Position numbers and translations under genes: made by a program
Shown: one piece after another, positions 1 to 28,273 of the stretch
Layout of the letters: every line of letters begins with the position of its first letter
Position numbering within the stretch: position 1 is the stretch's first letter
Source of the DNA: a virus
Lineage: Duplodnaviria > Heunggongvirae > Uroviricota > Caudoviricetes
Direction: 5' to 3' (one strand)
Length of the DNA: 28,273 nt
IMG/VR virus record: IMGVR_UViG_3300050821_010409
Span: 94,160 to 122,432 of that record
The notes under the pieces: model-generated
Database searches by the model: none
The model's input: the letters and a program-made list of their open reading frames with translations, nothing else
Told to the model about the DNA's origin: nothing

Positions 1-267
1 CAGGCCGCATTGCTCGCGGGTGGTTGCGGGTGAAGTGCTGGGTCGCGTCCCGGACGCACATGCCCCAAGAGCCGTACCTGCGATGGCTGGAGGAGGATTT
101 CTGTCCCGCTGTAGCAGAGCAATTGCGGGTACTTTCGCACGGTGCTGACCTCGACGGCGACGTGATGACGGCCGTGGCTGGTGATGGTGATGCCAGCTGA
201 CTTCTATCTGGCCCTGCGCGACGGCGAATTGCCACCGCTTTCGCCAGTGGCTGAAGGGCGTTGTCAT
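1..267 (-). CDS. hypothetical protein, runs off window edge (partial)
   Basis: ATG at 267 after purine-rich RBS (GAAAAAGAGAAAACCC); frame open to base 1, but the distal half looks less protein-like than an alternative frame. Confidence 0.4.
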   Translation of the reverse strand, partial: MTTPFSHWRKRWQFAVAQGQIEVSWHHHHQPRPSSRRRRGQHRAKVPAIALLQRDRNPPPAIAGTALGACASGTRPSTSPATTREQCGL

Positions 268-288
268 GGGTTTTCTCTTTTTCTCTTC

Positions 289-651
289 CTAGGGCGCGAG
301 CAGCAGGAGCAGGAGGACGGCGAGGAAGCAGGCCGCGATGATGACCACCAGGTGGGTGCCGTTCCAGCTGCTTGCCTCTGGGCGCGGTTCCGGTTCCCAC
401 TGGCGGATGCTGGTCGGCAGGTCGTGTATCAGCACCCAGAGGTGGTCTTCTGTCCGGGCGGCCAGCGCCTTAGCGGCCCGGTGCTCGTGCTCGGCCAGGC
501 TGAGGAAGCCTTCCGCGTGCGCGAGTGCCAGGAAGCTTGTCACGGCGTCCCGCTGGCGGTCGCCTACTCGCGCTGGCGCGTACCTGGCAACTGCCAGGAG
601 GTTCCTGCGGGCATATTCAAAGTGCGGCCTGCGCCGGCTGGCATAAGGCAT
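289..651 (-). CDS. DUF1707 (SHOCT-like) domain membrane protein
   Basis: RVGDRQRDAVTSFLALAHAEGFLSLAEHEHRAAKALAARTEDHLWVLIHDLP matches my recollection of the actinobacterial DUF1707 pattern (R.sD.dR....L..A..eG.L...E...R...a.aArT...L..l..DLP); C-terminal hydrophobic helix; RBS. Confidence 0.75.
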   Translation of the reverse strand: MPYASRRRPHFEYARRNLLAVARYAPARVGDRQRDAVTSFLALAHAEGFLSLAEHEHRAAKALAARTEDHLWVLIHDLPTSIRQWEPEPRPEASSWNGTHLVVIIAACFLAVLLLLLLAP

Positions 652-681
652 GATTGCGCTCTCTTTCTCTTTCAGGTGCAG

Positions 682-915
682 TTACCTGACAGGCCCGGAC
701 AGGAACCACCAGCCGAGGAGCCCGAGGGGGATGATGGTCATGATCGTGAGGTACCACATGACGAAAGGCTTCCAGTTCTGCGGTTCCCTGGCCGGGTAGG
801 CGATGGCGAGGAACGCGCGAAGTTCTTGCAGTGCCCTTTCCCTGTCTTCGTCCGCCTGCGCGTTTTCTTCTGCGCGTGCTCCTGGGGTGGCATTTTCGTC
901 GTTTTCGCTCGTCAT
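682..915 (-). CDS. small membrane protein
   Basis: 77 aa, C-terminal hydrophobic segment, purine-rich RBS. Confidence 0.7.
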   Translation of the reverse strand: MTSENDENATPGARAEENAQADEDRERALQELRAFLAIAYPAREPQNWKPFVMWYLTIMTIIPLGLLGWWFLSGPVR

Positions 916-938
916 GCTAATCTATTCCCCTTCTCTTT

Positions 939-1109
939 CTAGTCGTTCATCCCGGCGGCCTCGCGCAGCAGGCGTTGCCAGGCCGCGTTGTCAGTGATCG
1001 TGATGCCAGACGGCAGCGTCACGTTCGCGCCTGATGACCCTTGGGCCATCCGCAGGAAGCGCAGGTCATTGGCGCTCAGGTTCCAGGCGTGCAGCTCATT
1101 CAGGTTCAC
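939..1109 (-). CDS. hypothetical protein (56 aa, not in ORF track)
   Basis: GTG at 1109 after GAGGAAAAGGGAG RBS and repeat A1; MNLNELHAWNL...AGMND, TAG at 939-941. Confidence 0.65.
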   Translation of the reverse strand: MNLNELHAWNLSANDLRFLRMAQGSSGANVTLPSGITITDNAAWQRLLREAAGMND

Positions 1110-1139
1110 GGGCCTTCTCCCTTTTCCTCTTTCTTTTTC

Positions 1140-1200
1140 CAGGCTGAGTGCCTGCGGCCACGGGCGGAAGGTAATTCCCGCGCGTGACCGCCAGTGCTCA
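1140..1200 (-). repeat. structured intergenic repeat family A, copy 1
   Basis: plus strand CAGGCTGAGTGCCTGCGGCCACG...CGTGACCGCCAGTGCTCA; contains the TGA stop of the upstream gene. Confidence 0.9.
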
Positions 1201-1686
1201 GCGCCCCTTTTCCAGCTCCGCGAGCAGTGCCTGGATCAGAGTGGTCATCCGGTAGTCGTAGGCCGAGCCCGTGCCGTCATTGAGGTCGCAGTCCTCGTAG
1301 TAACGGTTAGCGACCTGTTCCCAGGCGGCCATGACCTGCTGGCGCGTCCAGGCTTCCGATAGCGGGGCTTGCGCGCCTGCGAGGGCTTCAGATAGCTGGG
1401 CTTGCGCGCCTGTGAGGGCTTCCTGGACGGAGTTGATGCCCGTTACCTGGAAGACGGAGGGCGTTTCCGGGGCATCATCCCGGATGACGGTGACGGTGTA
1501 GGCGTCAAGGCCACCGAGGAGGAAGCGCGCGGCAACCCGCATGAGCGGCGTCATGGATGCCCAGGACGGGAGCTTCCCGCCTGCCTGGATGGTGGCGATG
1601 ACCTGTTCTACCAGGGCGCGCTCGCGCGGGTCACCGATTTTCGCGGGCAGGGCTAGCGCCTCTGCCGGGTTCGGCTTCATCGCCAT
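1198..1686 (-). CDS. hypothetical protein with 11-aa tandem repeat
   Basis: 162 aa ORF with RBS AAAGGAAGTGAGG; 33-bp tandem duplication at 1351-1416. Confidence 0.75.
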   Translation of the reverse strand: MAMKPNPAEALALPAKIGDPRERALVEQVIATIQAGGKLPSWASMTPLMRVAARFLLGGLDAYTVTVIRDDAPETPSVFQVTGINSVQEALTGAQAQLSEALAGAQAPLSEAWTRQQVMAAWEQVANRYYEDCDLNDGTGSAYDYRMTTLIQALLAELEKGR

Positions 1687-1689
1687 TCC

Positions 1690-1884
1690 TCACTTCCTTT
1701 CCGCGGCGTCCATGGCCGCGCGGACAGCCGGGAAAAGGCCCGGCGGGATGAAGACTTCCAGGTCCTGGTCACTGCCAGGGCAGCTGATGAGAACGGAATT
1801 GTCCTCGCGGCTGACCTCGACGTCCTCGGTGTTCCCGTCGTCATCGCCGAGCCAGATGGTGAGCCGCTTGCCGTAGCTGGTCAT
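1690..1884 (-). CDS. hypothetical protein
   Basis: 64 aa acidic ORF; start overlaps upstream stop (ATGA). Confidence 0.7.
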   Translation of the reverse strand: MTSYGKRLTIWLGDDDGNTEDVEVSREDNSVLISCPGSDQDLEVFIPPGLFPAVRAAMDAAERK

Positions 1885-2198
1885 GGCGCGAAGTGCCTCC
1901 TGTCCTCGTGCGGGCAGGCCACCAGCCGGAGGTCATCGGCGATGGCGAGCACGTTGATGCCGCGCGGGTAGTGCGGGAAGTGCACGCCCACGGCACCCGG
2001 GCGGCGCGGGCCTGCGTCCACGACGGTCCCGGCCTTCCCGGAGAACTTGCCGTTCGGGTGCCCCCGGCGGACGTAGCGGACGGTGTCGCCTTCATGGACT
2101 TCCCATTGGGCATCGGCGTAGATCCTCATGGCGCGATCCCCGTGTCCCAGGAATAGGTTTCCGGCCCGTCTGCGCCTGCCTGGTAGCGGGCGACTCAC
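1881..2198 (-). CDS. hypothetical protein, possibly SH3/KOW-like beta barrel
   Basis: VHEGDTVRY...GKAGTVV...VGVHF pattern; alternative start ATG 2129. Confidence 0.6.
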   Translation of the reverse strand: MSRPLPGRRRRAGNLFLGHGDRAMRIYADAQWEVHEGDTVRYVRRGHPNGKFSGKAGTVVDAGPRRPGAVGVHFPHYPRGINVLAIADDLRLVACPHEDRRHFAP

Positions 2199-2542
2199 GC
2201 GCCGTAGCCGTCTCCGGTCAGGGCCCGGACGGCCTGGTCAATGACCCAGGCCTTGTGGTGCGCGCCGTCATCCTGGCCGTATTCACTGATGAGGCCGAGG
2301 GCGAGCTGGACGCGCTCGGCATCCGTCTCGCCGAGGTGCCGGGCGTAGATGGCCCACGTGCGCACGCCCCCGGTTTGCGCAGGGTTCAGCAGCCAGCCGT
2401 CCTCGTGCGGGACGGGCTGCCAGGCCGGGCTGTCCGGGTGCCCGCTGACGTAGGCGGCCAGGGCGACGGACGGGTGCGAGCTGACGATGACGGCAGCCGC
2501 GTCCGGGTGCTCCCAGTGGTACAGGTCATAGGTGACCTTCAT
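2195..2542 (-). CDS. hypothetical protein
   Basis: start moved to ATG 2542 (MKVTYDLY), which overlaps the upstream stop. Confidence 0.7.
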   Translation of the reverse strand: MKVTYDLYHWEHPDAAAVIVSSHPSVALAAYVSGHPDSPAWQPVPHEDGWLLNPAQTGGVRTWAIYARHLGETDAERVQLALGLISEYGQDDGAHHKAWVIDQAVRALTGDGYGA

Positions 2543-3099
2543 GGCAGCCACCCCAGCACCCTGGTGGTGACCAGTTCGTTCCACCGCGGGCTGCCCTTGT
2601 CCGGCAGTCCTTCGCCCTCGTCCAGGTCACTGTCGTCCACTTCGACGTCGGTGTACTGGGCGGCGATGACCTCGTTCACGTCAGCACCCGGGTGGTCCAG
2701 CAGGTAGAGCGCGGCGTTGACGACCAGGTTGACGACGTCGTCTTGCGCGATGGTGTCCTCGTTCTCGTACTCGTGGTCGGGCAGCAGGTCAGCTCCGCCG
2801 TTCACGGCTGCGGAAACCTGGTCGCGGGTGTAGTGCCCGGGGCCACTGGGGCTGACGTCCACGACCGCGTAGCCGGCAGCGTCCAGCTGGAGGGTGATGA
2901 AGCCGGCCGCCTCCTGTACCGTCATTTCAGCCCGGTCGTCTTCCAGGAGCGCGTGCGCTATGACGTCTTCCGGGTTACGGGGCAGCGTGCTCTCATTCGC
3001 CTCCCGGGCGCGTTCCGCGAGCTCGTGAAGATAACCTTTCCATTGATCGCGCGTGCCGTCCGGGTGCGCGCGCTGCCATTGGGTGAATTCCATGGCCAT
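2539..3099 (-). CDS. acidic hypothetical protein
   Basis: 186 aa, RBS GAGGAG, GC3-biased codons. Confidence 0.8.
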   Translation of the reverse strand: MAMEFTQWQRAHPDGTRDQWKGYLHELAERAREANESTLPRNPEDVIAHALLEDDRAEMTVQEAAGFITLQLDAAGYAVVDVSPSGPGHYTRDQVSAAVNGGADLLPDHEYENEDTIAQDDVVNLVVNAALYLLDHPGADVNEVIAAQYTDVEVDDSDLDEGEGLPDKGSPRWNELVTTRVLGWLP

Positions 3100-3105
3100 T
3101 GCCTT

Positions 3106-3264
3106 TTACTCCTCTTCTGCCGTGAAGTCCGACCAGGCCTTGTCCCAGCCGGCCAGGTCTGTGTTCTCGACGGCCCGGATGGCGTCTTCTGCGTCCTGGT
3201 CATCGCGCACGGTGACCCTTTCGCTGTACTCGCAGTTGACCCGGACGATGAATTCCCTGCTCAC
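3106..3264 (-). CDS. hypothetical protein (52 aa, not in ORF track)
   Basis: GTG at 3264 after GAAAGGAAAAG RBS; MSREFIVRVNCEY...FTAEEE, TAA at 3106-3108. Confidence 0.7.
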   Translation of the reverse strand: MSREFIVRVNCEYSERVTVRDDQDAEDAIRAVENTDLAGWDKAWSDFTAEEE

Positions 3265-3301
3265 GGTTCTTTTCCTTTCACGTGTTGCCGGAATGCGGCC
3301 C

Positions 3302-3577
3302 TTATGCTGTTGCGATCACGATGAGGACCGCGAGCACGGCCAGGATGACGAGCGCCATGATGAGGACGCCCTTAGGGGGCTGCTGCGCTGCAGGCTGGCC
3401 GTTTCCGGAGCGCTGCTGAAGCTGCCGGGTCCGCGCGTTGTAGCTGGCGTGGCTGGCTGCCTCGGCGGCGGTGACGATGCCGCTCAGGCCACCGGTGACA
3501 GCGAAGGCAGCGGCGTGCGCGGCCTTATGGCGGATCTTCTTGTCCTTGCGGGTGATGACGACGGGTGGCGTGCTCAT
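3302..3577 (-). CDS. small membrane protein
   Basis: 91 aa, C-terminal hydrophobic helix, RBS AAGGAAAGAG downstream of repeat A2. Confidence 0.75.
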   Translation of the reverse strand: MSTPPVVITRKDKKIRHKAAHAAAFAVTGGLSGIVTAAEAASHASYNARTRQLQQRSGNGQPAAQQPPKGVLIMALVILAVLAVLIVIATA

Positions 3578-3605
3578 GGGGTGCTTGCTCTTTCCTTTTT
3601 TCGTT

Positions 3606-3662
3606 CAGGCTGAGTGCCTGCGGCCACGAACGGGAATGCCCGCTCGTGACCGCCAGTGCTCA
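3606..3662 (-). repeat. family A repeat, copy 2
   Basis: CAGGCTGAGTGCCTGCGGCCACGAACGGG...CCCGCTCGTGACCGCCAGTGCTCA. Confidence 0.9.
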
Positions 3663-3676
3663 GCAGGGCGCACTGG

Positions 3677-3889
3677 CTAGTCCTCTTTTTCAGGCAGCGG
3701 TGATACCGCGTCCAGGCCGTGCAGGCCGATGTCCTCCAGCTGCCACGACCCTGATGGACCCAGGTTCTCGTCAATGCAGTCCCGCAGCACGGTGATGACC
3801 TCCGTGCCCTTTGTCCCGGCAGGGACGGACACCATGCCGCAGAACTCCACGAGCAGCCGGCTTCTGGTGGCCAGGGGCTTGCCGTTCAT
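3677..3889 (-). CDS. hypothetical protein
   Basis: 70 aa; start overlaps upstream stop. Confidence 0.7.
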   Translation of the reverse strand: MNGKPLATRSRLLVEFCGMVSVPAGTKGTEVITVLRDCIDENLGPSGSWQLEDIGLHGLDAVSPLPEKED

Positions 3890-4608
3890 GAGGCCCTCCC
3901 CTTCATCATGAGCCGGATGGCGAGTGCGGTCAGGATCAGCCCGGGGAACAAGGTGAGCACGGTGAAGACAGTGATGGGTGCCGTGAAGAGGAGATGAGCG
4001 GACAGCCCGGTGAGCAGCACCCCTGCCGGGAGCAGGTTGCCGCCGACGGCGCGTGGTCCCGCATCGCGCCGCGGGGCGGCCGGAGGGCGTGGCTGCACGT
4101 CCTTGCGCAGGGGTGGTGAGCTCAGGGTGACGTAGCTGGCCAGCTCGTCCAGGTCAGCAGCCGCGCCGGTTTCCGTGAACTGGACGCGGGCAGCTAGCCA
4201 TTCCTTGTGCCATTTGGGTGACTGCGCGCCGAGCTTCGTGGCGAAGGCGCTGTCGTCATCGGGCACGGCTGCGATCAGGGCGCGCTCCCGGACGCGCAAG
4301 GCACGCTGGTGATCGTCATGGTCTGGCTTGCGGGCAGCTGCTTCCCGGGCCCGCGCGTGCTCTTCTAGAGCCTGCGCCCTCTCCCGGGCGAGCGCGCGCC
4401 CCTTCTCCTTGTTCGCCAGCTTCACGCAGGCCGCGCAGCCGCAGGGCGAGCCGTGATGCGCTGGCGCGCTGGCGGCCACTTCCCGTGCGCGGGCCCTTTC
4501 CTTGTTTACCTTCTCCTTGCTCGCCAGCATGACGCAGGCTGCGCAGCCGCTGCTGTACAGGTGCTGGGGGTCATACGGGCTGTGCTCGTGGTAGAACAGG
4601 AATTCCAT
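3886..4608 (-). CDS. membrane-anchored protein with duplicated GCAAC (CxxC) helical module
   Basis: start at ATG 4608 after AGAAAGGAGG; two GCAACV.LA.KEK repeats; two C-terminal hydrophobic segments. Confidence 0.75.
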   Translation of the reverse strand: MEFLFYHEHSPYDPQHLYSSGCAACVMLASKEKVNKERARAREVAASAPAHHGSPCGCAACVKLANKEKGRALARERAQALEEHARAREAAARKPDHDDHQRALRVRERALIAAVPDDDSAFATKLGAQSPKWHKEWLAARVQFTETGAAADLDELASYVTLSSPPLRKDVQPRPPAAPRRDAGPRAVGGNLLPAGVLLTGLSAHLLFTAPITVFTVLTLFPGLILTALAIRLMMKGRAS

Positions 4609-4627
4609 GGCCGTTCCTCCTTTCTCT

Positions 4628-4810
4628 TCATTCACCGTGCGGATGGTGCAAGATGGCCACGATCGCCAGCGCCTGCCAGCGGTGCAGCCCGGTGATCGCT
4701 GGCACCAGCCCGCGGTCACCGGTCAGCTCGCTGACGGCGTAGGAGCCGTCTCCGGTGGCGTTGCCATGCACGCGCCATTCACGCGCGCCTGGTGCCGGGT
4801 CCCTGGTCAC
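4628..4810 (-). CDS. hypothetical protein (60 aa)
   Basis: distal part of track ORF 4628..4999; GTG at 4810 overlaps upstream stop (GTGA). Confidence 0.55.
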   Translation of the reverse strand: MTRDPAPGAREWRVHGNATGDGSYAVSELTGDRGLVPAITGLHRWQALAIVAILHHPHGE

Positions 4811-5022
4811 GATGGCTCCCGGTCCGGGTCGCAGGCTTGGCTCAGCAGGGTCAGCGCCAGGTCTGGCCGGGTTGCCAGCAGCAGGGACAGCGCCGTGCGG
4901 AGCTGGTGCTCGCTGGCGGTGTCCAGCAGTAGCTGCGCGCGGTCCTTCGCGTGCCGGAAGGACGTCCCTTTTTCCGGTGACTTCTGGCCTTTCGGCCACG
5001 CGTGCGGGGGCAGTGCGCTCAT
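4807..5022 (-). CDS. hypothetical protein (71 aa)
   Basis: ATG 5022 after GAGAAAGGA RBS. Confidence 0.7.
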   Translation of the reverse strand: MSALPPHAWPKGQKSPEKGTSFRHAKDRAQLLLDTASEHQLRTALSLLLATRPDLALTLLSQACDPDREPS

Positions 5023-5180
5023 GACGGTTCCTTTCTCCCGTGACCGGTGATCCGGTAACAGTGGCAGCACAGCGCAGGGAGCTGGCCGCCGTCGTACTTG
5101 CGGATGCGCGCGCTGGGCCGGCAGTGCCACTGCAGGCGGCACGTGGTGGCCGCGCGCAGGCGGTGCCACAGTTCCGTCAT
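5019..5180 (-). CDS. small Cys/His-rich protein (53 aa, not in ORF track)
   Basis: MTELWHRLRAATTCRLQWHCRP...LCCHCYRITGHGRKEPS; overlaps both neighbours by 4 nt. Confidence 0.6.
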   Translation of the reverse strand: MTELWHRLRAATTCRLQWHCRPSARIRKYDGGQLPALCCHCYRITGHGRKEPS

Positions 5181-6334
5181 GACGGTTCTTTCCTTTCAGT
5201 CTCTCCCAGTATTACAGCAAGCTCCGCCTTGATGGCGCGTGCCTGCGGGGAATCCCAGCATGCGGTGGCCTCCAGGAACTGGCGGGCGGCACTGGCTGCT
5301 CCCGGGTCCGTGATCCGGCTCACGAGCATCAGCTTCTCCGCGAACGGCGCGGCTCCTGCTGGCGGCGCAGGCTGCGCGCGGATGATGTCGCCGGCGATGA
5401 CGAACAACGACCGGGGTGATGACGCGGCTTCTTCCTCCTTTTCTTTTTCCGGCACGGGCACGGGCGTGATGCCTGGCTCGCGCAGCCGCAACCGCGCCGA
5501 CCTGCTGCCGGGCAGCACGGCGTCCTGGGTCAGGAGCACGGCGTGCACGCCCGCTCCGGTTCCGGTGATCGAGAACCTGACGGGTGCCGCTGCCGCACGG
5601 TTGGTTTTCCAGGACGTCATCCGCCGTTCGCTCTCGCTGGCGGCCCCGAGCACGTACACGATGCGCAGGGCATCGGTCAGTGACTTGTTGCCGGCGATCT
5701 CGCCAGATTTCACAGTGTGGTGACTGATGATCATCGCCACCCCGGTCTCCCGGGTTACCGCCTGCAGTCCGTCAATGACGGTCCTGGCGGCGCGCGCGGA
5801 GCTGAGCGTGCTGCTGCACATCGCCAGCAGCGGGTCCAGGATCACCAGTCCCGCGGGCGGCCCGGCAGCATTCACCTCCGTGATGGCCCGCTTCAGCTCC
5901 GGGATGTTGTCCGGCAGCAGGAACGATGAGCCGTCCGGCAGCAGGGTCAGGTCGTGCACCAGGGACAGGTCCGCGCCCGCGGCCGCCAGCCGGAAGGCCA
6001 GGTCTTCATTAGCGTCATCCTCTGGCGCGATAATGATCACCGACTGCGGCTCGCGGCCAGCGGCCTCACCCGGGAACGGCTGCCCGCGGGTGGTGATCCC
6101 GGTGATCGCTGCCAGCAGCAGGCCCTTGCCTGTTCCTCCTGGCGCCGCGATCATCACCGGCGTGCGGTAGGGGATGACTCCCGGCCACAGGTAGCGAGCC
6201 GGGAGCGCGGGGATCTCGCTGAACGGGACGGCGAGCTGCCCGTCATCCCAGTGGGGGCTGGCTGCCTCCGGTGCCGTGGCATCGCCGCTGATCACGGTGA
6301 ACGGCGGGAAGCCCGGCACGTCCGGGATGCTCAT
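5177..6334 (-). CDS. AAA_25/RepA-like P-loop ATPase with extra C-terminal domain
   Basis: YLWPGVIP..TPVMIAAPGGTGKG (Walker A), LVILDP (Walker B), ISHHTVK; start moved to ATG 6334, coupled to upstream stop. Confidence 0.8.
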   Translation of the reverse strand: MSIPDVPGFPPFTVISGDATAPEAASPHWDDGQLAVPFSEIPALPARYLWPGVIPYRTPVMIAAPGGTGKGLLLAAITGITTRGQPFPGEAAGREPQSVIIIAPEDDANEDLAFRLAAAGADLSLVHDLTLLPDGSSFLLPDNIPELKRAITEVNAAGPPAGLVILDPLLAMCSSTLSSARAARTVIDGLQAVTRETGVAMIISHHTVKSGEIAGNKSLTDALRIVYVLGAASESERRMTSWKTNRAAAAPVRFSITGTGAGVHAVLLTQDAVLPGSRSARLRLREPGITPVPVPEKEKEEEAASSPRSLFVIAGDIIRAQPAPPAGAAPFAEKLMLVSRITDPGAASAARQFLEATACWDSPQARAIKAELAVILGETERKEPS

Positions 6335-6600
6335 GACGGCCGTGCTTCCTGCTGCGCCTCCTGCAGGGCCAGGGCCAGCTCGGCCTTGACGGCCCGCGCT
6401 CTTCGTCCCTTCTTGTGCTGCCCCTTCCAGCCCGCGGCGTAGCGCAGGAAAGCCGTGACGGCAGCCCTGCTGGCCGGGTCCGCTGGCCAGTCCGCGCAGG
6501 TCGTGGCCAGCATGCGGTCCACGAACGGCACCGCGCGCGGGTCCGGGTAGGGCCACCACTGGATGATCTCGCTGGCGATCACGCGAAGCGGGCGCGTCAT
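6331..6600 (-). CDS. phage-type hypothetical protein
   Basis: RPL..IA.EI...W....AVP....M...FL..A.GW.G...R.VKAEL pattern, which I recall from small phage proteins. Confidence 0.75.
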   Translation of the reverse strand: MTRPLRVIASEIIQWWPYPDPRAVPFVDRMLATTCADWPADPASRAAVTAFLRYAAGWKGQHKKGRRARAVKAELALALQEAQQEARPS

Positions 6601-6977
6601 CGCCCGGCTGCCCTTTCCTCCATCCGGGTCAGCAGCGTGGCCAGGAAGTCCGGGCTGATGTCCCAGGTGCGGGTCATGCGGTGCAGCTCCGGGTCACCGA
6701 ACAGCTGGCCGGACATGACGTACGCCACGATCGTCATGCCTGCCTCGCCAGCCTCGTCAATGACCTTGTCGGCCAGTTCCCGGTCCCGGATCACGGCATC
6801 GATGTCCTGCTTCCGGTCACGCTCGGCGCGCAGGACCTTGATGATGTACTCCGGCGTGGAGATGCCCTCGTGCCTGGCGTACATGAAAGCCGACATCAGC
6901 TCTATGCTCGTGCCAGCGTTCCGTGCCCGGTCAGCGGCCTCCAGGTCCTCGTACGTGAACTTCTCATCGTCATGCAT
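6597..6977 (-). CDS. hypothetical protein
   Basis: 126 aa, RBS AAAGGAAG downstream of repeat A3. Confidence 0.8.
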   Translation of the reverse strand: MHDDEKFTYEDLEAADRARNAGTSIELMSAFMYARHEGISTPEYIIKVLRAERDRKQDIDAVIRDRELADKVIDEAGEAGMTIVAYVMSGQLFGDPELHRMTRTWDISPDFLATLLTRMEERAAGR

Positions 6978-7010
6978 GGCGGTCTTCCTTTTCGTGGTGC
7001 CGTGTCATTC

Positions 7011-7067
7011 CAGGCTGGGCGCCTGCGGCCACGAACGGGAGTGCCCGCTCGTGACCGCCAGTGCCCA
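7011..7067 (-). repeat. family A repeat, copy 3
   Basis: CAGGCTGGGCGCCTGCGGCCACGAACGGG...GTGACCGCCAGTGCCCA. Confidence 0.9.
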
Positions 7068-7076
7068 GGAGGCGGG

Positions 7077-8375
7077 TTAGCTGGCCTTGCCGTAGAAGCC
7101 GGCGCCATCGAAGCTGATGGCTGTCCAGTCCGCGTCTCGCAGCTCTTCGGCCGCGCCGTCCCAGTCGATCAGGTTCAGTGGCCACGCGGTCAGGTCCGCG
7201 CGGTTGCCGAGCGCTTCCAGGGCCTCGTCCTGTGCCCAGCTCTCGGTGAAGAAGCCTTCCTCGCGCAGGGTCCAGGTGCTGCCGCCGAGCTCGCTGGCGG
7301 CACGGCTGGCCAGGTCGCGCAGCAGCCGCAGTTCCCGGTCCAGCTCAGCCCCTAGCATGACGTGGCGGATGGTGAAGCGGGCCGGGTTGAGGTCCTCGTC
7401 ATCGAGGTACCGCGTGCACTCTTGCTCGCTGCCTGCCTCGGTGAGGACGGCCTCTCCGTCACGGTTGCGGACGATCTCGAACCCTTCCAGGTTTTCCAGG
7501 TCCGCGATCCGGGCGTTCACGGCAGCGCTGGTGATCAGCACGCTGCGGGGGGTGATGCCGATGGCGGCTCCGCTCTCGCTGTCCGGCTCAATGGCGCGGA
7601 CGGGAAGGATTGCTGTAGTGCTAGTGGCTGGCTCGGGCGTGGCCGGCTTGCTGGCAAGCGTGATGTTCGGGCTTGCCAGGTCCAGGTAGTGATTGAAGCC
7701 CGGGACGCCGTTGCTGCCTTCCGACCGGACGGCCGTGCCGTTCCCGGCGGTCAGCTTGGGCGTGGTGAACCCCCGTTCGCCCTGCTGGAGGAGGGTGGCC
7801 GTGAAGTTTACGGTGATCGTGTCGCCTTCAGCCAGCTTGAATGGCTTCGGCATGCCGGTGAGCCCTTTGTAGGATGAGTCCGCGCTCAGGTACAGGCGGT
7901 GCGTGAAGCCCTGGTCGTCCTTGACCTGCCAGGTGCCCAGTGGCTGCCCGAACGAGGCGTCGGTGATGACCCCTGTGAACGCGGCGCGCACTGTGGTGCC
8001 GGGCGGGAAGTCCCGGGTGCCTGGCGCTGGCACGGGCGTGATGGACGGCGAGTCAAGGTTCAGGTAGTGGTAGTACTGCTGCCCGGCGGGACTGTCGCGT
8101 ACCTCCACCTTCGTGAGGCCGTCCCGGATGATGACGGGCGTGCCCGGGATCGTGGTGAGGAAGCGGACCTTGATGAGCTCGCCGGGCTTTCCTGACAGGG
8201 GGTCTCCCAGGACCTGCTTCCGGGAATCAGCGGTGCCGAGGTACAGGCAGTGGATGGTGCCGTTGCCAGGGCCTCCTTCTTCCCGGACCCGGGTTGTGGA
8301 CAGGGGACCAGCTGTCTCGCTCAGGACCATGGCCGTGAAGGCCACCTCGATGTCCTGGCCAGCTGCATATGCCAT
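7077..8375 (-). CDS. modular hypothetical protein: four beta-rich repeats plus acidic C-terminal domain (paralog of 8454..9482)
   Basis: repeats ..G..I.V.FT...H.LYL/HYL.L; C-terminus WPL..IDWD.AAEELRDADW. Confidence 0.85.
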   Translation of the reverse strand: MAYAAGQDIEVAFTAMVLSETAGPLSTTRVREEGGPGNGTIHCLYLGTADSRKQVLGDPLSGKPGELIKVRFLTTIPGTPVIIRDGLTKVEVRDSPAGQQYYHYLNLDSPSITPVPAPGTRDFPPGTTVRAAFTGVITDASFGQPLGTWQVKDDQGFTHRLYLSADSSYKGLTGMPKPFKLAEGDTITVNFTATLLQQGERGFTTPKLTAGNGTAVRSEGSNGVPGFNHYLDLASPNITLASKPATPEPATSTTAILPVRAIEPDSESGAAIGITPRSVLITSAAVNARIADLENLEGFEIVRNRDGEAVLTEAGSEQECTRYLDDEDLNPARFTIRHVMLGAELDRELRLLRDLASRAASELGGSTWTLREEGFFTESWAQDEALEALGNRADLTAWPLNLIDWDGAAEELRDADWTAISFDGAGFYGKAS

Positions 8376-8399
8376 GACGTTTTTCCCTTTCTTCTCTTT

Positions 8400-8456
8400 C
8401 AGGCTGGGCGCCTGCGGCCACGGGCGGGAAAGCCCGCCCGCGACCGCCAGTGCTCA
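8400..8456 (-). repeat. family A repeat, copy 4
   Basis: CAGGCTGGGCGCCTGCGGCCACGGGCGGG...GCGACCGCCAGTGCTCA; includes upstream stop. Confidence 0.9.
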
Positions 8457-9482
8457 GGCAGGCTGGCCGTAGTAGGAAAGGCCGTCAAAGGGCACGGGCG
8501 TCCAGCTTGCGTCCCGCAGCTCGAAGGCGGCGCGCTCCCAGTCGATGACCGACAGCGGCCATGCGTTCAGGTCGGCGCCCGCGCCCAGGATGGGGAGGGC
8601 CAGCCCCCGGGCCCAGCTCGCGTCGAAGTAATCGTCCTCGCGCAAGATCCACGAGCGCGTGCCCAGCCGGGCGAGGGCGCTCTCCTGCAGTGCCAGCAGC
8701 GATCCCAGTTCCGCGACCGTGTCCTCGTCCAGGTTCTCGCGGACGACGACGCGCTCGGGGTTCCAGTCCTCGTCCGTGATGAACGAGCGGCATGCTTCCT
8801 GGCTGCTGCCGGCGAAGAGCACCTCGCCCGTGCGGAGCCTGACGACCTCGTACCGCGAGACGGCAGTCAGCACGCCGATCCGGGCGCTGACGCCCGTGCT
8901 GGTGACTTCGGTGTCTTCATTGGTGATGGGGAGGCTCGCTGCCGTGGTGTACCCGGGTGGGGTCGCCGTCACCGTGCTCGTGCTGCCAGCGGCCCGGCGG
9001 GCGTCCAGGAGGGCTTGCGTGGCCACCATGGCCGGGCTGTCCGTTGTCAGTGCAGCCAGGAGGGCTGCTGCCTGTTCCCTGGTCGGTGCCGTCTCGGTGC
9101 CCGTGCTGTCCGGTTCTTCTGCGTCCGGCTTGCTGGCGACAGCCGTGATGAACGAGCTTGCCAGGTTCAGGTAGTGGAAGTAACCCTTGGACTCCACTTC
9201 CGTGGTCCCGGCGGGCGGGGTTTCCGTGGTTCCCTTGGGGGCGTCAGCGCGGGGGATGGTAGCCGTGAAGGACACCGTGACGCGCTCGCCGTCCCGTGGC
9301 TCGCGAGACAGCGGCCAGCGGTTCAGGACATCGTCCCGGGCCTCGAAGTCATCCAGGTACAGGTATTGCGTGAAGCCGTCAGGGTCCTTGACCGCGTAGG
9401 TGGCATTGATGAGATTGCCCGTGCTGTCGGTGATCTTTCCGGTGAACGCGACGCGGATCACGTCTCCTGGTTCATAAGGCAT
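8454..9482 (-). CDS. modular hypothetical protein: two beta-rich repeats plus acidic C-terminal domain (paralog of 7077..8375)
   Basis: start ATG 9482 after GAAAGG; shares HYL.LAS..IT..ASKP and ADL.AWPL..IDW..AA.ELRDA.W with neighbour. Confidence 0.85.
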   Translation of the reverse strand: MPYEPGDVIRVAFTGKITDSTGNLINATYAVKDPDGFTQYLYLDDFEARDDVLNRWPLSREPRDGERVTVSFTATIPRADAPKGTTETPPAGTTEVESKGYFHYLNLASSFITAVASKPDAEEPDSTGTETAPTREQAAALLAALTTDSPAMVATQALLDARRAAGSTSTVTATPPGYTTAASLPITNEDTEVTSTGVSARIGVLTAVSRYEVVRLRTGEVLFAGSSQEACRSFITDEDWNPERVVVRENLDEDTVAELGSLLALQESALARLGTRSWILREDDYFDASWARGLALPILGAGADLNAWPLSVIDWERAAFELRDASWTPVPFDGLSYYGQPA

Positions 9483-9511
9483 GTGCGTGCCCTTTCGTTG
9501 TCTCTTCTTCC

Positions 9512-9568
9512 CAGGCTGGGTGCCTGCGGCCACGGGCGGGGCATCCCGTCCGTGACCGCCAGCCGTCA
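9512..9568 (-). repeat. family A repeat, copy 5
   Basis: CAGGCTGGGTGCCTGCGGCCACGGGCGGG...CGTGACCGCCAG; ends in upstream stop. Confidence 0.9.
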
Positions 9569-10936
9569 GCTGCTGACCGCGCTCAGCATGGTGGCCAGGG
9601 CCGCGGTCCGGGGGCCGAGCCGGAACATCGCCACGCTGCTGGCGTCTTCTGCCGCGAGGCCCGCGGCGCGCTCGGCGTCGGTGAACCCGATGCCGGCGGC
9701 AGGCCCGATCCGGTAGGACTCGATGGGTGATGCTTGCGCTGCCAGCACCGGGCCATTACTGCTGCTGCGCCCGCGCCCGCGCCGGGGGCCATAGCTGAGC
9801 GAGTCGGTCAGCGCGGGCAGCATGTAGCCTGTGCACTGGATGGCCAGGTCGTAGGTGCGGTCATTGACCAGCACGCCACCGGGCACCGGCACCGGGTAGC
9901 CGGACTGCCCGGCCAGCCGCAGCCGGGTGCTCGGGCTGCTGGCGTTGCCTTCCAGGTACTGGGCCAGCCGCAGGTACCGGCCGCGCTTGCCCTCCCGGAA
10001 TTCGGAGCACGTCAGGCCGCTCAGGGCCGGCGCGTAGACGTCCACGCGCTGCACGCAGTCCAGTCCGATGGTGGAGGTGTGGCCAGGGGCGAGGCCCAGC
10101 AGGGACTCGGCAGCGCACAGCCCGCTGTTGCCGCCGCCGATGATCGCCACCTGAGCCAGCCCGCGCAGCGGGAACGGGGTGCCCATCCGGGCCATGAACT
10201 GCGGGAAGCTCAGTATCCGCTCGCCGTCGCCCTTGCTGGCCGGGTTGCCCAGGCCGCGCGCGTCCAGCACCCGGGCGCAGGAGAGGGTGCCTTCATTGGT
10301 GGCCAGCGTTATGGACTTGCCGCTGGGGCTGCTGACCCTGCCGCTGATGCTGGTGACGGTGACGCCCGGGGTCACGTCCGCGAATTGCGCCAGCAGCAGC
10401 CGGACCAGCCAGGCCACCAGGGCGTTGTCCGCGTACTCCTGTGAGGTGAGCATGGCCAGCGGCGGGAAGCCCGTCCCGGCCGGGAAGAAGTTCAGCCCCT
10501 TGTCCTGGTCAGGCAGCCCGGACGGGCCGGGCCGGTTGCGGGAGTTCAGCCAGAACACGGGCTGCATGCTCATCGCGAAGGCGCCCCCGACGCTCTCTGG
10601 CTCATTGCGCTCCAGGACGACGGGCTTGGGGAAGCCGGCCATGACGCGGCTGGCTGCGTAGACGGCCGCGTGGTAGCCGCCGCCGATGATGACCTCCCGG
10701 CCAGCCAGGTTCGTGAAGGCAGCTGCTGGCGGGCGCGACCAGTACTGCGTGAGCGCTGCCGTCATCAGCTGGCGCGCTTCGGGGACCATGGCGATCCCGG
10801 CCAGCTGCATTTCCGTCATGCTGGCGAAGTCGGCGGCGCGGGACGCGCACAGGGTGATCCCCTCCGACAGCCGCTTCTTGTCCAGGCACTGCTCGATCAC
10901 GTCCCGGATGACCGGGGCCAGTTCAGGCTCTGCCAT
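9566..10936 (-). CDS. FAD/NAD(P)-binding flavoprotein (monooxygenase/oxidoreductase-like)
   Basis: two dinucleotide-binding motifs VIIGGGYHA and VAIIGGGNSG, plus DARGLG and YDLAIQCTGY; start ATG 10936 after AGAAAGGA. Confidence 0.7.
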   Translation of the reverse strand: MAEPELAPVIRDVIEQCLDKKRLSEGITLCASRAADFASMTEMQLAGIAMVPEARQLMTAALTQYWSRPPAAAFTNLAGREVIIGGGYHAAVYAASRVMAGFPKPVVLERNEPESVGGAFAMSMQPVFWLNSRNRPGPSGLPDQDKGLNFFPAGTGFPPLAMLTSQEYADNALVAWLVRLLLAQFADVTPGVTVTSISGRVSSPSGKSITLATNEGTLSCARVLDARGLGNPASKGDGERILSFPQFMARMGTPFPLRGLAQVAIIGGGNSGLCAAESLLGLAPGHTSTIGLDCVQRVDVYAPALSGLTCSEFREGKRGRYLRLAQYLEGNASSPSTRLRLAGQSGYPVPVPGGVLVNDRTYDLAIQCTGYMLPALTDSLSYGPRRGRGRSSSNGPVLAAQASPIESYRIGPAAGIGFTDAERAAGLAAEDASSVAMFRLGPRTAALATMLSAVSS

Positions 10937-10969
10937 TGCCGTGTTCCTTTCTTGTCGTGTCCGCTTGTC

Positions 10970-11034
10970 CTGGCCGGACAGCAAGAAGCCCCTTTCCTGC
11001 GGTCAGGAAAGGGGCTTCCGGGCTGACGGGCCAG
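10970..11034 (-). repeat. family B hairpin (divergent copy)
   Basis: 14-bp stem GAAGCCCCTTTCCT/AGGAAAGGGGCTTC flanked by CAGC-AA and CGG-GCTG as in other B copies. Confidence 0.7.
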
Positions 11035-11047
11035 TGCTGCTTTCTTG

Positions 11048-11734
11048 TCAGCAGCCGAAATGAGAGCCTCTGGTCACGCGCGGCCCGAAGACCGGGTCGC
11101 TCAGCAGTTCTTCTATCGCGGCTGCCTGCTCATGGCGCTCCTTGTCCCGCGCGGTGCGCGCCCAGCCGTAGCCGTCTTGCTGGTGCTGCCGGGATGCGTG
11201 GGCTGCCAGCGTGCGGGCTGAGGTGAACTGGCCAGCTGCTGCGCCGCATGAGGGGCAGGTGAGCAAGGGCACCCTGACTAGGATGGTGTCCCTGACCGTG
11301 TCAGGGCACTGGCACAGTTCCGGCATCGTCACCGGGCAGGCGGCGGATCCCATGCCTGCGTGGCCAGTGCGCGAGTATGCCTCCAGGAAGCCTTCCTGTC
11401 CCCGGTAGGTGACCCGCCAGGAGGACCCGGCCTTGATGACCGCGTCCGGGAAGCGCTGGAAGGCCAGGGCCAGCACATCCCGGTAGGCGTGCCAGCAGGC
11501 CCAGGGCCCGTGCCGCCGGCTTCCTCGGCTGGTGAGGGCGGCGGCGGTGCGCGATCCAGGACCGCGCGGGTCCCGCACGGCCAGCCGTGCCCGGCAGTGC
11601 GGGACATGCCCCGGCACGCGCAGCACGTCCCCGGCGCGGTCCTGGTGCGTGATGAGGTTCGCGCCGTAGCGGGAGTAAGAGGCATCTCGCGTGCAGGCGC
11701 GGAACTCGCCGAGGCTCAGCCCGGTGATGTCCAT
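11048..11734 (-). CDS. hypothetical protein with C-terminal C2H2-type zinc finger
   Basis: CPSC...F.S...LAAH...QH; ACWHAYRD motif. Confidence 0.8.
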   Translation of the reverse strand: MDITGLSLGEFRACTRDASYSRYGANLITHQDRAGDVLRVPGHVPHCRARLAVRDPRGPGSRTAAALTSRGSRRHGPWACWHAYRDVLALAFQRFPDAVIKAGSSWRVTYRGQEGFLEAYSRTGHAGMGSAACPVTMPELCQCPDTVRDTILVRVPLLTCPSCGAAAGQFTSARTLAAHASRQHQQDGYGWARTARDKERHEQAAAIEELLSDPVFGPRVTRGSHFGC

Positions 11735-11737
11735 GGT

Positions 11738-12046
11738 CTAGCCAGCCGTCTCTCGCGGGATGCGCTCGGCCAGCATGTCCACTAGCTCGCGGGTGCTGAG
11801 CAGGAGCGCCAGCCGCTTGACCAGGCCGCGCGGGCCGATCCGCCGGGTGACTTCCCGTTCCAGGTCCCGGGTGCTGATGCAGTCCAGCCCGGTGAACTCC
11901 CCGATCCGGAATACCGCCAATGGCGCCCGGGTGAGCTGCGAGGATTCCGTGCCGAGCGTGCTGAATTCCAGCGTCCCGTCATTCCTTACTTCTGCGTGAA
12001 CAGTCCCGTCCTTGCCTGCGTGCAAGTGCAGGTACATGAATCCCAT
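11738..12046 (-). CDS. hypothetical protein
   Basis: start moved to ATG 12046 after AGAAAGGGAAAG RBS. Confidence 0.7.
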   Translation of the reverse strand: MGFMYLHLHAGKDGTVHAEVRNDGTLEFSTLGTESSQLTRAPLAVFRIGEFTGLDCISTRDLEREVTRRIGPRGLVKRLALLLSTRELVDMLAERIPRETAG

Positions 12047-12079
12047 GACTTTCCCTTTCTCTTTTCTTTCCGGTGCGTG

Positions 12080-12138
12080 GCGTAAGCCCGTGGCCAGCGG
12101 CCCCGCGATGAGGGAGCCGCTCGCCATCAGCCGGCGCT
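12080..12138 (-). repeat. family C hairpin repeat, copy 1
   Basis: plus strand GCGTAAG...TGGC-hairpin-GCCATCAGCCGGCGCT. Confidence 0.65.
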
Positions 12139-12142
12139 CGCG

Positions 12143-12586
12143 TCAGGAACGGCCGGAATAGGAACTGCGGAAGGTGCTGTGGTAGGAGCTGCCGGGGGCG
12201 CGGTAGATCACGCGGCCCTTGTTCACGTAGCTCATGCCCTGGTAGCTGCCACGGCTGCTGTTCGTGGTGAAGGAATGGGCGTGGTATACCACGTGGTAGA
12301 CGTCCGGTGCCCGGCGCAGCACGGCCGGGCGGGTGTAGGAGTACCGGCTGCCGGAGTAGGTGAGCACCGATCCGTAGTACACGGTGCTGTAGATGCTGAA
12401 CGGCACGAGGGCTGACGTGCCGTCGCTGTACTCCACGCAGTAATCGGGCTGCCCGGTCAGCGGGCTGGCGCAGGTGTAGGTGCCGACGACGTAGGGCGCG
12501 TAGTACTGGCCGTCAGTACAGGCTGCCAGGCTCGCCGCGAGCACGGCAGCCGTGATGGCGCTGCTGGCCCTGGTGATGATCTTCAT
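12143..12586 (-). CDS. putative lipoprotein
   Basis: MKIITR + hydrophobic stretch + LAAC lipobox; Tyr/Ser-rich body. Confidence 0.75.
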   Translation of the reverse strand: MKIITRASSAITAAVLAASLAACTDGQYYAPYVVGTYTCASPLTGQPDYCVEYSDGTSALVPFSIYSTVYYGSVLTYSGSRYSYTRPAVLRRAPDVYHVVYHAHSFTTNSSRGSYQGMSYVNKGRVIYRAPGSSYHSTFRSSYSGRS

Positions 12587-12612
12587 GAGCGGTCCTTTCT
12601 TGGTCCTTGCCT

Positions 12613-12669
12613 CAGGCTGGGCGCCTGCGGCCGTGCACGGGAAGGCCCGTGCACGACCGCCAGTGCCCA
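12613..12669 (-). repeat. family A repeat, copy 6
   Basis: CAGGCTGGGCGCCTGCGGCCGTGCACGGG...CCCGTGCACGACCGCCAGTGCCCA. Confidence 0.9.
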
Positions 12670-12673
12670 GTTG

Positions 12674-12853
12674 TCAGTAATGCCATTCCGTGCTGGACGT
12701 CAGCGCCATTGCCTTGCCGACGTCGGCTAGGGCTGCCTGGTAGGTTTCCTTGTAGGTAGTTGACTCGGGTGTGGTGAGGACGGCGCGGTTCAGCCGCGTG
12801 AGCGTTTCGGCTAGTACCCCCAGCTGGTAATCGGCGGTGTCAGCGATGCTCAT
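12674..12853 (-). CDS. hypothetical protein (59 aa, not in ORF track)
   Basis: MSIADTADYQLGVL...TSSTEWHY; ATGA overlap with upstream gene; AGAAAGGAAAAAG RBS. Confidence 0.7.
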   Translation of the reverse strand: MSIADTADYQLGVLAETLTRLNRAVLTTPESTTYKETYQAALADVGKAMALTSSTEWHY

Positions 12854-13065
12854 TCACTTTTTCCTTTCTGCAAGTGCGGTGTAACGAGGCGCTCATACTG
12901 GCGTACGTGATCGTCCATTCCGGCGAACTGGGCGAGCCTGTACAGGACTTCGAGGATCCCGTTTTCGTTGTCATTGTCCAGGCATTCCAGCCAGTCGCGG
13001 AGCTCGTCGTCCCAGGCGTAGCTGACTACGTCCGTGATGGCGGACAGCAGTTCCGGGCCTGTCAT
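12850..13065 (-). CDS. hypothetical protein
   Basis: 71 aa acidic ORF, RBS GAGGAAAAAG. Confidence 0.75.
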   Translation of the reverse strand: MTGPELLSAITDVVSYAWDDELRDWLECLDNDNENGILEVLYRLAQFAGMDDHVRQYERLVTPHLQKGKSE

Positions 13066-13094
13066 GCTTTTTCCTCGTTCCTGGCGCGGTTGCG

Positions 13095-13949
13095 TTACTC
13101 ATCAGGGACTTGCGACAGCACGACGGCGAACAGCAGCCGCGCCTCCTCCAGGATTTCCTGCCATGCGGGCGCCACGTTCGCTGGGGCACGCCCGAGCAGC
13201 GTGTAGTGGGTGAAGGAATCCTGGCTGTACCAGTAGTGCTGGCTGTACTTGCCATCCGGCTTCTCCCAGTCCGCGGTGGGCCCGTAGGTCCTGGCCCGCT
13301 CGCCGTACTGGGCGCGGATCACTAGCAGCCTGGCCAGCTCGGCCCGTTCGCTATCGGCCATGTCCTGGAGGAACGGCTGTGCCTTCGCTTTTTCCTGGCA
13401 TTTCTGGTACCTCGACTCCAGCGTCCGGTAGTCCGGCTCGATGTGGCTGAACACCGACCGGATGTTCCCGTCGTCACCCCATTCGTAGCCGTTGCCGCCG
13501 ATGAGCAGCAGGTGGTGCAGCACGTCTGTCCGGGTGGGGAAGATCAGCGGGTGCCACCAGATGCTGGACGCGATGAACAGCTCAGGGTCCGTGGCAGGTG
13601 CCATCAGCTGCGTGCTCGGCGGCGCTGCCGCGATGGCCTGCGGTGTCATCCGCGCCGGGTCGGCGGGCAGGTCCTGCAGCGGCTGCGGGCTGCGGCGCGG
13701 TTCGTAGCCGTGCGCGGCCTGCATCTCGTCATCCAGGGCCTGCGCGGCGGCCTTGATCTCCAGGAACCGGGCGCGCGTGACGCTGATGCTGAATGCCTCG
13801 TCATACAGGGACCGGGCGACGGGCACGGGGTAGTGCTTCCGGCTGGCCGGGATCGCTCCCGTTCCGCCGCCGAGGCTGTGCCGCCAGCCATTGCGCATGC
13901 TGTGCACGGGCAGGCCGTCTCGCCAGCAGACGAATGCGCTGGTGCTCAT
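13095..13949 (-). CDS. hypothetical protein
   Basis: 284 aa, RBS AGAAAGGAGG downstream of repeat A7. Confidence 0.85.
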   Translation of the reverse strand: MSTSAFVCWRDGLPVHSMRNGWRHSLGGGTGAIPASRKHYPVPVARSLYDEAFSISVTRARFLEIKAAAQALDDEMQAAHGYEPRRSPQPLQDLPADPARMTPQAIAAAPPSTQLMAPATDPELFIASSIWWHPLIFPTRTDVLHHLLLIGGNGYEWGDDGNIRSVFSHIEPDYRTLESRYQKCQEKAKAQPFLQDMADSERAELARLLVIRAQYGERARTYGPTADWEKPDGKYSQHYWYSQDSFTHYTLLGRAPANVAPAWQEILEEARLLFAVVLSQVPDE

Positions 13950-13979
13950 GGCAGCCTCCTTTCTTGCTCGATGTCAGTC

Positions 13980-14037
13980 CAGGCTGAGCGCCTGCGGCCG
14001 TGGGCGGGGAGTGCCCGTCCGCGACCGCCAGTACCCA
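13980..14037 (-). repeat. family A repeat, copy 7
   Basis: CAGGCTGAGCGCCTGCGGCCGTGGGCGGGG...GCGACCGCCAGTACCCA. Confidence 0.9.
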
Positions 14038-14061
14038 GTATCACCGAGTATGCAGGGTGCC

Positions 14062-15348
14062 TTATGCGGCCTGCTCGCCAGCGGGCCACGCAGCATGCTG
14101 GCTGACGCTCAGCTCCAGCGGCCGGCCGTCGTAGCGCGCCGTGAGCTCTTCGGGCGCGATGAGGTAGCTGCCTCCGGGGTTCACGTACATCGGGTCGCAG
14201 CTGAACGCGATCTTGCGGTAGGTCCAGCCCGCCAGGTGGGCCATGACCCGGGGCGCCGCGTAGCCTTCCAGCTCGCCGTACCCGTTGAACACGACGAAGG
14301 CGCTTGGTGCCAGGGTCTCGAATGTCGGCACCAGCTTTCCTGGCGCGTTGTACTGCAGGGGCAGTACCCAGGCGCGCCCGCTGACGTCTCCGTAGGAGCC
14401 GAACGTCAGCAGCCCGAAGCCGCCGTTGGTCTTCAGTGCGCAGCGGCTGTCCCGGTAGCTCGTCCACCAGCAGGATCCCTCATGGTAAAAGTCCCCGGGC
14501 GGCCGGTTCAGGTCCCGCGTGACGATGATCGTGACGTCCACGGGGTTGCTGTGGTCGCGGGCGATGCTGCCGATGCCCGACAAGTCGGCGGGCGCGAGCT
14601 TGAGGCTGTATTTCTTGTAGGCGAGGCTGCTCAGCCGCTTGGTGAAGTTTCCGGTCCTGGCCTGCCACTGGTTACCCAGCTCGTCCAGGGACCAGGCTAG
14701 TTCGCAGAGGAGGGCGCTTTCCTGCGCGCGCGCCTTGGCCATCAGGTAAGCCTGGATCTCCTTCAGCCCTTCGGGTGAGATGGCGCCCGCCGCCAGCGTG
14801 ATCGTGGCCTGCACGTCATTCGCCAGCAGTGCGCAGCCGTTATTGCGGAGGGTGAACGCGGGTTGCGGTGAGGAGCAGCAGGAGCCATCGTCCTCGTCCT
14901 CGTCCTCGTCCTCGTGGTCATGGTTGGCTTGGTCATTGTCGTGGTAGTGCCCCTCGCAGGGCTCGCAGTAGCTGTAGTCAGCGGCAAGGCACTGATCACA
15001 GACGTCCTCGGCGTCCAGCGTCCGGGTGAAGTGACCGCGGCTGACCGGGTACCGGTCGTCACAGAGGGAGCACGCTCCCCAGGAATCCCGGCACGAGTCG
15101 CAGACGTGCACGCTGGCGTAGGTGCGCACGGAGGTGAGCGCGTGTTCCCAGGCGGGAATGCCGCAGCCGTCACAGAAATCGACGTCATCGATGGCGGTGG
15201 GCTCGCTGGTGATCGTCTCCAGGTACTGGCGGAACTGGGCATTGCGGCTGCCCAGGAACGGGTCGTGCGTGAACCCGGTCCACAGCCCTTCTAGGTCCAG
15301 GTCGCCTGCAGCGACCTTGGGGACGGGGTCTTGCGCTTCTTGCGTCAT
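14062..15348 (-). CDS. multi-CxxC protein with SCWW/GRAW domain (paralog 1 of 3)
   Basis: six CxxC pairs, acidic linker, then conserved domain GSCWW...SRCALKTNGGFG...SGRAWV...FNGYG; start ATG 15348. Confidence 0.85.
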   Translation of the reverse strand: MTQEAQDPVPKVAAGDLDLEGLWTGFTHDPFLGSRNAQFRQYLETITSEPTAIDDVDFCDGCGIPAWEHALTSVRTYASVHVCDSCRDSWGACSLCDDRYPVSRGHFTRTLDAEDVCDQCLAADYSYCEPCEGHYHDNDQANHDHEDEDEDEDDGSCCSSPQPAFTLRNNGCALLANDVQATITLAAGAISPEGLKEIQAYLMAKARAQESALLCELAWSLDELGNQWQARTGNFTKRLSSLAYKKYSLKLAPADLSGIGSIARDHSNPVDVTIIVTRDLNRPPGDFYHEGSCWWTSYRDSRCALKTNGGFGLLTFGSYGDVSGRAWVLPLQYNAPGKLVPTFETLAPSAFVVFNGYGELEGYAAPRVMAHLAGWTYRKIAFSCDPMYVNPGGSYLIAPEELTARYDGRPLELSVSQHAAWPAGEQAA

Positions 15349-15374
15349 GGCAGGGCCTTTCTCGGGTGAGGTGA

Positions 15375-15439
15375 CTGGCCAGGACAAGGCGAGCGCCCGT
15401 TTCCGTGACAGGAAACGGGCGCTCGCCTTCTGCGGCCAG
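15375..15439 (-). repeat. family B hairpin
   Basis: perfect 19-bp stem AAGGCGAGCGCCCGTTTCC/GGAAACGGGCGCTCGCCTT (15386-15429) inside CTGGCC...GGCCAG. Confidence 0.8.
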
Positions 15440-15446
15440 GCGGGGG

Positions 15447-16430
15447 CTAGTCCTTGCTGAGCGAGCCTTCCTCGTCCTCCTCGTCACTGCCACCTGCCGC
15501 GGGCAGCAGCATGACCGGCGCGCTGGACAGTGCGCGCTCGGTGTAGCACGGGCAGTTCCTGAGGCTCAGGTAGCAGTCCTGGCAGCACCCGCACACGGTG
15601 CAGGAGTTCGAGTCGGGGTCGACGGCCGCCTGGGTTCGGCAGACCTCGCACTCGTCCTGGTCAGCACTGCCGAAGCGGTGGTAGCCCGGGATGCGCCACT
15701 CTGGCTCGTGCGGCATCGTCACGTCCGCGTTCTGCGCGTGGAACCGCTGGAACCGCCCCACCATGGCGAGCGTGTCATTGAGGTAGGCGTAGCCCTGCGG
15801 CGAGTGGTAGTTCCCCCGGTAGCCCACGCCCCAGTTGAAGCCCTTGACGCCCAGGTGGTCCAGCACGGCGATGTCGGAGAAGCTGCCCTTGCCCACGGTG
15901 GCGCCGCTGGCCCGCACCGCCCTCCGGCTGGCCTCGTTCTCGTACTGGTACATCACCACGTCCGTGCCCATGCGGTCGAACTCGATGATCCAGTCGTAGT
16001 CCTTGCCCGGCGTGAAGTAGGCAGCCGTGGACTCACACGATTCCTCGCCCACGCTGAGCAGCCAGTCGCAGGTGATGCCGAGCCGTGGCAGCATGCGCAA
16101 GATGACGTACGCGCCGAGCCGGTCATCCAGGGAGCCGCCGGTGACGACCGGGCCCATCTGGGTCATCCGGAAGTGCGGCGTGCGGCGGTCGTCCGTCACC
16201 ACGGTGTCCAGGTGCGCGACGGCCAGCACGCGCGAGCCGTTGTCGCGGAAGTGGTAGTAGTCGGGCTGCGCGTCCTTGGGCGCCCACCGGGAGCGCTGCT
16301 CCACGTAGGTGGTCTGCATCCCGAAGGCCGTGCCGAAGCTGGCTTCTGGCAGCGTGCAGATCCTGGCCAGTTCGCCTTGGTTGTAGGCGAACCGGGCCTG
16401 GCGGGTGAGGGAGTCCCTCTTACGGGTCAT
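15447..16430 (-). CDS. M28/M20-like zinc metallopeptidase with C-terminal Cys-rich tail
   Basis: AHLDTV, LDDRLG, GEE, EFDR and YH metal-ligand/catalytic motifs in the expected order; start 16430 (RBS GAAGGAAG) or 16490. Confidence 0.8.
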   Translation of the reverse strand: MTRKRDSLTRQARFAYNQGELARICTLPEASFGTAFGMQTTYVEQRSRWAPKDAQPDYYHFRDNGSRVLAVAHLDTVVTDDRRTPHFRMTQMGPVVTGGSLDDRLGAYVILRMLPRLGITCDWLLSVGEESCESTAAYFTPGKDYDWIIEFDRMGTDVVMYQYENEASRRAVRASGATVGKGSFSDIAVLDHLGVKGFNWGVGYRGNYHSPQGYAYLNDTLAMVGRFQRFHAQNADVTMPHEPEWRIPGYHRFGSADQDECEVCRTQAAVDPDSNSCTVCGCCQDCYLSLRNCPCYTERALSSAPVMLLPAAGGSDEEDEEGSLSKD

Positions 16431-16486
16431 GGCTGGCTTCCTTCTCTTCCTTCTCGGGCGTGGTTCTTCTTCATGGGGGTTGCGGG

Positions 16487-17515
16487 TCATGGCGCCGTTG
16501 CCCCTGCCTGCAGGGCAGCTTCCGCGGCTCGCAGGGCAGCTTCCGCGGCTCGGGCCTTGCGCGTGGCGGCAGCCTTCTTGGCAGCTGCTGACCGGGCTTC
16601 CCGCCGGGCTGCCGGGTGCTCGTCATCGAATAGGGCAGAGTGCTGCAGGACGGACAGCCGGAGCGCCCAGCCTCCTGCGTAGGCTTCCGTGAGCTCTTCA
16701 GGCGCGACGAGGTAGCTGCCCCCGGGGTTCACGTACATCGGGTCGCAGCTGAACTCGATCTTGCGGTAGGTCCAGCCCGCCAGGTGGGCCATGACCCGGG
16801 GCGCGGCGTAGTCCTTCAGGCTGCCGTACCCGTTGAACACCACGAAGGCGTCTGGCGTCACGGTCTCGAATGTCGGGACTAGCTGCCTGCTCCCGGTCAT
16901 GCGCCGGCGTAGCGGCATCACCCAGGCACGGCCGGACACGGCCTGCTCATGCTTGTCCCGCCCCAGCGGGTTGCGCAGGCTGGGCGCAGCTGCCACGGCC
17001 ATTTCGGTGAAGGCCCGCAGCCCGAAGCCGCCATTGGTCTTCAGCGCGCACCGACTGTAGCTGTAGTTGCTCCACCAGCACGAGCCGGGGTTGCCGAAGT
17101 TCACGGAGGGCTGGTTCAGCTGCCGGGTGACCGCGATGGCGACGTCGACCGGCTTGCTGTGGTCGCGCGCGATGCTGCCGACGTGCGCCAGGACTTCCGG
17201 CGCGAGCTTGACCTGGCGGGTTTTGTACGCGTGGCTGCCCAGCCGCTTGGCGTAGTTTCCCTGGGGTGTCTGCCACTGGTTGCCCAGCGTGTCTTCCAGG
17301 GTGACGGCCATTACCTGGAGCTGGTAGCTCTCTTCTGAGCGGTACGGCATCACCCGGGCCAGCCCGACTAGGTATTCCCTGATCTTGCCCAGGCCGTCCC
17401 GGGTGATGAGGCCCTCAGGGAGGGTGATCGTGGTCAGGGCGTCGTTGGCCAGTGGCGGATGGCCGTCATGGCGGACCGCGAATTCCTTTTGCGGTGACCG
17501 GCAGCAGTAATTCAT
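16487..17515 (-). CDS. SCWW/GRAW domain protein lacking the CxxC N-terminus (paralog 2 of 3)
   Basis: same conserved domain as 14062..15348; Ala/Lys-rich tail containing a 21-bp tandem duplication at 16510-16551. Confidence 0.85.
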   Translation of the reverse strand: MNYCCRSPQKEFAVRHDGHPPLANDALTTITLPEGLITRDGLGKIREYLVGLARVMPYRSEESYQLQVMAVTLEDTLGNQWQTPQGNYAKRLGSHAYKTRQVKLAPEVLAHVGSIARDHSKPVDVAIAVTRQLNQPSVNFGNPGSCWWSNYSYSRCALKTNGGFGLRAFTEMAVAAAPSLRNPLGRDKHEQAVSGRAWVMPLRRRMTGSRQLVPTFETVTPDAFVVFNGYGSLKDYAAPRVMAHLAGWTYRKIEFSCDPMYVNPGGSYLVAPEELTEAYAGGWALRLSVLQHSALFDDEHPAARREARSAAAKKAAATRKARAAEAALRAAEAALQAGATAP

Positions 17516-17555
17516 GACTGCTGGCTTCCTTTCTTGGTTGCGCTTGCATCGCCTG

Positions 17556-17630
17556 CTGACGGCAGGCAGCGAAACGGCCCGCTTCCCCCCGTGGTGCAGG
17601 AAAAGCGGGCCGCTCGGGCTGCCTGGTCAG
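17556..17630 (-). repeat. family B hairpin
   Basis: CTGAC..CAGGCAGC-GA-AACGGCCCGCTT...AAGCGGGCCGCT-CGG-GCTGCCTG-GTCAG; includes upstream stop. Confidence 0.8.
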
Positions 17631-17815
17631 GTGGCTGGCAGGGCCTGCCCGGTTCTTGCGGCATCGATCTTGGCCTTCATGGCGGCCTGCCAGTCAGTTA
17701 GGGGCCTGGTCCCGATGCCAGCGAGCTGCGCGTGCACCCACAGGTGGTGGGCGTGCGCGGTCCCGCATGCGGTGCAAGTACCGTCAGGCGCCAGCCAGTG
17801 GATCCCGTTCTTCAT
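17627..17815 (-). CDS. small CxxC protein
   Basis: 62 aa, CTAC..H.HH; ATGA overlap with upstream gene. Confidence 0.65.
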   Translation of the reverse strand: MKNGIHWLAPDGTCTACGTAHAHHLWVHAQLAGIGTRPLTDWQAAMKAKIDAARTGQALPAT

Positions 17816-19077
17816 GCTGCTGCCCTGTCTCTTTTCTCAGCCTGCTCCTGGGCGAAGAGGCTCGCGTGCTGCCGCGTGCTCAGGATCAGGGACCTGCTGC
17901 CGCTGTACTGCGTGGCGAGGTCTTCAGGCGCGACGAGGTAGCCACTGTCGTTGTTCACGTACATGGAGCTGCAGCTGAACCCGATCTTGCGGTAGGTCCA
18001 GCCCGCCAGGTGCGCCATGACCCGGGGCGCCGCGTAGCCTTCCAGCTCGCCGTACCCGTTGAACACCGCGAAGGCGTCCGGTGCCAGGGTCTCGAATGTC
18101 GGCGCTAGCCTCCCGTTCCCGGCCCGGCGCAGTGGCATGACCCAGGCCCGGCCGGAGACCGATCCCCATTGGTCGAACGTCCGCAAGCCGAAGCCGCCGT
18201 TGGTCTTCAGCACGCACCGGCTTTCCCGGTAGTTGCTCCACCAGCAGGAATCCCTGTGGTAGAAATCCCCGGGCGGGCGGTTCAGGTCCCGGGTGACGTC
18301 GATCGTGACGGTCACGGGGTTGCTGTGGTCGCGTGCGATGCTGCCGACGTGCGACAAGTCAGCAGGCGCGAGCTTGTCGCCGAACTTCTTGTAGGCGAGG
18401 CTGCTCAGTCGCTTGGCGAAGTTTCCCGCCGGGGTCTGCCACTGGTTGCCCAGTGCCGGCAGGTCCCTGCTGAGGAGCCGGCGCCCGGCGTAGTCCAGGT
18501 AAGCGCGGATGTCTTCGAGCCCCTCGGCGGAGATGACGCCGCCGGGCAGCGCGACCGTGGTTCGCACGTTATTGGCCAGCGTCGCGTCGCCGTCATTGCG
18601 GATGCTGAACGCGCGCAGGGGGGAATAGCAGCAGGAACCGAGGTCGTCACCGTGCTCGTGGTGGTGGGTGTCGCCTGCGTCGTAGTAGCCGCCACAGTCA
18701 GCGCAGTGCTGGTAGTGGCGGCCCAGGCAGTCCAGGCAGACGTGGTTGCCGTCCAGCACCTGGGTGAACCCCGGGAGCCGGCTGGCGCACCGGGAGCACT
18801 CACGCCAGGCATTCCAGCAGGCCGGGCATGCCAGCCGGCCATTACCGTACGCGAGCAGTGAGTACCCCCATGCGGGAATGGTGCAGTTACTGCAGGACAC
18901 GAGGGTGTCCACCGCATCCGGGTCGCTGACCAGCGTCTTCAGGTACAGCTGGAATTCCGCGAGCGACCTTGCGTACGATACCCATGAGGTGCCCCAGAAG
19001 GGGGCCCACAGTGCGGGCAGGTCCAGTTCGCTGGCCGGTACCCGGGTGACGGCTGCCTCTTCACCTTCTTCTGCCAT
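17812..19077 (-). CDS. multi-CxxC protein with SCWW/GRAW domain (paralog 3 of 3)
   Basis: start moved to ATG 19077 after AGAAAGGAAG; six CxxC pairs then conserved domain. Confidence 0.85.
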   Translation of the reverse strand: MAEEGEEAAVTRVPASELDLPALWAPFWGTSWVSYARSLAEFQLYLKTLVSDPDAVDTLVSCSNCTIPAWGYSLLAYGNGRLACPACWNAWRECSRCASRLPGFTQVLDGNHVCLDCLGRHYQHCADCGGYYDAGDTHHHEHGDDLGSCCYSPLRAFSIRNDGDATLANNVRTTVALPGGVISAEGLEDIRAYLDYAGRRLLSRDLPALGNQWQTPAGNFAKRLSSLAYKKFGDKLAPADLSHVGSIARDHSNPVTVTIDVTRDLNRPPGDFYHRDSCWWSNYRESRCVLKTNGGFGLRTFDQWGSVSGRAWVMPLRRAGNGRLAPTFETLAPDAFAVFNGYGELEGYAAPRVMAHLAGWTYRKIGFSCSSMYVNNDSGYLVAPEDLATQYSGSRSLILSTRQHASLFAQEQAEKRDRAAA

Positions 19078-19117
19078 GACAGGCGCTTCCTTTCTTGGTT
19101 GCCGTGCGGGTGCGTCC

Positions 19118-19185
19118 CTGACCGGGACAAGGAAAGCGCCCGTTTCCCCTTGCCGGGAAAGCGGGCGCTTAGCTTCTGGGGTCAG
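19118..19185 (-). repeat. family B hairpin
   Basis: CTGACC...AAGCGCCCGTTTCCC...GGGAAAGCGGGCGCTT...GGTCAG; includes upstream stop. Confidence 0.85.
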
Positions 19186-19580
19186 AAAGCAGCGCTGATT
19201 TTCTTCCAGATGGCGGGGAATGGCGTAGCCTGGTCGTTCAGCGTGGCGAGCGTGGTGTATTCCGGACGGCTGCTGCTCATCCAGATCCGGGGGTTGGGGG
19301 AAGGCAGCTGCGCCCATTCCACGATGGCCTGGGGCAGTACCTCGCTGTCGGCATCGGTGGCGTCCGTGACGCTGACATACTGGTAGATGTTGCTGCCCGG
19401 GATGAGCTCACGCCGCACGATTCCTGCCAGCACTCCCCGTTCGCACAGGCCGCCGAGGCAGCAAAATGTGTCATTGCTGCCATCGGTGGCAGCGCCTGCA
19501 TGGCGCAGCGCGCCGCCTCCTTGCCGGTTGGCGTTGGCGAGCAGCCATTCGCCCCACTCGGCCTTGATTTCCGGGTTCAT
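19182..19580 (-). CDS. CCLG-motif phage-type hypothetical protein (tandem paralog 1 of 3)
   Basis: MNPEIKAEWGEWLLANA...TFCCLGGLCE. Confidence 0.85.
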   Translation of the reverse strand: MNPEIKAEWGEWLLANANRQGGGALRHAGAATDGSNDTFCCLGGLCERGVLAGIVRRELIPGSNIYQYVSVTDATDADSEVLPQAIVEWAQLPSPNPRIWMSSSRPEYTTLATLNDQATPFPAIWKKISAAF

Positions 19581-19609
19581 TTCCGGTTTTCCTTTCTTGT
19601 TTGCCGTGC

Positions 19610-19633
19610 CAGGCAGCCGGGGCTGCGAGTCAG
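19610..19633 (-). repeat. shrunken family B derivative (outer stem only)
   Basis: CAGGCAGC-CGGG-GCTGC..GTCAG resembles the flanks of copy 17556-17630 without the inner stem; includes upstream stop. Confidence 0.55.
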
Positions 19634-20007
19634 AACGTGCTGTTGATCGCGTCCCAGATGACCGGGAAGGGGGTCTCGTTGTCGTTCATCCCGGCGAGCG
19701 TGCCCACTCTGACACAGGGGTCGTCGTTGGGCAGTTCCGCCCATTCCACGATGGCCCGAGGCAGCGTGGCCATGCTGAAGTCGGTGGCGTCCGTGACGCT
19801 GGTGTACCTGTAGCGGTTGTGGCCGGGGATCAGCTCACGGCGCACAATTCCTGCCAGCATTCCCAGTTCGCACAGGCCGCCGAGGCAGCAGAATGTGTCC
19901 TCGCTGCCATCCGGGGCAGCGCCGGCGCGGCGCAGCATTCTCTTTCCTTGCCTGTGGGCGTTGGCGAGCAGCCATTCACCCCAGTCAGCCTTGATTTCCG
20001 GGTTCAT
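19630..20007 (-). CDS. CCLG-motif hypothetical protein (tandem paralog 2 of 3)
   Basis: start ATG 20007 after AGAAAGGAAAAC; TFCCLGGLCE. Confidence 0.85.
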   Translation of the reverse strand: MNPEIKADWGEWLLANAHRQGKRMLRRAGAAPDGSEDTFCCLGGLCELGMLAGIVRRELIPGHNRYRYTSVTDATDFSMATLPRAIVEWAELPNDDPCVRVGTLAGMNDNETPFPVIWDAINSTF

Positions 20008-20055
20008 TTCCTGTTTTCCTTTCTTGCGCATTGCTTTGACGGCTAGGGCAGCGCG

Positions 20056-20436
20056 TCAGAAAGCGGCGTTGATCCTGTCCCAGATGACCGGGAAGGGGAT
20101 CGTGTTATCGTTCATCACGGTGAGCGTGTAACCCGAGGATGTCAGGGGGTTGACGGAGGGCAGCTCAGCCCATTCCACGATTGCCCGGGGCAGCCTGACC
20201 GTGCTGACGTCGGTGGCGTCCGTGACGCTGGTGTACTGGTAGAGGCGGCTGCCCGGGATGAGCTCACGCCGCACGATGCCGGCAGCCGCGCCTAGCTCGC
20301 ACAGGCCGCCGAGGCAGCAGAAGGTGTCATCGCTGCCGTCTGGGGCTGCGCCTGCACGATGCAGTGCGCCGCCCCCTTGCTTGCCGGCGTTGGCGAGCAG
20401 CCATTCGCCCCACCCGGCCTTGATGTCCTGGTTCAT
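20056..20436 (-). CDS. CCLG-motif hypothetical protein (tandem paralog 3 of 3)
   Basis: start ATG 20436 after AAGGAAGGAAAAAG; TFCCLGGLCE. Confidence 0.85.
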   Translation of the reverse strand: MNQDIKAGWGEWLLANAGKQGGGALHRAGAAPDGSDDTFCCLGGLCELGAAAGIVRRELIPGSRLYQYTSVTDATDVSTVRLPRAIVEWAELPSVNPLTSSGYTLTVMNDNTIPFPVIWDRINAAF

Positions 20437-20470
20437 TGTGCTTTTTCCTTCCTTGCGCGTTGCCCTGCTG

Positions 20471-20523
20471 GACAGCAAAGCGCTCCGTTCCCGGCAGGCG
20501 GGAGCGGAGCGCTAGGGCTGCTC
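20471..20523 (-). repeat. family B hairpin
   Basis: CAGC-AA-AGCGCTCCGTTCCC...GGGAGCGGAGCGCT-AGG-GCTG. Confidence 0.85.
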
Positions 20524-20538
20524 ATCAGGAGGCTAGCG

Positions 20539-21066
20539 TTAACGAGCTTCGTTGACGTACTCTTGCGCAGCCAGGGCGATGTCTTCTGGCGCGATGATCT
20601 TCCGGGCGAGTGCGGCGGACGGCACGTGAACGGAGATGGTCACCCATTCCTCGCCGGCGGGCAGGCTGTCCTCCTTATTCACGGCTGAGATGGCGGCCCA
20701 TTCCTCGCTAGCTGGCTGCGTGCCCTCTTCCGCGGCGGGGTCGGTGATGAACAGGCTGTCGCTCATCAGGGCCAGGATTGCCGATACCGTCATGTTCGTC
20801 TCTCCGGTGGCGGGGCGCAGCTCGCCGGCCCACGTGCTGCTTGCGCTGGCATGCAGCGCGACCTTTCGCGTGCCGGTGACCGTGATGGTGGCGTAGCAGT
20901 CCCGGATGTCCGCGTTCCGCGTGCCGGTGACGGATACCAGGTTCCCGTAGGTCACCAGCGGGCCGCGCAGCCACGCTACGGGCGCGTTGCGCTGCGCGGC
21001 GTGCAGGATGTCTGCCAGCAGGGTTGCCTGCGTGATCATGAGCGGCGGGTAGTTGTCGTAGCTCAT
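20539..21066 (-). CDS. hypothetical protein
   Basis: 175 aa; internal duplication PASEEWAAIS/PAGEEWVTIS; ATGA overlap. Confidence 0.75.
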   Translation of the reverse strand: MSYDNYPPLMITQATLLADILHAAQRNAPVAWLRGPLVTYGNLVSVTGTRNADIRDCYATITVTGTRKVALHASASSTWAGELRPATGETNMTVSAILALMSDSLFITDPAAEEGTQPASEEWAAISAVNKEDSLPAGEEWVTISVHVPSAALARKIIAPEDIALAAQEYVNEAR

Positions 21067-21326
21067 GTCAGCGTCACCTTCCCGGTCCGGCCGCTGATGG
21101 CGACGGTGGCGTACCAGGTCCGGGTGGCATACGGGTCAGGCCCGCATACGCTGAGCGTGCTCGTGCCGATGGTGGCCGGCGTGATGACCTCGCTGCCGCG
21201 CGGGCCGAGCGCGCTGGTGACGTCGAAGGTGACGGCCTCAGGCTCGTGCTCCAGCGCTCGCTTCAGGGCTGCCTTGGTCCTCGGGCGCGCGCCGTTGACG
21301 CGTGCCCCGGTATTGATCCAGCTCAT
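21063..21326 (-). CDS. phage-type hypothetical protein
   Basis: 87 aa, TKAALK...GPDPY..R.WYATV; RBS AGAAAGGG. Confidence 0.8.
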   Translation of the reverse strand: MSWINTGARVNGARPRTKAALKRALEHEPEAVTFDVTSALGPRGSEVITPATIGTSTLSVCGPDPYATRTWYATVAISGRTGKVTLT

Positions 21327-21360
21327 GCTGAGCCCTTTCTTTCCCTCTCGTTTTCCGTGG

Positions 21361-21681
21361 TTAGCGGATGTCGCTGGCGTAGTGATAGTGGTTTGCTGCC
21401 TTGTACATCGCTTCGCCGGCTACAGCGGCCGTTGCGTCAGCAGTCAGCCGCACCCGGTCCAGGTCCTGCTCCAGGGCCAGCCTCGCGAGCTCCTCCACGA
21501 CAGCCTGGCGTGCGAGTTCTTCTCGCAGCTGCGTGACTGTGGCCTCTAGCGCTGCGATGCGCTGCTGCTCGCGCTTGAGGACGGTAGCAAATTGCTCTTG
21601 CTGGCTGGCTATCGCTGCCGCGCCGTGGCGCAGCCGGGAGGTGATTCCTTCCAGCTCAGACACGCGCTCGTCCAGGGTCAT
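21361..21681 (-). CDS. coiled-coil protein
   Basis: 106 aa with heptad-like L/E/R/Q pattern; RBS AGAAAGGAGAG. Confidence 0.75.
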   Translation of the reverse strand: MTLDERVSELEGITSRLRHGAAAIASQQEQFATVLKREQQRIAALEATVTQLREELARQAVVEELARLALEQDLDRVRLTADATAAVAGEAMYKAANHYHYASDIR

Positions 21682-21708
21682 GACGCTCTCCTTTCTTTTC
21701 CCGTTATC

Positions 21709-21769
21709 CAGGCTGGGTGCCTGCGGCCGTGCACGGGGAGTTGCCCCCGTGCACGACCGCCAGTATCCG
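21709..21769 (-). repeat. family A repeat, copy 8
   Basis: CAGGCTGGGTGCCTGCGGCCGTGCACGGGG...CCCCGTGCACGACCGCCAGTATCC. Confidence 0.9.
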
Positions 21770-21775
21770 GGCTGG

Positions 21776-22102
21776 TTAAATGGCCGATGGTGCGCTGGCG
21801 ATCAGCTCCCGGAAATTCCGGAGCGTGGCCGCGTTGCCGAACGTGTCGCCGAAGGGAAGCCTTTCCTTGTCTTGCTCCGTGAAGCCGAGCAAGGCTTCCG
21901 CTTCCGTTCCGGCTTCCCAGCACAACAGCATGCTGCCGTCTGGCCGGGTGAACGTGGGGTGGTACTCTGCGTGATCGCAGCTGTAGCCGGAGAGCACGAG
22001 CGTGATGGCGGCCAGGCAGCGCGTCCAGTCGTTGGCGTTGTACTCCTCGGGGTGCGCTTCGGCATAGTCCGCGACCCTGGTAGCCAAGTCGGTGTTTCGC
22101 AT
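21776..22102 (-). CDS. hypothetical protein (distant paralog of 24130..24585)
   Basis: LA......E..N...W...C.......PDG......A..LL pattern; RBS AAAAGGAAG. Confidence 0.75.
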   Translation of the reverse strand: MRNTDLATRVADYAEAHPEEYNANDWTRCLAAITLVLSGYSCDHAEYHPTFTRPDGSMLLCWEAGTEAEALLGFTEQDKERLPFGDTFGNAATLRNFRELIASAPSAI

Positions 22103-22136
22103 GGGTGACTTCCTTTTCCTGGTGGTTTCAGTATTC

Positions 22137-22256
22137 TCAGGACAGCCCGGGGGCGCCGGCGACCAGCCAGAAGAACAGGCCGAGGATGAGCAGCCCGGTG
22201 ATCTTCACCAGCGCCTCGGGCCATCCTGTCCGGTGGGTGCTGTCGTTGTCGTGCAT
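22137..22256 (-). CDS. small membrane peptide (39 aa, not in ORF track)
   Basis: MHDNDSTHRTGWPEALVKITGLLILGLFFWLVAGAPGLS; RBS AGAAAGGA. Confidence 0.65.
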   Translation of the reverse strand: MHDNDSTHRTGWPEALVKITGLLILGLFFWLVAGAPGLS

Positions 22257-22276
22257 GGCGTTTCCTTTCTCCTGTG

Positions 22277-22334
22277 CAGGCTGGGTGCCTGCGGCCGTGC
22301 ACGGGAATTGCCCGTGCGCGACCGCCAGTACCCT
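22277..22334 (-). repeat. family A repeat, copy 9
   Basis: CAGGCTGGGTGCCTGCGGCCGTGCACGGG...CCCGTGCGCGACCGCCAGTACCC. Confidence 0.9.
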
Positions 22335-22336
22335 GG

Positions 22337-22384
22337 CTATTCGTCTTCTTCCTCCTCGCCCTCTTCAGGACCGTATTCCGTCAT
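22337..22384 (-). CDS. possible acidic micropeptide (15 aa)
   Basis: MTEYGPEEGEEEEDE preceded by GGAGAGGAGG. Confidence 0.35.
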   Translation of the reverse strand: MTEYGPEEGEEEEDE

Positions 22385-22434
22385 GGTCGCCACCTCCTCT
22401 CCGTGCGCTGGCTCCAGCAGGCAGGCTGTCACGG

Positions 22435-22794
22435 CTAGCAGGTGCCGCCGCTGGTGTACGTGGTCCGGTTGCTGACGGTGCCCCGGGCGCTGACGCTGTG
22501 GGTGACCTTGACCTCGTTCCAGCAGCCCGCGTCGTCGTCCTTGTAGCTGTGGAACGTGCTGCTGGCCCCGGTGTAGCTGTGCGTCCAGCCGTGCTCCCAC
22601 TCGTCGTAGGTGCCAGTCCCGCAGCTGACCTTGGTCGTCCAGCGGTCGCTGACGGTCCCGCGGCTGGTGACGCTGTGGCTGTGGGCAGTGCTGGACGTGC
22701 ACGCGGCGGCTTGCGCGGTGCTGGCGCTGGCGGCCGTGGCCAGCCCGCCGAGCATGGCAGTGGTGATGATGGCCGTGGTGAGCTTGCGGATCAT
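22435..22794 (-). CDS. secreted protein
   Basis: MIRK + hydrophobic core + A-x-A sites; Thr/Ser/His-rich beta-type mature part with four Cys. Confidence 0.75.
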   Translation of the reverse strand: MIRKLTTAIITTAMLGGLATAASASTAQAAACTSSTAHSHSVTSRGTVSDRWTTKVSCGTGTYDEWEHGWTHSYTGASSTFHSYKDDDAGCWNEVKVTHSVSARGTVSNRTTYTSGGTC

Positions 22795-22827
22795 GGTGAT
22801 GACCTTTCTCGGTTTCGTGCGTGGCCG

Positions 22828-22853
22828 TGACCGGGCAGGTGCCCGGGGGTCAG
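22828..22853 (-). repeat. shrunken family B derivative (outer stem only)
   Basis: TGACCGGGCA-GGT-GCCCGG-GGGTCAG resembles flanks of copies 23149 and 24614; includes upstream stop. Confidence 0.55.
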
Positions 22854-23116
22854 GAGCCGCCTGGCGGTGCCGTCAGCGCGGTGATGAAGGCAGGGATGAA
22901 GAATGACAGGGTGATCTCGACGGACGGGTTGCCGTCTGCGTAGTCAGCAATGGCCAGCAGGAGCATGACGGACAGCCCTTCGGGAGCTATCTGCTCTCCT
23001 GCGTGTGCTGCAATCTTCGGGTACAGGCAGCAGACGGCGCGTTGCTCCTCGAAGACGCTGCGCAGCCGTGCGACCATCTCCTCTTCAGCGGGCAGCGTGA
23101 TCCGGTTGCCGGGCAT
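22850..23116 (-). CDS. hypothetical protein
   Basis: 88 aa, RBS AAAGGGAAAGAAG downstream of B copy. Confidence 0.7.
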   Translation of the reverse strand: MPGNRITLPAEEEMVARLRSVFEEQRAVCCLYPKIAAHAGEQIAPEGLSVMLLLAIADYADGNPSVEITLSFFIPAFITALTAPPGGS

Positions 23117-23148
23117 GATCGTTTCTTCTTTCCCTTTGGGTGCTTGCC

Positions 23149-23214
23149 CTGACCGGGCAGTGAAGCGCTCCGTTCCCGTGGACGGGGAGCGGAGCGCTCG
23201 GACTGGCTGGTCAG
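23149..23214 (-). repeat. family B hairpin
   Basis: CTGACC.GGCAGT-GA-AGCGCTCCG...CGGAGCGCT-CGG-ACTG.CTGGTCAG. Confidence 0.9.
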
Positions 23215-23228
23215 GCGAGGGCGTGCGG

Positions 23229-23579
23229 TCAGGGCTTCACTGACGGGATGCTTGTGCGAGTGCTGCCCCTGTAGTGCCAGGCTGAGCCCATGCCCAGGCA
23301 GGACGTGCATGTCCTCGCGTTGGCGAGCGGCCCTTGGATGATGCCGTGGGCCTTGGCCGTGTTCGATCGCGTCCTGTAGAACGACCTGTGCTCCAGGGGG
23401 ATGGGAGACCCGTCGATCATGACGGCACCGCAGCCCTCGCAGGGCCCGCATTTCTTCCACAGGGGCTTTTCTTCGCTTGCCCAGAGCGTGTGCCTCACGT
23501 AGGCGCGGATGAGCAGGCAGCTCGCTAGCCCGCTTGTTCCCAGGAAGGCGATGCCTGCCAGGATAAGGTGCGTTTCCAC
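23229..23579 (-). CDS. membrane-anchored CxxC zinc-finger-like protein
   Basis: N-terminal hydrophobic helix; CEGCG and CTSCLG motifs; GTG start after AGAAGAAAAG. Confidence 0.65.
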   Translation of the reverse strand: METHLILAGIAFLGTSGLASCLLIRAYVRHTLWASEEKPLWKKCGPCEGCGAVMIDGSPIPLEHRSFYRTRSNTAKAHGIIQGPLANARTCTSCLGMGSAWHYRGSTRTSIPSVKP

Positions 23580-23591
23580 CTTTTCTTCTCC

Positions 23592-23825
23592 TCAGTGCAC
23601 ATCCGGCGTGCTGCGCAGCCATGCTGCTGTCGCTTCTGCCGCAATCAGCTCGCCGCTGTCGTTCACGAAGTCTTCCAGGATGGCGAGCGTCACCTCGTGG
23701 ACGGTCAGCTCGTCGTGGTACGTGTTCACGATCAGGGGCCAGTACGCCCGGTTCACGTCTGCTTCCCGGCCGCCCCTCCAGCGGTCGAATTCCTCCCGCG
23801 TGCTGGGAGGCTTGTGATGGTCCAT
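23592..23825 (-). CDS. hypothetical protein
   Basis: 77 aa, RBS AGAAAGGAGAG. Confidence 0.75.
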   Translation of the reverse strand: MDHHKPPSTREEFDRWRGGREADVNRAYWPLIVNTYHDELTVHEVTLAILEDFVNDSGELIAAEATAAWLRSTPDVH

Positions 23826-23866
23826 GCCGCTCTCCTTTCTTCTTGTGCGTGCGTTGCGGTTTCCGG

Positions 23867-24019
23867 TCAGCCCTGGCGGGATTCCAGGATGTCCAGCACG
23901 TGGCTGGCTTCTGTGTCCGTCAGCATGGTGTACAGCTTGCTGAATTCCTGCTTCGCGACGGCGTCTATCTCCTCAAGCTCCTGCACGAAAATGGTCGTGC
24001 CAGCGCGCGGGTCAATCAT
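23867..24019 (-). CDS. hypothetical protein (50 aa, not in ORF track)
   Basis: MIDPRAGTTIFVQELEEID...ILESRQG; RBS AGAAAAGGGG. Confidence 0.7.
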   Translation of the reverse strand: MIDPRAGTTIFVQELEEIDAVAKQEFSKLYTMLTDTEASHVLDILESRQG

Positions 24020-24054
24020 GGCGTTGTGCCCCTTTTCTTAGCCCATCTGGTTTC

Positions 24055-24122
24055 GCCCGTGATCAGGCAATGAAGCGCTCCGCTTTCCTGCTCAGGGAGA
24101 GCGGAGCGCTCGGATTGCCGGG
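24055..24122 (-). repeat. family B hairpin, identical to 25046-25113
   Basis: 68-nt exact match by eye; GGCAAT-GA-AGCGCTCCGCT...AGCGGAGCGCT-CGG-ATTGCC. Confidence 0.95.
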
Positions 24123-24129
24123 CCCGGGA

Positions 24130-24585
24130 TTACCAGCTGGGCTCCAGGAGTGACGGGATTTCAAAGGTTCCCGTTTCCGCGATGGCGTCCAGCGCCGCCA
24201 GGACCTGGGCTTCGGTGCGTGCCCAGTTGAACAGCCAGCAGGCGCGTGAGTACGTGAGGTCCAGAGCGTGCTGGGCATGGTCCAGGACTGAGGTGAGCGT
24301 GCCGTCTGGCATCCTGATGCGGTCTGCCCCGGACAGGATAATGGCGTCATTGGGCAGCGTGAGGATGGCCGCCCAGCCGCCGATGCAGGCAGTGGACGAA
24401 GTGCTCCACTCATTGCGAGTCAGGCGTACCCGGATGTGCTCGGCAGGGACGTGGAGGAAAGCCGTGCCGGTCCAGCTTTCCTGGTTCAGCCAGCGCTCGT
24501 CCTCCCGTATCAGTGTGGCGATGAACCGCGCCAGCGTGCGCGGCGTGAAGGTGGCCGGGATCTCTCGTGGTGCCAGGATGTTCAT
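24130..24585 (-). CDS. hypothetical protein (distant paralog of 21776..22102)
   Basis: start ATG 24585 after AAGGAAAGGA; WLNQESW...TACIGGWA...ALDL....WLF. Confidence 0.8.
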   Translation of the reverse strand: MNILAPREIPATFTPRTLARFIATLIREDERWLNQESWTGTAFLHVPAEHIRVRLTRNEWSTSSTACIGGWAAILTLPNDAIILSGADRIRMPDGTLTSVLDHAQHALDLTYSRACWLFNWARTEAQVLAALDAIAETGTFEIPSLLEPSW

Positions 24586-24613
24586 GGGCAGTGATCCTTT
24601 CCTTGCGTGCATG

Positions 24614-24685
24614 CCCTGACTGGGCAATGAAGCGCTCCGCATCCCACGGCTAGGGAAGCGGAGCGCTCGGATTGCCGGGTCAGGG
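24614..24685 (-). repeat. family B hairpin
   Basis: CCCTGAC.GGGCAATGAAGCGCTCCGC...GCGGAGCGCTCGGATTGCCGGGTCAGGG; includes upstream stop. Confidence 0.9.
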
Positions 24686-25018
24686 ATGGGTGACGCTGAC
24701 TGGCCCGTTCGTCGTCTGGATCACGACGGCAGGGTCCTTGCCGGAGCGGGTGACCCACTGGTAAGGCGTGCCGTTCTTCGGGCACTGCGGGTCATCGGGC
24801 GTGACGGTCGTGTTGCCGTCCCCCTGGTCCAGCAGCAGGCCGTCCGTGCCGAAGCACGCGAAGTACAGCGTGACGACCGATGGCGGAGTTTCCAGGCGGT
24901 GCCAGTGGACCACGATGTCCTGCTGCGGGTTGGGCGCGTCGTGGTTCGTGCTGGAGCATGAGCACATTCCTGCCATGAGGGCGGCAGCTGCGCTCCATCC
25001 GAGGATGGCTTTCTTCAT
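24680..25018 (-). CDS. putative lipoprotein
   Basis: MKK + hydrophobic core + MCSC lipobox-like site. Confidence 0.75.
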   Translation of the reverse strand: MKKAILGWSAAAALMAGMCSCSSTNHDAPNPQQDIVVHWHRLETPPSVVTLYFACFGTDGLLLDQGDGNTTVTPDDPQCPKNGTPYQWVTRSGKDPAVVIQTTNGPVSVTHP

Positions 25019-25045
25019 GGACGCTCTCTTTTCTCTTCTCCTGAT

Positions 25046-25117
25046 GCCCGTGATCAGGCAATGAAGCGCTCCGCTTTCCTGCTCAGGGAGAGCGGAGCGC
25101 TCGGATTGCCGGGTCAG
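25046..25117 (-). repeat. family B hairpin, first 68 nt identical to 24055-24122
   Basis: exact repeat; includes upstream stop at 25114. Confidence 0.95.
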
Positions 25118-25302
25118 TGGCTTGCTACCTCGATGAAGTGCGCGGCCCCGTCCTTGGTGGAGTAATAGGCGAAGCGCGCGCTGCCGAGGAGGGCAAACGC
25201 TTCCCGGATGGTCGTTGCGTACATGTTCAGGGAATAGCCTGTTCCGTACGTGATGATGGCTGGCTCACTGGCGTGCTGGTCAGCCCATGCCTGGTCGGGC
25301 AT
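25114..25302 (-). CDS. hypothetical protein (62 aa)
   Basis: start moved to ATG 25302 after GAGGAAAGGA. Confidence 0.7.
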   Translation of the reverse strand: MPDQAWADQHASEPAIITYGTGYSLNMYATTIREAFALLGSARFAYYSTKDGAAHFIEVASH

Positions 25303-25342
25303 TGCCGGAGTCCTTTCCTCGTGGGTGGCTGTGCGCTTTCTT

Positions 25343-25404
25343 GCGTAAGGGACATGGCGAGTGACTCCGGTACCAGCGGAATCACTCGCCATGAGCCCGG
25401 CGCT
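25343..25404 (-). repeat. family C hairpin repeat, copy 2
   Basis: GCGTAAG...ATGGCGAGTGA/TCACTCGCCAT (11-bp stem)...GAGCCCGGCGCT. Confidence 0.75.
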
Positions 25405-25411
25405 TGATGCG

Positions 25412-25660
25412 CTAGTGCACGGACAGGCCGCTGCTGGTGCAGGTGGCCGTGTCGCCATCAGGCAGCAGCACGGACTCGCCGGTGCTCAGGTCTACGTCCC
25501 AGGTGCCGACGTTCCGGTTATCGGTGGCGTACACCGGCTGCGTGACCTGGTAGCAGGCTGCAGGGGCAGAGGCGCGCACCAGCATGACCGTCACGATGAC
25601 GGCAGCCAGCACGCTGGCAATGGCGATCAGCATGGCTGCGTTCAGGGAACGGCGCGTCAT
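25412..25660 (-). CDS. small membrane or secreted protein
   Basis: 82 aa; long N-terminal hydrophobic helix; ATGA overlap. Confidence 0.75.
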   Translation of the reverse strand: MTRRSLNAAMLIAIASVLAAVIVTVMLVRASAPAACYQVTQPVYATDNRNVGTWDVDLSTGESVLLPDGDTATCTSSGLSVH

Positions 25661-25785
25661 CGCCGGCAGCCCTTGCGGGAGGCGCGCGCCACGCGGCGGG
25701 CGGCACGGCGGCGGCGCGCGCTGGCGGAGCTGAGCTTGGGCGCGCTGCTGTGGTTGGAGCGGCCCTGCGTGAAGGGCTCGGTCAT
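25657..25785 (-). CDS. Arg-rich small basic protein (42 aa)
   Basis: ARRRRAARRVARASRKGCRR; RBS GGAAAGGA. Confidence 0.6.
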   Translation of the reverse strand: MTEPFTQGRSNHSSAPKLSSASARRRRAARRVARASRKGCRR

Positions 25786-25829
25786 GGCCTTGTCCTTTCC
25801 CGTGAGCGGGAGCCTTTCTCCCGCTGCCG

Positions 25830-25893
25830 TGGCACGCGAGGGGATTGAACCCTCGTGCGGGCTGTAGCCTGCAAGCCTTGCCTGGCTCGTGCC
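25830..25893 (-). ncRNA. tRNA-like element 1 (64 nt, reduced arms)
   Basis: GGCACG...CGAGGG-TTCAATC-CCCTCG-CGTGCC-A: T-loop consensus, 6-bp T stem, 6-bp acceptor stem, D-like hairpin AGCC-AGGCAA-GGCT. Confidence 0.6.
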
Positions 25894-26000
25894 GTTTCCC
25901 TGCATATGCGCGGTCCCTTTGCTACTCTGTCCCGCTTTCCGGTCTTCTCCGCTGCCAGGGCGGACTCTGCCGAGCTTTCATTTTCGCGGGCGTCCGTGCG

Positions 26001-26047
26001 TGGCACCCAGCGGAGTCGAACCGCTGCGCGTGCTTTCCCCCGGTGCC
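26001..26047 (-). ncRNA. tRNA-like element 2 (47 nt minihelix)
   Basis: GGCACC-15 nt-CAGCGG-TTCGACT-CCGCTG-GGTGCC-A. Confidence 0.6.
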
Positions 26048-26054
26048 GTTACTG

Positions 26055-26270
26055 CTAGCTTTTCCTGATCCTGATCGTCATGTGCGACCGGGAGAATTCA
26101 TCACTCGGCGCGGCGTAGACGGTCCCGGATTCCTGTGGCCGGTTGCCCTTGACTGCTGATTCCGGGAGCCAGCAGTGCTCTTGTGGCTTAGTGCGGAACA
26201 CGCAGCCGTCTCGCCATTCCGTGACCAGGAATGGCTGCACGTACACCTCGTACTCGCGTTCTGGCATCAC
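26055..26270 (-). CDS. hypothetical protein
   Basis: 71 aa; WLPES.V motif; start overlaps upstream stop. Confidence 0.65.
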   Translation of the reverse strand: MMPEREYEVYVQPFLVTEWRDGCVFRTKPQEHCWLPESAVKGNRPQESGTVYAAPSDEFSRSHMTIRIRKS

Positions 26271-26509
26271 CGCGTGACTGTCCTGATCTCGGTGGCGTGC
26301 AGGGCGAAGTCGCGCAGCAGGGCACCGTAATCCCAGTAGCAGGACTGGCCGATGGGCAGGTTTTCGCCATCGAATGCTTCGAATGCCATGAAGCGTGCTT
26401 TCTTGAAACAGTAATCACAGCTATGACGCCAGCGGCGCAGGGGATTGGGCTTGGCGTGCTTGCTGCGCTTGATGACCCGTTTCCTGAGCAGGATGATCAG
26501 CAACTTCAT
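26267..26509 (-). CDS. basic CxxC protein (80 aa)
   Basis: start ATG 26509 overlapping upstream stop; SCDYCF...CYWD. Confidence 0.65.
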   Translation of the reverse strand: MKLLIILLRKRVIKRSKHAKPNPLRRWRHSCDYCFKKARFMAFEAFDGENLPIGQSCYWDYGALLRDFALHATEIRTVTR

Positions 26510-26892
26510 GACGTGGCCTGCCCTTCGCGCCGTTCCAGTTCCTGGAATTCCGCGATGGCTTGCGCCCACGCCTGCGGGAACGTGACCTTGATGTAGCCAG
26601 TCAGCCACGCGAGCGCGTGCAGTTCGCTGACCGTGACGTCAGGGCAGCTGGCGATGTGCGGCCTGCTGTGGCACTCGTACAGTCCTGAGAGCGCGTCGTG
26701 CATTCCCCTGCTGAACGCTTCAGGTCCTGGCTGCGCTTGCGCGCCTGCGTACCGGTCAGCGATGGCGTCAAGGTGGCGCCAGTTACCCTGGCTGATGATG
26801 CACTCGACGGTGCGGGCTTTCTCGTCATCGGTGCCCGTCCAGGCATAGCACAGCAGCCAGCGCCGGACGACATCTTCTGAGAGCGTGCTCAT
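26506..26892 (-). CDS. hypothetical protein
   Basis: 128 aa, RBS AGAAAGGAG. Confidence 0.8.
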   Translation of the reverse strand: MSTLSEDVVRRWLLCYAWTGTDDEKARTVECIISQGNWRHLDAIADRYAGAQAQPGPEAFSRGMHDALSGLYECHSRPHIASCPDVTVSELHALAWLTGYIKVTFPQAWAQAIAEFQELERREGQATS

Positions 26893-26938
26893 GGTGTTTT
26901 CTCCTTTCTCGTGTTCCTTGCGTGCCTTGTTTCCTGCG

Positions 26939-27005
26939 GCGTAAGGTCATGGCCAGCGATTTCCCTGTGCTGTCCTTGGGAGATCACTGGCCATGAGCCG
27001 GCGCT
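26939..27005 (-). repeat. family C hairpin repeat, copy 3
   Basis: GCGTAAG-G-TCATGGCCAG/CTGGCCATGA (10-bp stem)-GCCGGCGCT. Confidence 0.75.
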
Positions 27006-27030
27006 GCTGGTCATCGGTGAAGCGGCAGCC

Positions 27031-27558
27031 TCACCACGACTCCTCGGCAACGATTGTCCACGTGAACAGGTAGCGCGGGTCATAGTGCCTGCTGCATTCC
27101 GCGCAGCTCATGGTCTTGGCTGCTCGCGTTAGCCGGTGGCGTCGCAGGACGTGGCCGTTAGGGCAGGTGCCCCGGTACGTGCCCGCGATGGCGAGCTCAT
27201 CATCAAAGCACCGCTCCGGGTTCGCGCCGATCAGCACGCACATGTGCCGCCATTCCTGGTCATGGCCGCCGGTGGTGAGCGCGTGCGCGATCTCGTGCAG
27301 GATGACGTCCTTGATCATGGCGTAGTTTCCGGCACGCTGCCATTTCGTCATGATTGGCGCGCTCAGTCCGATCACCGGGATTTCCCGGCGGCACACGCCG
27401 GCCCGCTGCTTGCTCTCGTCAAACGCCAGCGTCCAGTCGCCGATGTCGTGCACGATCATGAGTGGCTCTGCCATCTCGCGGACGCCGCGTGGTTCTGGCG
27501 TCGTCCCGGTGACGAGGGTCGCTCCCATGCTCGCCAGGAAGTCCGGCATTGCCGCCAT
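27031..27558 (-). CDS. SprT-like zinc metalloprotease
   Basis: FD....RAG.C, VILHEIAHAL (HExxH), GHDQEW, C-terminal CPNGH...CAEC, as expected for the SprT family. Confidence 0.85.
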   Translation of the reverse strand: MAAMPDFLASMGATLVTGTTPEPRGVREMAEPLMIVHDIGDWTLAFDESKQRAGVCRREIPVIGLSAPIMTKWQRAGNYAMIKDVILHEIAHALTTGGHDQEWRHMCVLIGANPERCFDDELAIAGTYRGTCPNGHVLRRHRLTRAAKTMSCAECSRHYDPRYLFTWTIVAEESW

Positions 27559-27599
27559 CGTGATTCACCTCATTTCCTTGGTTCCTGCGTTGCCAGTAC

Positions 27600-27660
27600 C
27601 GGGCTGAGTGCCCGTGGCCGCACGCGGGAGCGTTTTCCCGCGCGCGACCATGGATGCTCA
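27600..27660 (-). repeat. family A repeat, copy 10 (divergent, with compensatory changes)
   Basis: CGGGCTGAGTGCCCG-TGGCCGCACGCGGGA...TCCCGCGCGCGACCA-TGGATGCTCA; includes upstream stop. Confidence 0.8.
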
Positions 27661-27807
27661 GATGTACTCGGCAACCCAGCCGTCAGGCAGGGCCGCTTCA
27701 AGCTCGTCAAGCTGCGCGTCTGTCAGCAGGATTGCCTCGCCCTGCTGTGTCCCGTTATCGTCCAGGACCTTGACCTGGTAGGTGGTCTCGCCCGTTTCGG
27801 CGTTCAT
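27658..27807 (-). CDS. small acidic protein (49 aa, not in ORF track)
   Basis: MNAETGETTYQVKVLDD...WVAEYI; RBS AGAAAGGAAAA. Confidence 0.7.
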   Translation of the reverse strand: MNAETGETTYQVKVLDDNGTQQGEAILLTDAQLDELEAALPDGWVAEYI

Positions 27808-27836
27808 GACAGTTTTCCTTTCTCGTCACCGGTGGC

Positions 27837-27986
27837 TTACGACAACGGCCTCAGGTCACTGCTGAAGTAGTTGCCGGTACTGCCGTCTGACCATTCCACG
27901 GCGTAGAGCCCGTTGGGGTGCTGGCGGCGGATGACGCCATAGGCCCATGGGGATTTCCGGTGCGTGACGATCTGCGCGATGCTCAT
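27837..27986 (-). CDS. small hypothetical protein (49 aa, not in ORF track)
   Basis: MSIAQIVTHRKSPWAYGVI...YAVEWSDG; RBS AGAAAGGAAAGGA. Confidence 0.7.
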   Translation of the reverse strand: MSIAQIVTHRKSPWAYGVIRRQHPNGLYAVEWSDGSTGNYFSSDLRPLS

Positions 27987-28132
27987 GACAGTCCTTTCCT
28001 TTCTTGGATTCCTGTTGAATCCTCGCAGCCACGGACAGGAAGAATCGCCTGCCTGTGACTGCCAGCATTCAAGCTGGACGGCTTTCTCTTTTCAGCCGTT
28101 CGGGTCAAGTCCGGAGTGGTTACCGTTTGCCC

Positions 28133-28180
28133 GGTGCTGACGTCGGCTATGATGGCAGCTCGTTCATCTACGTCAGCACC
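28133..28180. repeat. intergenic inverted repeat
   Basis: GGTGCTGACGT (28133-28143) / ACGTCAGCACC (28170-28180). Confidence 0.6.
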
Positions 28181-28234
28181 CTTGTGCTCATTTCTCGTGG
28201 CTTTCCGGAGTCATTTTCCGGTAGTTCCCTCGCG

Positions 28235-28260
28235 TGGCACCGGGCGGAATTGAACCGCCC
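28235..28260 (-). ncRNA. tRNA-like element 3, 3' half only (truncated by window end)
   Basis: GGGCGG-TTCAATT-CCGCCC-GGTGCC-A, same ending as elements 1 and 2; 5' part replaced by poly-C run. Confidence 0.5.
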
Positions 28261-28273
28261 CCCCCCCCCCCCC

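Follow-up and report, generated by a model that had tools for sequence, protein, structure and literature searches.

In bacteriophage T7, RNase III cleaves both early and late mRNAs at homologous intercistronic hairpins, namely the sites R0.3, R0.5, R1, R1.1, R1.3 and others, and in T4-type phages the promoter-early stem-loops (PeSLs) form mobile regulatory cassettes upstream of small non-essential genes. Among actinophages, SAS/ESAS repeats are found in Cluster K mycobacteriophages and Cluster EF Microbacterium phages, and Cluster O and EG phages carry 17-18-bp intergenic inverted repeats (PMC3203893, PMC7302621). The SAS/ESAS repeats are the closest parallels to the hairpins described here, which come from an uncultured actinobacterial siphovirus of soil and lie there in a block of about 36 kb of non-structural genes.

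These hairpins share some features with the actinophage repeats and differ from them in others. Like the SAS/ESAS and O/EG repeats, they are confined to the non-structural arm, keep one orientation and sit in short gaps just before start codons, with conserved inverted arms, a variable spacer and an unusually conserved ribosome-binding motif alongside, and their conservation persists where the genes on either side are different. However, they show no sequence similarity to the published consensus (GGGATAGGAGCCC or GGGAAAGGACCCC). In addition, the spacer is here a long covarying stem, so that the whole element is a hairpin of 25-30 bp. The hairpins fall into four families, take the upstream stop codon into the stem and are carried by uncultured phages of 110-122 kb.

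The virus record spans 122 kb, and the stretch analysed (the window, 28,273 nt) is its right end, in which all genes are on the minus strand. The original prediction described at least 22 structured repeats in three families. Using nhmmer models trained on the window copies, together with folding for the hairpin calls, we find 23 hairpins in the window, and these fall into four families rather than three (A, 11 copies; B, 4; C, 5; D, 3), as the earlier family B comprises the present B and C, and the earlier C is the present D. The copy mapping that had been proposed for the whole genome added one further copy at genome positions 90755-90820, which gives 24 hairpins in a one-direction gene block of about 36 kb, and nhmmer found no copy in the remaining 90 kb or so of the record. 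All copies are on the minus strand, that is, in mRNA sense, as predicted, and every window copy is intergenic against our own gene calls. Gene junctions are of two types, either tightly coupled (gap of at most 15 nt, 18 cases) or hairpin-bearing (gap of 78-178 nt). Each hairpin is followed by a purine-rich ribosome-binding site and a start codon 19-71 nt downstream, mostly 25-46 nt. GAAAGG precedes 42% of the arm genes but only 5% of genes elsewhere, giving translation starts an arm-specific flavour.

In family A, the upstream stop codon is often the UGA of a CUGAG motif in the stem (about 16 of 33 scorable copies in several genomes). Such copies in the window are 1136-1201 (E=8e-17, z=-4.6), which holds the stop of gene 1198-1686 and is followed by gene 939-1109; 8397-8457, with the stop of 8454-9482; 9509-9568, with the stop of the flavoprotein gene 9566-10936; and 27597-27661, with a divergent lower stem and the stop of gene 27658-27807. 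Other A copies precede genes 3302-3577 (hairpin 3603-3663, E=7e-18, also called by folding), 6597-6977 (7007-7068, z=-6.2), 12143-12586 (12612-12670, z=-6.3), 13095-13949 (13977-14038) and 21361-21681 (21705-21768); another lies at 22275-22334, and a degenerate A-like copy (28016-28075, E=0.03, z=-4.1) lies close to the end of the genome and ahead of the arm's first small gene. Embedded stops were likewise recovered where predicted in families B and C: the stop of 17627-17815 lies at the base of 17550-17625 (B, z=-5.4), that of 19182-19580 at the base of 19107-19185 (B) and that of gene 25114-25302 at the base of 25051-25116 (C), and the base CCUGAC...GUCAGG of 24616-24682 (C, z=-7.2) includes the stop of 24680-25018. 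The remaining B copies are 10960-11030, upstream of the flavoprotein gene, and 15372-15439 (z=-8.7). Those of family C are 20466-20526 (upstream of gene 20056-20436, z=-5.2), 23149-23213 (after gene 23229-23579, z=-6.2) and 24060-24124. Family D comprises 25330-25399 (z=-5.0), 26930-27009 (upstream of 26506-26892, z=-4.9) and a third copy, 12077-12138 (upstream of 11738-12046), assigned from a weak nhmmer match, shared flanks and z=-2.35. All 23 were matched by nhmmer.

Three reduced elements, again on the minus strand, accompany these copies. The two shrunken copies noticed earlier were confirmed as C-like remnants between tandem DUF8296 paralogues, at 19581-19629 (z=+1.2) and 20008-20055 (z=-0.3, with the flanks of 20466-20526); both keep C flanks and have lost the fold. 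A mini hairpin with a TGACC...GGTCA base at 22795-22849 (z=-1.7, not significant) looks like a reduced B/C-type copy.

The hairpins are very stable, with minimum free energies of -39 to -54 kcal/mol and z-scores of about -4.6 to -8.7, weaker at 28016-28075 and 12077-12138, and none of 200 shuffles folded as well. Across 40 family A copies, drawn from 7 contigs, pairing holds in 92% of cells as against 31-44% in slid controls, and in 12 of 23 pairs both partners have changed, so that family A shows compensatory changes; two of the pairs are near-invariant U.G, and two mismatches in the lower stem are conserved. In genome L014, all eight aligned A copies carry an identical compensatory change from G-C to A-U (the GATC/GGTC variant). 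The sense strand folds better than the antisense in 9 of 11 family A copies, whereas in family C it is the antisense that folds better (5 of 5 copies); overall there is no difference (p=0.58). Because C and D antisense strands fold as well or better, the acting strand for these two families is assigned by orientation only, and since all arm genes are co-directional, hairpin orientation is inseparable from the direction in which the DNA is replicated or injected.

The same hairpin families are present in relatives from soil metagenomes. One relative, R13, has 21 sense-strand copies representing all four families within 29.6 kb from the start of the matching arm, and its proteins are 35-87% identical to those of the window, the product of gene 13095-13949 being 87% identical. 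At the 15 junctions common to both phages, presence and family of the hairpin agree in every case (4 with, 11 without; p=0.0007). The junction of 7007-7068 has an A copy in R13 as well, the counterpart of 10960-11030 is also B, the R13 homologue of gene 26506-26892 is also preceded by D, and an A hairpin after the flavoprotein gene is also found in R13/L013, L012 and L014. Furthermore, positional orthologues among the hairpins keep their idiosyncratic variants from one genome to another.

Among genes with a changed neighbour, the hairpin upstream of the gene agrees in family 11 times and is discordant 4 times, whereas the one downstream of it is kept 3 times and is discordant 9 times (Fisher p=0.02). 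The hairpin is thus kept with the following gene when neighbours change, which supports the suggestion that the duplicated unit is repeat plus gene. The predicted sharing of families among paralogues was observed: A copies precede 8454-9482 and 7077-8375, the latter being the gene behind 8397-8457, and B copies precede 17812-19077 (hairpin 19107-19185), 16487-17515 (17550-17625) and 14062-15348 (15372-15439). On these comparisons, the hairpin appears to belong functionally and evolutionarily to the gene downstream.

These observations lead us to propose, with moderate confidence, that the repeats are cis-acting RNA hairpins of 5' leaders, serving in processing, stability or insulation, with shuffling as an occasional by-product. 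The original prediction had offered RNA signals, recombination points or both, and the first part fits the data: the copies are in mRNA sense, family A has covariation and U.G pairs, no U-tract follows and positions are conserved. The shrunken copies run counter to this proposal, as hairpins have there been lost without obvious harm. The likeness to T7 is that about ten or more homologous intercistronic hairpins occur in long polycistronic phage mRNAs, in mRNA sense, as imperfect stems with a conserved internal distortion and no U-tract. In contrast to T7, however, the hairpins here are known from sequence, form four families and have longer and more GC-rich stems; the stop codon is often in the stem base, the hairpin is tied to the downstream gene and the host is actinobacterial.

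One might instead regard the hairpins as terminators or attenuators without U-tracts (I-shaped or factor-dependent) that impose a stepwise fall of expression along the arm, perhaps relieved by an antiterminator. This is possible but unlikely. The stems are indeed strong, GC-rich and placed at or right after stop codons, and highly structured 3' ends without U-tracts do occur among Streptomyces transcripts in Term-seq, where they have been likened to I-shaped terminators (PMC8269248). However, none of the copies has a U-tract, which mycobacterial/actinobacterial RNA polymerase requires for termination in vitro (PMC3993855), and terminator-like sites across the window are at chance level only. 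The same phage does carry canonical U-tract terminators at its module ends: at 86.2 kb the arm is closed by a canonical hairpin with TTTTTTATTT after it, and similar terminators stand at other module ends. Moreover, 24 serial terminators without recognisable intervening promoters would silence the distal genes; no promoter was recognised between the hairpins in a scan for a sigma-70-like consensus only, so internal promoters may exist. The hairpin also tracks the downstream gene, and not the gene to be terminated.

A second alternative, which we consider doubtful, is that the hairpins are primarily recombination sites of mobile gene cassettes, similar to attC or PeSL, with shuffling as the selected function. 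In the breakpoint comparison that had been called for, three junctions do resemble exchange inside same-family repeats, but changes of gene order are no commoner at junctions with hairpins (18 of 22) than at those without (27 of 37; p=0.54, and p=0.40), and the recombination part of the original prediction has anecdotal support only. In favour of exchange, a single A copy in L013 corresponds to the two A copies 22275-22334 and 21705-21768, which bracket a two-gene insert in the window that is missing in R13; the A hairpin of the flavoprotein gene adjoins another downstream gene in L013; the unit of hairpin 12612-12670 and gene 12143-12586 has another location in R13; and the paralogues all have a same-family hairpin of their own in front of them. 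In addition, 24055-24122, which overlaps the C copy 24060-24124, is an exact 68-bp duplicate of 25046-25113, the pair brackets a module of 991 bp, and in one contig position 25045 is linked back to 24055. Against this stand the stable retention of hairpins at conserved junctions and the recombinase search: no tyrosine or serine recombinase was detected among about 89 proteins with Pfam or PHROGs, and the absence of a recombinase noted for the window extends to the rest of the genome at the Pfam level.

The likeness to attC sites lies in imperfect palindromes at gene boundaries near stops, in which the outer parts are conserved, the centre varies and some bases are unpaired. Unlike attC cassettes, however, the array has no integrase and no GTTRRRY core, the hairpin is 5' rather than 3' of its gene, which is the reverse polarity, and copies are stable at orthologous junctions. 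With PeSLs the array has in common a repeated stem-loop before small non-essential genes in a plastic region, a unit of repeat plus following gene and repeats usable as homology for shuffling, but here the stem has no accompanying promoter-like motif and shuffling is not enriched at the hairpins.

It also seems improbable that the hairpins are selfish REP- or MITE-like palindromes that spread into intergenic DNA and have no role for the phage. They are intergenic, occur in several sequence families and resemble REP/BIME elements, the GC-rich palindromes that lie outside genes, behind stop codons, and can stabilise upstream mRNA, and the copies of one genome have lineage-specific variants in common, such as that of L014. 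However, there is no insertion polymorphism (presence or absence is invariant at the 15 conserved junctions), the idiosyncratic variants of positional orthologues are retained, and the four families are at matching places despite the protein divergence noted above. The hairpins are linked to the downstream gene and were not found in any of the bacterial genomes scanned; among 185,579 species genomes searched for the exact pattern, only two matched, neither with a hairpin, and no HUH or RAYT transposase was detected. Finally, operators in double-stranded DNA, bound by a repressor or activator of the phage as in the case of the stoperators of Cluster A mycobacteriophages, are a highly improbable explanation: the conserved inverted half-sites of about 17-19 nt, their many copies in one arm and the several helix-turn-helix proteins encoded by the genome would suit it, but the spacer varies in sequence and length and yet pairs with itself through compensatory changes that a DNA-binding dimer does not need, the conserved U.G pairs and mismatches make the arms imperfect complements, and the sites avoid promoter-like contexts.

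Returning to cis-acting leader hairpins, each unit would consist of the upstream stop codon, often a UGA within a CUGA...UCAG stem base, then the imperfect hairpin, and then a single-stranded, A/G-rich spacer, mostly 25-46 nt long, that carries a GAAAGGA-type Shine-Dalgarno sequence and leads to the start codon. Most probably, the long transcript would be cut at or beside the dsRNA-like stems in the fashion of the T7 sites, or the stems would instead halt exonucleases. RNase III needs little sequence specificity and therefore does not explain the conserved lower stem and 3' CCUG; this conservation points to a sequence-specific partner or to gene conversion among the copies. Either way, each downstream cistron or translationally coupled group would gain its own protected end, and its ribosome entry site would be shielded from upstream translation. 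As sequence repeats of 55-80 nt, the stems would also occasionally offer homology for recombination, as a by-product and not as their primary role, and may thereby allow some units of hairpin plus gene to be gained, lost or moved in the manner of cassettes.

Copies of the hairpin were sought by repeat search, by folding of each intergenic gap and with one nhmmer model for each of the four sequence families, and 23 were found in the window: eleven of family A, four of B, five of C and three of D, the third D copy (12077-12138) being identified through its shared flanks. Mapped across the whole genome, the copies comprise these 23 and one additional A copy just outside the window (genome 90755-90820), the family models giving no significant copy in the remaining 90 kb. 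The genes of the window are all on the minus strand, and all 23 copies lie between such genes and on the minus strand themselves, that is, in mRNA sense. The single orientation relative to transcription that had been claimed therefore holds, with the restriction that all genes of the arm (the ~36-kb block of same-direction non-structural genes to which the window belongs) point one way, so that orientation cannot separate transcription from the direction of replication or DNA injection. Fold energies range from -39 to -54 kcal/mol (z -4.6 to -8.7), and none of 200 shuffles folded as well. Gaps at hairpin-bearing junctions measure 78-178 nt; other junctions mostly overlap or span <60 nt. Several further details of the original prediction were also borne out: the UGA at the stem base is the stop codon of the upstream gene in about half of the copies, a purine-rich ribosome-binding site (RBS) and a start codon follow 19-71 nt (mostly 25-46 nt) past the hairpin, two or three shrunken copies are present, and each of the paralogous genes (7077 and 8454; 14062, 16487 and 17812) is preceded by a hairpin of the same family. 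The gene calls are our own and GC3-based, those of small genes and start codons being provisional.

The record represents one virus of 122,432 bp (~67% G+C), of which the window forms the final 28,273 (94160-122432). Its products include a tape-measure protein of 1,985 aa, a head-tail adaptor, helicases and a TnpB/Cas12-like protein; its SNF2 helicase is ~30% identical to the versions in cultured actinophages. Matching DNA comes from soil metagenomes. The host is likely actinobacterial, because Ku and Pup genes are present in relatives (L016:15958-16776 and 17881-18072, L017:5765-6556 and 7851-8039, and L014:19861-20616) and because more distant homologues of the flavoprotein encoded at 9566-10936 occur in the chromosomes of Micromonosporaceae, at ~40% identity. 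The Ku and Pup-like proteins also hint at phage manipulation of host pupylation and end-joining. No other marker of the phage group is as well conserved as the flavoprotein, a stand-alone FAD/NAD(P)-binding protein. Its metagenomic homologues number more than 100, at 50-66% identity; several of them are on contigs of 110-144 kb, and the closest (66%) is on R13, a 109.7-kb contig.

Relatives were also sought through the hairpin itself. An exact 25-base family A pattern matched several contigs in JGI metagenomes, none among IMG/VR contigs and two sequences among 185,579 species genomes, neither of which has the hairpin. GenBank phages gave no match by megablast with 25 kb or by blastn with one A and one C copy, no relative was found among viral contigs with the AAA_25 protein, and the window had no match in Rfam at the gathering threshold or in a tRNA scan. 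One metagenome contig (L012), syntenic with the window, carries six A copies, and another (L014) has nine A matches, all eight aligned copies sharing one compensatory variant, GGCGAUC...GGUCGC. The arm of R13, rebuilt over 40 kb by contig walking from three look-ups, carries 14 A, three or four B, two C and two D hairpins, all on the sense strand. They do not extend beyond its first 29.6 kb, an arrangement that mirrors the window. No copy is present in two relatives at a greater distance (L016 and L017). A look-up of P0016 yielded a 1,669-bp Logan contig (L015).

In family A the lower stem (CUGAGCACUGGCGGUC...GGCCGCAGGCRCUCAG) and a 3' CCUG are conserved, and the upper stem and the loop vary. 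Forty copies were aligned, drawn from six metagenome contigs as well as from the window and the genome next to it. A model of 23 pairs (6 + 2 + 15) leaves 92% of their cells paired, a figure that drops to 31-44% with slid partners, and both sides have changed at 12 of the pairs, in 74 cells versus 27 expected. As far as comparative sequence analysis can tell, such compensatory changes across 40 copies on seven contigs show that the family A element folds. Two U.G pairs are near-invariant (38/40 and 35/40 copies), the lower stem keeps two conserved 1x1 mismatches, A.C and G.A, and the spacer of ~26-40 nt between the conserved arms is itself the covarying stem-loop. Families B, C and D form imperfect, three-tier stems of 25-30 bp; B and C have a CUGACC...GGUCAG base in common, the flanks of D are distinct, and a UGA lies within the stem base of A, B and C. 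The sense strand folds better than the antisense strand in 9 of 11 family A copies and the antisense strand in all five family C copies, with no difference over all families taken together; relative stability was taken to reveal the acting strand in family A only. Because conservation of the lower-stem sequence across phages exceeds what RNase III would need, either a sequence-specific partner or gene conversion among copies is suggested. An Atlas search for a candidate partner protein (13095-13949), the most conserved protein of the arm, returned no usable match.

Comparison with R13 indicates which gene owns the hairpin. At the conserved junctions of the two arms, the presence and family of the hairpin agree in 15 of 15 cases (4 with and 11 without; p=0.0007), and thus the hairpins are stable inherited features that do not hop. 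Where reciprocal best hits do not share a neighbour, the hairpin upstream of the gene keeps its family in 11 cases against 4 discordant ones; for the hairpin downstream of the gene, 3 agree and 9 are discordant (p=0.02). Since it is the upstream hairpin that is retained when neighbours change, the hairpin belongs to the following gene: judged by gene content and order, it is inherited with the gene 3' of it, although the stop codon before it lies closer, or even within it. The view that the duplicated unit is repeat plus gene is supported by the same counts.

The signals around the hairpins do not resemble those of terminators or promoters. Behind the hairpins come A/G-rich spacers, never a U-tract, and no -10-like hexamer occurs in the purine-rich 19-71-nt spacers between hairpin and start codon. 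Over the 28 kb of the window, terminator-like and sigma-70-like sites are at or below chance, and the terminator scan matches no repeat. A structure-only scan of all intergenic gaps of the genome places canonical U-tract terminators at module ends, and direct reading of the sequence shows the arm to end at 86.2 kb in a GC hairpin followed by TTTTTTATTT. This site (L005:6149-6223, genome 86149-86223) is a two-way intrinsic terminator, with an A-tract before the GC hairpin; it is where the leftward arm and the rightward replication module meet, and it ends the 36-kb transcription block. A different start signal characterizes the arm. GAAAGG(A) occurs within 22 nt upstream of the start in 42% of arm genes versus 5% of genes elsewhere, the others favouring GGAGG, and the sense strand of the 36-kb arm has 29 copies of GAAAGGA, both strands of the other 86 kb together five. 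This motif, whose complement lies at the very 3' end of actinobacterial 16S rRNA, is also found at arm genes without a hairpin.

The evidence for folding, the missing U-tract and inheritance with the following gene together narrow the function to processing, stability or insulation in the 5' leader, and on balance we lean towards such a cis-acting role, with cleavage, stability effects and acting strand all putative. By analogy, the hairpins would function most like the RNase III sites of T7, the cleavage being presumed. Like these sites, they are intercistronic in a polycistronic arm and in mRNA sense; T7-type sites have an imperfect stem of at least about two helical turns with internal distortion, and family A, with 23 pairs and two mismatches, matches this description, as do the three-tier stems of B, C and D. 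In position, the closest likeness is to repeats of actinophages, namely the SAS/ESAS repeats of Clusters K and EF and the intergenic inverted repeats of Clusters O and EG (PMC3203893, PMC7302621). The SAS/ESAS repeats, like the hairpins, are found only in the non-structural arm, in one orientation and in short gaps before start codons. Their unusually conserved 13-bp RBS motif (GGGATAGGAGCCC or GGGAAAGGACCCC) may have a counterpart in the GAAAGG(A) of the arm, which is shorter and differs from the published consensus. Their inverted repeats of ~17 bp, however, similar in length to the hairpin arms, enclose a spacer of only 4-13 bp, where the hairpins have the longer covarying stem-loop. The Shine-Dalgarno flavour of the arm and the inverted arms around a variable spacer would parallel SAS/ESAS and the Cluster O and EG repeats. 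The PeSL stem-loops of T4 are coupled to an early promoter; around the hairpins the 28 kb offer no sigma-70-like site, though a promoter of non-canonical type may be present.

The original prediction had proposed mRNA processing or stabilising signals, recombination points for gene shuffling, or both. The RNA-signal half is the best supported; the recombination half survives in reduced form. Three junctions resemble exchange within repeats of the same family, and repeat-mediated shuffling therefore does happen. But the arm is mosaic throughout, and the expected concentration of breakpoints at the repeats in related genomes was not found: junctions have changed in 18 of 22 cases with a hairpin versus 27 of 37 without (p=0.54), or, where both genes have a homologue, in 5 of 9 versus 5 of 15 (p=0.40). 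Shuffling at the repeats is thus probably an occasional by-product and not the dominant pattern. The statement that the window holds no recombinase stands and extends to ~89 proteins of the phage, in which Pfam detected no Phage_integrase, Resolvase or Recombinase domain, no tyrosine or serine recombinase, no HUH transposase and, as regards an RNA-binding protein near the copies, no RNase III or dsRNA-binding domain; in PHROGs, searched with 20 of these proteins, the integration-and-excision category was matched by the TnpB/Cas12-like transposase only. Integron attC sites, another proposed analogy, are associated with an IntI-type tyrosine recombinase, absent from the ~89 proteins searched by Pfam, and lie 3' of the cassette gene with which they travel, whereas the phage hairpin lies 5' of its gene, in the opposite polarity.

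Contigs from four soil DNA runs (X1-X4) contain joints that are mostly short-sided (~21 nt) and were not trusted, two being better supported. An X3 contig joins 14208-14519 to 16930-17981, in two of three paralogous genes of 340-430 aa at homologous positions, and this joint (17981 to 14208) indicates a population variant that arose by recombination between paralogues and not at a hairpin. Separately, the two copies of a duplicated C hairpin, identical over 68 bp (24055-24122 and 25046-25113), bracket a 991-bp two-gene module, and across this duplicate a joint from 25045 back to 24055 in an X4 contig is compatible with either a tandem extra copy or assembly ambiguity.

A more ambitious reading, which we regard as rather unlikely, is a dedicated RNA punctuation code, in which the four families would be hairpin "dialects" for sequence-specific phage or host factors, carried on portable modules and forming one of three punctuation systems in all. 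Each module would comprise a stop codon for the upstream gene, an insulating or processing stem, a GAAAGGA start site and a gene, and the modules would mark regulatory classes within the 36-kb transcript. The same task would fall to solitary CRISPR repeats in other modules of the genome and to tRNA-like minihelices close to where the arm begins. The 36-nt CRISPR repeat of the phage occurs in ten solitary copies between or inside genes (genome 14146-73315, loci L001-L004), in the sense of the local genes and in several cases directly before a start codon (e.g., 47468-47503, with ATG at 47504). Genome-wide mapping places these copies at 14-73 kb only and none in the window or the hairpin-bearing arm, a distribution complementary to that of the hairpins, so that two kinds of punctuation element occupy different modules of one genome. 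The minihelices, at 25906-26054 (in a gap of 149 nt close to where the arm starts) and 28235-28273 (the extreme contig end), consist of a GGCACC/GGUGCC acceptor-like stem and a T-arm with a GGUUCGACUCC-type loop. Minihelices of this kind are minimal substrates of RNase P, which makes them another candidate signal for processing. The contig finishes in 16 consecutive C, perhaps an artefact of assembly.

The remaining explanations fare worse. A host REP or MITE scattered regardless of gene boundaries would be expected to differ by insertion between relatives, but no such polymorphism is seen at the 15 of 15 conserved junctions, and the two species-genome matches lack the hairpin. Intrinsic termination was rejected since the hairpins lack the U-tract that genuine terminators elsewhere in this genome have; termination by mycobacterial RNA polymerase needs a U-tract (PMC3993855), and the structured 3' ends that lack U-tracts in Streptomyces may come from processing (PMC8269248). 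Read-through or recoding at the embedded UGA was dismissed, 9 of 19 hairpin gaps being multiples of three by hand count, which does not differ from one third.

The hairpins are an unusually well-resolved new form of the intergenic start-associated repeats of actinophages. Repeats before start codons in actinophage clusters have been described for over a decade; what is new here is the evidence for the fold, the case against termination and the inheritance of the hairpin with the following gene. If the proposed role in leader processing, stability or insulation is true, it would account for individually tuned expression from long, promoter-poor phage arms, and the hairpins would be of use as small, portable insulators in polycistronic constructs for high-GC actinobacteria.

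What the first reader, a model, noticed from the sequence alone, without database searches (positions are those of the whole stretch)
1140..27660. Family A: 57-61 nt repeat (10 copies) with covarying double hairpin and probable pseudoknot
Seen on the coding strand: UGRG-YACUGG-[CGGUC..stem-loop..GGCCG]-[CAGGC-RCYCA-GCCUG], ending 20-41 nt before a start codon. The apical stem varies but stays paired (CACGAGCGGG/CCCGUUCGUG in copies 2 and 3; CGUGCACGGG/CCCGUGCACG in copy 6). Copy 10 has two compensatory changes: CGG/CCG to UGG/CCA at the base of the long stem, and CAGGC/GCCUG to CGGGC/GCCCG in the small hairpin. The 5' UGRG can pair with the small loop and co-varies: UGAG/CUCA (copies 1, 2, 10), UGGG/CCCA (3, 6), UGGG/CUCA (7), GGG/CCC (9); it is imperfect in copies 4, 5 and 8. 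Inference: selection acts on a fold rather than sequence alone. I do not recognise it as a known riboswitch or ribozyme. It could be a nuclease site, exonuclease block, self-cleaving RNA or protein-binding ssDNA/RNA site.
Basis: partly seen in the sequence, partly recalled or inferred. Interest (0 to 1): 0.88.

Follow-up and report, generated by a model that had tools for sequence, protein, structure and literature searches.

The report
Repeated RNA hairpin between phage genes
A roughly 60-base folded element sits between gene blocks of a large soil phage and its relatives, starting at the stop codon of one gene and ending just before the ribosome site of the next; it most likely acts on the messenger RNA and marks where genes get reshuffled, a kind of element seen in other phages but here with an unusual built-in two-state fold.

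Summary
The repeat is real. A covariance model finds exactly 12 copies in the 122-kb virus record. Eleven are in the window and all lie on the coding (-) strand of one 36-kb leftward arm. About 33 more copies occur in related metagenomic phage contigs.

No Rfam family matches, even at E<=1. None of the one-per-species GTDB prokaryote genomes scanned carries a true copy.

Covariation is strong for the long stem and real for the 5'-UGRG/CYCA-3' helix. That helix is better read as the base of one long, imperfect hairpin of about 24-26 bp. As a pseudoknot it would leave zero linker nucleotides. The small CAGGC/GCCUG hairpin competes with the hairpin base; it becomes the best fold only when the 5' arm is blocked.

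The upstream gene's stop codon lies inside the 5' arm in 18 of 45 copies and no more than 30 nt before it in 14 more. The next start codon follows after a median of 28 nt, across a purine-rich leader.

There is no sigma-70-like promoter and no U-tract. The 122 kb encodes no detectable RNase III, recombinase, sigma factor or Y1 transposase.

Cassettes bounded by copies are permuted, gained and lost between relatives.

Best reading: an intercistronic mRNA processing or stability hairpin that the terminating ribosome opens. This is inferred, not shown. This scan has already met the same kind of element in at least eight other phage genomes, so this is a new variant of a known kind.

The parts
1134..1207 (-). 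Family A copy c1. The upstream gene (1198..1680) ends at the UGA inside the 5' arm. The downstream 56-aa gene starts 30 nt after CCUG.
   Evidence: CM hit 80.7 bits; stop and start positions; fold.
3600..3669 (-). Family A copy c2, between gene 3677..3889 and gene 3302..3577.
   Evidence: CM hit 84.1 bits; long-hairpin minimum-energy fold, -42 kcal/mol.
7005..7074 (-). Family A copy c3 (5' arm CUGGGC, 3' GCCCAG). The stop codon TAA lies 11 nt before the arm.
   Evidence: CM hit 82.1 bits.
8394..8463 (-). Family A copy c4, between the two tandem paralogues. The upstream stop codon is the UGA in the arm.
   Evidence: CM hit 83.9 bits.
9506..9575 (-). Family A copy c5, directly after the flavoprotein gene, whose stop codon is the UGA in the arm. 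An orthologous copy follows the flavoprotein gene in L039, L041 and L043.
   Evidence: CM hit 75.3 bits.
12607..12676 (-). Family A copy c6. Its downstream 147-aa gene is also preceded by a copy in L041.
   Evidence: CM hit 79.9 bits.
13974..14044 (-). Family A copy c7. Its downstream 284-aa gene is also preceded by a copy in L041 (87% aa identity).
   Evidence: CM hit 78.7 bits.
21703..21776 (-). Family A copy c8. The 5' arm is weak, and the small 3' hairpin is the predicted fold.
   Evidence: CM hit 81.4 bits.
22271..22341 (-). Family A copy c9. The 5' arm is weak, and the small 3' hairpin is the predicted fold.
   Evidence: CM hit 76.8 bits.
27594..27667 (-). Family A copy c10, with compensatory changes in the stem base (U-A) and in the small hairpin (CGGGC/GCCCG).
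   Evidence: CM hit 69.3 bits.
28005..28078 (-). The 5' arm is UUGAAU and the 3' arm AUUCAA. A different small hairpin (GGAUUC/GAAUCC) overlaps the 3' arm.
   Evidence: CM hit 60.1 bits; sequences.

Best explanation
Family A is a cis-acting element of the polycistronic mRNA of this phage's leftward accessory-gene arm.

Anatomy. Each copy is one long imperfect hairpin of about 24-26 bp:
- a variable tip;
- an invariant core holding G.A and U.G pairs and a small C/A internal loop;
- a 5-6 bp base.
It fills the gap between the stop codon of one gene block and the purine-rich ribosome-binding leader of the next.

Most likely function. It punctuates the transcript in one or both of these ways:
- as a site for a double-strand-specific endonuclease, with host RNase III, used as phage T7 uses it, as the model;
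- as a barrier to 3'-to-5' exonucleases, which sets the relative stability of the flanking cistrons.

Ribosome gating. The stop codon lies in or just before the 5' arm, so a terminating ribosome must open the hairpin base. The conserved 3' tail (GCCUG) then pairs with the freed CAGGC to form the small hairpin. The element therefore toggles with translation of the upstream gene.

Side effect on DNA. The direct repeats act as recombination points where gene cassettes are permuted, gained and lost.

Shown: the copies, the fold and its covariation, the positions relative to stop and start codons, the absence of promoter and U-tract, and cassette shuffling at copies.
Inferred: action on RNA, the nuclease or stability role, and ribosome gating.
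For: (1) Copies. There are 12 in the record, all in the sense orientation and all intergenic. About 33 more lie in related contigs L035-L039, L041, L043 and L046, again all on the coding strand.

(2) Fold.
- In 45 copies the long stem is 94% paired and covaries: 20-47 is GC 33 / AU 10, 23-44 is GC 27 / AU 13, 29-38 is GC 34 / AU 10.
- The base helix is 86% paired and covaries: 10-57 is AU 30 / GC 9, 12-55 is CG 13 / UA 13.
- A G.A mismatch (42/45) and two U.G wobbles (42/45 and 38/45) are nearly invariant.
- The sense strand folds better than the antisense strand, -961 against -904 kcal/mol summed over 23 copies.

(3) Position. The upstream ORF's stop codon is inside the 5' arm in 18 of 45 copies and no more than 30 nt before it in 14. 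One compensatory change (CUGGGC/GCCCAG to CUAGGC/GCCUAG) created the UAG that is used as the stop. The start codon follows a median of 28 nt after the element, across a purine-rich Shine-Dalgarno leader.

(4) It is read through rather than being a stop-and-restart point.
- The whole window has no sigma-70-like promoter and no copy has a U-tract.
- The 20-41 nt before the start codon leave no room for a promoter.
- Mycobacterial RNA polymerase needs a U-tract to terminate (PMC3993855).

(5) Toggle.
- Masking the stop codon plus 13 nt makes the small hairpin the best fold in most of the A copies tested.
- Copy c10 compensates CGGGC/GCCCG, and c11 has a different hairpin overlapping its 3' arm.
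- The unrelated B-type hairpins of the same arm have the same three-strand layout with 5-6 different small-stem sequences.

(6) Size and shape. A hairpin of at least 20 bp with a small internal loop between cistrons resembles the T7 RNase III sites (established knowledge: Dunn and Studier, T7 sites R0.3 to R18.5).

(7) Shuffling. Genes directly after a copy in L041 are orthologues of genes directly after a copy in the window, but the cassette order differs and cassettes are gained or lost at copies.
Against: - There are no expression data of any kind, so no cleavage, transcript end or structure has been observed.
- The phage record encodes no RNase III. The host is unknown and presumed to be an actinobacterium, so the nuclease is hypothetical.
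- Outside the two fixed wobble positions, G.U and A.C mismatches are equally common (19 against 23). The strand signal therefore rests on those two columns and on orientation.
- The small hairpin is almost invariant, so its pairing is supported by one compensated Family A copy plus the analogy with Family B. The per-copy shuffled-tail tests are only marginal (p 0.03-0.2).
- Invariance of CAGGC..GCCUG and of the core could instead reflect a sequence-specific protein acting on DNA.
Confidence: 0.5

Rival explanations
1. Translation-gated transcription attenuator. The full hairpin stops or pauses RNA polymerase when the upstream gene is not being translated. A ribosome at the stop codon inside the 5' arm prevents the base from forming, so transcription continues into the next cassette.
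For: The stop codon lies in or just before the 5' arm. The hairpin is very stable at -34 to -50 kcal/mol. Masking the 5' arm leaves only the tip hairpin plus the small hairpin. Tail-less hairpins have been reported as terminators in actinophage phiC31 (my recollection of Ingham et al. 1995, not checked here).
Against: No copy has a U-tract; the 3' flank is purine-rich. Mycobacterial RNA polymerase requires a U-tract in vitro (PMC3993855). More than 20 strong hairpins in series with no detectable promoters between them would silence distal genes unless termination were very weak.
Confidence: 0.14
2. Translational coupling or insulation device. The folded hairpin brings the stop codon at its 5' base next to the leader at its 3' base. 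Terminating ribosomes are then handed on to the next start codon, or the hairpin isolates the downstream ribosome site from upstream structure.
For: The geometry is constant: stop at the 5' base, then a Shine-Dalgarno leader and a start codon a median of 28 nt after the 3' base, in 40 scorable copies. Genes inside a block are coupled by overlapping stop and start codons (gaps of -4), so coupling is the norm in this arm.
Against: A 60-nt hairpin is not needed for coupling; overlaps achieve it elsewhere in the same arm. This model does not explain the invariant non-canonical core. In 14 copies the stop codon is up to 30 nt before the arm, and in 4 it is further away.
Confidence: 0.1
3. DNA-level element. 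Either it is a site for a recombinase or another DNA-binding protein (integron attC-like hairpins in single-stranded DNA, or stoperator-like silencing sites), or it is a selfish palindromic repeat whose only effect is recombination between copies.
For: Cassette order is permuted, and cassettes are gained or lost, exactly at copies between the window and L041. Conserved arms with a variable tip recall attC. CAGGC-N5-GCCTG has the geometry of a dimer operator. All copies share one orientation.
Against: The 122 kb has no tyrosine or serine recombinase and no Y1 transposase, although 19% of the genome is missing. The attC core motifs and extrahelical bases are absent. B-type copies keep the small hairpin with 5-6 different half-site sequences, which argues for structure rather than a duplex operator. 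The tight registration with stop codons and ribosome sites is unexplained by a DNA role. Copies at orthologous junctions are inherited in place with compensatory changes.
Confidence: 0.13
4. Promoter for an unrecognised phage RNA polymerase or phage-modified host polymerase. The invariant 3' half would be the recognition sequence and transcripts would start in the purine-rich leader.
For: The conserved block lies at a fixed short distance upstream of start codons. No host-type promoter exists anywhere in the window, so the promoters of this arm are unidentified.
Against: The 122 kb has no sigma factor or T7-like polymerase (the control for the latter was uninformative). A promoter does not explain covariation of a 14-bp stem and of the 5' arm with the 3' arm.
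Confidence: 0.05

Closest known systems
RNase III processing sites of coliphage T7 (R0.3, R0.5, R1, R1.1, R1.3, R3.8, R4.7, R6.5, R13, R18.5)
   Same: About ten related irregular hairpins of at least 20 bp with an internal loop. Each lies between the stop codon of one cistron and the ribosome site of the next in long polycistronic mRNAs. The phage itself encodes no RNase III and uses the host's.
   Different: There is no sequence relation. The host is high-GC and probably an actinobacterium. Cleavage is untested. Here the stop codon lies inside the stem base, and a 3' tail offers an alternative small hairpin; I know of neither feature in the T7 sites (from memory).
PeSL cassettes (promoter-early stem-loops) of T4-type phages (PMC2839356, PMC4122927)
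   Same: A repeated intergenic motif containing a stem-loop, confined to hyperplastic accessory-gene regions. Recombination between copies shuffles, deletes and inserts small gene cassettes.
   Different: PeSLs combine a strong sigma-70 promoter with a terminator hairpin. Family A has no promoter-like sequence and no U-tract, and its hairpin is far longer.
SAS/ESAS repeats of cluster K mycobacteriophages (PMC3203893; function still untested in PMC12699233)
   Same: Actinobacteriophage repeats restricted to the non-structural half of the genome, in one orientation, immediately upstream of start codons. ESAS is an imperfect inverted repeat with a variable spacer. Copies are conserved at orthologous genes across subclusters.
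   Different: ESAS has 17-bp arms with a 4-13 bp spacer and is tied to a 13-bp SAS that includes the ribosome site. Family A has about 26-nt arms, no SAS motif and an embedded stop codon. There is no sequence similarity.
REP/BIME elements of enterobacteria
   Same: Extragenic but transcribed imperfect palindromes, often close to stop codons. They stabilise upstream mRNA against 3' exonucleases (established knowledge).
   Different: REPs are about 35-40 nt, occur in hundreds of chromosomal copies and are linked to RAYT transposases. Family A occurs only in phage contigs, with no Y1 transposase and no true copy in the GTDB genomes scanned.
Integron attC sites
   Same: Conserved paired ends with a variable tip, one per cassette boundary, all in the same orientation in an array of mostly unknown genes.
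   Different: The RYYYAAC/GTTRRRY cores are absent, there are no extrahelical bases, no integrase was found, and cassettes hold 1-14 genes.

Membership tests
Any Rfam family (release 15) | Covariance-model match at or near the family's gathering score | tested here: not met
   No match at gathering thresholds. At E<=1 there were only two chance hits, neither at a Family A copy.
T7-type RNase III processing site | Intercistronic hairpin of about 20 bp or more with an internal loop, inside a polycistronic transcript | tested here: met
   A 24-26 bp imperfect hairpin with a conserved G.A mismatch and C/A loop, lying between stop codon and ribosome site. That it is transcribed is inferred from the absence of a promoter or terminator at the copies.
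T7-type RNase III processing site | Cleavage by RNase III at a defined position | not testable with these tools
   No RNA run holds this sequence. The phage record has no RNase III gene and the host is unknown.
PeSL (T4-type promoter-early stem-loop) | Strong sigma-70-type early promoter within the repeat | tested here: not met
   No sigma-70-like sites in the whole window on either strand. The 3' flank is purine-rich with almost no T.
PeSL (T4-type promoter-early stem-loop) | Copies bound gene cassettes that are shuffled between related phages | tested here: met
   Cassette order is permuted, and cassettes are gained or lost, at copies between the window and L041.
Canonical intrinsic terminator | GC-rich hairpin followed at once by a U-tract | tested here: not met
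   No terminator-like site coincides with a copy on the - strand. The hairpin is followed by CCUG and a purine-rich run.
Integron attC | R''/R' core sites (RYYYAAC ... GTTRRRY) and extrahelical bases | tested here: not met
   The alignment of 45 copies shows neither motif. Mismatches are symmetric 1x1 or 2x2.
Integron attC | Adjacent IntI-type tyrosine recombinase | tested here: not met
   PF00589 has no hit in the 122 kb, although the control genomes all ring. The record is 81% complete, so absence is not proven.
REP/BIME with RAYT | Many chromosomal copies in a bacterial host, and a Y1 (RAYT) transposase | tested here: not met
   The pattern scan of the one-per-species GTDB genome collection gave one chance hit inside a gene that, read by eye, looks like hypE. 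PF01797 is absent from the record.
Cluster K SAS/ESAS | 13-bp SAS GGGATAGGAGCCC at the start codon, with 17-bp inverted repeats upstream | tested here: not met
   The leaders carry ordinary AAGGA/GGAG sites and no SAS-like block. The arm length and sequence differ from those described in PMC3203893.
   The 3' strand of the 5'-arm helix fills 4-5 of the 5 loop nucleotides of the small hairpin, leaving 0 nt before the hairpin's 3' strand (columns 66-71 of A2). The nested long hairpin is the best fold in 21 of 23 copies and is favoured in 37 of 43. The steric judgement is my inference.

The most novel reading that the evidence does not exclude
The element is a ribosome-operated three-strand RNA switch.

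The 5' arm carries the upstream gene's stop codon, and the 3' tail mimics that arm. Both compete for the same 3' arm. Each termination event therefore flips the RNA from one long hairpin to a stacked tip-plus-small-hairpin form. This flip decides whether the junction is cut or degraded, or whether the next cassette is expressed.

The same layout recurs with unrelated sequences in the B-type hairpins of this phage. It would then be a general design principle for gene-cassette junctions in a clade of large soil actinophages, not an accident of one repeat family.
Probability: 0.3. Interest if true: 0.7.

Novelty: new variant of a known kind. Interest (0 to 1): 0.52.

Why it matters
Repeated hairpins between early or accessory genes are turning up in many uncultured phages, including at least eight other genomes in this scan. 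Their function has been tested only for T7 RNase III sites and T4-type PeSLs. The nearest actinophage analogue, ESAS, is still unexplained after 15 years.

Family A is a well-sampled case: 45 copies from at least six phage contigs, with clear covariation, an invariant non-canonical core and a stop codon built into the stem. That makes three ideas directly testable with small constructs:
- RNase III-type processing;
- ribosome-gated refolding;
- recombination at copies.

It also gives annotators a covariance model that marks cassette boundaries in a group of 110-145 kb soil phages that also carry CRISPR-Cas12 and TIGR-like systems.

Tried and rejected
- Exact-core pattern scan of IMG/VR: 20 hits, all chance, with no hairpin and no 3' motif.
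- Pattern scan of GTDB genomes: one hit, inside a gene that, read by eye, looks like hypE, in a Solirubrobacteraceae MAG. It scores 28 bits, does not fold as the family does, and has no homology to the phage.
- Megablast of 25 kb against cultured phages (INPHARED): no match.
- Protein-based locus search with the AAA_25 ATPase in IMG/VR: no relatives.
- Relation to the phage's own CRISPR repeat at 77.0-78.7 kb of the record: none. Only CUGGC is shared.
- Expression: no RNA holder was listed for the window in public runs; five soil DNA runs hold it. This is neither evidence for nor against expression.
- Pfam and PHROGs on ten flanking proteins: mostly no family. Hits were an AAA_25 ATPase, a flavoprotein and a peptidase, with no RNA-binding or nuclease candidate.
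- Family searches of the record for RNase III, tyrosine and serine recombinases, sigma-70 region 2, T7-like RNA polymerase and Y1 transposase: all negative. The RNA polymerase control rang nowhere, so that result is uninformative.
- An automatic genome-wide test for the toggle failed because the hairpin boundaries were set inconsistently. A hand-anchored version gave only marginal per-copy p-values.
- Chi-like, sigma-54-like and ECF-promoter-like readings of the conserved core were considered by eye and dropped. There is no conserved spacing or motif, and they would not explain the covariation.
- More distant phages carrying the same flavoprotein (L044 and L045, 45-53% identity) have no Family A copy.

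Full report
CONTEXT

The window is the last 28.3 kb of a 122,432-bp IMG/VR virus record (linear, CheckV 81% complete, 68% GC). Earlier notes on the same record describe a phage-borne Cas12-like nuclease with a 22-repeat array, and a TIGR-like locus. I read the array, and its repeat is unrelated to Family A.

Genes of the window lie on the - strand. They belong to a leftward arm of about 36 kb (record 86-122 kb), made of many small genes of unknown function. Pfam and PHROGs recognise only an AAA_25 ATPase, a flavoprotein and a peptidase among ten flanking proteins.

The flavoprotein has 51-66% identical relatives on many 80-145 kb metagenomic contigs. It has 40-44% relatives in Actinoplanes and Micromonospora genomes, so the host is probably an actinobacterium.

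THE OBSERVATION

A covariance model built with only the long stem as structure (R1) finds exactly 12 sense copies in the record:
- a divergent one at 28005-28078;
- one at record 90753-90826.

All are on the - strand. The weaker + strand matches are mirror images of a near-palindrome. Rfam has nothing at gathering scores or at E<=1.

RELATIVES

An exact-core pattern found no true copy in IMG/VR and only a chance match in the one-per-species GTDB genome collection. It did find five metagenome contigs with 11 copies.

Contigs were then fetched through flavoprotein homologues:
- L041 (109.7-kb contig) added 12 copies in 21 kb.
- L043 (117-kb contig) added about 10 diverged copies.
- L046 added 2 weak copies.
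- Two more distant phages, L044 and L045, have none.

After mirror hits were removed, 45 full-length sense copies remain.

STRUCTURE

Pair counts hold at 12, 23 and 45 copies; the shuffle and slide controls were run at 12 and 23.
- The 14-bp long stem is 94% paired, with many double changes.
- The helix between the 5' CUGRGC and the 3' GYCYAG is 86% paired and covaries. Examples are a G-C to A-U change that creates CUAGGC/GCCUAG, and fully different arms in L046 and c11.
- A G.A mismatch and two U.G wobbles are almost invariant, while the helices around them vary. That pattern suggests a recognition motif.
- The small hairpin CAGGC-N5-GCCUG is 96% paired but nearly invariant. Only c10 shows a compensated change.

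I judge this sterically impossible (inference).

The same pairs form the base of one nested hairpin. That hairpin is the minimum-energy fold in 21 of 23 copies and is favoured in 37 of 43, by a median of 3.9 kcal/mol. The small hairpin is therefore a competing conformer: its 5' strand and loop are the 3' arm of the hairpin's lower half.

POSITION

The upstream ORF's stop codon is the UGA (once a UAG) at positions 2-4 of the 5' arm in 18 of 45 copies, and no more than 30 nt upstream in 14. No ORF runs through the hairpin.

The next start codon follows a median of 28 nt after CCUG, in a purine-rich leader with AAGGA or GGAG.

Masking the stop codon plus 13 nt, roughly what a terminating ribosome covers, makes the small hairpin the predicted fold in most of the A copies tested.

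OTHER HAIRPINS IN THE ARM

Nearly every other intergenic gap of 83 nt or more in the arm holds a different long hairpin.

The B-type hairpins share the same three-strand layout with unrelated sequence:
- a stop codon UGAC at the 5' base;
- a 3' arm ending in GUCA;
- a tail that can pair back to form a small hairpin whose loop is that GUCA.

The small stems have 5-6 different sequences. This supports the toggle as a design. My per-copy shuffle tests are only marginal, however (p 0.03-0.2), and an automatic survey failed technically.

WHAT IT IS NOT

- The window has no sigma-70-like promoter, and no hairpin-plus-U-tract coincides with a copy.
- Actinobacterial RNA polymerase needs a U-tract to terminate (PMC3993855).
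- The record has no detectable RNase III, tyrosine or serine recombinase, sigma factor or Y1 transposase. The T7-like RNA polymerase search also found nothing, but its control rang nowhere, so that result is uninformative.
- attC cores and the SAS motif are absent.

EVOLUTION

Genes directly downstream of a copy in L041 are orthologues of genes directly downstream of a copy in the window, at seven junctions. The cassette order nevertheless differs:
- The c6 and c7 cassettes are swapped.
- The small gene after c1 follows the flavoprotein's copy in L041.
- Extra mini-cassettes flanked by copies exist in L041.

Orthologous copies differ by compensatory changes, for example c5 against the copy after the flavoprotein gene in L039. 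The copies are therefore inherited in place under selection for pairing. They also serve as recombination points, as PeSLs do in T4-type phages (PMC2839356).

INTERPRETATION

The following all point to a cis-element of a read-through polycistronic mRNA:
- sense orientation in every copy;
- registration with stop and start codons;
- no room for a promoter;
- no U-tract;
- hairpin length of at least 20 bp with an internal loop.

The best functional analogue is the set of T7 RNase III sites. REP-like protection against exonucleases is a closely related alternative. Ribosome gating follows from the geometry but is inference.

I give about 0.5 to this combined RNA processing or stability model. The rest is split between a translation-gated attenuator, a coupling device, a DNA-level site and an unknown-polymerase promoter. 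No expression data exist.

NOVELTY

The scan has already described stop-hairpin-RBS repeats in at least eight other phage genomes. Known analogues are PeSL, T7 sites and ESAS.

What is new here:
- the family itself, which is not in Rfam;
- its spread in a clade of large soil actinophages;
- the competing small hairpin, shared by unrelated families in the same arm.

I therefore class it as a new variant of a known kind.

Noticed in passing
window 10937-11047, 15349-15446, 17516-17626, 19078-19181, 20437-20538, 22967-23228, 24020-24129, 24586-24679, 25020-25135: The B-type intergenic hairpins have unrelated sequence but the same layout as Family A. A stop codon UGAC sits at the 5' base, the hairpin is long with a pyrimidine-rich internal loop, and a small 3' hairpin has a loop (xGUCA) that is the partner of the stop codon. 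The small stems have 5-6 different sequences. Only 15349 lacks the small hairpin.
   Followed up: partly
window 1-28273, both strands: There is not one sigma-70-like promoter match in 28 kb (about 1 expected per half), and almost no canonical terminator on the coding strand. The promoters of this 36-kb arm are unidentified.
   Followed up: partly
L041:7096-7879: Three Family A copies lie within 800 bp in the 109.7-kb relative. They flank two tiny ORFs with no homologue in the window, and look like freshly inserted mini-cassettes.
   Followed up: no
L038:1251-1324 and L039:8025-8100, the 3' flanks: In two copies the purine-rich leader is preceded by an AT-rich insert (ATACTCTAAGATAC and ATACTATAACAGAC). 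It resembles an actinobacterial -10 element and could be a promoter acquired next to the hairpin.
   Followed up: no
window 9566-10936 (-): The flavoprotein is the best-conserved gene of the arm. It has more than 50 relatives at 51-66% identity on large phage-like contigs and 40-44% relatives in Actinoplanes, Micromonospora, Phytohabitans and Rugosimonospora genomes. It is a useful marker for this phage group and a hint at the host.
   Followed up: partly
window 7077-9482; 14062-19077; 19182-20436: Three sets of tandem paralogues: two acidic-tailed proteins separated by a Family A copy, three 340-430 aa paralogues around a peptidase, and three 125-132 aa paralogues. This fits repeat-mediated duplication in the arm.
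   Followed up: no
L045:7851-8039 and L043:19861-20616 / L045:5765-6556 / L046:4538-5374: Related phages carry a Pup-like gene and Ku genes in the equivalent arm (precomputed Pfam hits). These support an actinobacterial host and suggest linear-genome end protection.
   Followed up: no

Follow-up and report, generated by a model that had tools for sequence, protein, structure and literature searches.

Plant mitochondrial t-elements, reportedly the subject of work by Hanic-Joyce in 1990, are non-canonical tRNA-like folds that combine a GGTTCRANYCC T arm with an acceptor stem, encode no CCA and adjoin mRNA ends. They were found through the GGTTCRANYCC motif, define the 5' and 3' ends of mRNAs through RNase P and RNase Z and, once excised, receive a CCA tail without being aminoacylated (Forner et al. 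2007, PMC1920247; bioRxiv 10.1101/2024.09.09.612099). Three elements (el1, el2 and el3) in the window analysed here, a stretch of 28,273 nucleotides within the 122-kb contig of an uncultured high-GC soil phage estimated to be 81% complete, display the same T arm and paired acceptor stem, likewise without an encoded CCA, and lie in transcript sense at cistron borders. The t-elements, in contrast, are organellar, mostly as large as a full cloverleaf, and their homology to individual tRNA genes is plainly visible. The phage elements are as short as 43-47 nt, have a connector of 11-32 nt in place of D and anticodon arms and show no detectable parent tRNA, and their cleavage is only predicted. The mascRNA and menRNA of MALAT1 and NEAT1 (Rfam RF01684) are also tRNA-like modules in longer transcripts, whose excision by RNase P and RNase Z forms the mature end of the flanking RNA; they belong to eukaryotic nuclear lncRNAs and are cloverleaves with an anticodon-like arm, whereas the phage elements have no match in Rfam at gathering score. 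P4 CI RNA, P1/P7 C4 RNA and the T4 species 1 and 2 RNAs are phage small RNAs matured by RNase P, non-tRNA transcripts that exploit host tRNA-processing enzymes as is proposed here for the elements of the window. These are, however, single regulatory or stable RNAs, to our knowledge without a T-loop/12-bp minihelix design, whereas the elements of the window form a repeated intergenic family. The tRNA-like domains of tmRNA and of bacterial Y RNA (YrlA) similarly share the acceptor stem, T arm and D-loop analogue without an anticodon, but belong to large RNAs equipped with either a reading frame for a tag or a stem that binds Ro. Literature searches returned no description of such elements in phages.

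The three elements are non-coding, transcript-sense RNA elements (Table 1) that, as modelled, share with a tRNA its coaxial acceptor/T-arm helix and T-loop elbow but lack an anticodon. We propose them as candidate RNase P/RNase Z processing signals like the plant mitochondrial t-elements, a reading to which we assign an even chance. In el1 the parts are GGCACG / 32-nt connector / CGAGGG TTCAATC CCCTCG / CGTGCC / A / CG and in el2 GGCACC / 15-nt connector GGGGGAAAGCACGCG / CAGCGG TTCGACT CCGCTG / GGTGCC / A / CG. Both elements thus have the perfect 6+6 bp acceptor/T stack, the TTCRAYY loop, the unpaired A and the CG trailer described in an earlier, sequence-only reading, and their T stems (CGAGGG/CCCTCG and CAGCGG/CCGCTG) are perfectly paired despite differing in sequence. 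The AAC reported directly 5' of el1 and el2 is present in the window, but in the related phage L019, whose proteins are 54-70% identical to those of the window phage, it is kept for el1 and not for el2. The connector of el1 contains the D-like hairpin with GG in its loop, AGCC[AGGCAA]GGCU, that had been described. The lack of a proper anticodon arm holds for el2 but not entirely for el1, where a central hairpin, UGCAGGC[UACA]GCCCGCA, resembles such an arm, with 3+3 bp around an A.C mismatch and a cap formed by the 4-nt loop UACA in place of a 7-nt anticodon loop. On the minus strand, the motifs GTGCCACG and GGTTCRAHYCC each match the three sites of el1, el2 and el3 and no other. Folding of el1 yields the predicted structure, with a minimum free energy of -32.7 kcal/mol (z = -3.6) that none of 200 shuffles equalled. 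The T arm is absent from the lowest-energy fold of the isolated el2 47-mer (z = -1.8), although the L019 ortholog adopts the T-arm fold; this energetic preference of isolated el2 for another fold counts against the proposed reading.

Table 1 Features of the el1-el3 region, with positions in the window
Feature	Position	Strand	Description	Basis
el1	25830-25893	minus (coding)	64 nt, cloverleaf-like	sequence reading, fold scan, folding
el2	26001-26047	minus	47-nt minihelix	sequence reading, fold scan
el3	28235-28260	minus	partial tRNA-like element; 5' half missing at contig end	
Structured leader, about 245 nt	27990-28232	minus	conserved; between el3 and first small gene (ATG 27986)	
Upstream 70-aa gene	26055-26267	minus	no Pfam match	gene calls on L018
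el2-el1 spacer, 107 nt	25894-26000	minus	conserved	
Hairpin GCGGGAG-AAAGG-CUCCCGC	25806-25824	minus	directly 3' of el1	
Downstream 42-aa arginine-rich gene	25657-25785	minus	conserved in L019 as 41-aa protein	
Terminal poly-C run	28261-28273		assembly/sequencing artefact, outside el3	

The third element is real but is cut by the end of the contig. Its T arm is GGCGG TTCAATT CCGCC, followed by the acceptor 3' strand (C)GGTGCC, a discriminator A at 28235 and the CG trailer. Where the window ends in about 13 C, the contig L018, which represents the same phage in another sample, has GGGGACGGGGGGCGT and not poly-G, its full reading at el3 being GGGGACGGGGGGCGT-GGCGG-TTCAATT-CCGCC-CGGTGCC-A-CG. The terminal poly-C is thus an artefact, and the claimed 6-bp stem GGGCGG/CCGCCC is demonstrated for 5 bp only, with the sixth T-stem pair unproven. 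The Logan contig of the source run ends about 4 nt beyond 28259, and no contig in four runs, nor L018, reaches past about 28263. The el3 ortholog in L019 (L019:3687-3740) is complete, with 54 nt and a 6/6 split.

A structural scan that required a perfect 12-bp 3'-continuous stack and a TTCRANN loop found four perfect elements in the 122-kb contig, where 50 shuffles gave 0.14 on average and never more than 2. With one mismatch allowed the scan was dominated by noise (47 matches versus about 28 in shuffles) and added only a third long module at contig 14299-14372. All three of the longer tRNA-like modules are split 6/6, end in A-CG as the elements do and lie at contig 14.3-14.9 kb inside non-coding repeat arrays, a location that suggests one processing strategy for mRNAs and small RNAs. 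The covariance model R1 scores el2 at 60.1 bits and the 5'-truncated el3 at 37.1 bits (E = 1.5e-4), and recovers copies in L019 and in the more distant relatives L053, L054 and L056. The features that are kept are specific to tRNA: positions G52-C62 and G53-C61, which the scan did not impose, and C56, which was left free as C or U, are invariant in 13/13 sequences, while T54 and A58 were imposed. Pairing across the 13 family members reaches 96% of cells, compared with 75% after shuffling and no more than 53% when the register is slid, although the 96% is inflated because a scan based on pairing had selected the sequences; double changes occur at seven pairs. The emphasis that had been placed on a 6/6 split holds for el1 and el2 but needs softening, as relatives are split 5/7, 6/6 or 7/5: the stack always spans 12 positions and only the split moves. 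The constant length points to selection on the total helix, the quantity gauged by RNase P, RNase Z and the CCA-adding enzyme. In two relatives T-loop position 55 is C (TCCGATT), which is unusual for real tRNAs and a point against the proposed reading.

The acceptor GGCAC(C/G) and the CG trailer are common to the eight copies that the window phage and L019 have between them, and the discriminator is A in all but one of them (G in el2' of L019), while T stems and connectors vary. Such a shared acceptor end, in elements without an anticodon, would suit released CCA-tailed minihelices that are themselves the product, stable candidate acceptor-end mimics titrating or distracting a host factor such as a defence toxin acting on tRNA 3' ends by modification or cleavage, an enzyme that uses aminoacyl-tRNA, or RNase P itself. 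We consider such mimics unlikely. The acceptors of the more distant relatives differ (CGCAC in L053, GGCCGCC in L054 and GGUGG in L056), and the sharing of GGCAC is thus explained by recent duplication within one lineage; a tRNA with this acceptor does not exceed the control level in 401 sampled Actinomycetota genomes, and a decoy would need neither strict placement at gene junctions nor a fixed distance to the start codon. The decoy idea finds no specific support, and a deliberate pool of CCA-tailed minihelices with the fixed identity GGCAC(C/G) and A73, serving as a decoy or sponge in RNA-based counter-defence, is quite unlikely; the target would be a host factor recognising the 3' end of tRNA, such as a nucleotidyltransferase-type or acceptor-cleaving abortive-infection toxin.

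ARAGORN, which had been expected to fail or score low on these elements, called no gene in the window, and -mt mode with the default threshold likewise gave none; at lowered thresholds (-ps80, -ps60, -mt) its calls ran to hundreds or thousands and carried no information. Rfam searches gave nothing at gathering score, nor at E<10 over 2.5 kb, and the best match in a 246-nt search was tRNA-Sec with 13.3 bits and E = 5.6 (gathering score 47). Plus-strand matches to RF04354 (Plastid-ycf2) at 18 bits were rejected as antisense T-arm look-alikes far below threshold. Neither the 7-nt anticodon loop nor the 7-bp acceptor with 5-bp T stem of a canonical tRNA is found in el1 or el2, and the ARAGORN tmRNA search of the window was negative, with no Rfam tmRNA match. 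With ARAGORN and Rfam negative, the elements are tRNA-like acceptor/T-arm modules and not ordinary tRNAs, as had been claimed. A matching host tRNA 3' half, which would have pointed to an att site, was not found: the T-loop+GGTGCC-A-CG pattern occurs in 16 of 185,579 species genomes, 11 of the 16 being tRNA-Met of Elusimicrobia and Myxococcales and none an actinobacterial tRNA. That scan required the CG trailer; a scan of 401 Actinomycetota genomes without the trailer, for a T arm plus NGTGCC-A end, gave 4 matches versus 2 in the reversed control. As to a parent tRNA, the acceptor GGCACC-A73 resembles only the tRNA-Met(CAU) of Elusimicrobia and Myxococcales. The possibility that the elements are functionless, decaying tRNA pseudogenes or attP-type host tRNA fragments, to which the tRNA resemblance and a genuine tRNA-Met at a neighbouring junction of the same operon in L054 might point, is very remote given these counts, the presence of both acceptor strands in perfect pairing and the compensatory changes that keep the pairing across phages.

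Orthologs of el1, el2 and el3 occupy the same gene junctions in L019, which carries two further copies. The el2 ortholog (L019:6409-6455) is of equal length and architecture. In the el1 ortholog (L019:6566-6629) T-stem pair 3 changes from A-U to G-C and pair 2 from G-C to G-U, with the remaining differences confined to loops or the mismatch. Changes within the elements fall in loops or are compensatory, and the fold, whose absence from relatives would have spoken against the sequence-only reading, is conserved, on the evidence of one diverged relative and more distant analogues. The el2-spacer-el1 block is 89% identical to L019, versus 66-80% for the flanking genes. Close relatives were absent from the phage GenBank collection by blastn and from IMG/VR by peptide patterns of the SprT-like protein or the conserved-spacer pattern. 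Scans of IMG/VR and metagenomes with the pattern GGCAC...GTGCC-R-CG returned no relatives of the window phage, giving mostly unrelated short tRNA-like matches and a soil family of about 90 nt, and the further relatives L077-L081 carry no element. The comparison with L019 also bears on whether el1 is merely part of a protein-coding 82-aa ORF (25657-25905), which is open in the window and also called on L018. The chance of this is negligible: in L019 two indels, +3 and -2, shift the equivalent of ATG 25905 out of frame with the 41/42-aa protein, the gene call begins after the element, and the differences in el1 track RNA structure and not codon position.

The elements lie at the gene junctions with which a long leftward operon begins, and 10/10 complete copies (window, L019, L053, L054 and L056) are intergenic and on the gene strand. 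Some copies start at most about 10 nt from a stop codon or directly 3' of a strong hairpin, and four end 41-44 nt upstream of an ATG. In the window the TAG stop of the 70-aa gene (26057-26055) lies 7 nt upstream of el2, and the ATG of the 42-aa gene lies 44 nt 3' of the el1 discriminator, behind the GCGGGAG hairpin, whose GCGGGA/UCCCGC stem recurs in L019 around another loop, and the RBS GGAAAGGA (25793-25800) 3' of that hairpin. The spacer between el2 and el1 contains a hairpin (25939-25973) with one compensatory pair relative to L019 (U-A to C-G) and a conserved micro-ORF (25922-25981) of 19 codons, ATG..TAG, with 3 synonymous and 3 non-synonymous differences. Alignment and consensus folding of the el3 leader with L019:3741-3985 show a nearly identical core and 8 pairs changed on both sides yet still paired. 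As conservation of the spacer and of this leader equals or exceeds that of the elements, the functional unit may be a larger RNA of which the tRNA-like part is only one module. Pfam and PHROGs assign no function to the neighbouring genes except a SprT-like metalloprotease, and the Pfam Nop domain has no match. No RNA run was listed for the el1-el2 stretch, and two low-depth contigs of the single metatranscriptome (X5) cover 25600-25669 and 26125-26522, both outside the elements.

Non-tRNA-like repeated hairpins stand at other junctions of the same operon, among them a repeat of about 70 nt at five or more junctions, and strong plain hairpins lie directly 5' of the elements in L019 and L053. 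Such hairpins speak for the view that the elements remain uncut and act as compact nuclease-resistant folds that protect the mRNA or uncouple the translation of cistrons, their tRNA likeness being an incidental ancestry. This is rather improbable, since a simple hairpin would suffice for protection, whereas diverged copies keep the T-loop signature (C56 and G53-C61) together with a D-like connector containing GG, an unpaired discriminator and a stack of 12 positions. The suggestion that the elements are mainly short homologous joints for the shuffling of gene cassettes between related phages leaves the tRNA-specific fold and its compensatory maintenance unexplained, and we judge it highly improbable. 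In its favour, two L019 copies precede nearly identical 42-nt leaders with different genes behind them, and a soil contig of low depth (run X3) matches the window exactly until 25888-25890, where it diverges inside the el1 5' acceptor strand, although at about 3x depth that contig could be chimeric.

Under the preferred reading of the elements as processing signals, the polycistronic transcript would fold locally into tRNA top-halves, host RNase P would cut at the 5' edge of the acceptor stem and the host 3' tRNA-processing enzyme (RNase Z or an equivalent) would cut after the unpaired A. The upstream cistron would thereby be separated from the downstream one, which would then begin with a defined leader, either of 41-44 nt including the RBS or structured and of about 245 nt. 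The 47-64-nt minihelix released in this way is probably a by-product and may receive a CCA tail. The genuine tRNA-Met at a neighbouring junction of the same operon in L054 and the longer modules in the repeat arrays are in keeping with this reading. Any such processing would use host enzymes, as the contig has no Pfam match to the CCA-adding enzyme (PolyA_pol), to Lactamase_B_2 (RNase Z fold) or to RtcB. The involvement of RNase P is made less secure by the nucleotide at -1 of the elements, which is C, A or G where the bacterial enzyme prefers U, and by the fact that no element encodes CCA.

If the elements are processing signals, this phage and its relatives would organise early gene expression by "tRNA punctuation", a principle known from mitochondria and a few eukaryotic lncRNAs and, in the literature searched, not found for phage mRNAs. 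A class of unannotated intergenic sequences would then be explained, through some of which gene finders currently translate, as in the 82-aa call over el1. The 12-bp-helix-measuring enzymes would be seen to tolerate any strand-exit position (5/7, 6/6 or 7/5), and the elements could serve as a compact natural component where several RNAs are to be processed in multiplex in high-GC bacteria.

A viral contig of 122,432 bp from IMG/VR (CheckV completeness 81%, G+C about 65%) ends with the 28,273 bases of the window. Most of its long ORFs lie on the minus strand and the elements are therefore to be read on that strand, in transcript sense. In this orientation el1 and el2 display the 6+6 bp acceptor/T stack proposed by the sequence-only reading. 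Of the three elements proposed, these two are complete, while in el3 the sixth T-stem pair is not upheld; five T-stem pairs are supported and the 5' half is irrecoverable. A search of the window's minus strand for GTGCCACG and for GGTTCRAHYCC gives exactly three occurrences of each motif, one at each of el1, el2 and el3. The whole contig was searched with a purpose-written scan for a perfect 12-bp stack unbroken along its 3' strand, with a TTCRANN loop and a 5' partner no more than 70 nt away; it returned 4 elements, and shuffled sequences gave 0.14 on average. RNAfold predicts the cloverleaf-like fold as both the MFE and the centroid structure of el1 (-32.7 kcal/mol, z = -3.6); when el2 is folded in isolation, a different pairing comes out slightly ahead (z = -1.8).

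Tabulated features of the window phage and its relatives (splits are acceptor bp/T-stem bp within the 12-position stack)
Feature	Location	Strand	Description
el1	window 25893 to 25830	minus	GGCACG / AGCC-AGGCAA-GGCU / UGCAGGC-UACA-GCCCGCA / CGAGGG-UUCAAUC-CCCUCG / CGUGCC / A, then CG
el2	window 26047 to 26001	minus	GGCACC / GGGGGAAAGCACGCG / CAGCGG-UUCGACU-CCGCUG / GGUGCC / A, then CG
el3	window 28260 to 28235	minus	T arm, GGUGCC, A, CG; interrupted by contig end
el2 ortholog	L019 6409-6455		47 nt, between orthologous genes
el1 ortholog	L019 6566-6629		64 nt, between orthologous genes
el3 ortholog	L019 3687-3740		complete, 54 nt, followed by the same leader
Extra copy	L019 2152-2194		upstream; 5/7 split
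Extra copy	L019 2658-2711		upstream; 6/6 split
L053 element	1049-1117		cloverleaf-like, 8-nt central loop
L054 element	2460-2504		7/5 split; adjoins genuine tRNA-Met
L056 element	4253-4295		further copy
Longer elements	contig 14299-14372, 14649-14734, 14841-14924 (L017 6300-6373, 6650-6735, 6842-6925)	minus	74-86 nt; 6/6 stack, T loop, A-CG ending
42-aa gene	window 25657-25785	minus	first after el1; arginine-rich tail ARRRRAARRVARASRKGCRR; kept in L019
19-codon frame	window 25922-25981	minus	el2-el1 spacer; ATG..TAG (MKARQSPPWQRRRPESGTE)
~245-nt leader	window 27990-28232; L019:3741-3985	minus (window)	core GGGUGCUGACGUAGAUGAACGAGCU...ACGUCAGCACC GGGCAA.CGGUAACCA...
~70-nt repeat	window, about 25046-25117, 24581-24685, 24047-24128, 23147-23215, 20479-20529		at least 5 operon junctions

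The sequence beyond 28260, which the earlier reading had hoped to recover, is carried by none of four runs past about 28263. L018, the same phage from another JGI sample, likewise ends inside el3, reading GGGGACGGGGGGCGU-GGCGG-UUCAAUU-CCGCC-CGGUGCC-A-CG, and the Logan contig of the probable source run ends about 4 nt past 28259. Since both stop there, the terminal ~13 C of the window (28261-28273) are either an artefact or a G-run where assemblies break. Assemblies made independently, from IMG/VR, from the second JGI sample and by Logan, share this break inside el3 at a G-rich run (L018:1-15), which may mark a physical terminus of the genome or a dropout in sequencing.

The SprT-like protein encoded beside the elements led to L019, a 109.7-kb metagenomic contig of a related phage, whose SprT is 54% and neighbouring 128-aa protein 70% identical. 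The el2-spacer-el1 block is 89% identical between the two phages, against 66-80% for the flanking coding DNA. In el1 no change affects the D-like or the central stem; variation falls in the loops of these stems and at the A.C mismatch, and T-stem pairs 3 and 2 change from A-U to G-C and from G-C to G-U, respectively. More distant SprT-linked operons (L053, L054, L056) hold analogous elements with other acceptor sequences. When 13 sequences are aligned, pairing across the 12 pairs reaches 96%; column shuffles give 75% and slid registers 39-53%. The 96% overstates independence, because the members were picked by pairing-based scans. In 7 pairs both sides are altered. The comparison of window and L019 orthologs, aligned by sequence alone, is cleaner evidence. 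Invariant throughout are the pairs G52-C62 and G53-C61, which the scans did not require, and C56, where they accepted C and U alike. In every case the helix ends at 12 positions and is followed by an unpaired purine.

As the sequence-only reading had expected, tRNA models pass over the elements. ARAGORN makes no call of any kind in the window, where Rfam yields no match at gathering thresholds; over 2.5 kb Rfam gives no tRNA-related match at E<10, and in a 246-nt search its best related match is tRNA-Sec (13.3 bits, E = 5.6, gathering 47). The single ARAGORN call on the whole contig, a 'tRNA-Ile(gat)' at G000:C1 10284-10356, lacks the T-loop motif, has an odd anticodon loop and goes unseen by Rfam. 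It is probably spurious, and the contig may thus have no canonical tRNA gene at all. An origin as pseudogene or att remnant is poorly supported: among 185,579 species genomes, just 16 contain a T-loop followed by GGTGCC-A-CG, and in 11 of these the match is a tRNA-Met(CAU) from Elusimicrobia or Myxococcales; no actinobacterial tRNA is among the matches. When the trailer was no longer required, 401 genomes sampled from the phylum to which the Solirubrobacteraceae MAG L061 belongs (taken as Actinomycetota) gave 4 matches versus 2 for a reversed control pattern. Judged by these genome searches, el1, el2 and el3 are not fragments of host tRNA. A coding reading of el1 is also poorly supported; the 82-aa ORF drawn through it by gene callers is not conserved, and +3 and -2 indels in L019 break its frame with the downstream protein.

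The elements are placed at cistron borders. El2 begins 7 nt past the stop codon of a 70-aa gene, and el1 ends 44 nt ahead of the ATG of the conserved 42-aa arginine-rich protein gene, with a small conserved hairpin and an RBS between; this protein has no Pfam match and may be a peptide that binds RNA. In L019, three copies end 41-42 nt upstream of start codons, two of them followed by near-identical leaders. The element in L019 and in L053 has a long, plain hairpin immediately on its 5' side. El3 and its ortholog precede a strongly conserved multi-hairpin leader of ~245 nt, whose core is near-identical in two phages with proteins 54-70% identical; one hairpin displays 5 compensatory pairs, and the leader may act as a regulatory 5' UTR or be an ncRNA in its own right. 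The 19-codon frame in the spacer between el2 and el1 is unchanged in length and phase in L019 (differences: 3 synonymous, 3 non-synonymous), has no evident Shine-Dalgarno and overlaps a conserved hairpin (25939-25973). All copies of a different ~70-nt repeat match one place in L019 (8427-8533). Most operon junctions therefore hold some structured repeat, the tRNA-like ones occupying the first three only.

Longer elements elsewhere in the contig follow the motif GGGCAG...CAGGAG UUCGAYY CUCCUG CUGYCC A CG, with a long central arm and a variable AT-rich loop. They are tandemly repeated in a non-coding array rich in AGCCAGCCA motifs, in modules of fixed scaffold and variable AT-rich loops, and a second conserved module (GGGCAGGCCAGGAAUUG...GGGGAGCGG-variable hairpin) lies ahead of each of them. 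A recurrent ~90-nt tRNA-like RNA is also found in soil contigs L022, L024, L029, L036, L037 and L047-L049 (GGCACA...GGCACG UGGGUU.GCCCCUCGCGCAC CCUGGG UCCGACU CCCAGG UGUGCC A CG); its stack is split 6/6, and either of two strands could serve as the 5' side of its acceptor.

The features by which RNase P, RNase Z and the CCA-adding enzyme know their substrates are a 12-position acceptor/T helix, a T-loop core, a GG-bearing connector able to form the elbow and an unpaired discriminator. These features are conserved in the elements, and the anticodon arm, a requirement of translation, is absent. Because of this retention and the strict cistron-border placement in sense orientation, a processing signal is the best-supported reading, to which we give about an even chance. 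A released decoy or mimic is possible, as is an uncut stabiliser. A recombination joint is possible too. A low-depth variant contig diverges inside the el1 5' strand: a 359-nt soil contig (run X3, record 8, ~3x depth) is identical to the window from 25600 to el1 position 4-6 (25888-25890) and then continues into unrelated sequence, which would remove the 5' acceptor strand. This contig is either a strain variant with its breakpoint in the element or a chimera. The Pfam search of the contig found no match to the PolyA_pol (CCA-adding), Lactamase_B_2 (RNase Z fold) or RtcB families. The literature searched describes no tRNA-like minihelices lying between the genes of phage operons, and Rfam holds no such family; among documented systems, the plant mitochondrial t-element (PMC1920247) comes closest. 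As processing signals, they would be cut on either side by host enzymes, which would divide a polycistronic early transcript into defined units.
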